Assembly (NCBI GenBank): GCA_963786955.1
Contig: CAWBAT010000005.1
Location: 224,001-288,000, forward strand
Direction: 5' to 3'
DNA: 64,000 nt
Source of the DNA: an uncultured Acidimicrobiia bacterium
GTDB taxonomy: Bacteria; Acidobacteriota; Terriglobia; Versatilivoradales; Versatilivoraceae
The translations under genes and the position numbers were made by a program. Shown here piece by piece: positions 1 to 64,000 of this stretch. Each line of letters opens with the position of its first letter. Position 1 is the first letter of the stretch. Under the pieces are notes generated by a model. That model was not told the origin of the DNA. It saw nothing but the letters and a program-made list of their open reading frames with translations, and searched no databases.

Positions 1-1009
1 ATGGAGTGACCCAACCCGCCCTCGCTGCCACTATCTCATGGCACAGGTTGACCTGGGTGCTCACCAGAACTGGCACGCCGCAGGACAAGGATTCGACAAC
101 ACAAAGACCGAAGTTCTCCTGGTGTGAAGTCAGTGCCAAGAGATCGGCAGTCCGCAGAGCAGACACCTTCTCAGCTCCCTCCAACCAGCCGGGAAAAAGA
201 ATGTTGCCTTCAACCTGTTTTTCTCTTGCTAGCTGTTTCAGAGATTGGATGTAAGCGGGATCGCCATCCCCAGCGACCACCAGGCGCCATTGCTGGAAGC
301 GCTTCTCCGCGATCAGGTCAGCAAACACCTGTATAAACAATTCCAATCCTTTCTTGGGATGAATTCTGCTCATCACCAGCACAAAAGGGTGGGATCCGAG
401 AGACGGCTGCTTCTGGCGGAAAAGACCAACCTCAGATTCATTCTGGAACATAGCTGAGTCAACCCCCAGGCCGATGACGACTCCCCGCTCCAGGTTGAGG
501 GAATCCTCGGCTAGACGCCGCTCTTCCTCAGTGGTGTAATGGATCGCTGCAGCCCCCATCAAGATTTGTTTCACGCCCAGTTGCCAGAAGAGCTGCTTCC
601 TGAAACGCTTCTGTTGCAGGCTCCACGGATCCAGGGTGCCCAGAGGGCGAATGATGTAAGGCACCTTGTGTCGCCGGCTGGCATGGGCTGCCGCCAGGCA
701 GGCATGGGAAAAGACGGCGTGGATATGCACCACGTCAAATTGTGAAACATTGGCTTCCAGCCATCGGGACAGTGGGTACGAATATTTGAAGGCCTCACTC
801 CATTGCCGGTGAAAGAAGAGAGTTGGAATATTGTGAAACAGCACTGGCTTGTCACACTCGACAGGTAGGCGCCCGTCACCGTCAGCATCGGTGGTTACCA
901 CCAACAGATCGAGTCCTGCGCTCCGAAGGGCCGTGCACATTTCGAGAATGGCCCGGCTCGGACCACCGTACCTGGGGGCAACCGAGGGAATGACGTGCAA
1001 TATTCTCAT
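1..1009 (-). CDS. Glycosyltransferase family 4 (3' end runs off the window)
   Basis: Not in the ORF track. Manual translation from ATG at 1009 gives MRILHVIPSVAPRYGGPSRAILEMC...SRIHPKKGLE...SHQENFGLCVVESLSCGVPV, with GT4 motifs. The frame stays open to the window edge. Confidence 0.9.
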   Translation of the reverse strand, partial: MRILHVIPSVAPRYGGPSRAILEMCTALRSAGLDLLVVTTDADGDGRLPVECDKPVLFHNIPTLFFHRQWSEAFKYSYPLSRWLEANVSQFDVVHIHAVFSHACLAAAHASRRHKVPYIIRPLGTLDPWSLQQKRFRKQLFWQLGVKQILMGAAAIHYTTEEERRLAEDSLNLERGVVIGLGVDSAMFQNESEVGLFRQKQPSLGSHPFVLVMSRIHPKKGLELFIQVFADLIAEKRFQQWRLVVAGDGDPAYIQSLKQLAREKQVEGNILFPGWLEGAEKVSALRTADLLALTSHQENFGLCVVESLSCGVPVLVSTQVNLCHEIVAARAGWVTP

Positions 1010-1016
1010 GGGCGTT

Positions 1017-2986
1017 TCATCTTGTGGCGGCTGCTGCGAGGTTTCCACAGTGCATCCCGTTCTTTTCGATCCATTCTTCGAGCACCACCAGTATCCATAA
1101 TCGGGACCACGAGACATCCTTTCCTTGAGCTAGAAAGGACCGCCAGATCTTTTGCACTTCTTCAGGCTTCATCAGGCCTCGGGCTCTAACCCGGTCAGGA
1201 CTGAGTCGTTCTTCGCAGAACTTTTTGAGCTTTCCTCGCATCCATGGGTCGAATGGGAGAGTAAAGCCTTGTTTGGGACGGTGGGTGACCTCTTCGGGAA
1301 GCTGCACTCCCAGGCTGTTGATCAACAGGGGTTTCGGATTCCTGTTGGACCGCTTGTAGCTGTCCGGTAAACCAATCATATACTCCACCAATTTATGGTC
1401 TAGCAGCGGGACTCGAACTTCCAGGGACAGAGCCATGCTCATCTGGTCCGTGTCTCTCAGGAGAACGTCATGCATATAGGTACGCGCTTCCGCATACGAG
1501 ATCTGGGCAAGAGGGCTTGGCAGACTGCCATTAGCGAAAGCGGCCCGGAGTAGGTTGACATAAGGGTCGGCCATCCCTTCCGGGAAAAGCAGTCGGGAAT
1601 CGGAGACCAACGCCTTCCGTTGAGACTGGGATAGAACCTGGCGAAGCAACGGATACGTTTCGGCGATATTGCCTCCGCTTTCAAGGATGGCCCCGAATTT
1701 GGTCATCGTAATTGAGGAGCCTGCTAGCCCCTGAAAGCTCTTTACCATCATTGAACGCAGCGGCCCTGGCACATGCCCCAAAACTTTGAAGAACCGCTGC
1801 AAATCTGCAAGTCGCCTAAACGACGGGTAGCCTGCAAAAAACTCGTCCCCACCCAATCCCGAGAGTGCTACTTTCACTCCCGCTGCGCTAACGGCTCTGG
1901 ACACAACATAGGTATTGATTCCATCACCGGTGGGCTGGTCCATGGCAGCCACGGCACCGGGAAGCTGATCCAGCAGGTTTTGTTCACTGAGACAAATCTC
2001 GGTGTGTTCGGAGCCAAAGCTGCTTGGCCACCAGTCTGGCATGAGGGCTTCATCAAAATTGCTTTCGGAGAAAGCTACAGAGAATGTGCGTGGGACTGTA
2101 CCGCTCTTGCACATCAAGGCCACGATGGCACTCGAATCGATCCCCCCAGAAAGAAAAACCCCCACTGGCACATCGCTCACCAGATGAGAAGCGACGGAAT
2201 CCTGCAGAAGCTGCTCGATTCGTTTCTGCGCTTCCTCTAATGGTACGTCTTGCGCCCGGGAGTCGCCATCTTCAAGGAGGTCCCAGTACCGATGCAGGTC
2301 GGAGTGCGCGTGAACATCAACTTCCATCCAGGTCCCCGGCAGGAGGGCTTTGACTCCCTCTACCATGGTCCGCGGGGCCGGCACAGACTGGTAAGCCAGG
2401 TATTCATGGAAGGCAACAATATCCAATTCTCTTGGGACCAGCTCACTTGCCAGCAGAGATCTCACCTCGGAGGAGAAGAGAAAGAGGCCGTCGCGGCTGT
2501 GATAGTAGAGCGGCTTGATCCCCAGTCGATCTCTAGCCAAAAAGAGTTTTTGCCTTTGCTCATCCCAGAGTGCAAAAGCAAACATTCCCCTGAAGTGATT
2601 CACACATGCATTGCCCCACCGGGCATAGGCCTTAGAATGACTTCAGTGTCGGTCTTCGATCTCCAGCCCCCAGGCGGGTCTCCAAGCTCCTGCCGCAGTT
2701 CCCGGTAGTTATAGATCTCACCGTTGTACGTGATCCAATTTCCCGTACTCGGGTCAAGCATGGGCTGGTGCCCAGCCTGAGACAAGTCCAAGATTGAAAG
2801 GCGAGTGTGGCCAAGGGCAATCAGGCTTTCCGCGTTGACAATAATCTGTACCCCTTGATCGTCTGGCCCGCGATGAGCAAGAGCTCGCGTCATTCGAGCC
2901 ACAATTTCATTAAGCCGTGTGTCAAGGGAGGAATCTGTTTGGCCCCTATCATTGGCCGACTTCAGAATTCCTGTTATTCCGCACAT
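1017..2986 (-). CDS. asnB: Asparagine synthase (glutamine-hydrolysing)-family amidotransferase, split by a frameshift near 2632
   Basis: ORF 2600-2986 starts MCGITG with HRGPD and YNGEIYN; ORF 1017-2603 has RDRLGIKPLYY, LSGGIDSS and SGLGGDE. Adding one A at ...CTAAGG restores EVILKAYARWGNACVNHFRGMFAF. Confidence 0.88.
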
Positions 2987-3111
2987 CAGTTTTCTATGAT
3001 TAGACTAACTATTAATAGAGTTCAGAGATATGAGTTACGACGATCTGCAATCGATTTAGGTTTATATTGTCAAATTCTACTTGAACCAAAATTGCATTCA
3101 GAATTACAGGA

Positions 3112-4267
3112 CTACAATCGTTGAGAATAGCAAGAAGAGGCAGCAGCCCCGGTTTTAAGCCGGCCAGCTATTGCTGCGTTTTCTCCATGGTGAGTATCCA
3201 GAGTTCCATTGATGGCCGAATGGAAACGCTCAACCCCATCCGATAAATTATGCTTGGACACTGTGAGGCGGGCCGCGCTTGAACGCTCTAAGCGTTGGTC
3301 GAGAGAAAGAAGGACAGCGTCTCGCATCGCCTGATAAAGAGACCCTTCATCTCCGGCTGGAATGAGCCATCCATTCTTCTGGTTGATAAATTCCAGTGCA
3401 GCCCCCGTTCGGTCCGTACTAATCACAGGCAATCCCGCCGCCAGCCCTTCGGGAACAACCAGTCCCCAACCGTCATAACGAGATGGCACGCAGAGAAAAT
3501 CAGAGCGCCGGTAAAATTCTGGCAGTTCCTCCCAGCTTCTAAACCCCCGGAAGTGAACACGGTCTTGATGCTTCAGCAACATCCTTTCCAGCTTGGGACG
3601 CAGTGGCCCCTCACCAACAAGGTCCAGCTGAACGAATGGAAATTCCCCAGCCAGTCTGCTGAATGCCATTGCCAGTAGGTCAATGCCTTTTCGGTAAATC
3701 AATGAGCCGGAGTATAAGGAACCTTAGTTCTTTGTCGTGATTGCCTGACTTACTTTGAATGGGGGCGAAGCGATTCAGGTTGGAATAGTAGGGAACATTG
3801 AAGTACCTTCGATTTGGACCAAATTCCCGACGATATTGGTCGACGGCCCATCCACCGATTCCCCAGATGGATATGTTTGATCTGTGCAGAGCAGCCAGCT
3901 TCCATTTCCTATATAGAGTCCCCAGGCGTTCGAAACCGCGATAACCGGGTCTTTCACCCCAAAAGGACCACGCCTTGCCAGTCTTCACTCGAACCTTGAG
4001 CAACCGCAGAAGTAGCGGGTTCTGGTAGTAATTGAAAATCACCAGGTCAGCGGAAGCCATTTGGGCTTCTGCGACTTCACATTTTGAATCCTCGCCATTG
4101 AGAAAGAGGTACTCATGCTGAAGGCCCGAGACATTCCACAACCGGTTAGCTGATGTTTCATGGAGATAGACCACCTGCAAGGAATGCAAACCATGCCGGG
4201 TGAGCGCGTCGAACAGCTCCACCTGATAGGGAGAGGGGATATGGGTAATGACCTGGATCTTTGCCAC
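3112..4267 (-). CDS. Glycosyltransferase family 4, split by a frameshift near 3714
   Basis: ORFs 3680-4267 (N-domain, HIPSPYQ) and 3112-3702 (RKGID, PSRYDGWGLVVPEGLAAGLPVI) join as RFLYSGSLIYRKG if one base is removed. Confidence 0.85.
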
Positions 4268-4289
4268 AGTTCAATTGACTATAAGCTTA

Positions 4290-4760
4290 ACTAGGCCTCA
4301 TTCCCCTCCACGCTGGAGGGGAATGAGACTTAAGGCTTTAGGGGGGCTCTCGGACCTGTCGTTTACACGACCCAGCAAGTTAAACCTTGCAGGTCCTCAA
4401 TCCCCTGAAATTTGAAAGTATTGGTTTCGGTGTTGCATTGAGAATGTCCCCCTTGGTTAAGTGAGCATGCCCCATATCTTTTTTTGGCTGGACACGGGGG
4501 GTTCCTGAAAGCCTGACGGTGAGCCAGTTTTCAGCCCTGTAGGGGCCACGCATTGTAGCCCAGGGCAAGCGCCTAAGCGCGCCGCCCTGGGGTGAAAGAA
4601 CATCCGAATTACCCGCCTCCTCCCCCGCTTGGGAATCCTAAGATTCGGTGAAACGTGCTCCCAAAGCGGGGAGGGGGAAGGGGAGTGGGGGCCTTGACGT
4701 AAGGGTTCGGGAGCAAACGATTAGCCCCCCGTCTCCAGCCACCTGACTTATTGGTAAGGT
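4290..4760. repeat. Mosaic of palindromic REP/MITE-like fragments
   Basis: Contains hairpin CTCATTCCCCTCCA-CGC-TGGAGGGGAATGAG, a partial copy of the 49373 MITE at ~4402-4460, CAGCCCTGTAGGGGC and CCCAGGGC...GCCCTGGG palindromes, and CTCCCCCGCTTGGGA...CCCAAAGCGGGGAG. Confidence 0.7.
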
Positions 4761-4808
4761 TCAGCTTAGTTAAGGGGGACCTCATTCTTACAATCAGCAA
4801 ATAAGCCA

Positions 4809-6227
4809 TCACCAATCTGCTGCCCAACGATTTCGCACAGCCGGCTTGGGAAAAAGCGACGGGCGCAGAAACAGGCGATCCACCACGATCAGACACAACA
4901 GCGGGTACGTGGTCAAAATGACTTCGATCATACTGCGGATGCCCAGGAACAAAGCCATCAAGCCCATTCCATAAACTGCAATCCCCGTTGGAGTCTCTGA
5001 CTGGTCGAAGAGCTGAGTCCACCATCTGGCCAGAATACCAAACAAAAGACCTCCTCCAGCAACCCCCCACCATCCGAAGGCCATATACCATTCCCCTATT
5101 GAAGACATGCTGTAGCTGACACCCTTGTAACCCAGGAATTCGGGCAGCGAAAAGCCTGGATCGATGGGTTTCCCAGGCCATAAGATCCGTGGCACGGGGC
5201 GCACGACAATATACCAGAGCCAGTCGAAACCAACATGAGGATGGTCTTTAGGGATGATTTGGATGATCTGCGCCAGTCTCAGGAAGTTGTCATCCACCTT
5301 CACTTGATGGATTTCATCCGTTTCGTAGGAAAAGTCCCGGAATCCACGATTGCGGGTGTCTAACATGATTTCCATGATGAACAACAAACTGACCACGATC
5401 GAAACCGTCAATAGCACATGCTTGGGACGAAGGCGATCCCGGTGAACACCCAGCCAGGTGAACAAAGCCGCTCCTACGATCACCCCGGGTAGCCTCCGGC
5501 CTCCACCCTGGGCCACGAACAAAAGGAAAATCACTGATAACACAAGTCCGACAATCACGGACCAATGATTCCAGGTCCGCCGCCGCAGAGCCAGCATTAC
5601 GGTGAAGGTGGGCAGTGCGTAGCCAAAGTAGGTCATGAAATCGAGGAAAGCATTCCAACCCCCTAATGCTCCACGGGACCATGGCGCCCCCCATCTGTTC
5701 TCAAGCAAACCACCGATCATCGTGGAAATCGAAAAGTCACTGTAGAAGGCAAAATCAAACATCCCCAAAATGAAAAAGATAATCAGAGCCTTAAAAAGCA
5801 ATCGGGTCGAGTATTCGTGCGAGGTCAGATTCTTCAGGACTTTCGGGAGCGGCCGCGGCTGGATTGCCGAACCCACAACGCATCCTGCCGCGAAAAGGCT
5901 AATGGCGACGAATGCTTCGCTGACAGCCCAGGCCATATCGTCCACCATGTATAGGCTTTGGATTAGATCCACCAAAATGAAGTAGACCAATCCCACATAG
6001 ATGCAATGCTGGGCGGCAAAGCCCCGTTTGATGCCACGAACAAAGATGTCTGCGACAACACAACCCAGCACTCCGGCCGTCATGGCCACGGCAGGCCACC
6101 TCAAGAGATGCTCTGACGTGTTGGCTTCGGGGATGAGTTCAATGGCCACGACCAGCCCTAGGACCAAGCTAGCCAAGGAGAGAGTCGTAACCAGCGAGTC
6201 CATTTGGTTATATGACTTCATCTTCAT
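4809..6227 (-). CDS. wzy: Polysaccharide polymerase (Wzy-like) membrane protein
   Basis: About 470 aa with many hydrophobic segments, a GGGRR loop and PVPRILWPGKP...SSIGEWYMAFGWWG (typical of O-antigen polymerases); lies within the cluster. Confidence 0.7.
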   Translation of the reverse strand: MKMKSYNQMDSLVTTLSLASLVLGLVVAIELIPEANTSEHLLRWPAVAMTAGVLGCVVADIFVRGIKRGFAAQHCIYVGLVYFILVDLIQSLYMVDDMAWAVSEAFVAISLFAAGCVVGSAIQPRPLPKVLKNLTSHEYSTRLLFKALIIFFILGMFDFAFYSDFSISTMIGGLLENRWGAPWSRGALGGWNAFLDFMTYFGYALPTFTVMLALRRRTWNHWSVIVGLVLSVIFLLFVAQGGGRRLPGVIVGAALFTWLGVHRDRLRPKHVLLTVSIVVSLLFIMEIMLDTRNRGFRDFSYETDEIHQVKVDDNFLRLAQIIQIIPKDHPHVGFDWLWYIVVRPVPRILWPGKPIDPGFSLPEFLGYKGVSYSMSSIGEWYMAFGWWGVAGGGLLFGILARWWTQLFDQSETPTGIAVYGMGLMALFLGIRSMIEVILTTYPLLCLIVVDRLFLRPSLFPKPAVRNRWAADW

Positions 6228-6330
6228 GTAAGTCAAAGAATTCCCTCTTTGAAGGGGGATTTAGGGGAATGTTTCTGAGTCGTTCCTGGCCAATCACTGT
6301 TTGAACAAGTGATTCCCCATTTTGAAGGGG

Positions 6331-6482
6331 GAAGGTGTGAAGTAATTCGATTTTGGTTCCCCTCCTTGGTAAGGAGGGGCCAGCGGGTGGTAGTAAGTCC
6401 TCATTCACAAACCCCCTCTAGTCCCCCTTAACCAAGGGGGACACTTGAAGAGCGACACCGAAACTAATTCTTTCACACTTTC
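6331..6482. mobile_element. MITE with 17-bp imperfect terminal inverted repeats
   Basis: Ends GAAGGTGTGAAGTAATT ... AATTCTTTCACACTTTC. Internal hairpins CCCCTCCTTGGTAAGGAGGGG and GTCCCCCTTAACCAAGGGGGAC. Inverted copy at 49373-49586. Confidence 0.75.
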
Positions 6483-6523
6483 TGAGGAGTCAGGAGGATG
6501 TCTCTGAGTCGTTCCAGACCAGG

Positions 6524-7759
6524 CTAACCAACAGCGACATTTTGCAGCATCTCGACGGGCCGATGGGTCTGCTGGGCAAGTTGACTATAGAAAGCCTGAG
6601 CCCTATTTCCGTAAGCCTCCCAGGTTACCTCTTGGGCCCGCTCAAGCGCAGCGTTGCCCATTTGCTCGCGAAAATCTGGATTCTCATAGAGATAGAGGAT
6701 TTTCTCTTTCAACGCTTCAACGTCACGAATAGGAACAATAAAGCCCTCCTTCCCATTGGTCACAACTTCCTTCGACCCACAGTTTTCAGTCACGATCACG
6801 GGCAGTCCGCATGCCATGGCTTCGGGTACAACCAGGCCAAAGGAGTCGGTTAAAGACGGTAAGACCAAGACTGAACTGCTACTGTAGTAATTGGCTAAAT
6901 CTGACTTGGGCAGCGCAGGAATATGAGTAAATTTGCCTTCACATCTCTTGAGAATGGGTTTGAAGTTGGGATCGAGTGGTCCGATTAACAACAATTCAGC
7001 CTTGATTGGCTTCAACTGATCAAACGCCTGAAGAAGATAATGAACTCCCTTCTCCGCCGTGATCCGACCCACATATAGGATGCGAAAGCCGCTTGCCATT
7101 GCCCCCTTCCTTTGGAAATAACTCAGGTCAGTGCCATACTGATTGACGACGATGCGACTGGCCTCATTGCCGTGCCTCACAAAGGTCTCTTTTACGTAGG
7201 AGGAGGGGACTACTAGATAGTCCGCTAGATCGAATTCCTCCAGCATCTTCTCTACATACAATTGACCAGGATTCTTAGCAGCGATCCCTAGTCTTTTGTA
7301 TTCTTCTTCGAGCAGGCTCCTCTGAAAGACAGGATGCGCCTGGCGGACATCACAAACTAGGGTAGCACCGAATCTTTTGGCTTTTCTGCCGCAATACAGC
7401 CCCACACTATTCACAAAATGGAAGACGTCACAATCTTCAATCCATCGTTCTGCCATCCAGTCAAACAAATGATTGTTGATCCAGTTTCCGCGATCTGCTG
7501 ATATTAATCCTGTCATCGGGAGACCGCGTTGCAACAGCTCAGGCAGCCACAATTGCCGGATTTTTTCCTCTGTGACTCCGTTGATTCTTCTGCCTTCCAA
7601 TTTCCTTTGCCAGTAATCCGGTAGAATACCGGGTGTACTGACTCCGGTTGTGAGGGCAATGGTAGTGATGTATCTCTTGAGACATCCTGATTGCTGTAGG
7701 GCACTAGCCAGGTGGTGATAGTGCGGGACGTTGGATAGAAGAATAGTTTCCAGACTCAT
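6524..7759 (-). CDS. Glycosyltransferase family 4
   Basis: YVGRITAEKGV and LPSLTDSFGLVVPEAMACGLPVI motifs. Confidence 0.92.
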   Translation of the reverse strand: MSLETILLSNVPHYHHLASALQQSGCLKRYITTIALTTGVSTPGILPDYWQRKLEGRRINGVTEEKIRQLWLPELLQRGLPMTGLISADRGNWINNHLFDWMAERWIEDCDVFHFVNSVGLYCGRKAKRFGATLVCDVRQAHPVFQRSLLEEEYKRLGIAAKNPGQLYVEKMLEEFDLADYLVVPSSYVKETFVRHGNEASRIVVNQYGTDLSYFQRKGAMASGFRILYVGRITAEKGVHYLLQAFDQLKPIKAELLLIGPLDPNFKPILKRCEGKFTHIPALPKSDLANYYSSSSVLVLPSLTDSFGLVVPEAMACGLPVIVTENCGSKEVVTNGKEGFIVPIRDVEALKEKILYLYENPDFREQMGNAALERAQEVTWEAYGNRAQAFYSQLAQQTHRPVEMLQNVAVG

Positions 7760-8700
7760 TAGTGCTGCACGGGGGCCTTTAAATTTCGGTGCATTGGTTG
7801 CCGCCCTAAACCCCAGACGAGAGTGGGGTCAGTTACCTTTGACCGATTAATCATCAAACATCGACGTAGGGTCTCGGTCTTTACCGCCTTGCGATTTCGT
7901 AATGCCATAAGAAGCATTCTGAAGGCATCAACCCAGACGCGGCATTCGACCGTCCACCAACGCCTACCCAGACTGTACCAAAGTTGAGAATTCATTCTCC
8001 ACAGCATCAATGGGATGACATAAATTAAGGGAGCACGCATCCATGTGCTGAGAATTTCGTTGCGAGCGTGATAATAATGAGTACGCTGTTCATTCCGGTT
8101 CAGATTACTGAATTCGTGCCAGACCAATATGTCGTTCCAACAGAGACAACGATAGCCGGCATCCCATATCCGAATGGCCAAGTCAGGCTCCTCGTAGGCG
8201 TGCCAGAAGAAGGAAGGGTACAGACCAGTTTTCTCTAGCACTTTCCTCCTCAATGCAAACCTTGCTGAGCTGTAGCTTGAGGTGTGATATTCCCCATGCC
8301 TTCGCGCCGGAGAACTTTCAGGAATACGTTCCGGAAATTCTGGGCCGATGTCCTGAAAGTCAATCAGCCCCAAATCGGGCTCTTGCTGAAATCTTTCTAC
8401 CACCTTGCCGGTGCTGTCCTTTTCCATAAACCGGCTATCGTCGTCAAAGCCAATGAGGATGTCCCCTGTGACCCTTTCGAAGATTTGATTTCGACTAGCC
8501 ACAGAACCTTGAGCGGGTTCATTTCGCGTGAGAATCACACCGGGGAAAAGGGTGCGGACTGCCTCAAAGGTTCCATCACTGGAGCCATCATCAATAACGT
8601 GCACTTCTTTATCTGGATAAGTCTGTTCATGACATGACCGCAGGGTCTTCAACAACTCTTCCCTGCGGTTGTGTGATGCCACCATGAAGCTTACTTTCAT
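7759..8700 (-). CDS. Glycosyltransferase family 2
   Basis: VIDDGSSDGT, FDDDS and YEEPDLAIR motifs. Confidence 0.9.
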   Translation of the reverse strand: MKVSFMVASHNRREELLKTLRSCHEQTYPDKEVHVIDDGSSDGTFEAVRTLFPGVILTRNEPAQGSVASRNQIFERVTGDILIGFDDDSRFMEKDSTGKVVERFQQEPDLGLIDFQDIGPEFPERIPESSPARRHGEYHTSSYSSARFALRRKVLEKTGLYPSFFWHAYEEPDLAIRIWDAGYRCLCWNDILVWHEFSNLNRNEQRTHYYHARNEILSTWMRAPLIYVIPLMLWRMNSQLWYSLGRRWWTVECRVWVDAFRMLLMALRNRKAVKTETLRRCLMINRSKVTDPTLVWGLGRQPMHRNLKAPVQH

Positions 8701-8777
8701 GCGACTGGGAAATTGAAAGAACTCAATGATGTCCGCTTCATTTTCAACAAAGGCATGTCATCGATTTTCATCGTATC

Positions 8778-9713
8778 TCACAAGGGTGAAACCAAAACAA
8801 TTCTCGTAAGCGCCCTTAGTCGGCCAATGCATCGCGGCATAAAACCCTCGAATCTGAGTCGACGGAGTGCTCCAAGCAGGTTGCTGAGAGTTTCAATCAG
8901 GAAGAATACACCCACTTGACCGAAAGAAATAATTGCCCCATTCCCCATCGTGTTACGCATGATCCAAAACCGATTATAAAGGTCATCTTCCGCTACTTCC
9001 GCTGTAGGAAGGCGACCACCTGATGCTTGATGGTGAGCTAAACGAGCTGACGGGCAAAAAAGAATCTTCCCGATTGACCTTAGTTTCAGACCAAGATCCA
9101 CGTCCTCATTCACAGTACAACGGTGCAGAAAGAAATCTGAGAACCCGCCTACCGTTTCAAAAGCTGAGCGCCGAACGAGACTGTTGCCGGCCCCAATCCA
9201 GTCCATCGGCAGAGGCGAAGCAGGTGTAGGATTGAATCCGAATCGTAGAAGCGGCCCCACCACTCGACCTTGCCACTGATCCTCCTTCAATCGCAGCCCA
9301 TAACGAAGATAGATTCGCCAGGCGATCGTTGGCATTGCCCAGGGCTGATTATTGAAATCAGCCACGACACCAACTACATCAGAACGCGACTGCAATAACA
9401 GCGTCAGGTTCTGAAGGCAATCCATCTCCAGAACGACGTCGTCATCCAACAACAGTAGCAAGTCGCCCCGAGCCGATTGGATCGCTGCTTTCCTTTGGAG
9501 AACCGCATTCGGTGGGGTCACCTCAACCCGGCGGACATGCAAACCTAATCCCGACCAGCGGTCGCTGTCTGTCACGGCCGCTATTTGGCCGCTGCCGCTG
9601 CTGTCCGCCACCACGACCTCATCCGGCTTCATGGTTTGCTCAGCCAGCGATTGAAGAAGCATAGAAAGCGAATCGGGGCGGCCAATCGTAGGAACAATCG
9701 CGGAGATGGACAC
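8778..9713 (-). CDS. Glycosyltransferase family 2
   Basis: SAIVPTIGR, LLLDDDV and VGGF...NEDVDLG motifs. Confidence 0.9.
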   Translation of the reverse strand: MSISAIVPTIGRPDSLSMLLQSLAEQTMKPDEVVVADSSGSGQIAAVTDSDRWSGLGLHVRRVEVTPPNAVLQRKAAIQSARGDLLLLLDDDVVLEMDCLQNLTLLLQSRSDVVGVVADFNNQPWAMPTIAWRIYLRYGLRLKEDQWQGRVVGPLLRFGFNPTPASPLPMDWIGAGNSLVRRSAFETVGGFSDFFLHRCTVNEDVDLGLKLRSIGKILFCPSARLAHHQASGGRLPTAEVAEDDLYNRFWIMRNTMGNGAIISFGQVGVFFLIETLSNLLGALRRLRFEGFMPRCIGRLRALTRIVLVSPL

Positions 9714-9714
9714 T

Positions 9715-10653
9715 CTAAGGAATCTCCGAAGCCCTGTACAGCCTCCAACCGGTTCGGAGCTGGAAGTCCTGCAGGTTCCGCATTGCTAGCACGTTCTCCA
9801 CGCCCACGGGCTGGTAATCAACATCAACTTCATTAAGGCAATCTGGGCCTTGGATACGGTAAAGCATGAAGCCTCGGTCTCTCAGAAACTGCAGAAGATC
9901 CCTGACTGTGTATCCGAACCAACCGAAATGCTCAGATCCAACCTCAAAATGGATGCAATCCGTCACCGTGAGGAGTTTTTCTGCTCCAGCTAGCACAAAT
10001 TTTTCGTACCCTTCGACGTCCACTTTTAGAAGCTGGACCCGTTCCGTTGCCGATATGAGGTCATCCAACCTTTCTACCTTTACTTCAAACCCACCTTGTT
10101 CCCCATTTACTCGATTCATATCATCGCGGCGATTATCCGAGAAGAAGATCTGTCCAGGGGTAACTCCCAAGGCTACATTATGAGTTTCAACTCTATGGAC
10201 CCGGTTAAGAGCAAGGTTCTTTTTCAGGTAACCATAAATTCTTGGATGTGGTTCGAAGGCGTATATTTTCCCTTTTTCGCCTACTAGCGGTGATGCGGTC
10301 AAGACCGTGTCACCAATGTTGGCTCCAACATCTACTACCCGGTCTCCGAGTTTGAGATAGGCGCGAAAAAACCGTAATGCTTCCGCCCGCTCGATCGGAT
10401 TAATCCATAACGAGCAGGACAGGTTGGAGGGAAAAAACCGCAGCTTATAACCGTTTTGTCTTATTTTGAAGAGCAGGCAGAAGCGCGTAGTTACGAGCAG
10501 TCTCGCCGCAATAAACCTCAGGGGACGTTCATGGTTTCGCAGAATCTGGTAGTAATGCTTCATCGGCCCAAAATATTTCCAGGGCAACGATGGAATCCTA
10601 TCAATGGCTGGTTCAATCACATTCACCGATTTCAGTTCTCCTCGGGGGACCAT
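9715..10653 (-). CDS. FkbM-family SAM methyltransferase (start may be 10563)
   Basis: VDVGANIG, YAFEPHP and LKVDVEGYE motifs. Confidence 0.9.
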   Translation of the reverse strand: MVPRGELKSVNVIEPAIDRIPSLPWKYFGPMKHYYQILRNHERPLRFIAARLLVTTRFCLLFKIRQNGYKLRFFPSNLSCSLWINPIERAEALRFFRAYLKLGDRVVDVGANIGDTVLTASPLVGEKGKIYAFEPHPRIYGYLKKNLALNRVHRVETHNVALGVTPGQIFFSDNRRDDMNRVNGEQGGFEVKVERLDDLISATERVQLLKVDVEGYEKFVLAGAEKLLTVTDCIHFEVGSEHFGWFGYTVRDLLQFLRDRGFMLYRIQGPDCLNEVDVDYQPVGVENVLAMRNLQDFQLRTGWRLYRASEIP

Positions 10654-10673
10654 AAGCTGACATGTGTGACAAC

Positions 10674-11864
10674 TTATCCTTTAACTTCAAAGCCAAACTG
10701 GAAGTGTGAAACCTTGCGCGTGACAAATGGCACCTCTACGACCAGGTGTGCCAGGTATGCCACCAGCAGACAGATAAGGATCCCGACAAACGACCACCCG
10801 AAATGCTCTGGAAGGCAGTGGCCAGGAGAAGACGACATCAGCCATCCGCTCATGAAGACCAGGATAGGGAAATGCAGAACATAAAGGGAGTAAGACATGT
10901 CACCCAATGGCTTTATGGCGTCAAGGAGATTCAAACTCCTTCCCTTCTCCTGGAAGGCAAAACAGACCGCGATGAGACCACCGAACATAAGACTGCAAAG
11001 AATATCGTGAACAACCGAGTTGGTTTTGAAAATAGGCAACAGGATGACGAATCCTAAAAATGGGGAAAGGCGCTTGAACGGGACGTTAATCCTCTGAGTA
11101 AATACATCGGCTAGTAATGCCCCAACCCACCAGGCAAGCATCATTGAAAAGACATCATTGAGTAGGACAATATGCGTTAGCAACTGGAACAAGCTTAAGA
11201 TCCACAGGCATGACATAAGGCCTGTTGCCAGTGCGATAGATTTTTTTGAAAGCCACCAGAAAACAGGATAGATCATATAAAACCACCACTCGAATTTAAG
11301 CGACCAGAGCGGTCCGTTCGTACCCCAGGTTGGGACATACGAATTCATCAGGAAAAGTAGATTCCCAAGTCCTGTAAACCAATCGTGAGGTACAAGAACA
11401 TTTTGGTTGATCAAGGGGTAAGGTGTTTTTTGTTGATAGATAATGAAGCCGAGGCTAGCACCAAGCAGATCCAAGGCAAGCGTCAGAGCTAGCGAAAGGA
11501 ATAGGGGAGGGTAAAGCCGTCTTACCCTACGCATCAGATAGCGAGTCCAATCAAATTGAGCCTCCTCTCGATTCATGTACAACTGCTTTGAATACCGGAG
11601 GTGAATAACAAAGCCGGAAAGAACGAAGAAGAAAACAACCGCTTCATGACCAAATCTGAATAGTGAAGAGGCATAAACAAGGGCCGTCTCGAATCTACTG
11701 TAGTCATGGGGATGTTTCACAAAACCTTCTGAATAGCCTTCCCACAGTAACCATCTGGCGTGGCCAACCAGGACGTAAAAGGCGGCTAGACCACGAAGCC
11801 CATCAAGAAAAAAAAGGCTGTGATTTTCCCTAACTTTCAGCTCTGCCTGCCTTTGCTTTTCCAC
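10674..11864 (-). CDS. Acyltransferase_3 (OafA-like) O-acyltransferase
   Basis: LDGLRGLAA, FFVLSGF, RRVRRLYP, WSLKFEWWFY and GDMSYSLYVLHFP motifs. Confidence 0.9.
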   Translation of the reverse strand: MEKQRQAELKVRENHSLFFLDGLRGLAAFYVLVGHARWLLWEGYSEGFVKHPHDYSRFETALVYASSLFRFGHEAVVFFFVLSGFVIHLRYSKQLYMNREEAQFDWTRYLMRRVRRLYPPLFLSLALTLALDLLGASLGFIIYQQKTPYPLINQNVLVPHDWFTGLGNLLFLMNSYVPTWGTNGPLWSLKFEWWFYMIYPVFWWLSKKSIALATGLMSCLWILSLFQLLTHIVLLNDVFSMMLAWWVGALLADVFTQRINVPFKRLSPFLGFVILLPIFKTNSVVHDILCSLMFGGLIAVCFAFQEKGRSLNLLDAIKPLGDMSYSLYVLHFPILVFMSGWLMSSSPGHCLPEHFGWSFVGILICLLVAYLAHLVVEVPFVTRKVSHFQFGFEVKG

Positions 11865-11921
11865 TTATTTTAATCAACAGGAAATGAATCAGTGAAGATT
11901 GACGGGTCGCATAAAATCCAA

Positions 11922-12872
11922 TCAAGCAACTTTGCGCATCCAGAAACTGGCGCAGCCAAGCGAACCCGGCCTGAACTCTCCAGCGATTGTTGGCCACAGT
12001 TGCTCTACATCAGCCATGTGTTCAAGGCAAAGCCAATAGTTGGAGGCGGCTACTGAGAAGGATCGGTTATAAGACAGAAAGGCCTCCAACAAATATTGCT
12101 CACCGAATGCAATTCTCTTTTCGATGAGCCATTCGGATGGGTAATCATGCGGGAAAAAGATGTCGTGAACGTGAATCCACACGCCCGGCTTGAGGGCTGG
12201 AAGAATTTCCAAGAACTCACGGCAAACGTCTCCACCAAACTTCACCGCGTGGCTTGAATCAATAAATAGAATGTCTCCGCTTTGAAGCCGGGAGAAGAAG
12301 TCGAGGGGTAAGCTCTCAACCGGTTTCTCAATGAGTTCAATTTCAAGCTTTGGCGCCGTGAGACGCGGCTGAGGAAAAGGTTCGACACAGGTGAGCTTGC
12401 CATCATGCCCTTCGGTCCGATTTCGTTGCAGCGCTTTATGGGCGACTCGCGTCGAGTAGCCGCTGCCTATCTCGATCACCTGCCTGGGCTTCAAATCGCG
12501 AATGATGGAATAATAAAGCGCGGCATCAAAGCCTCCAAAATAATCGTTCTGGAAATTAAATCCCTCGGGATCTGAACGCTGTGCGAGACCCTGCAGTTCG
12601 ATCCGATATTGCCGGCCAAGGCGACGTATAAGTTCCAATTGTTCATGAAGGTTAAAATCAATGGCTGCAAAATCACGACGCCTTGTGGTCTGCTCGGTCT
12701 GAATCAGTGAGAAGTCTGGCAAGGGCTCGTAGAAATGAATGGGCCGGATGTGGTAGCCCCAGCGATCGGTGATTTCTGGATTAGACCTGAGCAGGAACAG
12801 CAAGTGCCGGGTAAGTCTAACGGGCAGGATTCGACAAAACGCGAGCGCAATGTGATTAAAGAGTACTTTCAA
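11922..12872 (-). CDS. Class I SAM-dependent methyltransferase (Methyltransf_24-like)
   Basis: IEIGSGYST, LFIDSSH and HVHDIFFP motifs. The track start (12986) overlaps the upstream gene by 130 bp, so TTG at 12872 is preferred. Confidence 0.82.
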   Translation of the reverse strand: MKVLFNHIALAFCRILPVRLTRHLLFLLRSNPEITDRWGYHIRPIHFYEPLPDFSLIQTEQTTRRRDFAAIDFNLHEQLELIRRLGRQYRIELQGLAQRSDPEGFNFQNDYFGGFDAALYYSIIRDLKPRQVIEIGSGYSTRVAHKALQRNRTEGHDGKLTCVEPFPQPRLTAPKLEIELIEKPVESLPLDFFSRLQSGDILFIDSSHAVKFGGDVCREFLEILPALKPGVWIHVHDIFFPHDYPSEWLIEKRIAFGEQYLLEAFLSYNRSFSVAASNYWLCLEHMADVEQLWPTIAGEFRPGSLGCASFWMRKVA

Positions 12873-14112
12873 CAGGGACTTGGCTTCGTAAGTCAGTGCA
12901 TAAGGGTCTTTGTTCGCAGATCGCGTTATACAAGATCTGCTGGCCAGTCTCGCATCCGAAGTAACTCTGGCCAGTCTCCAATGCACGTTTACCCAACTGG
13001 ATTCGGTCGGCAGGATCTTGCGTTAAGCGCCGCAAAGAAATCGTCAACAATTCCGGGCTATCCGTATTCACCACCTCGGCGACTCCGGGATTCTCTTTAG
13101 CCCAGCGTACGGCGGAACAGTAATCCGGACCGTAGATCAACAGTGGCAACCCAACCGCTGTGTAATCGGTGAGCTTGCTGGGAAAACTAATCTCCATATT
13201 CGGCCGGTCAGTTGGGGCGAAGGACATTGGTACAAAAAGAGCGTCTGCTTCCTCACGCAACCGCGTCATCAACTCACTGGACTTCACTAAACCGCGCAAC
13301 AAGATATTAGAGCGGTCGAGGCCAGCCTGCCGCAGCGCTTCTGGAGTAGAAGGACCGAAAATGAGCAAACGGCCATCGATGGGCGCCAGTGCATTGGCCA
13401 TGTTCACCAGGGCGCTGACATAACCCGGTGAATTGATGCTCCCTCCGAAGGCAACTGTGAATGGGTGATCGTCCCGGGCAATTCGTTCCGGCGGTGCATC
13501 GAACCTTGGGCAATCCGCCGCCCGCGAAGGATAGAGGACAGTGCCCGGGAAACCGTACCTTCTTTGATACTCTTCCGCCATGTAGGGGGACACACAGAGA
13601 CGCGAAACTGCTTGCCGATAGATCCGGCCAAACTCCTTCTCCAGCCAAGGGCGAAACCATTCCGCAATCTGGGCCATCCGGGGCAGATCATCATGACAGA
13701 TGAGGTGCAATGGCAATTCATGTTGCGACGCAAAACGTGCGGCGGTCAACCACGAGAATCCATGCGTCACAGTCAGTACTGCCTCTGAACGGAAGCCTGC
13801 CAATAATCGAGCCACTTGTCCGGCGCTTCTACTGGTTCTCATCAACCATGCAGCATACCAGCGAGCGAAACGCGTATGAAGCAGGCGATAGTTGCCGACC
13901 TGGAGTTCCTCGTATTGAATCCCCGACAGCCGGCGGTCCGGCAGCGAGCGCAAAAGATTCGTCTCAATAATGCGCAGTCGGTTTGACGGCCAACTTTGCA
14001 ACAAGCGAAACAGCAGCGCCGAGCCGTGGTAAGACGCCTCGACAGGGACATCACCGAGGTATAGCAGTCGTGGAAGATCGAGGCTGCTCGTTGCTTGGGG
14101 ATCATCAAGCAT
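12856..14112 (-). CDS. Glycosyltransferase (GT-B fold, GT4-like)
   Basis: HLICHDD and FPSKLTDYTAVGLPLL motifs; cluster context. Confidence 0.75.
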   Translation of the reverse strand: MLDDPQATSSLDLPRLLYLGDVPVEASYHGSALLFRLLQSWPSNRLRIIETNLLRSLPDRRLSGIQYEELQVGNYRLLHTRFARWYAAWLMRTSRSAGQVARLLAGFRSEAVLTVTHGFSWLTAARFASQHELPLHLICHDDLPRMAQIAEWFRPWLEKEFGRIYRQAVSRLCVSPYMAEEYQRRYGFPGTVLYPSRAADCPRFDAPPERIARDDHPFTVAFGGSINSPGYVSALVNMANALAPIDGRLLIFGPSTPEALRQAGLDRSNILLRGLVKSSELMTRLREEADALFVPMSFAPTDRPNMEISFPSKLTDYTAVGLPLLIYGPDYCSAVRWAKENPGVAEVVNTDSPELLTISLRRLTQDPADRIQLGKRALETGQSYFGCETGQQILYNAICEQRPLCTDLRSQVPVESTL

Positions 14113-15349
14113 TTGCGGTTTTTAGAGTACGATATTCATCACATTTTTTGATACCTCTGGCAAAACCTTCATAGAGGAACCGCTGGCCATACCGAACGAT
14201 GGGTCTCTCAAAATATTGCCACGACAACGACGCCATACATAGAGTAATTGCCAGTGCCATCACTGTCACAAATGCGTCCAGAGTGTTTGCGATCCGGGGA
14301 GGTTGAGAGAGAATCATAGCATGTAACAGCCCGGACACAGGCTGATGGAAGAGATAAACCCCGTAAGACACCGTACCGACCCAGACGAGGAATGAATTAC
14401 GAAAAAGAATGCGTGTCAGGCCCTCGGTTGAGAGGGTAGCCAGAAGAATCAAACCCAAGCTCATCACCGCGAGAACCGTATGACCAAAGAAGGACATGCC
14501 TTCGGAGGCTATGCCTTGACTCTTCGCCAGTAAACCCAAGGTCGCAAACACGCAGACCACGACACAGACCCGAATCCATTTTGTGCAAGCGGCTAGCCAG
14601 ACGCGGGCATCGTCCCGCCGCATGGCGTAAGCCCCGAGTGCCCCGAGGAACAAGGCATCCCAACGCGCCGGTAAGAGGACATAACCGGGGACGCCAGCGT
14701 GCGGATGCCAGAGGAACAGCACGCCTCGCAACACAGGCGCGCATAACACAAGTACGGCCAGCAACCAAGGCAATGCCCGCGCCGGCACAAATCGGACCAG
14801 AAGCGGCAGAACGATGTAAAACTGCTCCTCAATCGCAAGCGACCACGTGGGTCCCATCCAGTTTGGGCCCATATCACCGGAAGAGGCCATTGCGAAATTC
14901 TGGAGGCAAGTTGCGTAGGTCCACAGTGGAAATGAACCTCCAAACAACCAGTAAAACCCGCGTCCTTTCGCAGCCCATCCGGCGGCGACCGCCAAAGCAA
15001 ATAATCCGAACATGAGATAGTAGAGCGGGAATATGCGACAAAACCGACGGGCGTAAAAGGCTCTGAAATAATTCGGCGCAGACCGGTTGTCGAGCAGGAT
15101 ACCTGCGATGAGAAAGCCCGACAAAACAAAGAACAAATCCACACCCGCCCAAGTCAACGAGAACATTTTCATACCATAAGCGGCAAACGAACCAGGCCGT
15201 GTTTGTACCGTTGTTGCAAAATAATGCCACACGATCACAAGCAGTATTGCCATACCGCGCACGCCGTCTAGTTCTGGAATGCGTCCCGCAATGACTTTCG
15301 CCTGTCTGAAAGTGTCCACCGACAATATCGATTGTGCAGTGGCCATCAA
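14105..15349 (-). CDS. Acyltransferase_3 O-acyltransferase
   Basis: LDGVRGMAI, GVDLFFVLSGFLI, RRFCRIFPLY, WSLAIEEQFY and SYGVYLFH motifs. Confidence 0.92.
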   Translation of the reverse strand: MMATAQSILSVDTFRQAKVIAGRIPELDGVRGMAILLVIVWHYFATTVQTRPGSFAAYGMKMFSLTWAGVDLFFVLSGFLIAGILLDNRSAPNYFRAFYARRFCRIFPLYYLMFGLFALAVAAGWAAKGRGFYWLFGGSFPLWTYATCLQNFAMASSGDMGPNWMGPTWSLAIEEQFYIVLPLLVRFVPARALPWLLAVLVLCAPVLRGVLFLWHPHAGVPGYVLLPARWDALFLGALGAYAMRRDDARVWLAACTKWIRVCVVVCVFATLGLLAKSQGIASEGMSFFGHTVLAVMSLGLILLATLSTEGLTRILFRNSFLVWVGTVSYGVYLFHQPVSGLLHAMILSQPPRIANTLDAFVTVMALAITLCMASLSWQYFERPIVRYGQRFLYEGFARGIKKCDEYRTLKTANA

Positions 15350-15487
15350 TTGAATTTCGAGGGAAAACTCATGTTGACCAAAAACAAGCCAATGTCTTTC
15401 GGCGGATTACTCATGCTTTCATATTGTTTCCGGTCGAGGCGACCATTGAATAATTTGACTGCGCAACGACAACTTGCATGATCTTGG

Positions 15488-16480
15488 TTATGATCTTGTT
15501 GCAACTTGACTCAGCTTTTTTGACGGAAGCTCGTAAGCCCTCAGCATCCATTCGGTTGTCAGGCGGACCCCCTCCTCTAGACTGTAGGAGTTTCTGTGAC
15601 CTAGATCACGAATCGACTTCGTGGTGTCTACCTGCTTGTGCTTGGTGGTGAGAATTTCCGAGTCGCGGTATTCGACAAGTTTTGGATCTGCCCCAGTCAC
15701 TCGCAGAATCGTGTCAGAGAGCTCCTCAATGGTATGTTGGGAATCTCCGCCAATGTTGTATGTTTCTCCCGGCTTAAAATTGTCCACAATGTTTGCCAAG
15801 GTGCCTACGGTGTCCGCAAGATAAGTGGAGGTTCGCGAGTGGCCTCGAAAGACCACCCAAGGCAAACCCATCAAAGCGCAGTAAAGGAATCGGCAGTTCA
15901 CTGAGCGGTATGGGCTGTAATATTCGCCCGGTCCATATGTGTTAAAGAGGCGCACAACCACGCTTTCAGTTTTGTACTGGGCAGCCGAGTTTCGAATTTG
16001 CATTTCGTTGACCCATTTACTCATGGCGTAGTCGTTGAGTTGTTTGACTTCGTGCTCATCCATAACGCTTTCCAGCATGAGGTCTGGCCAGTCTCCGTAC
16101 ACTTCAGAAGAAGAGAAATGTATTAGTCGAAACTTGAGTCGCTCCTGAAGACGAATGATGTTCTTGGTGCCGACGGCGTTGGTGCGCCAGAGGCTTTCAT
16201 AGAAGTCCTCCCCATTCCAACGCCCGAACTCTGCGGCTGCATGATAAACATGATCGAACGGTCCGAGCCCCTCAATCACACGTTCTATCTGGCGAAACTC
16301 GCCAACATCGCACCGCGCATAAGTTGGCTTGTCCACATCCGTCCGGAGCGAAAATCCAGTTTCGTCTTCGCGATGTGAACGATCACACGATAGAACCCAG
16401 TGACCACGTTCTCGTAGTTCCTTTACCAAGCCAGCACCCACCGTTCCATTGCCACCGGTAACTAATATTCTCTTTTGCAT
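15488..16480 (-). CDS. NAD-dependent epimerase/dehydratase (extended SDR)
   Basis: ILVTGGNGTVG, SSSEVYG, YAMSK and RLFNTYGP motifs. Confidence 0.9.
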   Translation of the reverse strand: MQKRILVTGGNGTVGAGLVKELRERGHWVLSCDRSHREDETGFSLRTDVDKPTYARCDVGEFRQIERVIEGLGPFDHVYHAAAEFGRWNGEDFYESLWRTNAVGTKNIIRLQERLKFRLIHFSSSEVYGDWPDLMLESVMDEHEVKQLNDYAMSKWVNEMQIRNSAAQYKTESVVVRLFNTYGPGEYYSPYRSVNCRFLYCALMGLPWVVFRGHSRTSTYLADTVGTLANIVDNFKPGETYNIGGDSQHTIEELSDTILRVTGADPKLVEYRDSEILTTKHKQVDTTKSIRDLGHRNSYSLEEGVRLTTEWMLRAYELPSKKLSQVATRS

Positions 16481-16616
16481 AGGATTATCTTTGATTGATA
16501 AGACCGACTTGTCCGCCGAAAGTTGAACACACTGTTTCTTCTTGCCGTGCGAGTCGCTGTGCGCCTCTTATGGAAGAATTCATCGTATGGATTTTGTTTT
16601 CACGCTGTAGCCGGAG

Positions 16617-17276
16617 TTAAGGCTGAAATTGAGCAAGCATGCTGCTCCAGTCATCTAATTCCGGGATTTGGACCTTTTGCCGTAGTGTTCGGTTGAGCGC
16701 CTGTAAGGACCGTCGAGATACCGGGGCTCTGTTCCAGACCATGCCGATATTTGGATTTATTCCCGTAAATCGGTAGCGGTGGCGGAACGAACTGGCTGCC
16801 TGCCTGTAAGGCAGGTACTCGAAGTCGTGAATAATTACAATAGGCGTTTGCGGTTGCGCAGCAGCGACCGCGCGTATTGTGTTGCAACGTTCGCGCCCCG
16901 TGGTGGAATCGTCAATGAGAATCAGGTCAAAAGCCTCGATGTCTATTTCTCCCACTGCTTTGGCTACAGGCCCGTTCACCAGATGCAGCTTCAAAAGTGG
17001 GTTCGCTCCAAGCTGCTCCCGAATGCGCTCTGCCCACGCTGGGTCGTTCTCATACGAATCCAATTGTTGGAGTTGTGGAAAACACCGCGAGTCCAAAAAC
17101 AACCTCGTGCTGTACTCACCACAGCCGAACTCGAGAACTCGCTGAATCCGCCACCATCGCTCCGCGGCCAGCAGAATGGGTATGTGTGTGAGATACGGGT
17201 TAGAGGCCCGTGTGGGGAGGCGGAGCAGGTAACGGTCACGCAGGACGTGGAAGTTACTTGCTAAACGGGCGAGCAT
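16617..17276 (-). CDS. Putative SAM-dependent methyltransferase-like protein
   Basis: VLEFGCGEYST, DLILIDD and IIHD resemble methyltransferase motifs. Confidence 0.6.
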   Translation of the reverse strand: MLARLASNFHVLRDRYLLRLPTRASNPYLTHIPILLAAERWWRIQRVLEFGCGEYSTRLFLDSRCFPQLQQLDSYENDPAWAERIREQLGANPLLKLHLVNGPVAKAVGEIDIEAFDLILIDDSTTGRERCNTIRAVAAAQPQTPIVIIHDFEYLPYRQAASSFRHRYRFTGINPNIGMVWNRAPVSRRSLQALNRTLRQKVQIPELDDWSSMLAQFQP

Positions 17277-18844
17277 TTTGGGGATGCTTCAGGGCAGCTC
17301 GAAGCTCCAGCAAAGACCGACGGTTTCCCCAATTTCATTAGCGCCGCGGCGTGGAGTCGGTATTTCAAAGCAATGAACGCCATACCCGCAAATGATCCAG
17401 CGAAAATAGCCCAGGCAAATGGAAGTTGTTGGAACGCCACGACGCAGGCAGCAAAAAGCAGCGTGGCGGTGGCAGCGACCAAACCCCAACGCATGTATTT
17501 CATCACGGCCGGCAGTTGCCTGTAGAGGAACACAACACAAGGAAGGTTTGCCAAGCCGTACGCGGCCACCATACTGGCGGCATAACCTGCAGCCCCATAT
17601 CGCGGCACTAGAATCCAGGCTGCCGCACCAAACAAGACGGCAAAGACCGCATTGACGACAAGAGAAAACCAAATTCGGCCCATGCTGATAAGGATGCTAC
17701 CCATCGGGAACAGCAGAGCATACAAAACCGCGTGGAGCATGAGCCACAAGACCACACTGGAATGTCTCTCATACTGCGCGCCATAAGGCATGAGCGTCAA
17801 GCCAGGCGCAGCCGCCTGCAACAGCGAAACCGGCACGATGATCAGAGTCGCGAGAAGAAAGTTGAAAAGAAGGGTGCGCTGAAAAGTGACACGATCCCCT
17901 TTGCCAAAGGACTCACATAAGATCGGCAACATTGGGGCGATGAGCATGGCAAGAAATGTTTCCGGCAACAGCTTCACCCGCAGAGCCGCGTTGTAGATTC
18001 CCATATCGCCATAGCCGCCTGCCTGGTTCACCACCAGTGCACCCGCACCCCACGCCACTACACTGTTCAATACCCCGGACAGCACAGCGGGAACGCTGAA
18101 ACTCCAGAACAGCTTGTTCTCCGCCAGTGCTCCGGCGAGTTGGATGGGAACCTGAAACCGACCGGATTCCGCGCGGAGGGCGACAAAACAAAGAAGACAG
18201 TTCGCCAGTTGGCTGCCGATCAGCCCCCAAACCGCGCCAGCCACGCCCCAATACAACGCCCCCACAACCATCAGCGGAAACGTGAGCAGCCCAGCGATCA
18301 GATTGATGCGGGCGATGGCCTTAAACGCCTCAAAGCCAGAGAGTGCGCCCGTCTGCGCGCCGTTGATGCCACTAAGGAAAAGCAGCAATGCGCCCACTTG
18401 CAGCAAACGAGCGAGGTGTGGCGCGGCTAGTGTGTTCGCCGCCAGCCAAGGGCCGAAGAATAAAAGCACGAGTGCCATGAGACCGCTCGCGATCCAAGCG
18501 GTAGCACTAGCCAGTGCAATAATGCGCCCGGCACGTGCGGGGTCCGTATGTTTGAATTCGGCGACATGCTTGTTGGCCGTCAACCCCATGCCGAAGCCTG
18601 CCAAAGTACCGAACATGCCAATGGTGTTCTGGATGATGCCGAGTTCGCCGAATAATTCCTTGCCAAGCATCCGGCCCACTAGAATCGCCGAGAGCAATCC
18701 CAAGCCCCGCGAGATAAGCGAGCCAGACAGCGACCAGAACGCGCCGCGGGTAAGCCGGCTTCCCAAAGGCGAGGCTTCGACGCGCTGGAAGAAACCCTGA
18801 AAAGAAGTGGGCGAGAAGAAGTAGATTAGAGACTTGGTTGTCAT
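17261..18844 (-). CDS. wzx: Oligosaccharide flippase
   Basis: Polytopic membrane protein with GAFWSL...GRMLGKELFGELGII...GMGLTANKHVAE (Polysacc_synt pattern). ATG at 18844 is preferred because 18871 lies in a repeat array. Confidence 0.88.
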   Translation of the reverse strand: MTTKSLIYFFSPTSFQGFFQRVEASPLGSRLTRGAFWSLSGSLISRGLGLLSAILVGRMLGKELFGELGIIQNTIGMFGTLAGFGMGLTANKHVAEFKHTDPARAGRIIALASATAWIASGLMALVLLFFGPWLAANTLAAPHLARLLQVGALLLFLSGINGAQTGALSGFEAFKAIARINLIAGLLTFPLMVVGALYWGVAGAVWGLIGSQLANCLLCFVALRAESGRFQVPIQLAGALAENKLFWSFSVPAVLSGVLNSVVAWGAGALVVNQAGGYGDMGIYNAALRVKLLPETFLAMLIAPMLPILCESFGKGDRVTFQRTLLFNFLLATLIIVPVSLLQAAAPGLTLMPYGAQYERHSSVVLWLMLHAVLYALLFPMGSILISMGRIWFSLVVNAVFAVLFGAAAWILVPRYGAAGYAASMVAAYGLANLPCVVFLYRQLPAVMKYMRWGLVAATATLLFAACVVAFQQLPFAWAIFAGSFAGMAFIALKYRLHAAALMKLGKPSVFAGASSCPEASPKCSPV

Positions 18845-18865
18845 TAATGAGATCTTAGGTCCAGT

Positions 18866-19105
18866 GTCCAAAGTCGAAGGGCGGAACTAAAGGTCCAAGG
18901 TCTAAGGTCGAAAGTCTACCAATTGCCGAATGCCGATTGCGGATTGCCGAGTGGTGATTGAAAAGCAAATTCTCGCAGAGAACGCGAAGGACACCAAGAA
19001 AACGATCAAGGTCAAAAACTTAAGACAAAAGCAAATATTGCCGCAAAAGAGCGCAAAGGGCGGGCCCACCCCCCTGAAGTCCCCCCTTGTGTAAAGGGGG
19101 ACAGA
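18866..19105. repeat. Modular A-rich repeat array A1
   Basis: AAGGTCC/AAGGTCT/AAGGTCG and TGCCGAA/TGCCGAT heptamers, CGCAAAAGAGCGCAAAGGG, then hairpin GTCCCCCCTTGTGTAAAGGGGGAC. Confidence 0.85.
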
Positions 19106-19181
19106 AGGTGCCAAAGATCCCGCCAATACTGGGCTTCGGTTCGCCCCGCTTCAATGACGATTTCCTGGGAGGCACCGTTCA

Positions 19182-19772
19182 TCATCGAAGCTTTACCTCA
19201 TAATAGAAGAACTTCACCACTTCGTTCTGAAACTCTATAAGGCCTTTTTCATTTTGCCACCAGTTGGACGAAACAGAGGAGACAGGTTTGGTCGACGTGA
19301 CCAGAACCTCGACTTGGTTTGCGCCTTTGTTCAGCATCTTTTCAAATAACCAGTTGACTCGCCGTGTATGGAAAGGCTCTGTTGGAACGATCAACCGATG
19401 GGCCTTGTTGGAATGCACCCAATCTTGAAGCGCTAACCCCTCTTCATAGGTACTGGAAACCTCACTCCCTATAAAAACCAGAGCTTCTTCCGGTACGCCT
19501 CGGTTGATGAGGACTTCTTTCAGAAGAGATGTTTCAGGCTGGGTTATTCCGATTTCTTCAGTATTCCTGTGCTCGATGTTCATTACCACAACCTTGGGCG
19601 CAAGACCTTGTTTGTAAAGCTCCGCGGCTAGAAAAGGCCTCGTCTGCAAGCCGCCTCCGAGGACGACAATGGCATCCGCTTTGGACAAAGGTTCGTCGAC
19701 GATCCAGAGCCGGGCAAGGCCGGTGAGCAGCGGGGCGCGGAAAAGGAAGATACCGACGAGAACCAGGGTCAA
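19182..19772 (-). CDS. YdcF/DUF218-family protein
   Basis: ADAIVVLGGG, STYEE, TEPFHTRR and NEVVKFFYY motifs; start codon uncertain. Confidence 0.82.
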   Translation of the reverse strand: MTLVLVGIFLFRAPLLTGLARLWIVDEPLSKADAIVVLGGGLQTRPFLAAELYKQGLAPKVVVMNIEHRNTEEIGITQPETSLLKEVLINRGVPEEALVFIGSEVSSTYEEGLALQDWVHSNKAHRLIVPTEPFHTRRVNWLFEKMLNKGANQVEVLVTSTKPVSSVSSNWWQNEKGLIEFQNEVVKFFYYEVKLR

Positions 19773-19830
19773 GAGGAGGAGACGGAGGAGCCATTTGGTA
19801 ATTATGGATTGGCGAATAAAGATAAGCGAG

Positions 19831-20050
19831 GGTCCAGAGTCTAAGGTCTACCGAATGCCGAATGGCGATTGCCGATTGAAAAGTCAATTCTCGCAAAGAG
19901 CGCTAAGGACGCAAAGACAAACACGAATCTAAACCACGGGGAAAGACAAGACAGCCGCGGTCTCGCAGGAGCTCGCCCCTCCAGAAAGCAGAAGGCAGCG
20001 GGCAGAAAGCAAAGGCAAAAGTAAAAACTCTAAGGAAATAGGTAAAGCAA
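19831..20050. repeat. Modular A-rich repeat array A2
   Basis: Same modules as A1 plus AACCACGGGGAA and AGAAAGC/AGAAGGC heptamers. Confidence 0.85.
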
Positions 20051-20063
20051 ATAGGGGAGTTAT

Positions 20064-21080
20064 TTAGGTCTTGGAACCGACCGCTTGCGTCATGTGGCGT
20101 TGGCTCGCCGCGCTTGCGCTCTGTGAAAGAGAGTTCTTCGAATTGCAGTACCACTCGTAAGTTGCGCGAATCCCGTCTTCGAGCGAAATTTGTGACTGCC
20201 ATCCCAAATTCTGCATGCGAGTGATATCCAACAATTTCCTGGGAGTCCCATCGGGTTTCGACGAGTCGAAGCGCAATTCGCAATCTGTCCCAACAATCCG
20301 GCGTATCAGCAAGGCAAGTTCTCCAATCTCTAAATCCGTACCACTTCCCACATTGAGGATCCCATCCGGGGCTGCCTTGCGTATGGTATCCATCGGTAGC
20401 TGGAGTATGAAGACACAGGCAGCGGCTAAGTCATCTACGTGCAGAAACTCCCGGCGAGGCCTCCCACTCCCCCAAATTTCGACAGCCGCATTTCCATTGC
20501 GCCCGGCCTCGTAGAATTTGCGAATCATTGCCGGCAGAACATGAGAAGTTGTCAAATCGAAGTTGTCGCCCGGACCATACAGGTTGGTCGGCATCAGGCA
20601 AATGGAGTTGAACCCGTGCTGGATCTGATAAGCCTGGCACATTTTGATTCCCACAATCTTTGCTATCGCATAGGCTTCATTTGTTGGTTCCAATGGCCCA
20701 GTGAGGAGGTACTCTTCCTTGAGAGGTTGTGGCGCCAGCTTTGGGTAAATGCACGAAGAGCCCATGAAGATAAACTTTTTGGCACCATTCCGCCTAGCAG
20801 CATCGATCACATTGGTTTCAATAAGAATATTCTCCCGTATGAAATCGGCCGGGTAGCTGCTGTTGGCGAGGATTCCACCAACTCTAGCAGCCGCTAAAAT
20901 GACACAGTCCGGTCGTTCTTCCTCGAAGAAACGATTTACTCTCTCCTGGACAGTCAGGTCCAGCTCGGCTTGAGTTCGGAGCACGATGTTGGCATAGCCT
21001 TCGACTTGTAGCCTGCGCAGGATGGCTGCCCCCACCAATCCACGATGCCCCGCCAGAAAAATTTTCCCCTCTTTATGCAT
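20064..21080 (-). CDS. fcl: GDP-L-fucose synthase
   Basis: [41 protein letters not shown] and KPDGTPRK motifs; start at MHKEG (21080). Confidence 0.95.
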
Positions 21081-22118
21081 GGGCAAAACCTCGCTTCTCC
21101 GAAGCGAACCCCGCATCATTCAAATGCCGCTCTTGTTCAGCTAGTTTCAGATCATGGTCTACCATCATCCGGACCACCTCTTTAAATTTGATCCGTGGAC
21201 GCCAGTTGAGAACTCTTTCAGCTCTAGATGAATCACCCTCTAGAATGTCCACTTCCGTGGGGCGATAATAGCGGGGATCGGTTTTCACGAATGGCCTCCA
21301 ATCCATCCCCAGGCATTCCCCCACTTCGTCCAGGTATTCCCTCACCGAACTGGATTCCCCCGTGGCCACGACATAGTCGTCGGGCTCTGGTTGCTGCAGT
21401 GTCAGCCACATGGCTTCGACAAAGTCGCCCGCAAAACCCCAGTCCCTGCGTGCTTCGAGGTTCCCCAAATAGAATACGTCCTGCACCCCCATCTTAATTC
21501 GGCACAAGGCTCGCGTAATCTTGCGCGTCACAAAGGTTTCCCCCCGACGGGGTGATTCATGGTTGAAAAGGATGCCATTGCAGTTAAACATGCAATAGGC
21601 CTCCCGGTAATTGACGACGTACCAGTGGGCCGCTACTTTGCTAACTGCATAGGGACTGCGCGGACGAAAGGGCGTTTGTTCGTTTTGCGGCGGCGGGGAT
21701 GAACCAAACATCTCGGAAGTGCCCGCCTGGTAGTAACGAACGATTTTGCCCGTTGTGGCCACATGATCCCGTATTGCCTCTAACAGTCGCAGTGTCCCCG
21801 TAGCCCCGATATCGGCACTGTATTCGGCCTGCTCAAAAGAGATGAGTACATGGGATTGGCCCCGAGGTTGTAGACCTCGTCCGGTTGGACTTTTTCCAAA
21901 ATGCGTCTCAGGCCTGTACCATCGGCCAAATCACCGTAGTGCAGGTAGAGACGCGTCTCGGGATCGTGAGAATCGCGATAAAGATGATCAATTCGCGATG
22001 TATTGAATGAGGAAGATCGGCGAATGATGCCGTGAACTTCGCAGCCTTTCTCAAGTAGGAATTCCGTTAAGTAAGAACCGTCCTGACCGGTAGTACCCGT
22101 GATTAGTGCATTTCACAT
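21073..22118 (-). pseudogene. gmd: GDP-mannose 4,6-dehydratase, disrupted
   Basis: [14 protein letters not shown]...RRSSSFNT...YNLG(A)QSHV...SEMFG...SPYAVSK...[18 protein letters not shown]. Codon 2 is TGA (22113-22115) and there is a one-base deletion near 21859. Confidence 0.85.
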
Positions 22119-22127
22119 TGGGTTTTT

Positions 22128-22435
22128 GTCAAAGTCTAAGGTCGAAGGGTCTAAAGCTTAAAGCAAAAGGGAAAAGACTTAGAGCAAATATAGCCGCGAA
22201 TGAACGCGAATTGACGCCGATTAAGACATCCCCCGGCGCCTCCTTTAGTAAGGGGGAAGTAATTGCCGAGTCGGGATTTAAAAGCTAACTAACGCAAAGG
22301 ACGCAAAGAGCGCCAAGAAAAGAACTAAGGTCTAAAACCAAAAGCAAAAGCGAAAAGCGAATGTTGCCGCAAAAAAGCGCAAGAAAAAAATTGAAAAGCG
22401 AAGGCCGGGACTCTGAACTACGGACTCCGAACTCT
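22128..22435. repeat. Modular A-rich repeat array A3
   Basis: AAAGTCTAAGGTCGAAGG, GCCGCGAATGAACGCGAAT, CGCAAAGGACGCAAAG, GACATCCCCCGGCGCC and GGACTCT/GGACTCC heptamers. Confidence 0.85.
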
Positions 22436-22439
22436 CATT

Positions 22440-24866
22440 TTAGGCACCTTTGGCTTTGGCTTTGGGCTTGTCCTTTTCGCTGGGCCGGTAATAGTAGTAG
22501 TTGTCGTAGTGGCCCTGAGTTCTCTTAGGATTCCAGTGATTCAAAATTGTGCCCAATACAGGCGTATTGTCAGCCCGGAAACACTCTACAGCCGTCAGCG
22601 CCGCGTCCCGAGAGGTGAAGTTGGAGAAGAAGACCAGAATCACGCCGTCCGACAACCGGCCCAGGATGCGCGCATCCGAGAGGTTCAACATGGGCGGAGT
22701 GTCAATGAGAACAGTGTCGAACTCTCTTCGAAAACGTTTCAGAAGCTGGGGCAGACGCGTTGAAAACAACAGGTTGGCGATTTTGGTAGTCTCAGACCCG
22801 CAAGACAAAAGATGAAGGTTGGGAATGAGAGTTTTTGTCACGACCGATTCGATCTTGTACTCGTCCACCGGCGTTTCATCCAGCAACAGATCGGTCAAGC
22901 CCCGTTTGTTCTCCAAGCCGAAGATATGGTGCAGGCGCGGCTTGCGGAGATCGCCGTCAATGAGCAACACCCGCCGGTTGATCTCGGCCAGCGCAATACC
23001 CAGGTTGGTGGTCACCGTTGTCTTACCAGCCATCGGGTTGCAACTCGACACCACAATGACCCGAGGGCTGTTGCCGTTCTCCGAAGAGAAGAGAATGGAG
23101 GCCAGTGTCGTTCGGAATGCCTCCGCCACCAGAGACGGATTTTTTTGCCAGGTGACCAGTTCGACACATTCCGAATCTTTTCCATCCCCTAGCGATCGCC
23201 CCCGGGCGTAGCCGACCGGCAGGCTCTCCCGGACTGGTCTGTCCAACGCCGCCTGGCCATCGCCGGAATCGAGCTGCAGCGTGACTAACGGCGGCCGATG
23301 TCCGTACATCCTGGTCTTTCGATCGGCCCCCGCCATCGGAATCGCTCCAAACTCACGCACATTGAGGTAAAGCGGCGCGTCGCCGGGATCGTGGAGACTA
23401 TGATCCGCCCGGTCTCGAACGGCAGCAAAGACAATACCGAGAAAGACTCCCGCTAGAAGGCCAAGAGTGGTACTCCGCACGAAGTTTGGCTTGTAAGGGG
23501 ACGTGGGAATCCTGGCAGGATCCACGACACGCATGTTGCTCATTCGCATGGCCGCCGCGATCCCGTATTCCTTGACCTTCTGCAGGAGACTTTCGTACAG
23601 GCTGCGGTTGGTGTCTACCTCGCGCTTCAGGATGTTGTATTGAACGGCCTTGGCTGCCTGTTCGGAAACGAGCTTGGACTGCTCGGCATAGGCTTCAGAC
23701 AGCAGATTCTCGTTACGCCGTGAAGTTTCGTATTCGTTTCGAATGCGCTGGGAAACATTGTTGCGTTCCTTTGACAGGGTGGTTTCCAGCTCCTTGATCT
23801 GGGCCTCGATTACTTTTACTTTGTAGTGCCCCGGAGCAAACAAAGCCGTGAGTTCAGCACGCTGCCGGCGCAGATCGGTGAGCTTTTCCTGATAAGTCTT
23901 CAGAGAAGCATCATCCAGCACCTGGGGCAGAGAATCTACCGGGTTGGAAACGGTAATTCCAAACTGCGATTGTTTGGTCATGCGTTCTGCCTGGGCAGCG
24001 GAAAGCGCTTCCTGCAACTGCCGTAGCTTTTCTTCATCCAAGCTGTTCTTTTCCCCGGTGAACATCAGCCCAGTGGCATAAGCGTACGATTGAAGCTGGT
24101 CTTCAGATTTTTGCAACTTGATCTTGATGTCTTCGAGTTGGCGGGTGAGCCAATCGCCGGTACGCTGGGTACTCTTCCAACGAACTTCAATGCTTTGTTC
24201 AATGTATTCGTTGGCCAGAGTGTCAACAAACTTGGCAGCAATTTTAGGGTCGGTGGAGTCCGCTGAAATCGCAACGATGCGGGTCTGCGGTAACGCGCGA
24301 ACACTGAGGCTACCGCTGGCCATCGCTGCAGCCTCTTCTTGGCTGGAGATAGGTTTTGGTCCGGGCAGACGTAGTGCTTTGCGCCAAACGGAAATCCGGT
24401 CTTGTTGCTCCAAAACCTCCGGATGCTTTTCCAAATCCAGTTTGGCCAGAACCCGCGAAATGAGGGTTTCGCTTTGAATGATTTTGATTTGGGTGGGCAG
24501 GTTGGTTTCGGCAGAGTAGTAGTCGGTCGAGGCCCCCGTATCCACCTCCCGGTTGTTTAAGAGGATCTCTGTCTGAGGTTGGATCTCTAGAGTAGTTTGC
24601 GAGCGGTAAACTCTGGTTTGAGGCAATGCCACCAGCAGCCCGATAATAGCCCCCATAAACGCGATCAAGAGAATCGTCCATTGGTGACGACGGAGCAGTT
24701 TCCAATATTCCAGCACAAGGCTGGGCGATTCATCCTGGTGAGCCCTCCGCCGATTGGAAAAGTATGGGCGCTCAGCCTGTTGAACGGTTGAGTCTTCGTG
24801 TTTGGAGAGTGCAGTAAAAGGTTCACCCGTCAGAAGATAGCGGGGTTCGTTTATTTTAGGTTCCAT
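22440..24866 (-). CDS. wzc: Polysaccharide co-polymerase / tyrosine autokinase (Wzc/GumC)
   Basis: Two TM segments, a coiled coil, AEAFRT, Walker A (AGKTT), LLIDGDLRKP, IDTPP and a C-terminal Tyr cluster HYDNYYYY. Confidence 0.95.
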   Translation of the reverse strand: MEPKINEPRYLLTGEPFTALSKHEDSTVQQAERPYFSNRRRAHQDESPSLVLEYWKLLRRHQWTILLIAFMGAIIGLLVALPQTRVYRSQTTLEIQPQTEILLNNREVDTGASTDYYSAETNLPTQIKIIQSETLISRVLAKLDLEKHPEVLEQQDRISVWRKALRLPGPKPISSQEEAAAMASGSLSVRALPQTRIVAISADSTDPKIAAKFVDTLANEYIEQSIEVRWKSTQRTGDWLTRQLEDIKIKLQKSEDQLQSYAYATGLMFTGEKNSLDEEKLRQLQEALSAAQAERMTKQSQFGITVSNPVDSLPQVLDDASLKTYQEKLTDLRRQRAELTALFAPGHYKVKVIEAQIKELETTLSKERNNVSQRIRNEYETSRRNENLLSEAYAEQSKLVSEQAAKAVQYNILKREVDTNRSLYESLLQKVKEYGIAAAMRMSNMRVVDPARIPTSPYKPNFVRSTTLGLLAGVFLGIVFAAVRDRADHSLHDPGDAPLYLNVREFGAIPMAGADRKTRMYGHRPPLVTLQLDSGDGQAALDRPVRESLPVGYARGRSLGDGKDSECVELVTWQKNPSLVAEAFRTTLASILFSSENGNSPRVIVVSSCNPMAGKTTVTTNLGIALAEINRRVLLIDGDLRKPRLHHIFGLENKRGLTDLLLDETPVDEYKIESVVTKTLIPNLHLLSCGSETTKIANLLFSTRLPQLLKRFRREFDTVLIDTPPMLNLSDARILGRLSDGVILVFFSNFTSRDAALTAVECFRADNTPVLGTILNHWNPKRTQGHYDNYYYYRPSEKDKPKAKAKGA

Positions 24867-24869
24867 GAG

Positions 24870-25742
24870 AGGTCAGAGTTTTAGAGTTCGGAGTGAAAAT
24901 AAAAGGTCCAAGGTCTAAAGCTTAAAGCAAAAGCTAAAAGCAAATGTTGCCGCAAAGAAGCGCAAAGGGCGCAAAGATTTGCAACAAACTGGACCACGGG
25001 GAACACGGGGAAAGTCAAGAAAGCCGCAGATGGACGCGAATAAACGCGAATCAAAACTAGATCACAGGTTAAAGGTTCAAGGGCGAAGGGCAAAAAGTCC
25101 GGAGTATGGAGTCCGGAGTCAAAATAAAAGTTCAAAGGTCGAAAGTCAAAAGCCTAAGGCAAAAGCGAAAAGCAAATATCGCCGCAAAAGAACGCAAAGA
25201 CACAAAGAAAAAGGGCCGCGAATTGACGCGAATAAACGCGGATAAAGCCAGAAGGAAAAAAGTAAAAGCAAATGTTGCCGCAAAGGAGCGCAAAGGGCGC
25301 AAAGATTAACAACAATGGACCACGGGGAACACGGGGAAAGTCAAGACAGCCGCGAATGGACGCGAATAAACGCGAATCAAAACTAGATCACAGGTTAAAG
25401 GTTGAGGTTAAAAGTCCAAGGTCAAAGGTCTGACAATTGTCGAATGGCGATTGCCGAGTGTCGATCTAAAAGCTAACTAACGCAAAGGACGCAAAAAAAA
25501 GAGTCAAAGGTCGAAGGTCTAAGGTCGAAAGTCAAAAGTCACAAATGAAAAATGGAAAATGATGAATGACAAATGAAAAACCTCCACCCCCCTGAAGTCC
25601 CCCCATGTGTAAAAAGAGAAGGCAGAAAGCAGAAGGCAGGTACGAGTGAAAAGATCTCAAAGCAGGACATCCCCCCGGCGCCCCCTGTAAGAATGTCCAA
25701 GGTCAAAGGTCGAAAGTCCAAAGTCAAAGGAAAAAAGTCTAT
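24870..25742. repeat. Modular A-rich repeat array A4 (largest, ~870 bp)
   Basis: Two near-identical ~140-bp blocks (~24935-25078 and ~25265-25405) plus AAATGAA/AAATGGA/GAATGAC and AGAAGGC heptamer runs. Confidence 0.9.
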
Positions 25743-25752
25743 AACTGCTGGG

Positions 25753-26745
25753 TCAATAGTGGGCAATGATGGCAATGCTGGTCGCCATTGAGGTAGCACC
25801 CATAAGGGACTGCATGAAACTCGGTCTCGTCCTGCCGGGAATGTAGAGGATGTCGCCAGTCTGAAGCGTGACATCACTGGCGCCTCCAGTCAACATCACC
25901 TTCAAATCCACCGGCACCTCTTCCCGGCTGTCGGCTCCGGGAACGGGACGCAGAATTCTAGCTTTATCAGGTATTGCCGTTTTCTCCAGGCCTTCAGCCA
26001 TCGACAGAGCTTGCAGGGCGGTGATGGTTTTCTGTTCGCTAAGAATGATTCCGCCGGGTTTGCGTACGTCGCCAATCACATAGACCAGTTCCCCCTTGGG
26101 TACCGAGATGACGTCAAAAGGGCAGATGAGGATGTTCTCTTCCGGCTTGGTAGCCTCCATGATGGAGTTGAGATTGACGGTGGCAACGCTATACCGGCCG
26201 CTGTCTTCATTGACTGCATTGGGAAGTGGAATTTTGCCGAACTCCCGCCTGCGCGTAATTTTCACACTGTACCCGGCTTCCGGCTTGACTCCGTCGGCCA
26301 GCGAAAGCACTTCAAACAAGGTCTTGCGTCCCTCCAATTGCACCACGCCCGGTTTATTCACCCATCCGATAATAGAAACGGGTTGGCTGCGGTAATCCGT
26401 AATGTTGACAGACACCTGAGGTTCGTTGAGGGTATCCTTCAGCCGTGTGGCAATTTCCGCCTCAAGTTGTTCCGCCGTCATGCCGGATACTTTGATTTGC
26501 CCGATCATGGGGAGTTTGATATTTCCGGTATTTCCGATACGGACCGGTTTGTCGCTGATCTCTTCGAGATGCAGGACGCGGAGACTGATGGTATCCCCCG
26601 GCCCCAAGACGTATTCAGAGTCGCTCTGGGCGGGCTGGCCCGGGACAGATTGGGGAGCAGTGGCGGGGTTGTCTTGTGCGAAGAGAGCGGAAGAGAGGAG
26701 GAGAAAGAAGGCCACAAATAAGCGCGAGAGTTTGAGAGGTTTCAT
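25753..26745 (-). CDS. wza: Polysaccharide export protein (Wza/Poly_export with SLBB domains)
   Basis: Signal peptide, YVLGPGDTI, GNIKLPMIG, VYVIGDVRKPG and LQTGDILYIP motifs. Confidence 0.92.
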   Translation of the reverse strand: MKPLKLSRLFVAFFLLLSSALFAQDNPATAPQSVPGQPAQSDSEYVLGPGDTISLRVLHLEEISDKPVRIGNTGNIKLPMIGQIKVSGMTAEQLEAEIATRLKDTLNEPQVSVNITDYRSQPVSIIGWVNKPGVVQLEGRKTLFEVLSLADGVKPEAGYSVKITRRREFGKIPLPNAVNEDSGRYSVATVNLNSIMEATKPEENILICPFDVISVPKGELVYVIGDVRKPGGIILSEQKTITALQALSMAEGLEKTAIPDKARILRPVPGADSREEVPVDLKVMLTGGASDVTLQTGDILYIPGRTRPSFMQSLMGATSMATSIAIIAHY

Positions 26746-26759
26746 GATGGTTTATCGGT

Positions 26760-27160
26760 CTTAGGGTGAAGGGAAAAGTTCGGAGTCCGGAGTTCAATAG
26801 GCAGAGAACAAAAGGTAGAGTGTATAGAGATAAGGGTCAAGGGCGAATTAAGAGGTCGAAGGTCGAAAGTCAAAAGCTTAAAGCAAAAAACTAAAAGCAT
26901 ATATTGCCGCAAGAAAACGCAAAGAACACAAAGGGAGCAAAGATAAACAAAAAAATAAACCACGGGAACACAGGGAAGAACAATATAGCCGCGAATGAAC
27001 GCGGATTAACACGATTCGAGGGCGATTGGGACATCCCCCGGCGCGCCCTTCAGAAAGGGGGAATAGTTTGTAGAAGGGCGAAAGGAAAAGTTCAGAGTTC
27101 GGAGTCCGTAGTCTAAAACTAAAGGAAAAACTAAAGCAAAAAGGGCAAGTACAAGAAGCA
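26760..27160. repeat. Modular A-rich repeat array A5
   Basis: GTTCGGAGTCCGGAG, AGGTCGAAGGTCGAAAGTC, TTGCCGCAAGAAAACGCAAAG, AACCACGGGAACACAGGG and GCCGCGAATGAACGCGG modules. Confidence 0.85.
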
Positions 27161-27175
27161 TTCGGCGGTCGGCGA

Positions 27176-27715
27176 TTAGCGGTGAGCGGCAACTAATCTC
27201 ATGGGCTGTTCAATCGGGCTGACCCAGTCCTGGTCAACTTCTACAGCCACGGAACGTTGCAGCAGAGTGACTGAAACAACTAATCGGGAAGGTTTCTTAA
27301 CGGAGGTCAGAATCCCTTCCACTCCTTCCAGAGATCCCCGCTCGATACGCACCCGCTGCCCAACTTTCAAATACGGCCAAGGTTCGGCTTGAAGACCCGA
27401 ATTCACGATGGATCGGAGCGCCGTAATTTCGCTCTCATCAACGGGAAGCGGAACCTTGCCAGCCCCAACAACCTGCAAAACGCCCGGCGTTACCAGAATC
27501 GGAAGCCGATAGTTCAGGTCAAAGCGGCAAAACACATACCCGGGGAACAGTGGCAACATGAGTTCTTTCATGCGGTCCGACCAGCGGCGCCTGATGCTGT
27601 AGAGAGGCAACAATTCTTCGTAGCCTTTGTCTTGCAATGCGGCAGCTACAATTTTTTCGTGCTGACTTCTAACAACGAGCGCAAACCATTGAAGTTCGTT
27701 GTTGGGTGACAGCAT
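27176..27715 (-). CDS. Specialised NusG paralogue (UpxY/RfaH/LoaP-type transcription antiterminator)
   Basis: NGN domain (WFALVVRSQHEK, PLFPGYVF) and KOW motif (VGQRVRIERGSLEGVEG); sits at the head of the polysaccharide operon. Confidence 0.92.
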   Translation of the reverse strand: MLSPNNELQWFALVVRSQHEKIVAAALQDKGYEELLPLYSIRRRWSDRMKELMLPLFPGYVFCRFDLNYRLPILVTPGVLQVVGAGKVPLPVDESEITALRSIVNSGLQAEPWPYLKVGQRVRIERGSLEGVEGILTSVKKPSRLVVSVTLLQRSVAVEVDQDWVSPIEQPMRLVAAHR

Positions 27716-27744
27716 GGTTTGTCCTCCGTTTCATACACACAGCC

Positions 27745-27975
27745 GACGGCCGGGGTCAACGACCCTAGGTACAACAATGGCGTCGCGGGAGCGGGAGTGT
27801 TGAAGCGTGCGCCGGGGGACAGCGGTCCCACGCGCCAGTTCCACCTGAATCTAACATCGCCACCCACCCCTGGAGCCTGAAGGCTCCGCCCCTCCGGAGG
27901 GGAATTCAGTCCGTCGAGAGGTCGGCCAGGGGTCGCGGGAGCTAACCGGGGTCAACGACCCCGGCTACAACAAAA
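27745..27975. repeat. Cluster of REP-like palindromes between pilZ and the antiterminator gene
   Basis: CCGGGGTCAACGACCCCGGCTACAAC occurs twice. Segments are shared with ~33315-33357 (GGGGGA.AGCGGTCCCACGC...TTCCACCT) and ~34225-34271 (CCACCCACCCCT...CCCCTCCGGAGGGGAAT). Confidence 0.7.
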
Positions 27976-28028
27976 GCGTCGCCATTAATTAATAAAGCCC
28001 ACGGCGTCGTCCGCCAGCCAAATTTATA

Positions 28029-28358
28029 TCAGAGGAAGCGGTGACTTTTAAATGCCACTGCCAGCCCCTGCTTTCCATCAGGCTTTGGCTCGACTCGTAC
28101 CACGATGCCTTGGGCCGATACGCGTGCCGCCAACTTTTTGCCATTAAAGGGGCTTATAAAATGGACAATCAATCTTAGCTGGGCGCCATTCGCAACCTTC
28201 TGCTGTAAAGCCAGGTAGAGGCCGCTGGCGCTGAGATTCTCGAGCTGGATCTCGGCCTCGATTGACTGACCGCTCGAATCCTTGCCCATGACTTTGACTG
28301 GGAAGGCTTCGCGGATGCGAGGCTTACCTCGCCGCTCTGGTCCGGCGTACTCGATCAA
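28029..28358 (-). CDS. PilZ-domain protein (c-di-GMP receptor-like)
   Basis: ERRGKPR (RxxxR) and NLSASG (D/NxSxxG) motifs. Confidence 0.85.
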   Translation of the reverse strand: MIEYAGPERRGKPRIREAFPVKVMGKDSSGQSIEAEIQLENLSASGLYLALQQKVANGAQLRLIVHFISPFNGKKLAARVSAQGIVVRVEPKPDGKQGLAVAFKSHRFL

Positions 28359-28398
28359 AAAAGCCCCTTAGGAAATTGGAGTTCTTTTACCATCAAGA

Positions 28399-28410
28399 CA
28401 AGCTACCGCA
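28399..28410 (-). promoter_or_regulatory. ops-like pause element
   Basis: Minus strand reads TGCGGTAGCTTG, one mismatch from the E. coli ops consensus GGCGGTAGnnTG, about 40 nt upstream of the first operon gene. Confidence 0.55.
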
Positions 28411-28423
28411 CAAATTGTCCCAT

Positions 28424-28445
28424 CCTTTCTTAGATCTAAGAAAGG
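28424..28445. promoter_or_regulatory. Perfect 22-bp palindrome (candidate operator or leader hairpin)
   Basis: CCTTTCTTAGATCTAAGAAAGG. Confidence 0.5.
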
Positions 28446-28538
28446 CCGAGACAATGTAGGAGCAAAACCCGTTATGGACAGTGGAAAGATAATTGAAGAC
28501 CAGTGACGCCTTTTATTCGGGCCTTCTGCTGCTTTCTG

Positions 28539-29618
28539 CTAGTGTAGTGCGTCTAACGCTTCTTTACATTTGATGACTTTGGCCAGTATTTGGTCAGCTG
28601 TTGCTGTCCAAACGAAAACCTGAGGTTTTTCGTTATGCTTCCGCAAGTAGTCTTCGATGACGGCTACCAAATCAGGAACACTGGCAAAAGAACCGCGGCG
28701 AATGCGTTTCTCCGTGAGATTGCGAAACCAGCGTTCTACCAGATTCAGCCAAGAGCTCGAGGTCGGAGTAAAGTGCAAATGAAACCTGGGGTGGCGTCGA
28801 AGCCAGGACACTACGCGGGGATGTTTGTGTGTTCCGTAATTGTCGACGATCAGATGCAGGTTCAGCTCATCGGGAGTCTGGCAGTCGATCCGCTTCAAAA
28901 ACCGAATGAACTCCTGGTGGCGATGCCTCGGCATACAATCGCCGATCACGCGGCCGTCCAGCAGGCTCAGGGCGGCATACAGCGTCGTGGTGCCGTGGCG
29001 TTTGTAATCGTGAGTCAGGGTGCCACAACGCCCCTTCTTCAAAGGCAACCCCGGCTGAGTTCGATCCAGGGCTTGAATCTGCGATTTCTCGTCGACGCAC
29101 AGCACCAGCGACTTATCGGGAGGATTCAGGTACAAGCCCACAATGTCACGCAGTTTCTCGATAAACCGTTTGTCTCGGCTGAGCTTAAAGGTCTTCGTCA
29201 GGTGGGGCTTCAGATTATGTTGTTTCCAGACCCGCCGGATGGTGGCTTCACTAAGCCCCTGAGCCGCTGCCATCGTGCGGGTGCTCCAGTGCGTCGCATT
29301 CGGCGGTTTGCTATGCAACGTTGCTTCTATGACGGCTCGAATCTTTGGGTCAGGAATTTTCGGAAAGCGTCCGGGGCGCGGCGCATCCTTCTCCAGACCT
29401 TCCAGCCGAAGCGCCAGAAACCGCTGGCGCCAGAGTTGTACCGTAGGGCGAGATACTCGCAGCGCCTGCGCGATAGCCTGACTCTGCATACCCTCAGCCG
29501 CCATCTGAATGATCTGCGCCCGCTGAACGACTCGCAGAGGCATGCTTCGACTCCGTGCCCAGGTTTCCAAAATAGAGTGTTCTTCGGTCGAAAGGAAAAT
29601 CATCGGGGCTATTCTCAT
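28539..29618 (-). CDS. IS630-family DDE transposase
   Basis: HTH with PRPGR and HWSTRTMA; catalytic VDEK, VDNYGTH and SSWLNLVERWF; intact 359 aa. Confidence 0.95.
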   Translation of the reverse strand: MRIAPMIFLSTEEHSILETWARSRSMPLRVVQRAQIIQMAAEGMQSQAIAQALRVSRPTVQLWRQRFLALRLEGLEKDAPRPGRFPKIPDPKIRAVIEATLHSKPPNATHWSTRTMAAAQGLSEATIRRVWKQHNLKPHLTKTFKLSRDKRFIEKLRDIVGLYLNPPDKSLVLCVDEKSQIQALDRTQPGLPLKKGRCGTLTHDYKRHGTTTLYAALSLLDGRVIGDCMPRHRHQEFIRFLKRIDCQTPDELNLHLIVDNYGTHKHPRVVSWLRRHPRFHLHFTPTSSSWLNLVERWFRNLTEKRIRRGSFASVPDLVAVIEDYLRKHNEKPQVFVWTATADQILAKVIKCKEALDALH

Positions 29619-29679
29619 GACTCGACATCATAGCCAAGTCAGTAATATAAGTAAAGTTATTTATGACGCATACCACTAG
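28539..29679 (-). mobile_element. IS630-family insertion sequence
   Basis: Ends CTAGTGTAGTGCGTCTAA and (reverse complement) CTAGTGGTATGCGTCATAA; CTAG at both junctions; encloses the transposase. Confidence 0.92.
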
Positions 29680-29894
29680 TTTCCCGAATTTTCTTATTCC
29701 CAAGAGTATTTCAACTGAGCTCGCAATCTATAGGTATCCTCAAGAAAACACAACGGATGTTGCGCCCATTCTGCATGGCCGGTTAGTGCCATTTTTTCAA
29801 AGTGATTTTATGGGAGGCTCGTGCCATATCAGGCGGGAGCTATGATTAACGGGGAATTGCTGCATTCATTTTAGGGTAGGAAATCGTATCGAAG

Positions 29895-30611
29895 TCATTC
29901 ATATTTTCCTGCGGATTTGACTCGAGTTTCCGGCGGACTAACCAATTTCTGGCGATAGGCAAAAATGATAAGCTCAAACCGACTAGTGACTTCCAGCTTG
30001 CTGAAGACCGAGGTGAGATGGTGTCGGACGGTCGTTTCACTGATAAAAAGACGGTTGGCAATGTCTTTGTTCTTGAGCCCGGCAGAAACAAGATCGAAAA
30101 CCTCGCGCTCCCGGGCGGTAAGCAAAGAAATGCCAGGAGAGGCAGAGGTCTTCTTTTCCCAAAGGCTCGGCTGCGACATCTTAGTAATGATGCCCGTTGC
30201 CAGCTTGCGGTTTAACCAGATCTCTCCGGAGTGAACCTTCAGAATGGCTCTGCGTAATTCTTCGGGCGCTTGCTCCTTTAGTACCAAACCCATGGCTCCA
30301 ACAAGAATCGCCTGGTGGTGAGCATCTGAGTCGTTCACCGAAGTCAAAACGATGATACGCCCTCCTTCGGATGCCTCTTGCAAATCAGGGATGCAGTCTA
30401 TGGCACTGCCGGCACGTCCTAAATCGAGGTCAATCAAGATAATTTGGGGCTTCTCGCGGGCTGCAATCACATGAGCCTCAACGGGAGTTCCAGCCTCCCC
30501 GATCACCTTCATACCTAGCCAGCTTTCGATCAGCAGGCGGAGGCCTGCACGAACGATCTTCTGGGGATCAACGAGCAGGACCCGAATTGAAGGTTTTCCG
30601 CCGGAGGACAT
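29895..30611 (-). CDS. NarL/LuxR-family response regulator
   Basis: Receiver domain (VLLVD...LIDLDL...VLTS...VLK) and LuxR HTH (LTAREREV...GLKNKDIA.RLFISETTVRHH). Confidence 0.93.
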   Translation of the reverse strand: MSSGGKPSIRVLLVDPQKIVRAGLRLLIESWLGMKVIGEAGTPVEAHVIAAREKPQIILIDLDLGRAGSAIDCIPDLQEASEGGRIIVLTSVNDSDAHHQAILVGAMGLVLKEQAPEELRRAILKVHSGEIWLNRKLATGIITKMSQPSLWEKKTSASPGISLLTAREREVFDLVSAGLKNKDIANRLFISETTVRHHLTSVFSKLEVTSRFELIIFAYRQKLVSPPETRVKSAGKYE

Positions 30612-30810
30612 GTGTGACTATAGCTTCCCTAGTTCGAAGTAAATGATTCCAAGCTTACTATTTTCACTATTACGCTGCTGCGGCTGAGGATTTTATAACC
30701 CACAGTACGCCAATATTAGAGCATTCTTTGGACCGTATTGGAAGTTTCACAAAGCAATAAAGCTCCACAAGGTTATCTATTGATTTGAAATCGCTTGAAG
30801 TAGGAAAACA

Positions 30811-31480
30811 GAGCCACGTTAAGCGCTTTGTGCGAGACGTGGACTTTTCTAACAGCGCATTTCACCGCAAAGAACGCAAAGGTCACAAAGATAAACAACA
30901 ATAAACCACGGGGAACACGGGGAAAGCTACGATAGCCTCAAATGGACGCAAATGAACGCGGATCAAAACCAGATCACAGATTAAAGGTTGAGGTTAAAAG
31001 TCCAAGGTCTAAGGTCAAAGGTCAGAAAGTCTAAAGCTTAAAGCGAAAGCTAAAAGCAAATATTGCCGCAAAGGAGCGCAAAGGACGCAAAGATATACAA
31101 CAAATTGAACCACGGGGAACACGGGGAAAGCTACGATAGCCGCAAATGGACGCAAATAAACGCGGATCAAAACCAGATCACAGATTAAAGGTTGAGGTTA
31201 GAAGTCCAAGGTCTAAGGTCAAAGGTCGAAAAGTCTAAAGCTTAAAGCGAAAGCTAAAAGCAAATGTTGCCGCAAAGGAGCGCAAAGGACGCAAAGATAA
31301 ACAACAAATTGAACCACGGGGAACACAGGGAAAGCTACGATAGCCGCAAATGGACGCAAATAAACGCGGATCAAAACCAGATCACAGGTTAAAGGGCGAA
31401 GTTAAATGTCCAAAGTCTAAGGTCAAAAGCCCAAAGTCAAGGGACAAGAGTTCGGAGTCCTGAGTCAGGAGCACGGAGTC
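30811..31480. repeat. Modular repeat array A6: ~200-bp unit, about 2.8 tandem copies
   Basis: Units start at 30865, 31066 and 31270 (CCGCAAAG...) and are nearly identical. Confidence 0.92.
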
Positions 31481-31579
31481 ATAATTTGATAATGCCAATT
31501 GAAGCTATTATTTTTGCTTCTGCTGACTGCCTACTGCCTACCGGACTCCGGACTCACTTGGACTCCGAAACTTCGAACT

Positions 31580-33196
31580 TTAAACCTTCAGGTTGCATTT
31601 CTTGACTTCGTCGGCGATGAACGACGCCGTTCGGACTGCGAGCGCCATAATCGTCAGTGTCGGATTTTTTTCAGGATAGGTTGTAAAGGCGCTCCCACCG
31701 ACAACAAACAGATTCTTCACTTCACGAGCCTGGCAATAGGAATTTAAAACTGAAGTTCGTTTGTCTTTGCCCATGCGCACGGTGCCTGCTTCGTGGCTTC
31801 CAAATCCTCCAGGCTCAGACATGGTATTTACAATATGCCTAGCCTTCGCTTCAGTCAGAATTTCCTGGGCCTTGGCTACAATATCTTTCCAAAGTGCGAT
31901 GTCATTTTCACAGAAACGAAAGTGCAATACGGGAATCGGAATCCCATACGCGTCCAAACGAGTGCGATCGACTGTAACCCGATTCTCCGGCCGGGCCAGC
32001 GCTTTTCCCCACCCTCCCATCTGCACGAAGCCTGGCTGCAACTCTCTCACTTCCCTTTTGAAAGACTCCCCAAAGCCCTTGAGGGTCCTGGCTTGATAAG
32101 GAAACATGAAGCCTGCGTAGTTCAGTTGGTAATGGTATCCACCGACGTAATTCTTCTTTTTCTTTTCAAGTTGGTTAAACCGGGGGATATAGGTGTGATC
32201 GGTAGCGCCGTCGTTGTTGACTGACGGTGTCCCGATCAATTTTTCCAGATACCCATTGATCCCCCCCGCGACATTGCCATGAAGATAGCGCCCCACCATA
32301 TCGTTTGAATTGGCCAGCCCATTTGGAAACTGCGGGGAGCGGGAGTTCAGAAGCAATCGGGCGGATTCCGGTGCGCCACAACACACCGCAAAGATCGACG
32401 CTCGAATTTGTTCTTCTTTCTTCGTGACATTGTCAATCACCGAGACGCTCTTGATTTTGCCCTCACCGTCCACAAGCAGTTCCCGAGCGATCTTGTTTTC
32501 CAGCAGAGTAAAGTTGCCGGTCTTCAGCGCCTTTGGAAACATCGCTACCGGCACGCTAAAGATGGCCCCCACATCGCATCCCCGCATGCAGCGTCCACAA
32601 TAGTGGCAGGCTGGACGGCCGTCGTATGGCACGGTGAGAACCGCTTTGCGAGTCGGGATCATTCGAATTCCCATTCGCGTACACGCACGTTCGACAATTT
32701 CTTCGCTGCAACGGGGTTTTAGGGGCGGGAGGAATACCCCGTCCGGAACGATCTCTAAATTCTCCCGTGAACCAGTGACTCCAATCATTTTTTCCACATG
32801 GGAATAACACGGTGCCAATTCCTGGTAGCTGAGTGGCCAGTCCTCTTCAACGCCTTCCAAGCTATATTCGCGGAAATCTCGCTCGGCAAAACGCAAACAG
32901 ACCGCATTCCAGTGAATACTCCGGCCACCCACTGCACGAATGCGATCAACAAGAATATTGTCACTATCTTCATACCGAATGGCTTCCGTCACTTCTTTGG
33001 GGTAGGCAGGAGGAGGAGATCCAGGACGCCGGGTTCCCCGAAAGGGAAGCTCGTAAGGCCAGGCGTGATATTGAAAATCTTCGGGCTGCATGGTGCGTCC
33101 CGCTTCGACGAGTGCCACCTTAGCCCCAGACTCTGCAAGTTCCTTTGACAGGACCCCGCCTGCAGGTCCTGAACCGATGATGCAGACATCAAACAT
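31580..33196 (-). CDS. GMC-family flavoprotein oxidoreductase (large subunit)
   Basis: IIGSGPAGG, GGRSIHW, the Fe-S motif CHYCGRCMRGC, HEAGTVRMG and NPTLTIMAL. Confidence 0.93.
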   Translation of the reverse strand: MFDVCIIGSGPAGGVLSKELAESGAKVALVEAGRTMQPEDFQYHAWPYELPFRGTRRPGSPPPAYPKEVTEAIRYEDSDNILVDRIRAVGGRSIHWNAVCLRFAERDFREYSLEGVEEDWPLSYQELAPCYSHVEKMIGVTGSRENLEIVPDGVFLPPLKPRCSEEIVERACTRMGIRMIPTRKAVLTVPYDGRPACHYCGRCMRGCDVGAIFSVPVAMFPKALKTGNFTLLENKIARELLVDGEGKIKSVSVIDNVTKKEEQIRASIFAVCCGAPESARLLLNSRSPQFPNGLANSNDMVGRYLHGNVAGGINGYLEKLIGTPSVNNDGATDHTYIPRFNQLEKKKKNYVGGYHYQLNYAGFMFPYQARTLKGFGESFKREVRELQPGFVQMGGWGKALARPENRVTVDRTRLDAYGIPIPVLHFRFCENDIALWKDIVAKAQEILTEAKARHIVNTMSEPGGFGSHEAGTVRMGKDKRTSVLNSYCQAREVKNLFVVGGSAFTTYPEKNPTLTIMALAVRTASFIADEVKKCNLKV

Positions 33197-33413
33197 CCGA
33201 TAACCTCCAGATTTCTCAAAGACTCACGCGCTGCCAGCGTAGAAGGTAGAGCGGGCGCTCCTGCGCACGCTCAATGAAAGCGCGTGGGACTACCGTCCCA
33301 CTGCGCACGCTCAAACGCGCGCGTGGGGGAAAGCGGTCCCACGCTCGCGTTCCACCTAAACGGTCAGACCGTCAAAAACACGTGACCGCATCTATGCAAC
33401 AGAGCATTTACTA

Positions 33414-34040
33414 TTAGCGACTCTCTTTGCCCCCACTTGTATGCTTATCGTGAATACAGCCCGGGAATTCGGCTAAGGAAACATTGCCCTGATATTCCAA
33501 ATCCTGATGGATGCCAACTTCCGAAAGGTAGTAGCCATCTATTGTGGACTGTTTCAGGGCCACGAAAAATCGTTCTTCCAGTGTCTCAGGGTGTTCTTCT
33601 CTTTGACCGATTTTGGTTAGCACGTCAAGCTGTTGTTCGGCATTGCACAGGAGAAATTCTTTACCACTCGCACGTTTGGACAGCTCGTCCAGGGCCGCCA
33701 GTCCCTCAGTCCAGAGCTGCTGGGTCGCTTCCTCTGAAACGGCAACGATTTCATCGATGAATTGATCAACGCCCGCCGCCTTTGCGCCCGGAGAATGTTG
33801 GTCTCGAGGAATGATCATTTCGGCGAGTGCTGCAATGGTGTCCAGCTGGTGTTTATTGAAAATTGTAGCCGATGGTGTTTTCAGAACTGAGGCCAGCTTG
33901 GCCGGACTATGGAGATGGGATACGCAAGCGGGAGTGGCGCCCAGAAGAACGCGACCCTGCATCGCATAATAAGTTGACCCCGCGATGAAGGACAGCATGC
34001 TCCGGCGGGAGATCTTGTTCCCTTTTCGATGGTCCTGCAC
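33414..34040 (-). CDS. Gluconate 2-dehydrogenase subunit 3-family protein (Tat signal)
   Basis: SRRSML twin-arginine motif, IIP.D..PGA..AGVDQFID and GYYLSEVG; adjacent to the GMC gene. Confidence 0.88.
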   Translation of the reverse strand: MQDHRKGNKISRRSMLSFIAGSTYYAMQGRVLLGATPACVSHLHSPAKLASVLKTPSATIFNKHQLDTIAALAEMIIPRDQHSPGAKAAGVDQFIDEIVAVSEEATQQLWTEGLAALDELSKRASGKEFLLCNAEQQLDVLTKIGQREEHPETLEERFFVALKQSTIDGYYLSEVGIHQDLEYQGNVSLAEFPGCIHDKHTSGGKESR

Positions 34041-34067
34041 GACCTTTGTCTCCTATAGGCGTAGTCT

Positions 34068-34129
34068 GAGGTTGTAGCCGGCCTCGCTGAGGCCGGCACC
34101 TATCCGGGGCCAGCGGCCCCGGCTACAAC
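34068..34129. repeat. GTAG-type REP doublet
   Basis: GTTGTAGCCGGCCTCGCTGAGGCCGG...CCGGGGCCAGCGGCCCCGGCTACAAC; a second copy lies at 43114-43175. Confidence 0.8.
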
Positions 34130-34312
34130 AATAGATTACTTCAATATAACAAAGTACATAGTCGCCTGTCGTTACCAATCAGGCGTCGTGCGCCGTGCGG
34201 CGTACTTCCACCCTCCACTTAATACCACCCACCCCTATAGCCTAAAGGCTCCCTCCCCTCCGGAGGGGAATAGAAAGGGTCATCCATGATTAGTAAGACA
34301 CCTTCTTACTGA

Positions 34313-34342
34313 TTGGCAGGGAATGGTCAGATCGTATAAAAT
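34313..34342 (+). promoter_or_regulatory. Possible sigma70 promoter of the desaturase gene
   Basis: TTGGCA followed after 16-18 nt by TATAAA/TAAAAT, about 60 bp upstream of ATG 34405. Confidence 0.3.
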
Positions 34343-34404
34343 AAGAGAAGTACTAGTTAGGTTTTTTATCCACTAACACTGCTTCACGAGAAACTCTCCA
34401 CCGC

Positions 34405-35427
34405 ATGTATAAAGCTGGAACCCGCCTCGAAGTCATGCGCCACCTCGATCCCTTCATCGCGGAACAACTCCCCATCCTTTTGCGTGATCCTGAGCATAAC
34501 TGGCAACCCATGGATTTCAGCCCCGACCTGAGCACAGAAGAGGGTTTTGAAGAGTTGCGGAGGCTGCAGGCGGAGGCGCGGGCGATTTCAGACGATGCGA
34601 TGACGGTACTGGTGGGCGATATGATTACGGAGGAGGCACTTCCCACCTATGCCTCCTGGATCAGCACGATCGAGGGGGCCGGCGTGCAGGGCGAACCCGA
34701 AACAGCATGGGGTGCGTGGAACCGCGGATGGTGCGGTGAAGAGAACCGTCATGGCGACATTCTCAACCGCTACCTCTATCTTAGCGGCCGGGTGAATATG
34801 AAAGAGGTCGAACTGACCGTCCAGCATCTCATCAGGGACGGTGGCGACACGCAGACCGAGAACGACCCGTATAAGACCTTCATCTACACGAGCTTTCAGG
34901 AAATTGCCACGCGCATTTCACATTTAAACGTAGGCAATATTGCCCTGCAATCGGGCGCGACTCGTCTATCTAATATTTCCCGGAAGGTGGCGGGGGACGA
35001 GAACCGCCACGCTCGGGCGTACAAACTGTTCATCTCGAAGATTCTGGATGTAGACACCAGCGAAGCGGTGATTGCCTTCCAGGAAATGATGAAGAAAAAG
35101 ATTATCATGCCAGCCATGTACATGCGCGAACGCGGCAAGCAAGTGGGCGAGACCTTCAAGAAGTTTGAGATAATTGCGAACCGCTCTGGCGTCTACACGC
35201 CCTGGCATTACGTCGAGATCATTGAGAATCTCGTCGAAGACTGGGACATCCAGCACCGCACGGGCCTTACCCCCGCTGCAGAGAAGGCGCAAGAGTATCT
35301 CTGCACGCTTGCCGATCGTTACAAGAAGCTCATCGAGCGGATGAAGCAGCCCACGGAAGTGGAAGCAGTCCAGTTCAGTTGGATTTCCCCCGCCCAGATT
35401 AAGGGCACTGCCACGGTCAGCATGTGA
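34405..35427 (+). CDS. Acyl-ACP desaturase (soluble di-iron, FA_desaturase_2)
   Basis: WQPMDF, DMITEEALPTY, W..EENRHG, YTSFQE.AT.ISH, DENRH and IIMPA motifs. Confidence 0.93.
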   Translation: MYKAGTRLEVMRHLDPFIAEQLPILLRDPEHNWQPMDFSPDLSTEEGFEELRRLQAEARAISDDAMTVLVGDMITEEALPTYASWISTIEGAGVQGEPETAWGAWNRGWCGEENRHGDILNRYLYLSGRVNMKEVELTVQHLIRDGGDTQTENDPYKTFIYTSFQEIATRISHLNVGNIALQSGATRLSNISRKVAGDENRHARAYKLFISKILDVDTSEAVIAFQEMMKKKIIMPAMYMRERGKQVGETFKKFEIIANRSGVYTPWHYVEIIENLVEDWDIQHRTGLTPAAEKAQEYLCTLADRYKKLIERMKQPTEVEAVQFSWISPAQIKGTATVSM

Positions 35428-35849
35428 GAATCATCTCCTTCGCAGGTTTGAGTCTATTAAGCGTCGCAGAGCTTCGCCTTCCAATAAACCTGTTGTCACA
35501 AAGCGGGAGTATTAGAGAGTCAATTGGCGACAGGAAAGGATCCGCTCAGGATTCCCTGTTGCTAGAAACGGCGTTAGCTCTCTACTGGCCCACGCGGAGA
35601 ATTTAATTTCGGCCGGCCTTAAAGACAGCTCGGAGTTGGGTGGAATCCCCTGCAAAGTAGAATTAGCCTGCCAATTGGTTGGGGTTGAAGTCTGGTGACG
35701 TGGGATCGGCGGCCACCCGTTTCAGTATCGAGGGACCCGTCTCGGGAACCATTTCCATATTCTGGCTGAGGAGTTCACTAAAACCCAAAGTGTAGATTCA
35801 AATCTTGGTGGGTCTCGAGGTGTCCCCTCCGAGCAAGGGAGTTGTTACA

Positions 35850-38258
35850 ATGTCGAGCGAACATTTCTTTTCCGAATTGAACTACACCGTTCCGGTGGAT
35901 CGGCTCAATGAGGGCCATTCCTATGGCAATAGCCATATATATTTGTCCCTTGATCATAAGACTGATGTAAAGAGCGATCAGAGTACGGTCCGGTATGGCG
36001 TAAGAGAATCTCTCAATCAGCAATACTACCTATTGGGTTGGGAAGTTAGCCTACAGTCATCGGACGGAAAGGTATTTTCCCCTATCAGCACTACCTTCGC
36101 TCCCGTATATCAGGAAACACAGATCCAGATGGCGGATGTCACCATCAGCAAGAAGGTCTTTGTTCCCTTCGAAAATAACTACCTGCGCTCAGTCCATTAT
36201 CTGCTGGATTCAAACGGGGTCGCTCTTCATCTTCTCATCAAGTCGCGTGCGTTCTTTCCCGCAACAGCGAGGGTAAACGAGGGGAGTTATCGGGGACATC
36301 GTCATTTGATCGTAAGGTACGGAGATGGAGGCAAAGCCGTCCTCTGGGGAAGCGGGAACCTCCTATCCTTTAGTGTTAAGGAAGTGCAACAAAAGATAGA
36401 AGTCCTCGCCGAGTTTGCTTGGGAGTCCAGTATCAATAGCCCTGAATATAGTCTCTCCTTCTCCCATGCAGCAGGGGTTTATGGCACTTCAGCAAGTTCG
36501 CTCAGTTCTCTTTCCAATGACTCGGCAACACTTCCTACTGGCAGCGATATGTCATCAGTTGAAATTGCACCACTCAATGCCGTTGTTGACATCTTTAGCC
36601 GTGACGATCCCAGCTATAAAAGCACCATTACTCGTGTCCAACTCCTTGAACAGGAAACACTGTCGGCCATGAACCGGTATCTCAATTTGGGCCGGTTGTT
36701 GACTCCCGACCGCTTGCTCAATCGCGCCGTGCAATGGGCAAAGATAAACCAGCTACGCGATCAGCAGGAATACAAGTGGGGATCGGGCTTTAGTAACAGT
36801 CCTCCATCCGATACGGTAGTTGGCAGAGATTCGGTCTGGTACTTGATGGGCAGCAGTTATTACGCCCAACCGTGGTCTAGAAGACTTTTGGACCTTTGGT
36901 TTACCAAAGGCCTGGATGTCAATGGCAAATTTACCGAATATATGTCGGCCTCTCGTGATCCCTTCTTCAAAGACGATTATGGATTGAACATCAACGATAG
37001 CACCCCATTGTTCATGATTGCGGCCTATCATTATTATTCGCTTACGAAAGACCGTGATTTTCTTCAAAGGGTATATCCTTCGCTTCTCAACTCGGCGAAT
37101 CTAATCCTGGACCAGAGAAAGGTAGGAACGAACAACAAATACAATCTGGTATGGTGCACGTCCACCGAAACTTTTATACGGGGTCTATGCGGATGGCGCA
37201 ACGCGATCCGGGATTACAATCTTTCCGGCGCCGTCACAGAGATCAATGTGGAATGCCATTGCGCTTTGAAGAAGACCGCCGAACTGGCCAAAGAAGTCGG
37301 TGACCAACTGAACCAGGAAAGGCTAGAAACAGCGGCCGAAGATCTGCGAGGAGCAATCGAAAGGCATCTGCGTTCTTCCACAAAGAAGAATCCTTTTTAT
37401 TACTTGAACATTGCCCCCACGGGAAAACCCGTAGACGATCTCACCGCCGATCTCCTTTTTCCGGTGTTGTTTGAGTTGACGGATTCCGAAACTGCAAAGG
37501 CGATCCTCGAGACTTTATTCAGTGATCAATTCTGGATAAGCTCAGACAATGGCGGTGGTGGGGTGCGCACTGTGAGCTCCAAAGAGGAGAAATATACTCC
37601 GAGGGCTGACCCTGATACCTACGGCCTCATGGGAGGTGTATGGCCCAATGTTGCCTTATGGGTCGCCCGTGCGTCCGCCGCTCAAGGTTTTCCAGATCTG
37701 GCATTGAAGGCTCTGCGAAGCACCTATCTGCTTTCCGAGAGAGACGACCCTGCCCGATACAATGTAATGCCCGGCCAGCTTCCCGAGTACTTCAACGGAG
37801 ATGACCTCGTGCAGAGAGGCCAACCTCGGAGTACGTTTCTATTTGGAATCTTCATTTGGGCAGCGCTAGAGAGCTTCCTGGGGCTCAAACCCTCCCCTGC
37901 CGGTCTCGAAGTCGCGCCTCAATTTCCCGAAGGCTGGGAATGGATAGCCGTTTCAAACCTGCCTCACAACGGCTACCCTGCGTCTATGATCGCAGTGCGC
38001 AATGAAAAGACAATCTATTCAACGATGAAAATTCGTTCAGGATGGAAACAGGTCACGGCACCTCAGATGCTTCAAGAGAAATATGCGCTTCGATCTGAAG
38101 GGCAGCCGTTCTGGATGGTAGTCCCAAATGGTGACGCCTATGAAGTATTGGCCGTATCTTCAGAGAAAACAACTAGCCAGCTGATTGAGGTTAGAAGCGG
38201 TCGCGTGGTGACTGAATTAGCAATACCAGAGAACAGGTTGGTAAGAAAAATGCTGTAA
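35850..38258 (+). CDS. Putative (alpha/alpha)6-barrel glycoside hydrolase (amylo-alpha-1,6-glucosidase/GH63-like)
   Basis: GRDSVW, DSTPLF, GGVWPN and QLPEYFNG motifs. ATG 35850 follows AAGGGAG. Confidence 0.7.
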   Translation: MSSEHFFSELNYTVPVDRLNEGHSYGNSHIYLSLDHKTDVKSDQSTVRYGVRESLNQQYYLLGWEVSLQSSDGKVFSPISTTFAPVYQETQIQMADVTISKKVFVPFENNYLRSVHYLLDSNGVALHLLIKSRAFFPATARVNEGSYRGHRHLIVRYGDGGKAVLWGSGNLLSFSVKEVQQKIEVLAEFAWESSINSPEYSLSFSHAAGVYGTSASSLSSLSNDSATLPTGSDMSSVEIAPLNAVVDIFSRDDPSYKSTITRVQLLEQETLSAMNRYLNLGRLLTPDRLLNRAVQWAKINQLRDQQEYKWGSGFSNSPPSDTVVGRDSVWYLMGSSYYAQPWSRRLLDLWFTKGLDVNGKFTEYMSASRDPFFKDDYGLNINDSTPLFMIAAYHYYSLTKDRDFLQRVYPSLLNSANLILDQRKVGTNNKYNLVWCTSTETFIRGLCGWRNAIRDYNLSGAVTEINVECHCALKKTAELAKEVGDQLNQERLETAAEDLRGAIERHLRSSTKKNPFYYLNIAPTGKPVDDLTADLLFPVLFELTDSETAKAILETLFSDQFWISSDNGGGGVRTVSSKEEKYTPRADPDTYGLMGGVWPNVALWVARASAAQGFPDLALKALRSTYLLSERDDPARYNVMPGQLPEYFNGDDLVQRGQPRSTFLFGIFIWAALESFLGLKPSPAGLEVAPQFPEGWEWIAVSNLPHNGYPASMIAVRNEKTIYSTMKIRSGWKQVTAPQMLQEKYALRSEGQPFWMVVPNGDAYEVLAVSSEKTTSQLIEVRSGRVVTELAIPENRLVRKML

Positions 38259-38423
38259 TTCTCCCACGCGCGATTTGTCGTTGAAAGGGGTCAGCGTTGA
38301 AGGGAATAAGTTGAAGAGGGCAGAATCGACAGTAGACAATAGAGCGGTGGCTGCCTGCTGGACGAGTCGTTCTATTTTCCTGTCCCAGTAACTAAGCGTC
38401 GCAGAGCTCCGCCCTCCAGACGC

Positions 38424-40919
38424 CTATTTCTCTACGACGACTTCCAATTGAGCATGCCGGTCAGGTACTTTGATCCAAACGATTTTCTCCTCCGCGTCGT
38501 AGGCAGCCCCTTCCGAAACATCCTTTAATGCAACGGACGAAGAGCGAATTTCCAAGGTTCGGTTTTCTGCCTTCACTAAGTGAGGAACAGATCTTTGCCC
38601 GTGGATTTTGAAGACCAGTGCGCGTGCTGCCGGACTGTAGCCGCCGGTAATCGGTAAGACGTTAAGGGTCAGTTTGCTTACCTGGTCAGAAACACTGATT
38701 CGCTCAAGTAGAAATTTCCCTTTTTCAAAGTCAAAACTAATCCCGTCGTCCTCATAATAGTCGCGGGATGAGTTACCTCCTGGAAAGATCTCATAGGTCA
38801 ATGGATTGATGGGCGCCTGGTCGACGTATTGAACGACTTGTCGTGTTGGGACGACCGCACCGCTCCGAACAAATATCGGAATATGATCTAAAGGCGCTTC
38901 CACCGTAATCTGGACCGGCCCTGAGTAAAGCTTGTCAGACCAGTGATCGTACCATTCACCCTTGGGTAAATAGACTTTTCGCTGCACCTCGCCTTCAATG
39001 ACCACGGGGGCCACCAGGAGATCTTCCCCGAATAGGAATTCGTAGTTTTGGCCAGCTGGGGTCATATCCATCGCAGTCGCATCATCCGGATAATCCAACA
39101 GCAGGGGTCTCATAATGGGAAGGCCCGTCTGGGTCGCCTGGTAAAAAGAGTTGTAAAGGTAAGGGAGTAATCGATAGCGAAGTTCAATCGTCCGACGATT
39201 GATTTCCTCGTACTTCAGACCAAATGACCAAGGATCCAGTGTGCGCTTGGGATCGTAGCTGTGGGTCCACATGAACGGGTGGAAGACCCCGGCCTCGAGC
39301 CAACGGGTGTAAAGTTCGGCCGTCGGATAGCCCGCAAACCCGCCGATATCAGAACCTGTAAAAGGCATCCCCGAAAGTCCCATACTCATGACGACGCGCA
39401 GGCTGGCCCGCAGGCATTCCCAGGTCGAAAGGTTATCGCCCGTCCACTGGGCGGCATAGCGTTGTCCTCCTGCATAGGTGGCACGGGTAATCACAAAAGG
39501 CCTCTCCCCGGGCCGGAATCGCAGGAAACCTTCACGGGTCGCGGCAGACATCAACATCCCGTAAATATTATGATTCTTGGCATAAGGACTGTGCAAATCG
39601 TGATCCTGGAAAAGGATATTGGGATCCAGTGAACCCGGGATCCATCCTTTCTCCAGAGGAATCTGATCGATGGTGGGTTCATTCATGTCGGTCAGGATGC
39701 CGGCGATCCCGTCTTTGACATCGTTCTCCATAAGTGAGGCCCACCAGGAGCGCGTCTTTTCGGCAGTGAAATCCGGGAACACTGAATTCCCCGGCCAAAT
39801 AATGCCAATATAGAGGTTCCCGTCTTTTTTTCTGAGGAAGTGGTTACCCGGTAGACCATCCTTATAGACCCAGTAATTCTCGTCCGCTTTCAGGCCGGGA
39901 TCGACAATCTCGATAGAACGGAAACCCTGCTGCCGCAGGTCCGTCATGAGCTGCCGTGGGTTGGGGAATTTCGATTTGTCCCAGGTAAAGCTGAGATTGC
40001 TGTCCATGTGGCTGTTATCAAAGAAGACGGCATCACACGGGATATGCCTATAACGGAAGTTGGTCGTGACGAACCGCATGGTGCTTTCGGGGGCATAGAA
40101 TGCACTGCTCTGCACATAGCCAATGGACCAAAGTGGGGGAAGAAAGGTCCGCCCCACCAATTGCGTAAATCGGCCCAATACAGCCTTCGGGTCCGGGCCG
40201 GCAAAGAAGTAATAATTCATCTCGCCGCCTTCCGCCCCAAAGGAGTAGTACGATTCAGACTCCGCTCCCAAATCAAAAGACGACCGATAGGTATTATCAA
40301 AAAAGATCCCATAGGCTTTACCGGCCCGAACTCCGATGAAAAAAGGAACGGTCTGATACATCGGATCAGTGAGCGCATCGTAGCCGGCTGGGTCGGTATT
40401 CCACATGACGTAGGAATGACCGCGTTTGTCCAGCGGCCCGGCCTTCTCTCCGAGTCCGTAATAGTGCTCATCCGGCGGCAGCCATTTCCAGCAGCGAACG
40501 CGTTCCCCTTCCCAGGCCATCTCTCGGGCATCTTCTGAGATCAGCCTGCCTCCCAAGTCGTAAAAGGCCAATTGGAAGGGCGAAAGCCGAACTCGCAACT
40601 CAAGAGCAGTGGTCCTGATTACCTTCATCTGGCTGTCACCAGAGAATTGAATCGGAAATTGCGGCCAGTCCGTCTTCACCACGGCCCAGGAGTAATCCGG
40701 CCCAATCGTTGCCCCTGGAATCATCCTGACCCGAATTAGGTCAGGCGCCAGCAAGGTGATGACAACATTGGCCTCCGGACTGTTGAAGCGGATTTGGTTC
40801 CCCATAGAGACGCTCGGAACCATGGTTCCAACCCCTCGCCACTCTGCCCTCACGGAACCGGCCAGAAAAAGCAAAACAAACAACAAACTCAATTTCTTAA
40901 TGACAGAGAGCCTTGGCAT
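38424..40919 (-). CDS. Glycoside hydrolase family 31 (secreted)
   Basis: Signal peptide, YYGLGE, DMNEP nucleophile motif, WTGDN, GSDIGGF, GLPIMRPL and YYEDDG. ATG 40919 follows GGGAGGG. Confidence 0.93.
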   Translation of the reverse strand: MPRLSVIKKLSLLFVLLFLAGSVRAEWRGVGTMVPSVSMGNQIRFNSPEANVVITLLAPDLIRVRMIPGATIGPDYSWAVVKTDWPQFPIQFSGDSQMKVIRTTALELRVRLSPFQLAFYDLGGRLISEDAREMAWEGERVRCWKWLPPDEHYYGLGEKAGPLDKRGHSYVMWNTDPAGYDALTDPMYQTVPFFIGVRAGKAYGIFFDNTYRSSFDLGAESESYYSFGAEGGEMNYYFFAGPDPKAVLGRFTQLVGRTFLPPLWSIGYVQSSAFYAPESTMRFVTTNFRYRHIPCDAVFFDNSHMDSNLSFTWDKSKFPNPRQLMTDLRQQGFRSIEIVDPGLKADENYWVYKDGLPGNHFLRKKDGNLYIGIIWPGNSVFPDFTAEKTRSWWASLMENDVKDGIAGILTDMNEPTIDQIPLEKGWIPGSLDPNILFQDHDLHSPYAKNHNIYGMLMSAATREGFLRFRPGERPFVITRATYAGGQRYAAQWTGDNLSTWECLRASLRVVMSMGLSGMPFTGSDIGGFAGYPTAELYTRWLEAGVFHPFMWTHSYDPKRTLDPWSFGLKYEEINRRTIELRYRLLPYLYNSFYQATQTGLPIMRPLLLDYPDDATAMDMTPAGQNYEFLFGEDLLVAPVVIEGEVQRKVYLPKGEWYDHWSDKLYSGPVQITVEAPLDHIPIFVRSGAVVPTRQVVQYVDQAPINPLTYEIFPGGNSSRDYYEDDGISFDFEKGKFLLERISVSDQVSKLTLNVLPITGGYSPAARALVFKIHGQRSVPHLVKAENRTLEIRSSSVALKDVSEGAAYDAEEKIVWIKVPDRHAQLEVVVEK

Positions 40920-41114
40920 CTTTCCCTCCCAGCTGTTTGTTGGTCTTCCAAACGAATGTCCGGAGAAGAAAACGAAAAGGTGTGGAATTGACAATCATCA
41001 CTCTTCGTGACTATCGTAGATATTGAAGGATGCAATCCTTATTCCAACCAATGCATCTGAGTAGGGACCGGCCGGGAGGCCTGTCCCTACCAACTAGGCG
41101 ACTTCCGCCTGCGT

Positions 41115-41417
41115 TAGGTCTTTGACCCTAGCCCTCTGCTCTTAGACCTCGCAGCTTTTTTCTTTGCGTTCTTTGCGCTTTTTTACGGCAATATTTGTTT
41201 GGCTTTTCCCTTAGACTTTGGACATTCATACAGGGGTTGCCGGGGGATGTCCCAATCAGCATCAATTCGCGTTTATTTGCGCCCATTTGCGGCTATCTTG
41301 GCTTTCCCTGTGTTCCCCGTGGTTTATTGTTGTTTATCTTTGCGCCCTTTGCGTTCTTTGCGGTGAAATACGCGGTTAGAAAAGCCCGCGTCTCGCAAAA
41401 AATGCTCAACGTGGCTC
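41115..41417. repeat. Modular repeat array A7 (opposite orientation)
   Basis: Reverse complement of the A1-A6 modules; ~41270-41417 is an inverted near-copy of ~30811-30960. Confidence 0.88.
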
Positions 41418-41487
41418 CCAGCTTGTGGCATAGTCGCCCATCCAGATAGATTCGAAATTAGAAAGGGAATTTCTTCTGATTTCACGA

Positions 41488-41736
41488 GTGCCTATCATGC
41501 CGGCTCACACTTGGCACGAAAAATTCAAATTTTTCTCGCTGCTCGTATGGTGGTATCTTTGTTTAGGAGCCGGTTTCCTGTTGATGGGGTTTTATCGGCT
41601 TATTCATGGTGAGAGGTTTTGGCTGGTCTTGTTGCGGTGGATGCTTGCCGCCGGATTCTTGGCTCTCGCCTATTTCGAAAACCGGTCAAAATCAGGAAGG
41701 AATAAGAACGATAGTCCTGGTGACAACCTTTCTTAA
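41488..41736 (+). CDS. Small membrane protein of unknown function
   Basis: Two hydrophobic segments and a charged tail. Confidence 0.55.
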   Translation: MPIMPAHTWHEKFKFFSLLVWWYLCLGAGFLLMGFYRLIHGERFWLVLLRWMLAAGFLALAYFENRSKSGRNKNDSPGDNLS

Positions 41737-42040
41737 GGTCTCGTTCCAAATCAGACGAAAGTGAAGACAATTTGTGGAAGAAGTCATCTCAAGCCACTAA
41801 GAAAATCTCAATAGATCCGTGCCTGGCTGCGGAAAATCCCCAGCCGATGGGCGATATCACACGTTTCCTAAAGACCAAGAAGAAGTTAATGCTTTGGAAA
41901 TAAGCCATTTCAATTGATCTCGATCTCTGACCCAGTTGGAACATCAGATGCATTCCTTACGAAAGATAGAGCCACCGGTTAAAGCATGCTCTATTTTCAG
42001 GTCATCTCGTTCCTGCGTCAAAGCTTATAGGAGAACCTCC

Positions 42041-42457
42041 ATGAATCAATTCCCCCTGGTCCTGGTTTTGTTTGTGTTGTGGTCAGGGCCTAAGGAATTT
42101 AGTGCGGAGACGGAACCCCAAGGCTCAGACGCCGGAAAGAGCGCTGCGGCCGCTTCTAAGAACCCTGAGGAACAAAAGAAGATTGGCAAGGAAGCGGCCA
42201 TCCAGCCGCAAGGGAAGAAAAAGAAGGTTGCCAAAAAAGATGAAGATTGCGGCTGTGAGACGACGTTATTTGGTGAACCTGTACCACAGCCGGTTCGGAA
42301 GCCGGCTCAAGGGAAATCAAACACTAATGCAGGAAAGCAAACCGCAAAGCCCAAAGTAAAGAATGTTGATACCAGTAAGACAGCCACAAAGTCCGACCTG
42401 AAGGAGGGGACTCTCCAGAATTCTGAAAAGCAGCCGGCTCGACCCAGTGATCAGTGA
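42041..42457 (+). CDS. Hypothetical secreted, Lys-rich low-complexity protein
   Basis: AGGAG RBS before ATG 42041, a hydrophobic N-terminus and a DCGCE motif. Confidence 0.5.
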   Translation: MNQFPLVLVLFVLWSGPKEFSAETEPQGSDAGKSAAAASKNPEEQKKIGKEAAIQPQGKKKKVAKKDEDCGCETTLFGEPVPQPVRKPAQGKSNTNAGKQTAKPKVKNVDTSKTATKSDLKEGTLQNSEKQPARPSDQ

Positions 42458-42565
42458 TTGGTTCCTTGAAACTACGGCATGAGATACCTCCAATGTGTCA
42501 AAGCCAAAGGACGATCACACTAATTGCCCTCTCCCTGCCATGATCTATTTTGAAGGGGAAATGCC

Positions 42566-42985
42566 ATGAATCTCGCCACGGTTTCAGGAGTAAATAAAAG
42601 CATACAATATGGCCATCGACGGGCTTTAACAATTCCGTTCGAGAAGGCTCTACAAGACACGAAAGAAGCGCTATTAAAGGAAGGTTTTGGCGTTCTTAGT
42701 GAGATTAACGTCCGCGAAAAATTTCGAGAAAAGCTGGGAGTGGACTTTCACAATTACGTGATTTTGGGAGTTTGCAATCCTCTATTGGCTTTCGAGACCC
42801 TGCAGCTGGAAATTGACATTGGGTTATTTCTTCCGTGTAATGTGATTGTGTATGAAGAACAGGGTCATACCGTGGTAGCCGTCATCGATGCCGAAAAAAT
42901 GCTAGCCCTGGCGGGCAATCCCAAGCTTGAGTTGGCAGCTTCCGTAGTCAACGAACGGCTGCAGAGAGTGCTCGAATCGGTTTAA
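42566..42985 (+). CDS. DUF302-family protein
   Basis: EGFGVLSEIN, ILGVCNP and IGLFLPCNVIVYE motifs. Confidence 0.9.
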   Translation: MNLATVSGVNKSIQYGHRRALTIPFEKALQDTKEALLKEGFGVLSEINVREKFREKLGVDFHNYVILGVCNPLLAFETLQLEIDIGLFLPCNVIVYEEQGHTVVAVIDAEKMLALAGNPKLELAASVVNERLQRVLESV

Positions 42986-43145
42986 GATTACCGCTGAATT
43001 TCTGCGAGACCATATTCTATGAAAGGCCAGGAGGCCTGTCACTACCATACCGGCGTCGTTCGCCGTGCGGCGGACGAAACCCAATGCTCAACAATCCTGG
43101 AAGGCTGTCGTCCGAGGTTATAGCCGGCCTCGCTGAGGCTTGTCC

Positions 43146-44468
43146 CTATCCGGGGCCAGCGGCCCCGGCTACAACTCCCTTTGATTCGAGCAGACCTACG
43201 CGCGCCAGATCGCGCTTGATGTAACGGACGTACCCGTAGACAAGAATCAATGCCGCCAGAAGAATAATCCCCGAGACCCCTGCAAAAACTCCCTTCAGTC
43301 CCATATATTTCTTCAAAAACCCAGCCAGCACGACCCCTGCACCAGCCGCAAGGCTATTGACCATATTCATGAATCCAAAGCAGGTCGACCAGGTATTCCG
43401 TTTCAAGACTTCGCAAATAATTGGGCTGGAATTGGCTTGTCCCATTGAACGAAAGAAATTAAAGGCAAAGATCGAAACGGCAATCAAGACGTAGTGCCCC
43501 GTAATAAGGAAGAGAAGCGGAAATGGAACTGAAAAAAAGATCAAGACCGTTTCCAGGGAGAGCCGCTGGTGGAGCCCGTATTTCACAATCCAGTCAGAGA
43601 GGTAGCCACCCAGCATGATGCCTAGAATGACCCCCGACGTCATATAAACCGTAGCTGAAAAGCCAGAGGCCGCTAACCCTAAGCTGAAGGATTCCTGGAA
43701 ATAAAGCGGCAGCCAGTTCAGGAAGATCCAGGCCCCAAAATTCAGCACGATCCCGTCAATCGCCAAAATCCAAAATGTTGGGACTCGCATGATCTCGGCG
43801 AGAGTCCCCCACAAAGGTGCAGGGGTTTCGACAATCGCTGGAGCTTCTTCTGGCGCCTCCGCTTTTTTGATGAGATAGATATAACCCAATGCCAGGAAGA
43901 CGAGGCCTGATCCTCCCAGCAACCGAATGGCTAACCGCCACCCATAATGCTCACCGATATAACCGGAAAACGTGCCCCCACAAACCAGCCCTAAATTAAT
44001 CCCTGCCACAAAGAGGCCCATAGCGGTCCCCCGGGATCGAGCACCATGATACTCCCCCAAGAGTGCAATGGCATTGGGAACGAAGATGCATGTACTGGCT
44101 CCCAGTGCAACGCGCAAAGCCAGAAGTTGATTGGCACTGGTCGCAAAGCTCGACAGGAAAGTAATCAAGGTCCAACAGAGGATGCTGAAAAGCACAAGAG
44201 CGTGCCGGGAAACACGATCCCCCAAATAACCGGCAAACGGAGAAGCCAGGGCAAAGCTCCAGAGATAAAAGGCGCTGATAGCCCCTAATCCCAGCTCGCT
44301 AAAACCAAGATCTCCCCGCAAGAGTGGAAAGAGAGTCGCATAGGCAGTCGGGTCGGAATAAAAAAGCGTAGCGACTAAGAACAGGAATATCGCGAGAATC
44401 CATCGATAGGGAATGATCGGTGAAGCGCTGGGAGATCTGCTTGTTTGATTTAATTCGTGTGAGTTCAT
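43146..44468 (-). CDS. MFS transporter
   Basis: About 12 TM segments and motif A (GYLGDRVSR). Confidence 0.92.
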   Translation of the reverse strand: MNSHELNQTSRSPSASPIIPYRWILAIFLFLVATLFYSDPTAYATLFPLLRGDLGFSELGLGAISAFYLWSFALASPFAGYLGDRVSRHALVLFSILCWTLITFLSSFATSANQLLALRVALGASTCIFVPNAIALLGEYHGARSRGTAMGLFVAGINLGLVCGGTFSGYIGEHYGWRLAIRLLGGSGLVFLALGYIYLIKKAEAPEEAPAIVETPAPLWGTLAEIMRVPTFWILAIDGIVLNFGAWIFLNWLPLYFQESFSLGLAASGFSATVYMTSGVILGIMLGGYLSDWIVKYGLHQRLSLETVLIFFSVPFPLLFLITGHYVLIAVSIFAFNFFRSMGQANSSPIICEVLKRNTWSTCFGFMNMVNSLAAGAGVVLAGFLKKYMGLKGVFAGVSGIILLAALILVYGYVRYIKRDLARVGLLESKGVVAGAAGPG

Positions 44469-44814
44469 GAGCTCCTTTCCGGCAGAGGGGCCACTCGAGG
44501 CGGGCCCGCCTGTGGGTGGAGTAGCCCCTTGAGAGCGATTTCCCCCACTTACGGAATCCGTTATGGCGATGCTGCAACTCTGAAATGATCAGTTCAGATT
44601 GAGGCAACAAAAAGACTTAAGGTTTTTGGACCCAAGATAAGCGCCGTTCGCCTTGAGAAGATACAGCTTGAGAAATTGCACATTGGTGGCCATGTTCCTG
44701 GAGTAGGGACAGGCGTCCCTGCGTATTTATGTAATCACGAAAAGCTGTTCTAAGTAATCAGTTTGCAATTTTTCTTTGCTCATTAATTTGCGTTGAAGAA
44801 CATGCCCCAGGTTT

Positions 44815-45140
44815 TCTTCAGCCTGAAAGAGCTGAAACACCGCAGCCGGGGGCAACGCCCCCCGGTTTCAGACCCAAAGTGTCCATTGCCCTGTAAGGGC
44901 AACACAAAGTGCCCTTCAACACCAGATGGTGCATTCGTCATAGCTAAGCTTGTATTTCCTGAGATTTCCCGGCACCTCCTCTATATAAAGAAAATCCTGG
45001 TGATGCTCTTCTTGGTTGAGGAGCTGTTGACGATCTGCCTACCAGGTTGTGTTGCCCTTACAGGGCAACGGGTATTTGGGGGACATTACCGAGGGCGTTG
45101 CCCTCGGCTACGTTGTCGGAGGCCTTTCAGGCCGATGGGG
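44815..45140. mobile_element. Non-autonomous IS200-like (Y1) element with a TnpA C-terminal relic
   Basis: Palindromic ends (CAGCCTGAAAGAGCTG, GCCCTGTAAGGGC, GCCCTTACAGGGC, GGCCTTTCAGGCC). Minus strand 44916-45035 translates to RQQLLNQEEHHQDF...EE...LRKYKLSYDECTIWC*. Confidence 0.7.
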
Positions 45141-45769
45141 GGCAGGCGAGGACGCCTGCGCTCCCGTCGAGCTCCTGCGAGACTTAATGGGATCAAGGGG
45201 TGGAACGCGAGCTCTGCGCCCGTTCGAGCGTGCGCGGGAGCGCCCGCTCCACCTGAGGGCGGAGTCCGCCGTGCGGCGGATTCCGCCCTCCAAGGCAATT
45301 CTTTGGGGGACTCAACTCCGGAAGAATTCTCTACAATGTGGGCGTTTCATGGAGCATTGAACCTTAGATTGGAAGATTGGATTCGTGAATTACTTCACTT
45401 TTTCGTAACGATCTTCAGGATTTCGTATAAATCAGCCTTCGCAAAGAGGGAATTTGTTTCAGCAAACCAGTCGCTAGCAAGTTTTATTCTCATTTATTTT
45501 CATGTAGATAAGCATGACCCGATTAATCCTTGTACAGCAAAGGACACAAAATTGCTTTAATATTACAGTAGTGTGACAACTTAGCTGCCCATAGGCCTGG
45601 GTTTATTTCAAATTCAGTTAGTGGTACCTGTCAATTAATCAATTATTCCCTATCCTTCAGAACCTCCGCTTATTTAATGCTTTTTCAGCGTGACCATCTT
45701 TGAAAATTATTTTTTCTGTCAGTTATAAAACGTAGAAATAAACTACAAGTTAATAAGGAGGAAATACCG

Positions 45770-48700
45770 ATGAATCGAACTCGATTAATCATAGGGTTTC
45801 TACTAGTCCTGGCTTTAGGGTTTACGGGCCTGTTGTTTGGCCAAAGCGACCGCGGTACCATTTCTGGAGTCGTATCGGACTCCAGCGGTGCGGTTGTACC
45901 TGACGCGACCGTGACAGTCATGAACGTAAAGACTGATTCCAAGACAGTTGCCAAAACCGGCACAGGAGGTAGTTACACGGTTCCTCAGTTGCCGGCGGGA
46001 ACCTACAAGATCTCAGTTGAAAAGCAGGGATTTAAGCTGGCAGTGCGAGAGAACTTCCCACTTCTGGTCGGTCAAACCACGCGTGCAGACATCACACTCG
46101 AAGTCGGCCAGGTTTCCCAGACGGTTGAAGTCGAAGCCGCAGCGCCACAGCTCAAGCCGGAGACTTCCGAATTGAGCACATCGGTCGGCCAAAAACAGAT
46201 TCAGGACTTGCCGTTGCCCATGTCTGGAGAGGCTCGCAGTCCCATTAATTTCATCGCTTTGGTCCCCGGTGTGACAGGAGCTCAAAGTGGTGGGGGATAT
46301 GGCAACAATACTACGGGTAGGACTTTTGCCACCAGCGTGAATGGTGGACAGACCTTTGCTTTTGAGATTCAGGTGGATGGAGCGACGGTCCAGAACACGA
46401 ATGTTTCTGGGGACTTCCGAAACATCGCCTTCCCTCAGGACGCCGTCCAGGAATTCAAAGTGGAAACAGGGAACTTCGCAGCCGAATACGGACGCACGGG
46501 AGGCGGCATCGTTAGCTTTACAACCCGTTCTGGGACGAACGATTATCATGGTTCGGTATACGATTACTTCCGCAACAACGTCCTCGATGCGCGCGGATTT
46601 TATGCTGCCACTAGGCCCAAGCTCAATCAAAACGAATTCGGCGGGAATATTGGCGGTCCGGTTATTATCCCCAAACTTTACAACGGCAAGAACAAAACCT
46701 TTTTCTTCTTCTATTATGACGGTTTCCGATACCGATCGGGAGCAGCTAACTTTCTGGTGACCGTTCCGACCCAACTGCAAAGGGGCGGAGATTTTAGTGA
46801 TCTCAGGTCTTCTAACGGAACATTGATCCCCATTTATGACCCGACGACAACTCGAACAGTCAACGGGCAACTTGTTCGTGACCAGTTCCCCGGAAACGTC
46901 ATCCCCGCGAATCGAATCAGTTCAGTTGCCAAGAACATCATAGGCTATGTTCCAACTCCTAATTACAATGGAACCAGTCCCTTTGACAATTACGCCTCAA
47001 CCCAGGGCGGTACGAATGATACCAACATGTGGGGTTTCAAGATTGACCAAATGATTGGCACAAAGCATCGTTTGAGTGGCTACTGGGGCCAGAACAAGTT
47101 CACCGGGATTGACGCTGCCGGGGCAGGCGCGCTTTCGGGGCCCGTCAGTACGGCTGGTGTCACCGAACACCCCCAAAAAATCTTACGGCTCAACTGGGAC
47201 TATTTCATTCGTCCCAACCTGATCAACCATGGTACCTTTGGCTTCAATCGGAGCACACAGGCTGGTGTCCCGCTCGTTTATGATAAAGATTACAACCCAA
47301 TTTTGGGCATCACGGGGACTGAGGTTGCCAACGGCTTCCCACGCATCAACTTCTCAGAAATTTATACCCCTTATGGAAGTGGAGGAGGAGAGAACACCAA
47401 CATCGAGAATGGTTTCGTTGGGGCAGACAATGTGACCTGGATCAAGGGGAACCACTCGTTTAAATTCGGCGGGGAGATGCGCAAGAATCAAGAAAACATC
47501 ATATTTAATGGTTCGGCGCTCGGAAATTTTGGGTACAGCACCCTTGAGACAGGCCAGCCCAACGTGACGGGCACGGGAAGCCCCTTAGCCAGCTTCATGC
47601 TGGGACTGGTCAACAACGGCAACATGTTAGTTAACAACACCGTTTTCGGGTGGCGCTACGAATATTATAGCTTGTTCTTCCAGGACACCTACAAGATGAC
47701 TCCCAAGCTGACCCTGAATTATGGTTTGCGCTGGGAGGTTCCTGTCCCCAAAGGCGAGGCGTATGATCGCATGTCAAACTTCGATCCCAATATCGCGAAC
47801 CCCGCCGCAGGCGGCATCCCCGGGGCCCTGGATTTCACCGGGACCGGCACGGGGCAGAACGGACAAGCAAGGTTTTATCCGGCTGCCAAAAACGAGTTCG
47901 GTCCACGCGTAGGAATTGCCTACCAGCTCAAACCCACTACAGTGGTCCGTGCCGCCTACGGCATCTATTATGTGGGCGCCGGCTCGGTACTCGATAACGG
48001 AGAGCGTACCAGCTCCGGGATCGGCTACTACGCATATGTCAATCGGAACAGCCTCAATAATGGAATCACGCCCGCCTTCCAAATCGATAACGGCTTTCCG
48101 CAGAACTTCATCCGCCCACCATCGCTCGATCCTTCCTTCCAGAACAACTCTACTGCTACTTGGATGGAGCCTGGAAGTCAGAATCAGCCCTACGTTCAGA
48201 ATTGGAACTTGAACGTCCAGCACCAGTTCGGTAAAAACCTGCTCTTGGATGTGGCCTACGTGGGCAACCATGGCACACACATGCCCAGCAATGTGACCGT
48301 TCCCGACCAAGTCAACCCCTCCTGGCTTTACTTGGGCAGTGAACTGAGCGCAAACATCAGTTGCCTCAGCGATGGGAAATGTCCGAATGCCGCTGCGGCC
48401 GGCGTCAAGAGTCCCTACCCTGGGTTCAATAGCAGTATCGCCCAGGCGCTGCGACCTTACCCGCAGTATGCAGGTGTTAACAATGTGTATGAACTGGCTG
48501 GCTTCTCCACTTACAACGCGTTACAAGTGAAGTTGGAAAAACGTTTCGCTAATGATTTCAACTTCCTGGTGTCCTACACCGCAGCCAAGACGATGGACTT
48601 GGCTGGATCGCAATTTGCAGCTTACTTCTCGGCGGGCGCCCAGGACTCCTTCAACCGGTTAGCGGAAAAGAGTGTCAGTGAAAACGACATTCCACAGAGC

Positions 48701-49246
48701 CTGGTATTTAGCTACAACTACGAACTGCCTTTTGGGCCCGGGAAGAAATTTGCTACCAAGGGCGGAGTTGCCGGCAAGTTTACCGGCGGGTGGAGTTTTA
48801 GTGGCATTCAAACCTATCAGAGCGGGTATCCACTCTGGTTGAGGGTGAATAACACCCTGCCGATATTTAACGCGAGGCTCCGTCCCAACGCCAATGGATC
48901 GGTAAACAAGGTGAATTCGACCTCGAATTTCGATCCGAACAGGGACCAATATCTCAATCCCGCAGCCTTCTCGGGTCCGGCTCCTTTTGCCTTCGGGAAT
49001 GCTGCTCGTACCTACACTGACATGCGGGGCTTTGCTTACTATAACGAGGACTTCAGCATTATCAAGCGGACTCCCTTCAGTGAGGCAGGGTATGTTGAAT
49101 TTCGAATGGATATGTTTAACGCTTTCAACCGCGTTTGGTTTGGCAGCAACGTGACAAGCAACTGGAGTTCCGGTAATTATGGAAAGGTCAGCGGACAGGC
49201 CAACGGTCCGCGACTCATCCAATTTGCTTTAAGGGTTAGTTTCTGA
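45770..49246 (+). CDS. TonB-dependent receptor with N-terminal carboxypeptidase-regulatory-like domain
   Basis: Signal peptide, GTISGVVSDSSGAVVP, DAVQEFKV, LTLNYGLRWE and C-terminal PRLIQFALRVSF; strong AAGGAGG RBS. Confidence 0.95.
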   Translation: MNRTRLIIGFLLVLALGFTGLLFGQSDRGTISGVVSDSSGAVVPDATVTVMNVKTDSKTVAKTGTGGSYTVPQLPAGTYKISVEKQGFKLAVRENFPLLVGQTTRADITLEVGQVSQTVEVEAAAPQLKPETSELSTSVGQKQIQDLPLPMSGEARSPINFIALVPGVTGAQSGGGYGNNTTGRTFATSVNGGQTFAFEIQVDGATVQNTNVSGDFRNIAFPQDAVQEFKVETGNFAAEYGRTGGGIVSFTTRSGTNDYHGSVYDYFRNNVLDARGFYAATRPKLNQNEFGGNIGGPVIIPKLYNGKNKTFFFFYYDGFRYRSGAANFLVTVPTQLQRGGDFSDLRSSNGTLIPIYDPTTTRTVNGQLVRDQFPGNVIPANRISSVAKNIIGYVPTPNYNGTSPFDNYASTQGGTNDTNMWGFKIDQMIGTKHRLSGYWGQNKFTGIDAAGAGALSGPVSTAGVTEHPQKILRLNWDYFIRPNLINHGTFGFNRSTQAGVPLVYDKDYNPILGITGTEVANGFPRINFSEIYTPYGSGGGENTNIENGFVGADNVTWIKGNHSFKFGGEMRKNQENIIFNGSALGNFGYSTLETGQPNVTGTGSPLASFMLGLVNNGNMLVNNTVFGWRYEYYSLFFQDTYKMTPKLTLNYGLRWEVPVPKGEAYDRMSNFDPNIANPAAGGIPGALDFTGTGTGQNGQARFYPAAKNEFGPRVGIAYQLKPTTVVRAAYGIYYVGAGSVLDNGERTSSGIGYYAYVNRNSLNNGITPAFQIDNGFPQNFIRPPSLDPSFQNNSTATWMEPGSQNQPYVQNWNLNVQHQFGKNLLLDVAYVGNHGTHMPSNVTVPDQVNPSWLYLGSELSANISCLSDGKCPNAAAAGVKSPYPGFNSSIAQALRPYPQYAGVNNVYELAGFSTYNALQVKLEKRFANDFNFLVSYTAAKTMDLAGSQFAAYFSAGAQDSFNRLAEKSVSENDIPQSLVFSYNYELPFGPGKKFATKGGVAGKFTGGWSFSGIQTYQSGYPLWLRVNNTLPIFNARLRPNANGSVNKVNSTSNFDPNRDQYLNPAAFSGPAPFAFGNAARTYTDMRGFAYYNEDFSIIKRTPFSEAGYVEFRMDMFNAFNRVWFGSNVTSNWSSGNYGKVSGQANGPRLIQFALRVSF

Positions 49247-49258
49247 CCTTCCTTACCT

Positions 49259-49310
49259 CCAGCCTTCTCCTCTGTGTTCGTACGGAGGAGAAGGTTGGCA
49301 GGTTTTTCCC
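49259..49310 (+). terminator. Probable intrinsic terminator
   Basis: Stem CCAGCCTTCTCCTC / GAGGAGAAGGTTGG followed by CAGGTTTTT, just after the receptor stop codon. Confidence 0.55.
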
Positions 49311-49372
49311 CAGCAACTATAAACGCTTTTAAAAATGTCATAAATCCGGCGTGAGCCCCCCAAGCCTCCCCT

Positions 49373-49586
49373 GAAGTTGTGAAAGAATTGGGTTCGGTGT
49401 CGCGCTGCGAGTGTCCCCCTTGGTTAAGGGGGACTCCAGGGGGTATGGTAGGGCGGTCTCGCTGAGACCGCCGAATCCAGTTTGGGCATGGCGGCGCGCA
49501 CGGCTGCGCGCCCTACCAGAACGACCACCCCCTTGCCCCCTCCTTAACTAAGGAGGGGAACCAAAATTGAATTCCTTCACACCTTC
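49373..49586. mobile_element. MITE (same family as 6331-6482) carrying a nested GTAG REP doublet
   Basis: TIRs GAAGTTGTGAAAGAATT / AATTCCTTCACACCTTC, a flanking CCT duplication and an internal GTAGGGCGGTCTC...GCGCCCTAC. Confidence 0.8.
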
Positions 49587-49884
49587 CCTTGTCAAAGGGG
49601 GGGCTACTGGCAAACAACATTTAATGGGTCTGCACTACTAACCAATTGCCCCCTGCTCTCCCACCACTCTTCGCCGCTGCTAGTCACTTCAAATGCGTAA
49701 GTAAATTCCACTAAACCTGAAGTACAATATGCTGGTGAGGAGATGGCGCGATTATTTTTGAAATATTCCAGAAGCGTTGCGATAACGGCGAGACTCTCTG
49801 AGGGCAGGTGGGTAATATCGACGACTTGTTGGGAACATTCGCTGTTCAGTCCCCTGTCAATCGGCATTTAATCGTCTAGGCTTG

Positions 49885-50021
49885 AATTAAGACGGCTATT
49901 CGTGATTAAGGTGACGTATCTTTAAGATAGGCGCCGCGTGGGGTCACGCGGCCTACAAAGGTGTAGGCCGGGCCACCGACCCGGCGTTAACGTCACCATA
50001 TTTATAAAACCCAGTACTTAG
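49885..50021. repeat. Palindromic element with a REP pair
   Basis: GGTGACGT...ACGTCACC brackets CCGCGTGGGTCACGCGGCCTACA and TGTAGGCCGGGCCACCGACCCGGC. Confidence 0.55.
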
Positions 50022-50238
50022 CTTCATATTAAGTGGAACGCTACGGCGAGCGTTCCCTACACTGTAATCAAGATTATTGAATAATCGGGATAGAATTACT
50101 TTAGATTGATGAGATCATTTATGGGTTTAGGCTCGTCCTCTCTTGAGTATGCAGGTAATAATACAACTACAAAAAGTCCGGGCTGTAGAAATTCATTATT
50201 AGCTTTGATTTATAGGGTAGAGGCCTTTCTTCTTAAAT

Positions 50239-51474
50239 ATGCACGCAATCAAAAGACTCCGTACTAGATGGATTGGGGCAGTAGCGTTCATCCTTTTCTG
50301 GATGCCGGTAGACAGTAGTCTGCTGACAGCAGCCCAATCAGACCCGGACGAGCAGGTTCGCGTTCACTTCTCGGCCGCGCGCCAAGCCGAAAAATCCGGG
50401 GACCTCGCTAAAGCAGCCTCTGAATACCAGGCTGCTCTCAAACTCCGACCCGATGAGCCCGTGATTTACAATAATCTCGGTCTCGTTTATCACTTGCAGC
50501 TAAGATACCGTGAGGCGATCGATGCTTTCCAACAGGCCTTAAAGCTCAACCCCGAATTACTGGGCGCCAACCTGTTTCTGGGTATCGATTACTACCGGAC
50601 CAATCAGTCTGAAAATGCTCTCGCGCCTCTTAAGAACGCCATTGCGACCAACCCGAATGATGTTCAGGCGCACCTTTATTTGGGGCGTTGTTACTTGGAT
50701 CTAGGCCGTTACGAAGAGGCCTTAGAGGAGGTTAGAAACGCCGTCAGGCTGGCGCCTAAGGATGCCGACGCCTTGTACACATTGGCGCAAGTCTACGGGA
50801 AGCTCATGGGTGCCTCCTATTTGAAGATGGCTGAGGCTGACCCTGATTCCTATCGAGTCCACCAGGTGCTTGCGGAATCCTATGATAGTCAAAAGAACAT
50901 GGAGAAAGCGATTGACGAATACAAGAAAGCCATTGCCCTAAAACCCGGACTGCCGGGCTTGCATTATGGTCTGGGGGACGTGTATTGGCGCGCGGGAAGA
51001 GTCGACGAAGGGTTAAAGGAACTCCAGGACGAACTCAAACTGAATCCGGAACACTACTTGGCTATCTGGAAAATAGGAAACCTGTACATGTTGAAGAGTA
51101 GCTGGGATGAAGCCATTCCATACTTAGAAAAGGCTATTCTTTATGCGCCCAACCTGGCCCAGGCACATCGAGACTTGGGGAAGGCCTATTTCCAAAAAAA
51201 TGAACTGGAGAAAGCTGTTCAACATTATCTGAAAGTTGTCCAGCTTGATCCCGAAGAGGACACATCCCATTATCGTCTCGCGGCAATCTACAGAAAGCAG
51301 GGGCGGACACAAGAAGCCCAGGCAGAAATGAAAATTTTTGAGACTCTCGCCAAGAAGGTTAAAGCTGCTCAGAACCCACTTTTACCTGGTCTGGGGGGGG
51401 CAACTGAAAAGGAGAAAGAACAGATCGAATCGCCTGTTCCCCCGCCCGCGGAGCCTGTTCAGAAAGCACAGTGA
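50239..51474 (+). CDS. Secreted tetratricopeptide-repeat protein
   Basis: Signal-like N-terminus and repeated A..LG..Y...G....A...Y..AL.L.P units. Confidence 0.92.
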   Translation: MHAIKRLRTRWIGAVAFILFWMPVDSSLLTAAQSDPDEQVRVHFSAARQAEKSGDLAKAASEYQAALKLRPDEPVIYNNLGLVYHLQLRYREAIDAFQQALKLNPELLGANLFLGIDYYRTNQSENALAPLKNAIATNPNDVQAHLYLGRCYLDLGRYEEALEEVRNAVRLAPKDADALYTLAQVYGKLMGASYLKMAEADPDSYRVHQVLAESYDSQKNMEKAIDEYKKAIALKPGLPGLHYGLGDVYWRAGRVDEGLKELQDELKLNPEHYLAIWKIGNLYMLKSSWDEAIPYLEKAILYAPNLAQAHRDLGKAYFQKNELEKAVQHYLKVVQLDPEEDTSHYRLAAIYRKQGRTQEAQAEMKIFETLAKKVKAAQNPLLPGLGGATEKEKEQIESPVPPPAEPVQKAQ

Positions 51475-52676
51475 CCAAGACCTCCCCAGCAGCCTGCGGC
51501 ATGAAAGCTTATCAAACCTTCATCCCCATTCCAAGGGGGACTCTTTTCAATTCCCCTCAGCTGGAGGGGTGTAGGGGTGGGTTCGTTAGTGACAAAGAAC
51601 AGGCAGGATGCCCGCGCTCCCACCGAGGACTAACTCGACTGAGTGTATCCATTTGTTTGCAGCTTAGCCTGAGATTCCTTTTCGCAGTCTTTTTCCTGTC
51701 CTCTCTGGTACGGGGGAATACGTTCAGCCAGTCCAGCTTTTTTTATGATGAGGGCCTCAACCAGCTTGCCAATAAACAATTCGACCAGGCTGAAAAAAGT
51801 TTCCTCGAAGCGTTGAAAGACCCGCACGTGCCAGTGGAAGTCTATTATCAATTGGCCTGGGTGTATCTTGCCAAGGGACAGTGGAATCAAGCAGAGGATT
51901 CTGTGTCCCGGTTTCTTGTGGTTCGTCCTGGATCCGCCGACGGGCTGTATATTCGTGGATACGCGCTGTTTCGTCTTGGGAAATATGACGGGTCAATTAC
52001 TGCGTTGCAGAAATCGTTGGGGATCAAAAGCAATAACGCGGACGCCCATAAAATCTTAGGTCTTTGTTTTTTTCAAAAGAATGAAAATGAGTTGGCAGAG
52101 CGGGAATTAACCACGGCCGCTCAGTTAGATCCACGCTCTGCAGAAACGCAGTATTTTCTCGGACGTTACAACTATTCCGTGGATCGGTTTGAGCGGGCTC
52201 AACAGTCCTTCCAGGCTGCCATCAAGCTGGATCCCCAATATATGAAAGCCTATGACAATCTGGGCCTGACCTTGGATGCCCTGGGCCAACCGGATGCGGC
52301 CCAGAAAGCATTCCACAAAGCGATTGAACTCAATGAGCGCAATCATTTGAAATCGGCCTGGCCATACGAGAATCTGGGTGAGTTGTTGCTGAAACAAGAC
52401 GAGGTCACCGAAAGCATTTCTTATTTCGAAAAGGCTTTGTTGATCAATCCCGGGTGGCCGAAGGGGCATGTTTCCCTGGGGAAAGCTCAGGTTCGGATTG
52501 GCAAGATTGAAGAAGCCAAAACGAATTTCCTGGCAGCGATTCAAGCAGATCCTGAGTTTGGGGATGCCCATTACCAACTGGGGCAACTTTATAGAAAGCT
52601 AGGACAGAAGGAAGAGGCTCTTCGGGAACTGAAAATTTTTCAAAATTTGAAAGTAAAGACTGCGCCGATTGAATGA
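51471..52676 (+). CDS. Tetratricopeptide-repeat protein (true start probably further downstream, near 51650)
   Basis: TPR units; the first ~55 codons run through palindromic repeat DNA. Confidence 0.85.
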   Translation: MTKTSPAACGMKAYQTFIPIPRGTLFNSPQLEGCRGGFVSDKEQAGCPRSHRGLTRLSVSICLQLSLRFLFAVFFLSSLVRGNTFSQSSFFYDEGLNQLANKQFDQAEKSFLEALKDPHVPVEVYYQLAWVYLAKGQWNQAEDSVSRFLVVRPGSADGLYIRGYALFRLGKYDGSITALQKSLGIKSNNADAHKILGLCFFQKNENELAERELTTAAQLDPRSAETQYFLGRYNYSVDRFERAQQSFQAAIKLDPQYMKAYDNLGLTLDALGQPDAAQKAFHKAIELNERNHLKSAWPYENLGELLLKQDEVTESISYFEKALLINPGWPKGHVSLGKAQVRIGKIEEAKTNFLAAIQADPEFGDAHYQLGQLYRKLGQKEEALRELKIFQNLKVKTAPIE

Positions 52677-52789
52677 CCCCATGTCGCCGTCACGGGGCTA
52701 TAAGAATCCTTAGAACCCAGATTAGCTCCTTGTGTAATTATTATCTTGTAAGAAGTCTTCAAGGTTTTTGGCAATACCCACCCTCCCCA

Positions 52790-52922
52790 GCCCCTCATCT
52801 AGATAAGAAACATCCTGGTGATGCTCTTCTTGGCTGAGGATCTGTTGACGAACTGCCTCCAAGGGGAACATTACCGAGGGCGTTGCCCTCGGCTACGTTG
52901 TTAGGGGCCTTTCAGGCCGATG
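52790..52922. mobile_element. Second IS200-like TnpA relic with a palindromic end
   Basis: Direct near-copy of ~44990-45137; minus strand translates to AVRQQILSQEEHHQDVSYLDE. Confidence 0.68.
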
Positions 52923-53028
52923 TTTGCTCGCAAGCACCGTGGCTCTTACCTTCGATAAAGAAGCAGAGCTCCACCCTCCAACCAACCGTTTTCCTGGGTC
53001 GAGCTCCTCGAGACCGGATTCTCGAAAT

Positions 53029-53150
53029 AGTAGGGACAGGCATCCATGCCTGTCCAGTGGCTGAAAGCCACCTCCGGCCACGCCACAGCGTGGCTCGACA
53101 GGCCGGGAGGCCTGTCTCTACCAAACCGGCGTCGCGGAGCTCCGCCCTCC
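53029..53150. repeat. REPIN-like GTAG element
   Basis: GTAGGGACAGGCATCCATGCCTGTCC...GCCACGCCACAGCGTGGC...GACAGGCCGGGAGGCCTGTC; near-copy at 63474-63593. Confidence 0.8.
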
Positions 53151-53437
53151 ATACACGTACAATTCCCCCTCACCTCCAACTCCTCTCCCGCGCTGGGGAG
53201 AGGAGAGCCGACAATTTGTTTCCTGGAATGGAGCCCGAGTCTTGCGAGCCCGGAATTCCCGACAGGCTGGGAGACTTGTCCCTACCAAGCCGGTGTCAGC
53301 AAAGAAATTTCCGAACTCCTCTCTTGCCTTCCTCTCCAAACCAGGCACAATAAAACAATGTGCCATGCGGTAAGATTCTTCCAGGGCACTCCCTCGGGTA
53401 TTGATTCAATTTCTTGTGAACTCAGGTAGACGGAGAC

Positions 53438-54493
53438 ATGTTTCCGGCAGCGCCAAAACGACTCATTCTGGGGATCCTGTTCTGTTTCTTTTCTGGGAAC
53501 GTTTGCGTTGCCAATGCGCTCGAACAAACAGCCGAGCCAAACGCCTACGAACAAGGGCTCTCGCATCTGAAAAAAGGGAATTTAAGCCAGGCCGAAAAAG
53601 CCTTTCGTGAAGCAGTTGAAGATCCCGCCACCCGAGCAGAAGCCAACCATCAGCTTTCCCTTATTTACGTCAAGCGGGGCTACTGGCATGATGGTGAGGA
53701 GGCGATCCGTCAGTATTTGGAGACTCACGAACAATCGGCAGAGGGGTTCTTTGTCTTGGGTTTTTGTCTATTTCGGCAGGGGCAGTACCAAACCGCAGCC
53801 GAGGCGTTGGGGACTTCCTTAAGAATTGAGCCCAATCATCCAGAAACCCATCTCATCCTTGGGCTGGTCTATTTCCAATTGAAACAGAATCCGGAAGCGG
53901 AAAAGGAATTACTGGCCGCGATTCAGTCCAATCCGAAGCTTAGCGAAAGCCATTATTACCTGGGCCGCATCTATCATGACTCTAATCGCTATGAGCTGGC
54001 CAAACAGTCGTTTGAGTCTGCCATTCAACTCAATCCTCAATCCATTGAAGCCTATGACAGCTTAGGCCTCAGCTTGGAGGCTCTTGGGCAATTGGACGAG
54101 GCTCAAAATAGCTTTAAGAAGGCCATCGAGCTCAATGAGCTTTCCAAAGCTAAGTTCAAGTGGCCTTATTTGAATCTTGGGGAACTCCTGCTGAAACAAA
54201 AACAATATGCTGAAAGTATTCCCTATTTTGAAGAAGCCCTGAACGTGTCCCCCGGTTGGGCCAAGGCACAATTTTCACTCGGGAAGGCTTTGTTTCAATT
54301 GGGTAAACTGGAAGAGGCTAAAGAGCAATTCATCTCGGCAACACAGTCCGACCCGTACTATGCAGACCCCCACGAGCAACTTGGGCAGATCTACCTTCAG
54401 CTAGGCAAGAAAAAAGCTGCTGAAAAAGAGCTCAAACTTTATAAAAAGATAAAAGACAAACCACGACCTCCTCCCCTCTTACCGGGATGGTGA
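53438..54493 (+). CDS. Tetratricopeptide-repeat protein, paralogue of 51471-52676
   Basis: Signal peptide, TPR units and the shared segment AYD.LGL.L.ALGQ...AQ..F.KAIELNE......WPY.NLGELLLKQ. Confidence 0.92.
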   Translation: MFPAAPKRLILGILFCFFSGNVCVANALEQTAEPNAYEQGLSHLKKGNLSQAEKAFREAVEDPATRAEANHQLSLIYVKRGYWHDGEEAIRQYLETHEQSAEGFFVLGFCLFRQGQYQTAAEALGTSLRIEPNHPETHLILGLVYFQLKQNPEAEKELLAAIQSNPKLSESHYYLGRIYHDSNRYELAKQSFESAIQLNPQSIEAYDSLGLSLEALGQLDEAQNSFKKAIELNELSKAKFKWPYLNLGELLLKQKQYAESIPYFEEALNVSPGWAKAQFSLGKALFQLGKLEEAKEQFISATQSDPYYADPHEQLGQIYLQLGKKKAAEKELKLYKKIKDKPRPPPLLPGW

Positions 54494-54741
54494 GATTCAA
54501 GGAACCAAGCGTTTGTTCCGAATGCCGAAGGTAAGCGGGCGCGATTTCGATCTATTTGCTGACATGCCTGAGACTTGTAAGACGCTCAGGAAAGGGGAAA
54601 AGAATAGTGGTGACCTGCGGATTCAGGCAGAACGCGTGCGTGGGAGCGCTGCCCCCGTCGTGCCTTCATTGAGCGACGTACACGGATTTTGGAAGGAGAG
54701 CACGCGAAAAACGACCCGGATTAGAGATAATCATTCGCGCC

Positions 54742-55074
54742 TTAGACACCGCTATTGGAAAGCATGAGGCTGATGGAATTTACAATCTCAACCAATCTCG
54801 GATGCGACGCCTCGAACCCTTTCGCGGATGAAGACAGACCTTCCAGAGAAAGTTCGAGGAGCTGCGGATTCCTATCCTGACGCGTGGCTTCATGCGCTGA
54901 GACGTCGGCGAAGCCCGTGATGCTCATGGCTTCCTCTCCATGAGTCTGAGAAAGCTTCGTAATCTCGGTCTTCAACTCTGCGAGCAGGCTGAGTATTTCG
55001 CCCTTGTTTTCCGATTTGATGGATTCCGCATTTTCGATCTTCGATCGGATTTTCGCAATCGTCTCTTGAATCAT
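54742..55074 (-). CDS. DUF4404-like small helical protein
   Basis: C-terminal FEASHPRLVEIVNSISLMLSNSGV; AAGGAG RBS. Confidence 0.75.
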   Translation of the reverse strand: MIQETIAKIRSKIENAESIKSENKGEILSLLAELKTEITKLSQTHGEEAMSITGFADVSAHEATRQDRNPQLLELSLEGLSSSAKGFEASHPRLVEIVNSISLMLSNSGV

Positions 55075-55213
55075 TACCTCGCTCCTTTAAGCCTGGGAAT
55101 CATCAAATTCTCCGAGTCATCACTTGAAAAATTTGACTCGGGCCAACATCCCTACAACCCGGATGGAACAATGATAATTCTCCTTGGCCTGCATCGCAAA
55201 CAACGCATTGCGA

Positions 55214-55468
55214 CTATATGCAGAACTCATCAGAGGATAACGCCTGCACTCCTAAGGGAATGGGATCCGCGATCACAACAGGACATCTCACCCCTAGTTT
55301 CCGCAGGATATCTTCCATTAGGCACCAGCGGGTGAGGGCCGATTGGAAGAGATTCAATCCCACAAAGGCTGTGAACAAATACCAATAGGGACTTACCCAG
55401 TGTCCCAGCGCCAAACTGCCCATAACAAATGTGCCAGCTATCAGGCGAATATATCTTTCGAGTGTCAT
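55214..55468 (-). CDS. DUF2892 (YgaP-like) membrane protein
   Basis: ERYIRLIAG...FVGLNLFQSALTRWC; GGAGG RBS before ATG 55468. Confidence 0.88.
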   Translation of the reverse strand: MTLERYIRLIAGTFVMGSLALGHWVSPYWYLFTAFVGLNLFQSALTRWCLMEDILRKLGVRCPVVIADPIPLGVQALSSDEFCI

Positions 55469-55488
55469 ATTGATGGACCTCCACCTAA

Positions 55489-58400
55489 TCAAATTGTAGC
55501 GCGTTTTCGGTTGCCCATGAAGAAGAGTATGGGCACGACCATTCGCGAAAGCAATAATGAAGCGACCTCGCCGGCCATGAGTGAGAGGGCCAACCCTTGA
55601 AAAATCGGATCGAACAAGATGACCGCGGATCCAACGATCACCGCTGCGGCCGTCAACATCATCGGACGAAACCTCACGGCGCCGGCATCCACAACAGCTT
55701 CATCCAGTGGCATCCCCTCCCTCAACCGCAGTTCGATAAAATCCACCAGAATGATGGAGTTCCTCACCACAATCCCGGCTCCTGCAATAAATCCAATCAT
55801 CGAAGTGGCTGTAAAAAAAGCGCCCATCAGGCCATGGGCCGGCAAAATGCCAATCAGAGAAAAAGGGATGGCCATCATGATGATGACTGGCGTCTTGAAC
55901 GATTGAAACCAGGCCACTACCAGAACATAAATCAATACCAGGACGGCGGCAAATGCGAGCCCCAGGTCACGAAAAACTTCGTAAGTAATGTGCCATTCAC
56001 CGTCCCACTTCATGGCAAGTTTTTGGGTTGTCGGAGGCTGGGTCGATGTATACCGTTCGATTTCATAGCCCTCAGGGATTTTCAAATTTTGGATCTTCTC
56101 ATTCATCTCGAATATGGCATAAACAGGGCTTTCGACTTCCCCGGCGACATCGGCAGTCACATACACAACAGGCATCAAATTCTTGTGATAGATGCTTTTG
56201 TCGGCTATCGTTGACTCCAGCTTCGCGATTTCCCCCAGAGAAATCATATTCCCCTGGCTCCCGGCCAATCGGATGGTCTTGAGTAAATCAGGATTCGAGC
56301 GCTCCGAAAGCGGTAATCGAAAGAGAATATTCACGTCCTCTTTTTCTTTGGGCAGATGAAGCAGCCCGGCATTTACCCCTTCTACACTCAACCGCAAAGC
56401 CTGAGTGACTTGCTCGGTGGAAACACCATGAATCGCGGCTTTCTCCTTATCAACGATAAAGCGATACTTCGTCTGGTCGTCTTCAAGATACCAGTCTGAA
56501 TCGACAACGCCTCGGCTGGATTCAAAAACTTGCAGGATTTGCTTGGCGACCTGTTGCTGGCGTTCATAATCAGGACCATAGATTTCCGCAACCAGTGTCT
56601 GCAAGACGGGAGGCCCAGGCGGAACCTCTGCCACTTTGACTCTAGCCCCATAGGACTGCGCAATTTGTTGGAGTCTGGGCCGTACCCGCTTGCTGATGTC
56701 GTGACTTTGGGCCTTTCGTTCTTGTTTGGGTAGCAGGTTGACCTGAATATCGGCTACATTCTGGCCGCGACGGAGATAGTAATGGCGTACCAGACCGTTG
56801 AAGTTGTACGGAGAGGCGATCCCAACGTAGGTTTGATAATCTGTTACCTCCGGGACCGTTTTTAGATAATCACCCATTTGACGGGCCGCCTGGGCGGTCC
56901 TCTCCAAAGTTGTCCCTTCCGGCATGTCAATAATGACCTGGAACTCACTCTTGTTATCAAAGGGAAGCATTTTCACCGTGACAAACCTAAAATAGACGAG
57001 AGACAAAGAACACAATAACAGGATCATGACCCCGAGGAGGAACCCCCAACGCAAGAAAGGACGGTGAATCAGCGGGTTCATCAGCCGGCGATAGAGGCGA
57101 GTGGTCCAGTCTTCATAGGAATGGAGAGCCGGGAAGGCTGGACTTGGGGGATCACTCTTTGGAGTTCCATTATCCCCCTCACCGCTCCGGATGGATCCTT
57201 CTTTAGGATTCGCACGATGCAATAACCGCAGGGAAGCCCATGGGGTCACAACGAAAGCCACCAACAATGAGAAGATCATGGCAGCGGAAGCACCCACGGG
57301 AATGGGACGCATGTAGGGTCCCATTAAGCCGCGCACAAAGGCCATCGGAACAATTGCGGCAATGACCGCAAAAGTAGCCAGAATCGTGGGATTGCCGACT
57401 TCATCCACGGCCTCACAAGCGACTTCCAACAATTTTCTTCCCAGGTTTTGAGGAAGTCGATAGTGTCGCACGATGTTTTCCACCACAACGATGGCATCGT
57501 CCACCAGAATTCCAATGGAGAAGATCAGCGCAAAGAGTGTGATGCGATTGAGCGTATAGCCGTAAAGATAAAAAACCGCCAAGGTAAGGGACAACGTCAC
57601 CGGGATAGCCACTGCCACGACGCCCGACTCCCGGAAACCCAGCGTGAACCAGACCAGCGCGGTCACTGAGAGAATCGCAATGGCCATATGAAAGAGCAGT
57701 TCGTTGGATTTCTCAGCGGCAGTCTCTCCGTATTGCCGGGTGACGGTCATTTGGACGTCTCCGGGTATCCAGTTCCCCTTATAGGCATTGACCTTTTCGA
57801 GCACTGCATCGGCAACCTGGATCGCGTTGGTGCCTTTCCGTTTGGCTACGGCCAAGGTTACTGCGGGGAAATCCTGCCGACCGTCAGACAGGATCGGGAT
57901 TTTCTTGGATTCAGCAGCGACGCCAGCTCCAAAAAAAACATATTGGCTCGGCTCTTCGGGACCATCTCGCACCTCGGCCACATCGCGCAAATAAATAGGC
58001 TTTTGGTTTTCTGCACCAATGACGAGAGCTCCAACGTCTTCGGCACTTTCAAAGAAGCCCCCGGTTTCAACAAGAAACTCCCGGTTGGCCTGGATCAAGG
58101 CTCCCGCCGGCAGGTTTTGATTTTCCTGCCGCAGTCGTCCCATTACCGTCAGAGGTGATAACCGATAGGATGCCAGTCTTGCATTGTCCAAGCTGACCAA
58201 GACTTGCCTTTTTTGCCCTCCGATCAAGGTCGTAGCTGAAACATTATTGACCTGTTTGACCACATCTTCTAATTGGGCAACCATGCGCCGCAAGGTGTAA
58301 TGGTCATAGCGTTGGCTCCAAAAAGTGAGAGCCAAGATAGGGACATCGTCAATATACCGTGGCTTGATGAGCGGGCCGGAAGCCCCTGGCGGGATCAAAT

Positions 58401-58767
58401 CAAAGTTCGCAAACATTTTCTGGTTGAGGCGAACGATGCTTTTCTCTTCGTCCTCTCCCACATAAAAGCGGACCACGGCCATCGCGAATCCGGGGCTGGA
58501 GGTAGAGTAGATATACTCCACACCTGGAATTTCCCAGATCAGTTTCTCCATCGGCTTCGTGACGCGTTCCTCAACTTCCTTGGCGGAGGCGCCAGGCATC
58601 TGGACAAAGACATCAATCATGGGAACAATGATTTGGGGTTCTTCTTCACGCGGGAGGACTAAAATAGCACCTATTCCCAGCAGGATGGAGCTGACAATAA
58701 TCAGCGGCGTCAGTTTGGAATCAATGAATGCCTGTGCGACTCGACCGGCGAGCCCCAACGATTTCAT
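55489..58767 (-). CDS. RND efflux permease (AcrB/AcrD/AcrF family)
   Basis: [21 protein letters not shown] and RFRPMMLT motifs; ATGA overlap with the upstream gene. Confidence 0.95.
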
Positions 58768-59927
58768 CGTGAAGCCTCCACCAGACATCCGTCGCAGAGT
58801 TCTGGACTAAGCGGGGTGACGTAGATTTCGCCTCCCTCGAGCCCGGAAAGAACTTCGACCCCCCGACCGGTGATTTCCCCCAGTTTCACCAGACGTAATC
58901 TGATGCGATTGTCCTTGTCCAACACATAGACTCCTTCCAATTGGCCCTGGTGGATGACGCCAGCCGGTTGAATCCAAATCCCTTTCGATATTTCTCCATC
59001 AAAAAAAGCTTCACCATACATCCCTGCTCGCACTTGGTTATTCTGCGGGAGCTTCAGTTTAACGATAAAGGTCCGACTGGCAGGATCTGCGGCAGGCTGG
59101 ATCTCCGCGATGGTCCCCTTCAATTCTGAAGGTTTCAGTGAATCAATTCTAAGAGCAACGGTTTGTCCATTCTTCAAGCCCGCCATCCTACCTTCCCCAA
59201 CCGTGACTTCCAACTGGTAATGATCAGTCTCCTCAACGGTCAGCAAGGGCACCCCGGGCGCTGCAAGCATTCCTACCTCCGCTTGGCGAGCTAGGACGAC
59301 GCCATTCAAGGGAGACGTAACCTGGGTGTAACTGAGCAATGCCCGGGCTGATTGGACATCGGATTCAGCCTGCCGCATGCGGGCTTCGACTTGATTTTTC
59401 CTGGCTTGCAAGGCTTCTAAAGATGCCGCTGCCGATTGTTGCTTTGTTCTGACCTCGTCAAACTCCTGTGGGCTAACGGATTTTTGGCTCGCCAGTTCCT
59501 CGTAACGCTTCAGCGTTGTCGAAGCCAGTTGATGGTTGAATTGGGCCGATTCAATATTCCGATCCATTTCCTGCAAGGCTTGCCCGGCCTCCGCTAAACC
59601 CGCTTCGGATTTCTGGACCATGGCATTTGTTTCGCGGGAATCCAGAGTGACGAGCAACTGGCCTTTTTGAACACGATCTCCGGCTCGAACTTTAACTTCG
59701 AGCACTGTCCCCATAATCTTACTGGACAGCGGAGCAACCGCAACCGATTTGACCGTACCTGGAGCCTTGTAAAGCATTGCACCCTCAGTGAATGCAGCCA
59801 CATCGGTTTTAACGGATATAGGCCGGGACACTCCTTCCTTTGCAGCTTCCTTCGCGGGTTTCTCGCCGCAACCCGGCAAGAAGAGCAAAAGAACAAGCAG
59901 AGTTCGGAACATATGAGTTTGTTTCAT
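58764..59927 (-). CDS. RND periplasmic adaptor (membrane fusion lipoprotein)
   Basis: Lipobox [21 protein letters not shown] and [10 protein letters not shown] motifs. Confidence 0.93.
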
Positions 59928-59968
59928 TGCGACTCCTGTGATTCGGAGTAATCAATTCCATCCACTAT

Positions 59969-61474
59969 TCATTCTTTTACAATCCGCGAATCGGCCGACA
60001 ATCGCCCGACCTGAAGTTCCAGATTTGCCACGCTGATTCGCTGCTCGAACAGGGATCTTAAGAATGATGTCCTCGCGCGTACCAATGCCGTCTCGGCGCG
60101 AAGGAGCTCCGTAACGGTCGTGAGGCCGGCTTGGTAACGGTTGCGAACTATCCTGAGGCTCTCTTCAGCTTGAGAAACAGACTTTTGACTGACTTCCGTA
60201 ACACTCGTCGCGGTCTCAACCTCAAGATAGGCTTTCTCTACCTGAAGCCGAATCGCCTGCGCCAAATGCTCCTGCATGACTGTCTGACGCTTTTGAAGGA
60301 GATGGGCTTCGGCCAAATGAGCTTGATTCTCACGGCCATTGAAAATATTGACCCGCAAATTAATTCCCACTAACCAGCTGTTGCTGTCGGCGGAGGCGAA
60401 GTTCTGGTCGTCCGTTTGCCAACTTCCAAAAGCACTCAAGGTGGGCCAGAATTCCGAACGTGCCGAACCGAGAGCCGCCTCATTCGATTGAGTAGCCAAT
60501 TGCGCCTGCTTGAAGTCAGGCCGCAGAGTAAGGGCAATTCCCTGTAATGCCTTCAGATCCTGAGCCTCCAAAGGGAATGGTTTTAAAGGCTGAACGAGTT
60601 CGAAGGCTCTATCCAACGGCATCCCCATTTCAAAATTGAGATTGGCCAACGCAAGTTTGGCTTGATTCCGGGCACGAACCAGCTCTTCCAATTGGGCTGC
60701 ATGGTGGACCTTTACGCTCAAAAGGTCCGACTCAACAACCAACCCCACTTTAAACATATTCTCAACTTCCTCGTTGTCGGCAACCGCGCTTTGGACAGCA
60801 TCCTCAGATACCTTAACCATTTCCTTCGCCAGTAAGGCTTCCAGGTAGCATTTGACGACTCGGAAAATAAGATCGGATTGAGTTCTCTTGAGTTCCTCGT
60901 CTGAAATCTGGCGACCTAATCGGAACTGAGTTCGGATATTCCGGGTGCGTCCCCCGTCAAAGAGAAGCTGATTCAGAGAGAACTTGTTTTGGAAATTGGA
61001 CAGTGGATTTGGATAGTTCAAGTGGTTGAGGGCGAAATCTGCAGCCGTGAAACGGCGTTGGTTGAGCAGACTTCCAAATACGTAGACTGGATTATTCCCT
61101 TGGGTAAAGTTGTAGTCAAAACTTACCTTTGGAAGATAATTCGAGAAGGTCGCGCGGGACCGGACTTCCGCCACTTCAACGTTGAATCCCGCAGCTTTGA
61201 TCAATGGACTGCCGTCCAACGCCTGCGCAACGGCTTCTTCGAGAGTTAAAATCTCTGTTTTATCTTGGGCTGCCGCGGCAAAGTTCCTGGGCCCCAAAAG
61301 GATTCCAACCAAAAGCAAAATGCGCGCGCAAATTGACCAATAGGTGTCAGTCTTCCGGAGGCCTATACAACAGGATTGGAACAAGTCGCCCTCGGAGACA
61401 TGTTCCCTCGAATTCAGACCTGCCTGAGGAGCAGCAAGGGTTTCAGCACCATTTAGAGAGGGGAGGATGTTCAT
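59969..61474 (-). CDS. TolC-family outer membrane protein (start uncertain)
   Basis: LTLEEAV..AL, YLPKV, QLLFDGG and RYQAGLTT.TELL.AE motifs. Confidence 0.88.
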   Translation of the reverse strand: MNILPSLNGAETLAAPQAGLNSREHVSEGDLFQSCCIGLRKTDTYWSICARILLLVGILLGPRNFAAAAQDKTEILTLEEAVAQALDGSPLIKAAGFNVEVAEVRSRATFSNYLPKVSFDYNFTQGNNPVYVFGSLLNQRRFTAADFALNHLNYPNPLSNFQNKFSLNQLLFDGGRTRNIRTQFRLGRQISDEELKRTQSDLIFRVVKCYLEALLAKEMVKVSEDAVQSAVADNEEVENMFKVGLVVESDLLSVKVHHAAQLEELVRARNQAKLALANLNFEMGMPLDRAFELVQPLKPFPLEAQDLKALQGIALTLRPDFKQAQLATQSNEAALGSARSEFWPTLSAFGSWQTDDQNFASADSNSWLVGINLRVNIFNGRENQAHLAEAHLLQKRQTVMQEHLAQAIRLQVEKAYLEVETATSVTEVSQKSVSQAEESLRIVRNRYQAGLTTVTELLRAETALVRARTSFLRSLFEQRISVANLELQVGRLSADSRIVKE

Positions 61475-62083
61475 TCTTGTGACAGACCAGGTTGCGTTTG
61501 TGCGGGAAGCCATTAGGAGACTCAAGGGTCGCCCACGATATACACCTACCGATTGGATCTTAGCAAAGATGTAACCACTTCCCATCGGGGGTTGTAAATG
61601 GGAAAAAGGTCTGTAATGGGATGAGTTCGACAACTCCAAACAGGCGGTATCATCCAATTTCAATTTCCGCTGGGGGAATTTCCCCAAGGGTATGGGTGAT
61701 ATCAGCAGACATCAAAGCCGAAACGAATCAGGCTTTAATGTTCTGAAAACGCTTGAACCTATTGTAAACTGGTCGGTGGGAAAGCACTTAAACTGGTCAT
61801 TGACGTGCATGACTTGACTCGTGGATCTAGACAAGTGCACCTGACGTCCCGAGAGGCTTTATGGATGGCTGCGCTGGATGTCCCCGTTCTCCAAGAATAA
61901 GAGCCCATTGCCCAGCGATTCAGGGCACCGGATCTAGTTTGAAATCATTTCTCGAACGCGAACGGAAATGAGTGGGGATCTATCGTCCTCAGCAATTCCC
62001 GGAATTGCCTCTCTGCAACGGGAACAGTCCCTGATTTTTTTGATGCAATCACTTAAAAAGAAGAAGAAAAGGGGGTCGATGCG

Positions 62084-63376
62084 ATGGTTGCCAACACTTT
62101 GAGTCTGACCGATAACCGCACGGGCAAGGAGTACACGATTCCCATTGAGAACGGCACCATACGCGCTATGGATTTGCGCAAGATCAAGGTTTCTGATGAG
62201 GATTTCGGTTTAATGACCTACGATCCGGCATTCATGAACACTTCATCCTGCCGGAGTCGCATTACTTTCATTGACGGGGACAAAGGAATCCTACGCTACA
62301 GGGGATACCCCATCGAACAATTAGCCGAAGGGAGCAACTACCTGGAAGTGGCTTACTTGATTCTGAACGGTGAACTGCCGACGGAATCTCAATTGAAAGA
62401 GTGGACGCTAAATGTTACCCACCACACGTTTATTCACGAAAACATTAAGAAGTTTATGGATGGTTTCCACCACGATGCCCATCCCATGGGCATGTTAGTC
62501 GGAACCATTGGGGCTCTGTCGACCTTTTACACAGATGCCAAGAACATCCTGAGTGAGGAATCGCGCAGAAAGCAGACCTTTCGATTAATCGGCAAAGTCC
62601 CCACTATTGCAGCCTTCGCCTACCGCCACAGCATGGGAATGCCTTTTATTTACCCTGATAATGAATTGAGCTACGCTGGAAATTTTCTGAACATGATGTT
62701 TAAAATGACCGAGATTAAATATCGCCCCAATCCGATCCTCGAGCATGCCCTGGATGTCCTGTTTATCTTGCACGCCGATCACGAACAAAATTGCAGCACC
62801 AACGCCATGCGGTGTATCGGAAGCTCCCACGCCGATCCTTTCTCCGCGGTCGCCGGTGCGGCGGCGGCTCTTTACGGACCTCTTCATGGCGGAGCCAACG
62901 AAGAGGTGCTCAAGATGCTCAAGGAAATCGGCTCCAAGGACCGGGTCCCTCACTATATTCAGCGTGTGAAGGCGGGCGAGTTTCGGTTAATGGGATTTGG
63001 CCATCGCGTCTACAAAAATTACGACCCGAGAGCCAAAATCATTAAGCAGGTCGCGGACGAAGTTTTTGAAGTCACGGGAAAGAATCCGCTCATTGAGATC
63101 GCCCTGGAATTAGAGCGGATTGCCTTGCATGATGATTACTTTGTCAGCAGGAAACTTTATCCGAATGTCGATTTCTACTCAGGAATTATTTATGAGGCCA
63201 TGAAATTCCCCGTGGAAATGTTTCCGGTACTTTTTGCGATCCCTCGAACCTCTGGCTGGAATGCGCAATGGGCCGAAATGCTGCTCGATCCAGAACAGAA
63301 GATTGCACGGCCGCGGCAGATTTACGAGGGGTACGACCAAAGGGATTTTATCCCGATCGAAAAACGGAAGGGGTAG
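62084..63376 (+). CDS. gltA: Citrate synthase
   Basis: IDGDKGILRYRGY, LHADHEQN, GPLHGGANE, MGFGHRVYK and YPNVDFYSG motifs. Confidence 0.97.
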   Translation: MVANTLSLTDNRTGKEYTIPIENGTIRAMDLRKIKVSDEDFGLMTYDPAFMNTSSCRSRITFIDGDKGILRYRGYPIEQLAEGSNYLEVAYLILNGELPTESQLKEWTLNVTHHTFIHENIKKFMDGFHHDAHPMGMLVGTIGALSTFYTDAKNILSEESRRKQTFRLIGKVPTIAAFAYRHSMGMPFIYPDNELSYAGNFLNMMFKMTEIKYRPNPILEHALDVLFILHADHEQNCSTNAMRCIGSSHADPFSAVAGAAAALYGPLHGGANEEVLKMLKEIGSKDRVPHYIQRVKAGEFRLMGFGHRVYKNYDPRAKIIKQVADEVFEVTGKNPLIEIALELERIALHDDYFVSRKLYPNVDFYSGIIYEAMKFPVEMFPVLFAIPRTSGWNAQWAEMLLDPEQKIARPRQIYEGYDQRDFIPIEKRKG

Positions 63377-63473
63377 ACGATGACGGCGGAGTCCACCAGC
63401 CAGCAGACCCTTCTCTCCAGGCACGTTGATTCACATGGAGGGTCGAGCTTTCCGAGACTCAATTGCCGACATT

Positions 63474-63593
63474 GTAGGTACAGGCATTCCTGCCTGTACC
63501 TTGGCTGAAGGTCAACCTCTGCCACGCCACAGCGTGGCTCGACAGGCCGGGAGGCCTGTCGCCACCGAACTGGCGTCGCGGAGCTCCGCCCTC
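63474..63593. repeat. REPIN-like GTAG element (copy of 53029-53150)
   Basis: GTAGGTACAGGCATTCCTGCCTGTACC...GCCACGCCACAGCGTGGCTCGACAGGCCGGGAGGCCTGTC...GGCGTCGCGGAGCTCCGCCCTC. Confidence 0.8.
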
Positions 63594-63677
63594 AAAACGG
63601 GATCATTGCCCTGAACGAGACTCGGAGAGTCAACCGCAAGTGAATGAGCCGAAAACCCCCTAGAATAGAGGATATAC

Positions 63678-64000
63678 ATGCCCCAGTATAAAATAGCCTG
63701 GCTCCCCGGAGACGGCATTGGAATTGAGGTCTTGGAGGCCGCTCGCTGCATCTTAGACAAATTAAAGTTTGATGCCACCTATCTTCCCGGCGATATCGGA
63801 TGGGAATGTTGGCGGAATGAAGGAGACCCTTTCCCGCAGCGAACCATTGAACTCTTGAAAAATGTCGATGCTGCTCTGTTTGGAGCCATCACTTCCAAGC
63901 CTGGCAAGGTAGCGGAAACGGAATTGGTTCCTGCACTTCAAGGAAAAGGTATTGTCTATCGCTCTCCGATTGTTCGGATGCGCCAATTGTTCGATCTCTA
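63678..64000 (+). CDS. Isocitrate/isopropylmalate dehydrogenase-family protein (5' part)
   Basis: Manual translation MPQYKIAWLPGDGIGIEVLEAA...ALFGAITS...YRSPIVRMRQLFDL; GAGG RBS; runs off the window. Confidence 0.9.
   Translation, partial: MPQYKIAWLPGDGIGIEVLEAARCILDKLKFDATYLPGDIGWECWRNEGDPFPQRTIELLKNVDAALFGAITSKPGKVAETELVPALQGKGIVYRSPIVRMRQLFDL

Follow-up and report, generated by a model that had tools for sequence, protein, structure and literature searches.

What are the arrays of short repeated words that occupy the gaps between the sugar-polymer genes of this sediment bacterium, and how could they have arisen? The window, by which we mean the whole 64,000-nucleotide stretch analysed, carries a minus-strand polysaccharide operon. 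At its head is an UpxY-family (NusG-like) antiterminator gene (27176–27715; NF033644, 102.9 bits, cut-off 100), accompanied on the same strand by a wza-type polysaccharide export gene (25753–26745), a wzc-type chain-length/tyrosine-kinase gene (22440–24866), the GDP-mannose 4,6-dehydratase gene gmd (21073–22112, in two frames with one frameshift), an fcl-like NAD-dependent epimerase gene (20064–21119), a DUF218 gene (19182–19772) and a wzx-type flippase gene (17261–18871). Arrays fill the intergenic gaps of this operon. The first-pass annotation had described seven intergenic arrays built from a shared stock of short words, and all seven lie where it placed them and carry the words it assigned to them.

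Array 1 (18866–19105, plus strand), between wzx and the DUF218 gene, consists of an AAGGTCN run, a TGCCGAW run, a CGCAAAG doublet and a small hairpin module (about 19072). Array 2 (19831–20050, plus), between the DUF218 gene and fcl, contains AAGGTC-type, CCGAATG and CGCAAAG-type words, one CACGGGGAA and an AGAAGGC run. Between gmd and wzc, array 3 (22128–22435, plus) holds AAGGTC, an AAAGC linker, a CGCGAAT triplet, a hairpin module and a CGCAAAG doublet, and ends in reverse GGAGTC-type arms (22400–22435). Array 4 (24870–25742, plus), between wzc and wza, is built on two to three copies of a composite block (AAGGTC, AAAGC, three CGCAAAG, two CACGGGGAA, three CGCGAAT and a linker, in that order), together with two hairpin modules and runs of TGCCGA, AAATGA and AAGGCAG. 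Array 5 (26760–27160, plus), between wza and the UpxY-type gene, combines arms of the GGAGTC type with a hairpin module and a single degenerate composite block. Array 6 (30811–31480, plus), between genes for a LuxR response regulator and a GMC oxidoreductase, contains a 204-bp composite unit repeated 2.8 times at 30865–31427 (93%), with copies 93–100% alike, and related blocks reappear in arrays 3, 4, 5 and 7. Array 7 (41115–41417, minus), between a GH31 gene and plus-strand ORFs, is a single composite block that runs opposite to the other arrays, as their reverse complement. The embedded hairpin modules have small G/C stems and are of two kinds: the first lies at 19072 and 25590, and the second at about 22228, 25672 and 27033. 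The words are mostly co-oriented, but they are not purely one-stranded: array 7 is reversed, as are the GGAGTC-type arms that end array 3 and those at 31517–31580.

No credible ORF had been recognised in the arrays, and indeed all six ORFs that overlap them lack a Pfam family; nor did Rfam yield a family at E ≤ 1 within any of the seven. The window arrays do not fold on their own. Compared with shuffles they are weakly structured (z from +0.04 to −3.35), and six of ten two-armed spacers elsewhere reach z values of −5.5 to −11.8. Inverted, stem-forming arm pairs are missing from the window arrays with two exceptions. One is a two-armed GGAGTC/AGGCAG hairpin (31440–31585; fold z = −4.2) directly past the stop codon of the GMC oxidoreductase gene, and the other is a long-range, 19-nt perfect inverted pair (22417–22435 with 27094–27112) that brackets wzc, array 4, wza and most of array 5.

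The words occur far more often than chance predicts. Within the window, AAGGTCNAAGGTC has 11 matches against 0.01 expected (100 shuffles) and the decamer doublet CGCRAATNNACGCRRAT has 13 against 0.00 expected from shuffles. Genome-wide counts, set against a reversed-genome control, are 24 vs 1 for the CGCAAAG doublet, 37 vs 1 for the CGCGAAT doublet, 14 vs 0 for the CACGGGG doublet, 51 vs 1 for AAATGA, 20 vs 0 for AAGGCAG and 153 vs 47 for AAGGTC; GGAGTC (39 vs 38) and AAAGC (86 vs 62), whose patterns are loose, show no enrichment over the reversed genome. Seven is the main period of intergenic tandem repeats, with 152 TRF rows, while periods 6 and 8 have 12 and 35, and 113 intergenic regions contain period-7 repeats. 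We sought composite arrays in this genome and in stretches of two genus-mates. Arrays occur elsewhere in the genome and in both genus-mates, and the earlier description of them as dispersed stands. Whether the modules are confined to the window has a divided answer: words and arrays are found beyond it, but the genome-wide scan restricts multi-word composite arrays to about 105 kb of one contig. Two long linkers, with five plus-strand copies each, are nearly confined to the window arrays, and the compound arm of two CACGGGGAA followed by three CGCGRAT is also present at C5:1104588–1104790. Mega-arrays elsewhere in the genome adjoin unrelated genes.

A clue to the origin of the words comes from two families of tiny genes that similar repeats flank in other bacteria, the four-helix-bundle (PF05635; TIGR02436) and GxxExxY (PF13366; TIGR04256) families. 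Neither gene is in the window, as the first-pass annotation had noted (no TIGR02436 or TIGR04256 match at E ≤ 0.001). This genome has eight four-helix-bundle loci and about 13 full GxxExxY genes; repeats do flank them, and these flanks share the word classes of the arrays. Seven window word classes match cassette arms. Around four-helix-bundle genes we find arms of AAGGTCN (C8:452449 and C3:167530), GGAGTC/GAGTTC (C6:465972), AAATGAN (C8:340623) and TGCCGAW (C6:737248); around GxxExxY genes, arms of CGCGAATNNA (C7:137301), CGCAAAG (C6:986091) and CACGGGG (C5:600536). AAGGCAG and AAAGCNN are the sole word classes for which this genome lacks a gene-bearing cassette with such arms. A heptamer run lies within 400 bp of 8/8 four-helix-bundle loci vs 284/4910 crude genes, and an inverted-flank score of at least 14 is reached by seven of these eight loci compared with 6 of 200 small background genes. 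GxxExxY genes are flanked instead by 9/10-mer triplets; just 5 of 13 have a score of 14 on this ungapped measure, and 1 of 18 GxxExxY hits lies near a TRF-detected heptamer run. The window arrays have the word classes of the arms but no PF05635 or PF13366 ORF between them. Because cassette flanks in this genome use the array word classes, the suggestion that the arrays are empty or concatenated flanks of such cassettes is the best reading.

The anatomy of complete cassettes can be seen in one GxxExxY clade. Of 599 matched stretches, 532 encode its relatives, and the MAGs they come from bear the labels of many phyla; the best cross-genome match is a Terriglobia MAG. We kept 80 loci, 57 of which had full flanks, and inverted arms of three 9-mers (score ≥ 12) are present in 44 of the 57 vs 3/57 in a reversed control. 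The upstream arm, which often contains GGAG, enters the start codon, the downstream arm resumes 1–6 nt past the stop codon, and similarity stops at the outer edge of the arms. The cassette edges of 18 loci showed no target-site duplication and no further sign of insertion; nor was an enzyme identified, and a propagation mechanism proper to the arrays is therefore hypothetical. Gene-less forms are in excess. Of 80 loci from metagenomes in which the CACGGGGAA doublet is exact, 52 hold an empty hairpin, 25 are one-armed and 3 have a GxxExxY gene or fragment; the CACGGGGAA–CGCGRAT compound arm appears again in some of these loci, and the CACGGGGAA arm is present in at least 120 metagenome stretches.

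Comparison of orthologous intergenic regions, which the first-pass annotation had proposed, shows gaps that stay occupied as their interiors turn over. C5:199–224 kb of this genome (G000) is syntenic with contig C20 of a genus-mate (G002) at 83–89% nucleotide identity, with polysaccharide genes in both. Arrays of the genus-mate occupy the equivalent gaps, with conserved ends and different interiors, and this word turnover bears out the term recombining. One array block is 92.7% identical over 96 nt vs 84–89% for the flanking genes. Array words and compound blocks are present in orthologous gaps of two other genomes of the genus. The arrays also carry cargo: the toxin-antitoxin pairs HicA/UPF0150 and HigB/HTH are inserted in those of G002, and a PIN-toxin pair lies within a mega-array at C4:772–775 kb of G000.

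We propose that the arrays consist of hairpin-cassette arms without their gene, stacked mostly one-sidedly as non-coding DNA. They would grow by duplication and recombination and be tolerated as spacer DNA, and we consider this account, taken as a whole, to be probable. A complete cassette consists of two inverted arms, able to pair as a stem, around a tiny gene; the arms are runs of a 7-base word for a four-helix-bundle gene or three 9/10-base words for a GxxExxY nuclease-like gene. Most natural copies have lost the gene or never had it. In this lineage, arms of at least seven flavours would then have built up between the genes of a large polysaccharide region and fused into compound blocks. 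Local tandem duplications, unequal recombination and copying from one gap into the next could lengthen such blocks; the repeated 204-bp unit of array 6 records recent growth. We infer that two-armed elements gave rise to the solo arms, which would spread through recombination or gene conversion; cassette proteins that recognise their own arms may have helped. Small selfish genes, toxin-antitoxin pairs among them, may use the resulting arrays as landing places. Against this account, the partner arms are missing from the window arrays, and simple hairpin decay leaves the co-oriented stacking unexplained. Also against it are the two word classes without a gene-bearing cassette, the low share of GxxExxY loci that have a heptamer run nearby or score 14, and the absence of insertion signatures. 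The element family behind the arrays looks selfish and barely described, and the interpretation offered in the first-pass annotation is partly supported.

It is doubtful, though worth weighing first among the alternatives, that the arrays are functional parts of the operon, acting as RNA-level spacers (in processing, in Rho loading countered by the UpxY antiterminator, or in mRNA stability) or as DNA landing sites for regulators with 9–10 bp spacing. Every gap of the UpxY-headed operon is filled, wza and wzc are enclosed by the 19-nt inverted pair, and the operon sense strand of the window arrays is 62–70% pyrimidine, richer in C than in G and only slightly structured. The gap occupancy and array ends kept in the genus-mate, together with the one block conserved above its neighbouring genes, could point to function rather than neutrality. 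However, the interiors are not conserved, and the orientation flips: arrays at C5:200–221 kb are sense to their genes, whereas the window arrays are antisense. Skewed heptamer gaps genome-wide have no strand preference either (4 purine-rich vs 4 pyrimidine-rich between ++ genes, 6 vs 5 between −− genes). Arrays are found at only one of three UpxY-led loci of this genome, vocabulary arrays at 0/8 wzc/wza homologue loci of other genomes (2 in a genus-mate), and mega-arrays next to unrelated genes as well. We see no strand-specific role of the arrays in operon RNA.

We regard as improbable a second alternative, in which the arrays trap or decoy resident cassettes. As a defence-like catalogue with one arm per selfish cassette in one orientation, a composite array would be read through by the antiterminated operon, and its RNA (or its DNA sites) would pair with or soak up the start-codon-bearing arms at cassette 5′ ends, or the arm-binding proteins, silencing the selfish genes. 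At least seven cassette flavours of the genome are represented in the composite arrays, co-oriented within an array, and since the GxxExxY upstream arm enters the start codon, often with GGAG, antisense arm RNA could block translation. In bacteria, such a catalogue would be the counterpart of a piRNA cluster, directed at tiny hairpin genes. Yet co-orientation is a trivial consequence of tandem duplication, the two halves of the region have their arrays in different orientations, and the search for composite arrays covered this genome and the stretches of two genus-mates only.

Less probable again is a REP/BIME-type identity of the arrays, with a REP-associated tyrosine transposase (RAYT) to move them. 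The Y1 transposase family PF01797 has 21 matches in the genome, and BIMEs are likewise described as mosaics in which set linkers join the repeat units (PMC2817692). Here, though, the units are tandem direct words, co-oriented rather than alternating, in arrays that do not fold. No Y1 transposase match falls in C5:160–265 kb, and the one of the 21 matches looked at, at C8:30963, lies between a different inverted repeat, TAACCGTTTTAACGG. Least probable of all is an assembly artefact of a long-read metagenome bin, since, although frameshifted genes such as gmd suggest some sequence errors, the words and compound blocks recur in orthologous gaps of the two other genus genomes, a contig of public run X2 (which may be the source sample) is identical over 26754–26904, and the CACGGGGAA arm is widespread in metagenomes.

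The preferred reading, stacked cassette arms, can be set against known systems. CRISPR does not fit, nor does the REP type of unit, in agreement with the first-pass annotation: the arrays have many short word classes in place of a constant 24–48 nt repeat with unique spacers of similar length, with the 204-bp higher-order period consisting entirely of repeats, and direct, co-oriented, weakly structured words in place of a 20–40 nt imperfect palindrome in alternating orientation. MITEs do not fit either, as composite blocks stand head-to-tail without inverted ends and no edge duplication was seen in the 18 cassette loci. REP/BIME/REPIN elements with RAYT transposases (PMC2817692, PMC3116915 and PMC3333891) follow the same logic: a small number of copies have a gene between copies of their own repeat, many more are gene-less intergenic hairpins, and clusters are mosaics with linkers; unlike them, the cassette genes here are not Y1 transposases and the arms are tandem words, not single palindromes.

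ORF-bearing intervening sequences (IVS) of 23S rRNA, such as that in helix 45 of Coxiella burnetii with an S23p ORF, are described as selfish and excised by RNase III (PMC4990558). Their Pfam family, PF05635 '23S rRNA-intervening sequence protein', also includes the four-helix-bundle genes of this genome, which have inverted flanks able to form a stem; the cassettes, by contrast, lie between protein-coding genes and have stems of tandem 7-base words. The window arrays, with neither gene nor second arm, are also between protein-coding genes, and 17000–43000 contains no rRNA match.

STRR are intergenic heptamer tandem repeats of heterocystous cyanobacteria with their own named word sequences. 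This genome likewise has tandem intergenic heptamers in many dispersed copies, in a host assigned to Acidobacteriota and with words that differ from those of STRR. Other heptamer repeats are GGGNATC in Xanthomonas and Nostoc (PMC4692102), TAACTGA in Beggiatoaceae (PMC4679880) and heptanucleotide elements in Geobacter (PMC2700814). In the parts of these papers available to us, such repeats resemble ours, as STRR do, in their short runs of 7-base words, intergenic enrichment, copy numbers that vary, numerous families in a single genome and unexplained origin; unlike ours, they are not tied there to four-helix-bundle or GxxExxY genes or described as composite arrays of several words. Our words also differ from theirs, and most are specific to the genus. 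The literature searched yielded no published description of gene-less composite arrays or of tandem-word-armed cassettes. Such cassettes have a gene between inverted arms. The composite arrays described here lack that gene, are one-sided and mix arms of many flavours; they concentrate in a polysaccharide region, persist in the equivalent gaps of a genus-mate and carry toxin-antitoxin cargo.

The first-pass annotation described seven intergenic arrays (18866-19105, 19831-20050, 22128-22435, 24870-25742, 26760-27160, 30811-31480 and 41115-41417), and these are present at those positions and are built from the words it named, short tandem modules of 7, 9 and 10 bases. Eleven copies of AAGGTCNAAGGTC lie in the window, compared with 0.01 expected from 100 dinucleotide-preserving shuffles, and there are 13 copies of CGCRAATNNACGCRRAT, the decamer doublet (0.00 expected from shuffles). 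Most of the 65 Tandem Repeats Finder rows within the window fall inside the arrays; one of them, in array 6 (30865-31427), is a 204-bp unit in 2.8 copies that are 93-100% alike, a recent duplication. A compound block common to the arrays runs from AAGGTC and AAAGC runs through three CGCAAAG, two CACGGGGAA and three CGCGAAT words to a linker. Related blocks in nearby gaps are 85-93% identical, and two long linkers, with five plus-strand copies each, are nearly confined to the window. The strand asymmetry ascribed to the arrays stands for the most part, the exceptions being reverse GGAGTC-type arms at 22400-22435 and 31517-31580 and array 7, which is the reverse complement of the others. As had been judged by inspection, the arrays hold no credible ORF, a Pfam family being absent from all six array-overlapping ORFs; an Rfam search gave no match within the arrays and a sole weak snoRNA-type match inside the UpxY gene. 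Scored against simple rather than dinucleotide-preserving shuffles, the window arrays fold poorly (z +0.04 to -3.35), and 6 of 10 two-armed spacers elsewhere reach z -5.5 to -11.8. Two small hairpin modules with G/C stems are embedded within the arrays. The genome contains 19 copies of a dispersed small hairpin element, CCCCCCTGAAGTCCCCCCTTGTGCAAGGGGGGAC (for example at 19072 and 25590 in the window, and at C6:1012545 and C8:39406 on other contigs), which is found in the arrays of the genus-mate too.

Neither four-helix-bundle (TIGR02436) nor GxxExxY (TIGR04256) genes have a match in the window, as previously noted, and the suspected link between array-like repeats and the flanks of these genes is borne out in the source genome, where the two draw on common word classes. 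In this 5.65-Mb genome of 9 contigs, where the window is C5:224001-288000, 10 TIGR02436 matches define 8 four-helix-bundle loci, and the GxxExxY family has 20 matches, ~13 of which are full length. A heptamer run lies within 400 bp of all eight four-helix-bundle loci, and on both sides of five; the background among 4910 crude genes is 284 with a run on any side and 15 with runs on both. Inverted flanks scoring at least 14 enclose 7/8 of these loci, compared with 6/200 small background genes. GxxExxY loci are rarely near heptamer runs (1/18) and are flanked instead by 9/10-mer triplets, with 5 of 13 reaching the same inverted-flank score when computed ungapped. Every four-helix-bundle gene carries a heptamer word of its own, and the words are those of the window: AAGGTCN (C8:452449 and C3:167530), GGAGTC/GAGTTC (C6:465972), AAATGAN (C8:340623) and TGCCGAW (C6:737248). 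GxxExxY genes carry arms of CGCGAATNNA (C7:137301), CGCAAAG (C6:986091) or CACGGGG (C5:600536). AAGGCAG and AAAGCNN occur in gene-less hairpins only, with no gene-bearing cassette found in the genome. The cassette proteins belong to PF05635 (four-helix-bundle; solved relatives 2GSC and 2RLD) and PF13366 (GxxExxY; no solved relative by sequence). Two ~90% similar segment copies, at C5:10500-12600 and C4:381100-383100, each have GATGCGR-heptamer hairpins, with conserved loops and fold z down to -7.3, separating a membrane-protein gene from a four-helix-bundle gene.

The cassette anatomy recurs across phyla. A three-sequence GxxExxY alignment was used as the query, a ten-sequence one being too diverse, so this survey covers one clade only; it yielded at least 532 confirmed relatives among at least 599 matched stretches. 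The best 80 of these loci, at 65-87% protein identity to the query, lie in MAGs labelled Planctomycetota, Verrucomicrobiota, Chloroflexota, Desulfobacterota, Bacteroidaceae and others. Among the 57 with full flanks (23 with cut flanks were left out), 44 have inverted flanks scoring at least 12, versus 3 in the reversed control. The arms are three 9-mers, e.g. TCTCACGGAGGCACAAAGGCACGGAG, and extend into the ATG; of the 18 tightest cases, most have the arm complement beginning 1-6 nt past the stop codon. Arms vary from cassette to cassette, yet are complementary within each; similarity ends at their outer edge, where no target-site duplication was seen. Gene-less forms are in excess. At least 120 metagenome stretches contain the exact CACGGGGAA doublet, and 80 of these loci comprise 52 empty hairpins (reverse arm within 250 nt), 3 with a GxxExxY gene or fragment and 25 that are one-armed, some through contig-end cuts or degenerate partners. 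The window's compound arm of two CACGGGGAA followed by three CGCGRAT was matched by pattern in 3 of 23 such doublet loci, and by eye also in the metagenome loci L171 and L186. At C5:1104588-1104790 the same compound arm forms one side of a nested empty hairpin. The 24-nt linker had no match in the metagenome scan. Public reads gave only short contigs at 90-99%, with many alternative joints, and these contigs may come from other organisms' arrays; one RNA-library run had partial matches.

Mapped genome-wide and in relatives, the modules are not confined to the window, in line with the dispersed family envisaged at first, and are found at loci across the source genome and in genus-mates. Among tandem repeats in the intergenic 18% of the genome, period 7 prevails (152 rows, versus 12 of period 6 and 35 of period 8). 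Most of the 113 intergenic regions that hold them lack purine skew, which fits forward and reverse arms sharing one gap. A reverse-complement partner lies within 2.5 kb for 52 of 300 heptamer runs (4 and 6 in two controls), and a direct partner for 53. Composite arrays with at least three word kinds occur in this genome only at C5:161-265 kb. A 2.4-kb mega-array at C4:772-775 kb, among unrelated genes, contains a PIN-toxin pair. AAGGTCN doublets number 24 and 12 in two same-genus genomes (control 4 and 6) and are not enriched in two family-level relatives (5 vs 5 and 2 vs 7 in the control); of 201 genomes sampled from the phylum, 4 have a triple AAGGTCN run, the source genome among them. The 9/10-mer doublets are present in each of five genomes tested, and the control gave 0 matches. 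In G045, a genome of the same phylum, the backward control heptamer CTGGAAN x3 matched 51+71 times, and an abundant heptamer word particular to this genome seems likely.

Gaps are conserved while their contents turn over. Positions 11.8-45 kb of contig C20 in G002, a genus-mate, are syntenic with C5:199-224 kb of the source genome at 83-89% nucleotide identity, and share genes for a carbamoyltransferase, GT4, a WecA-like transferase, asparagine synthase, an ABC transporter and NTP_transf_5, among others. The same gaps are array-filled in both genomes and the array ends align, and over 96 nt one block is 92.7% identical; in the interiors, entire words and blocks differ. Two array gaps in G002 each contain a toxin-antitoxin pair with duplicated array segments on either side; in one it is HicA with a UPF0150-like partner, in the other HigB with an HTH partner. 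A filled-versus-empty comparison for the gaps of the window itself found no close operon counterpart (best Wzc match 49%), and the orthologue of the GMC oxidoreductase in genome G001 (81%) has another downstream neighbour and no array.

We propose that the arrays are stacks derived from word-armed hairpin elements and grown by duplication and recombination, an origin that we consider fairly probable. The basic unit would be a hairpin with tandem-word arms, its loop occupied by a tiny gene in some copies and gene-less in the majority. Compound arms would arise from nested or neighboring elements, and one-sided stacks from loss or duplication of one side. Growth would proceed by tandem duplication, as of the 204-bp unit (x2.8), together with copying between nearby gaps. 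The resulting arrays could offer long stretches of common sequence where small selfish genes recombine in. We infer that descent ran from elements to arrays and that recombination is the means of spread; the cassette proteins may act in recognizing their own arms.

The arrays occupy gaps of a minus-strand polysaccharide operon that includes wza, wzc, an epimerase gene, a DUF218 gene, wzx and a NusG-like gene scoring above the threshold of the UpxY antiterminator model (102.9 bits; cut-off 100). The operon's GDP-mannose 4,6-dehydratase gene (21073-22112, minus strand) is in two reading frames, its N-terminal part in 21780-22112, either from a true frameshift or from sequencing error. Array 6 has a LuxR response regulator on one side and a GMC oxidoreductase on the other, and array 7 adjoins a GH31 hydrolase gene. 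An IS630-family transposase gene (28539-29618, minus strand; 275 bits against NF033545) lies just upstream of the operon, between a PilZ-domain ORF (28029-28358) and the LuxR response regulator. A 44-nt inverted pair (27792-27835 and 33280-33323) is 77% complementary, its halves 5.4 kb apart, and the CCCCCGGCGC hairpin module forms a 19-nt pair (89%), at 27034-27052 and 27801-27819, on either side of the UpxY-type gene. At C5:203-252 kb the minus strand carries almost every gene from the UpxY-type gene to ~203.6 kb. The upstream arrays are inverted relative to the downstream ones, which makes the two sets complementary to each other over 20-45 kb.

That the arrays serve an operon-level function is unlikely. 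Their orientation relative to transcription is not fixed, being sense to the genes at C5:200-221 kb and antisense in the window, and they occur at only one of three UpxY-led loci and at none of eight wzc/wza homologue loci of other genomes. Because this orientation flips, Rho loading or sense-strand RNA design is rejected as a general rule; a tie to UpxY-led operons, or to wza/wzc as such, is rejected on the same locus counts. A decoy or antisense catalogue is a still less probable reading. We give little credence to RAYT-driven REP-like repeats: the genome does have 21 PF01797 (Y1-transposase) matches, but the arrays show neither the palindromic unit nor the alternation of REP/BIME, and they also fall outside the definition of CRISPR, which agrees with the first-pass view of both classes. 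Nor are they MITEs as these are defined. A Y1 (IS200/RAYT-like) transposase gene at C8:30908-31407, between inverted TAACCGTTTTAACGG repeats, is a separate REP-like system. An assembly artefact is highly improbable because the same blocks recur in three separate genomes and one public contig, from a run that may be the source sample, matches 26754-26904 exactly.

The locus connects a whole vocabulary of intergenic 7-base repeats with two very widespread tiny-gene families of unknown function. A natural comparison for rates and modes of spread comes from two species whose orthologous gaps contain arrays that have been remodelled and have taken up toxin-antitoxin genes. If the encoded proteins recognize their own arms, the system would amount to a minimal mobile or homing element of a new type and would comprise a set of programmable readers of DNA or RNA words.

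A search of journals open without subscription found no paper tying such repeats to the four-helix-bundle or GxxExxY families, although the curated descriptions of the two families presumably mention them. New here are gene-less, one-sided composite arrays of several flavors, which have been kept in orthologous gaps of a polysaccharide region and carry toxin-antitoxin genes as cargo. Intergenic runs of 7-base repeats are known in several bacterial groups, with no agreement on their origin (PMC2700814, PMC4679880, PMC4692102). In the literature searched, the closest described systems are the heptamer repeats of Xanthomonas and Nostoc (PMC4692102), Beggiatoaceae (PMC4679880) and Geobacter (PMC2700814), ORF-bearing 23S rRNA intervening sequences (PMC4990558), and REP/BIME/REPIN-RAYT systems. 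Here, copies with a gene are a small minority beside gene-less derivatives, comparable to the numerical excess of MITEs and REPINs over their parent elements.
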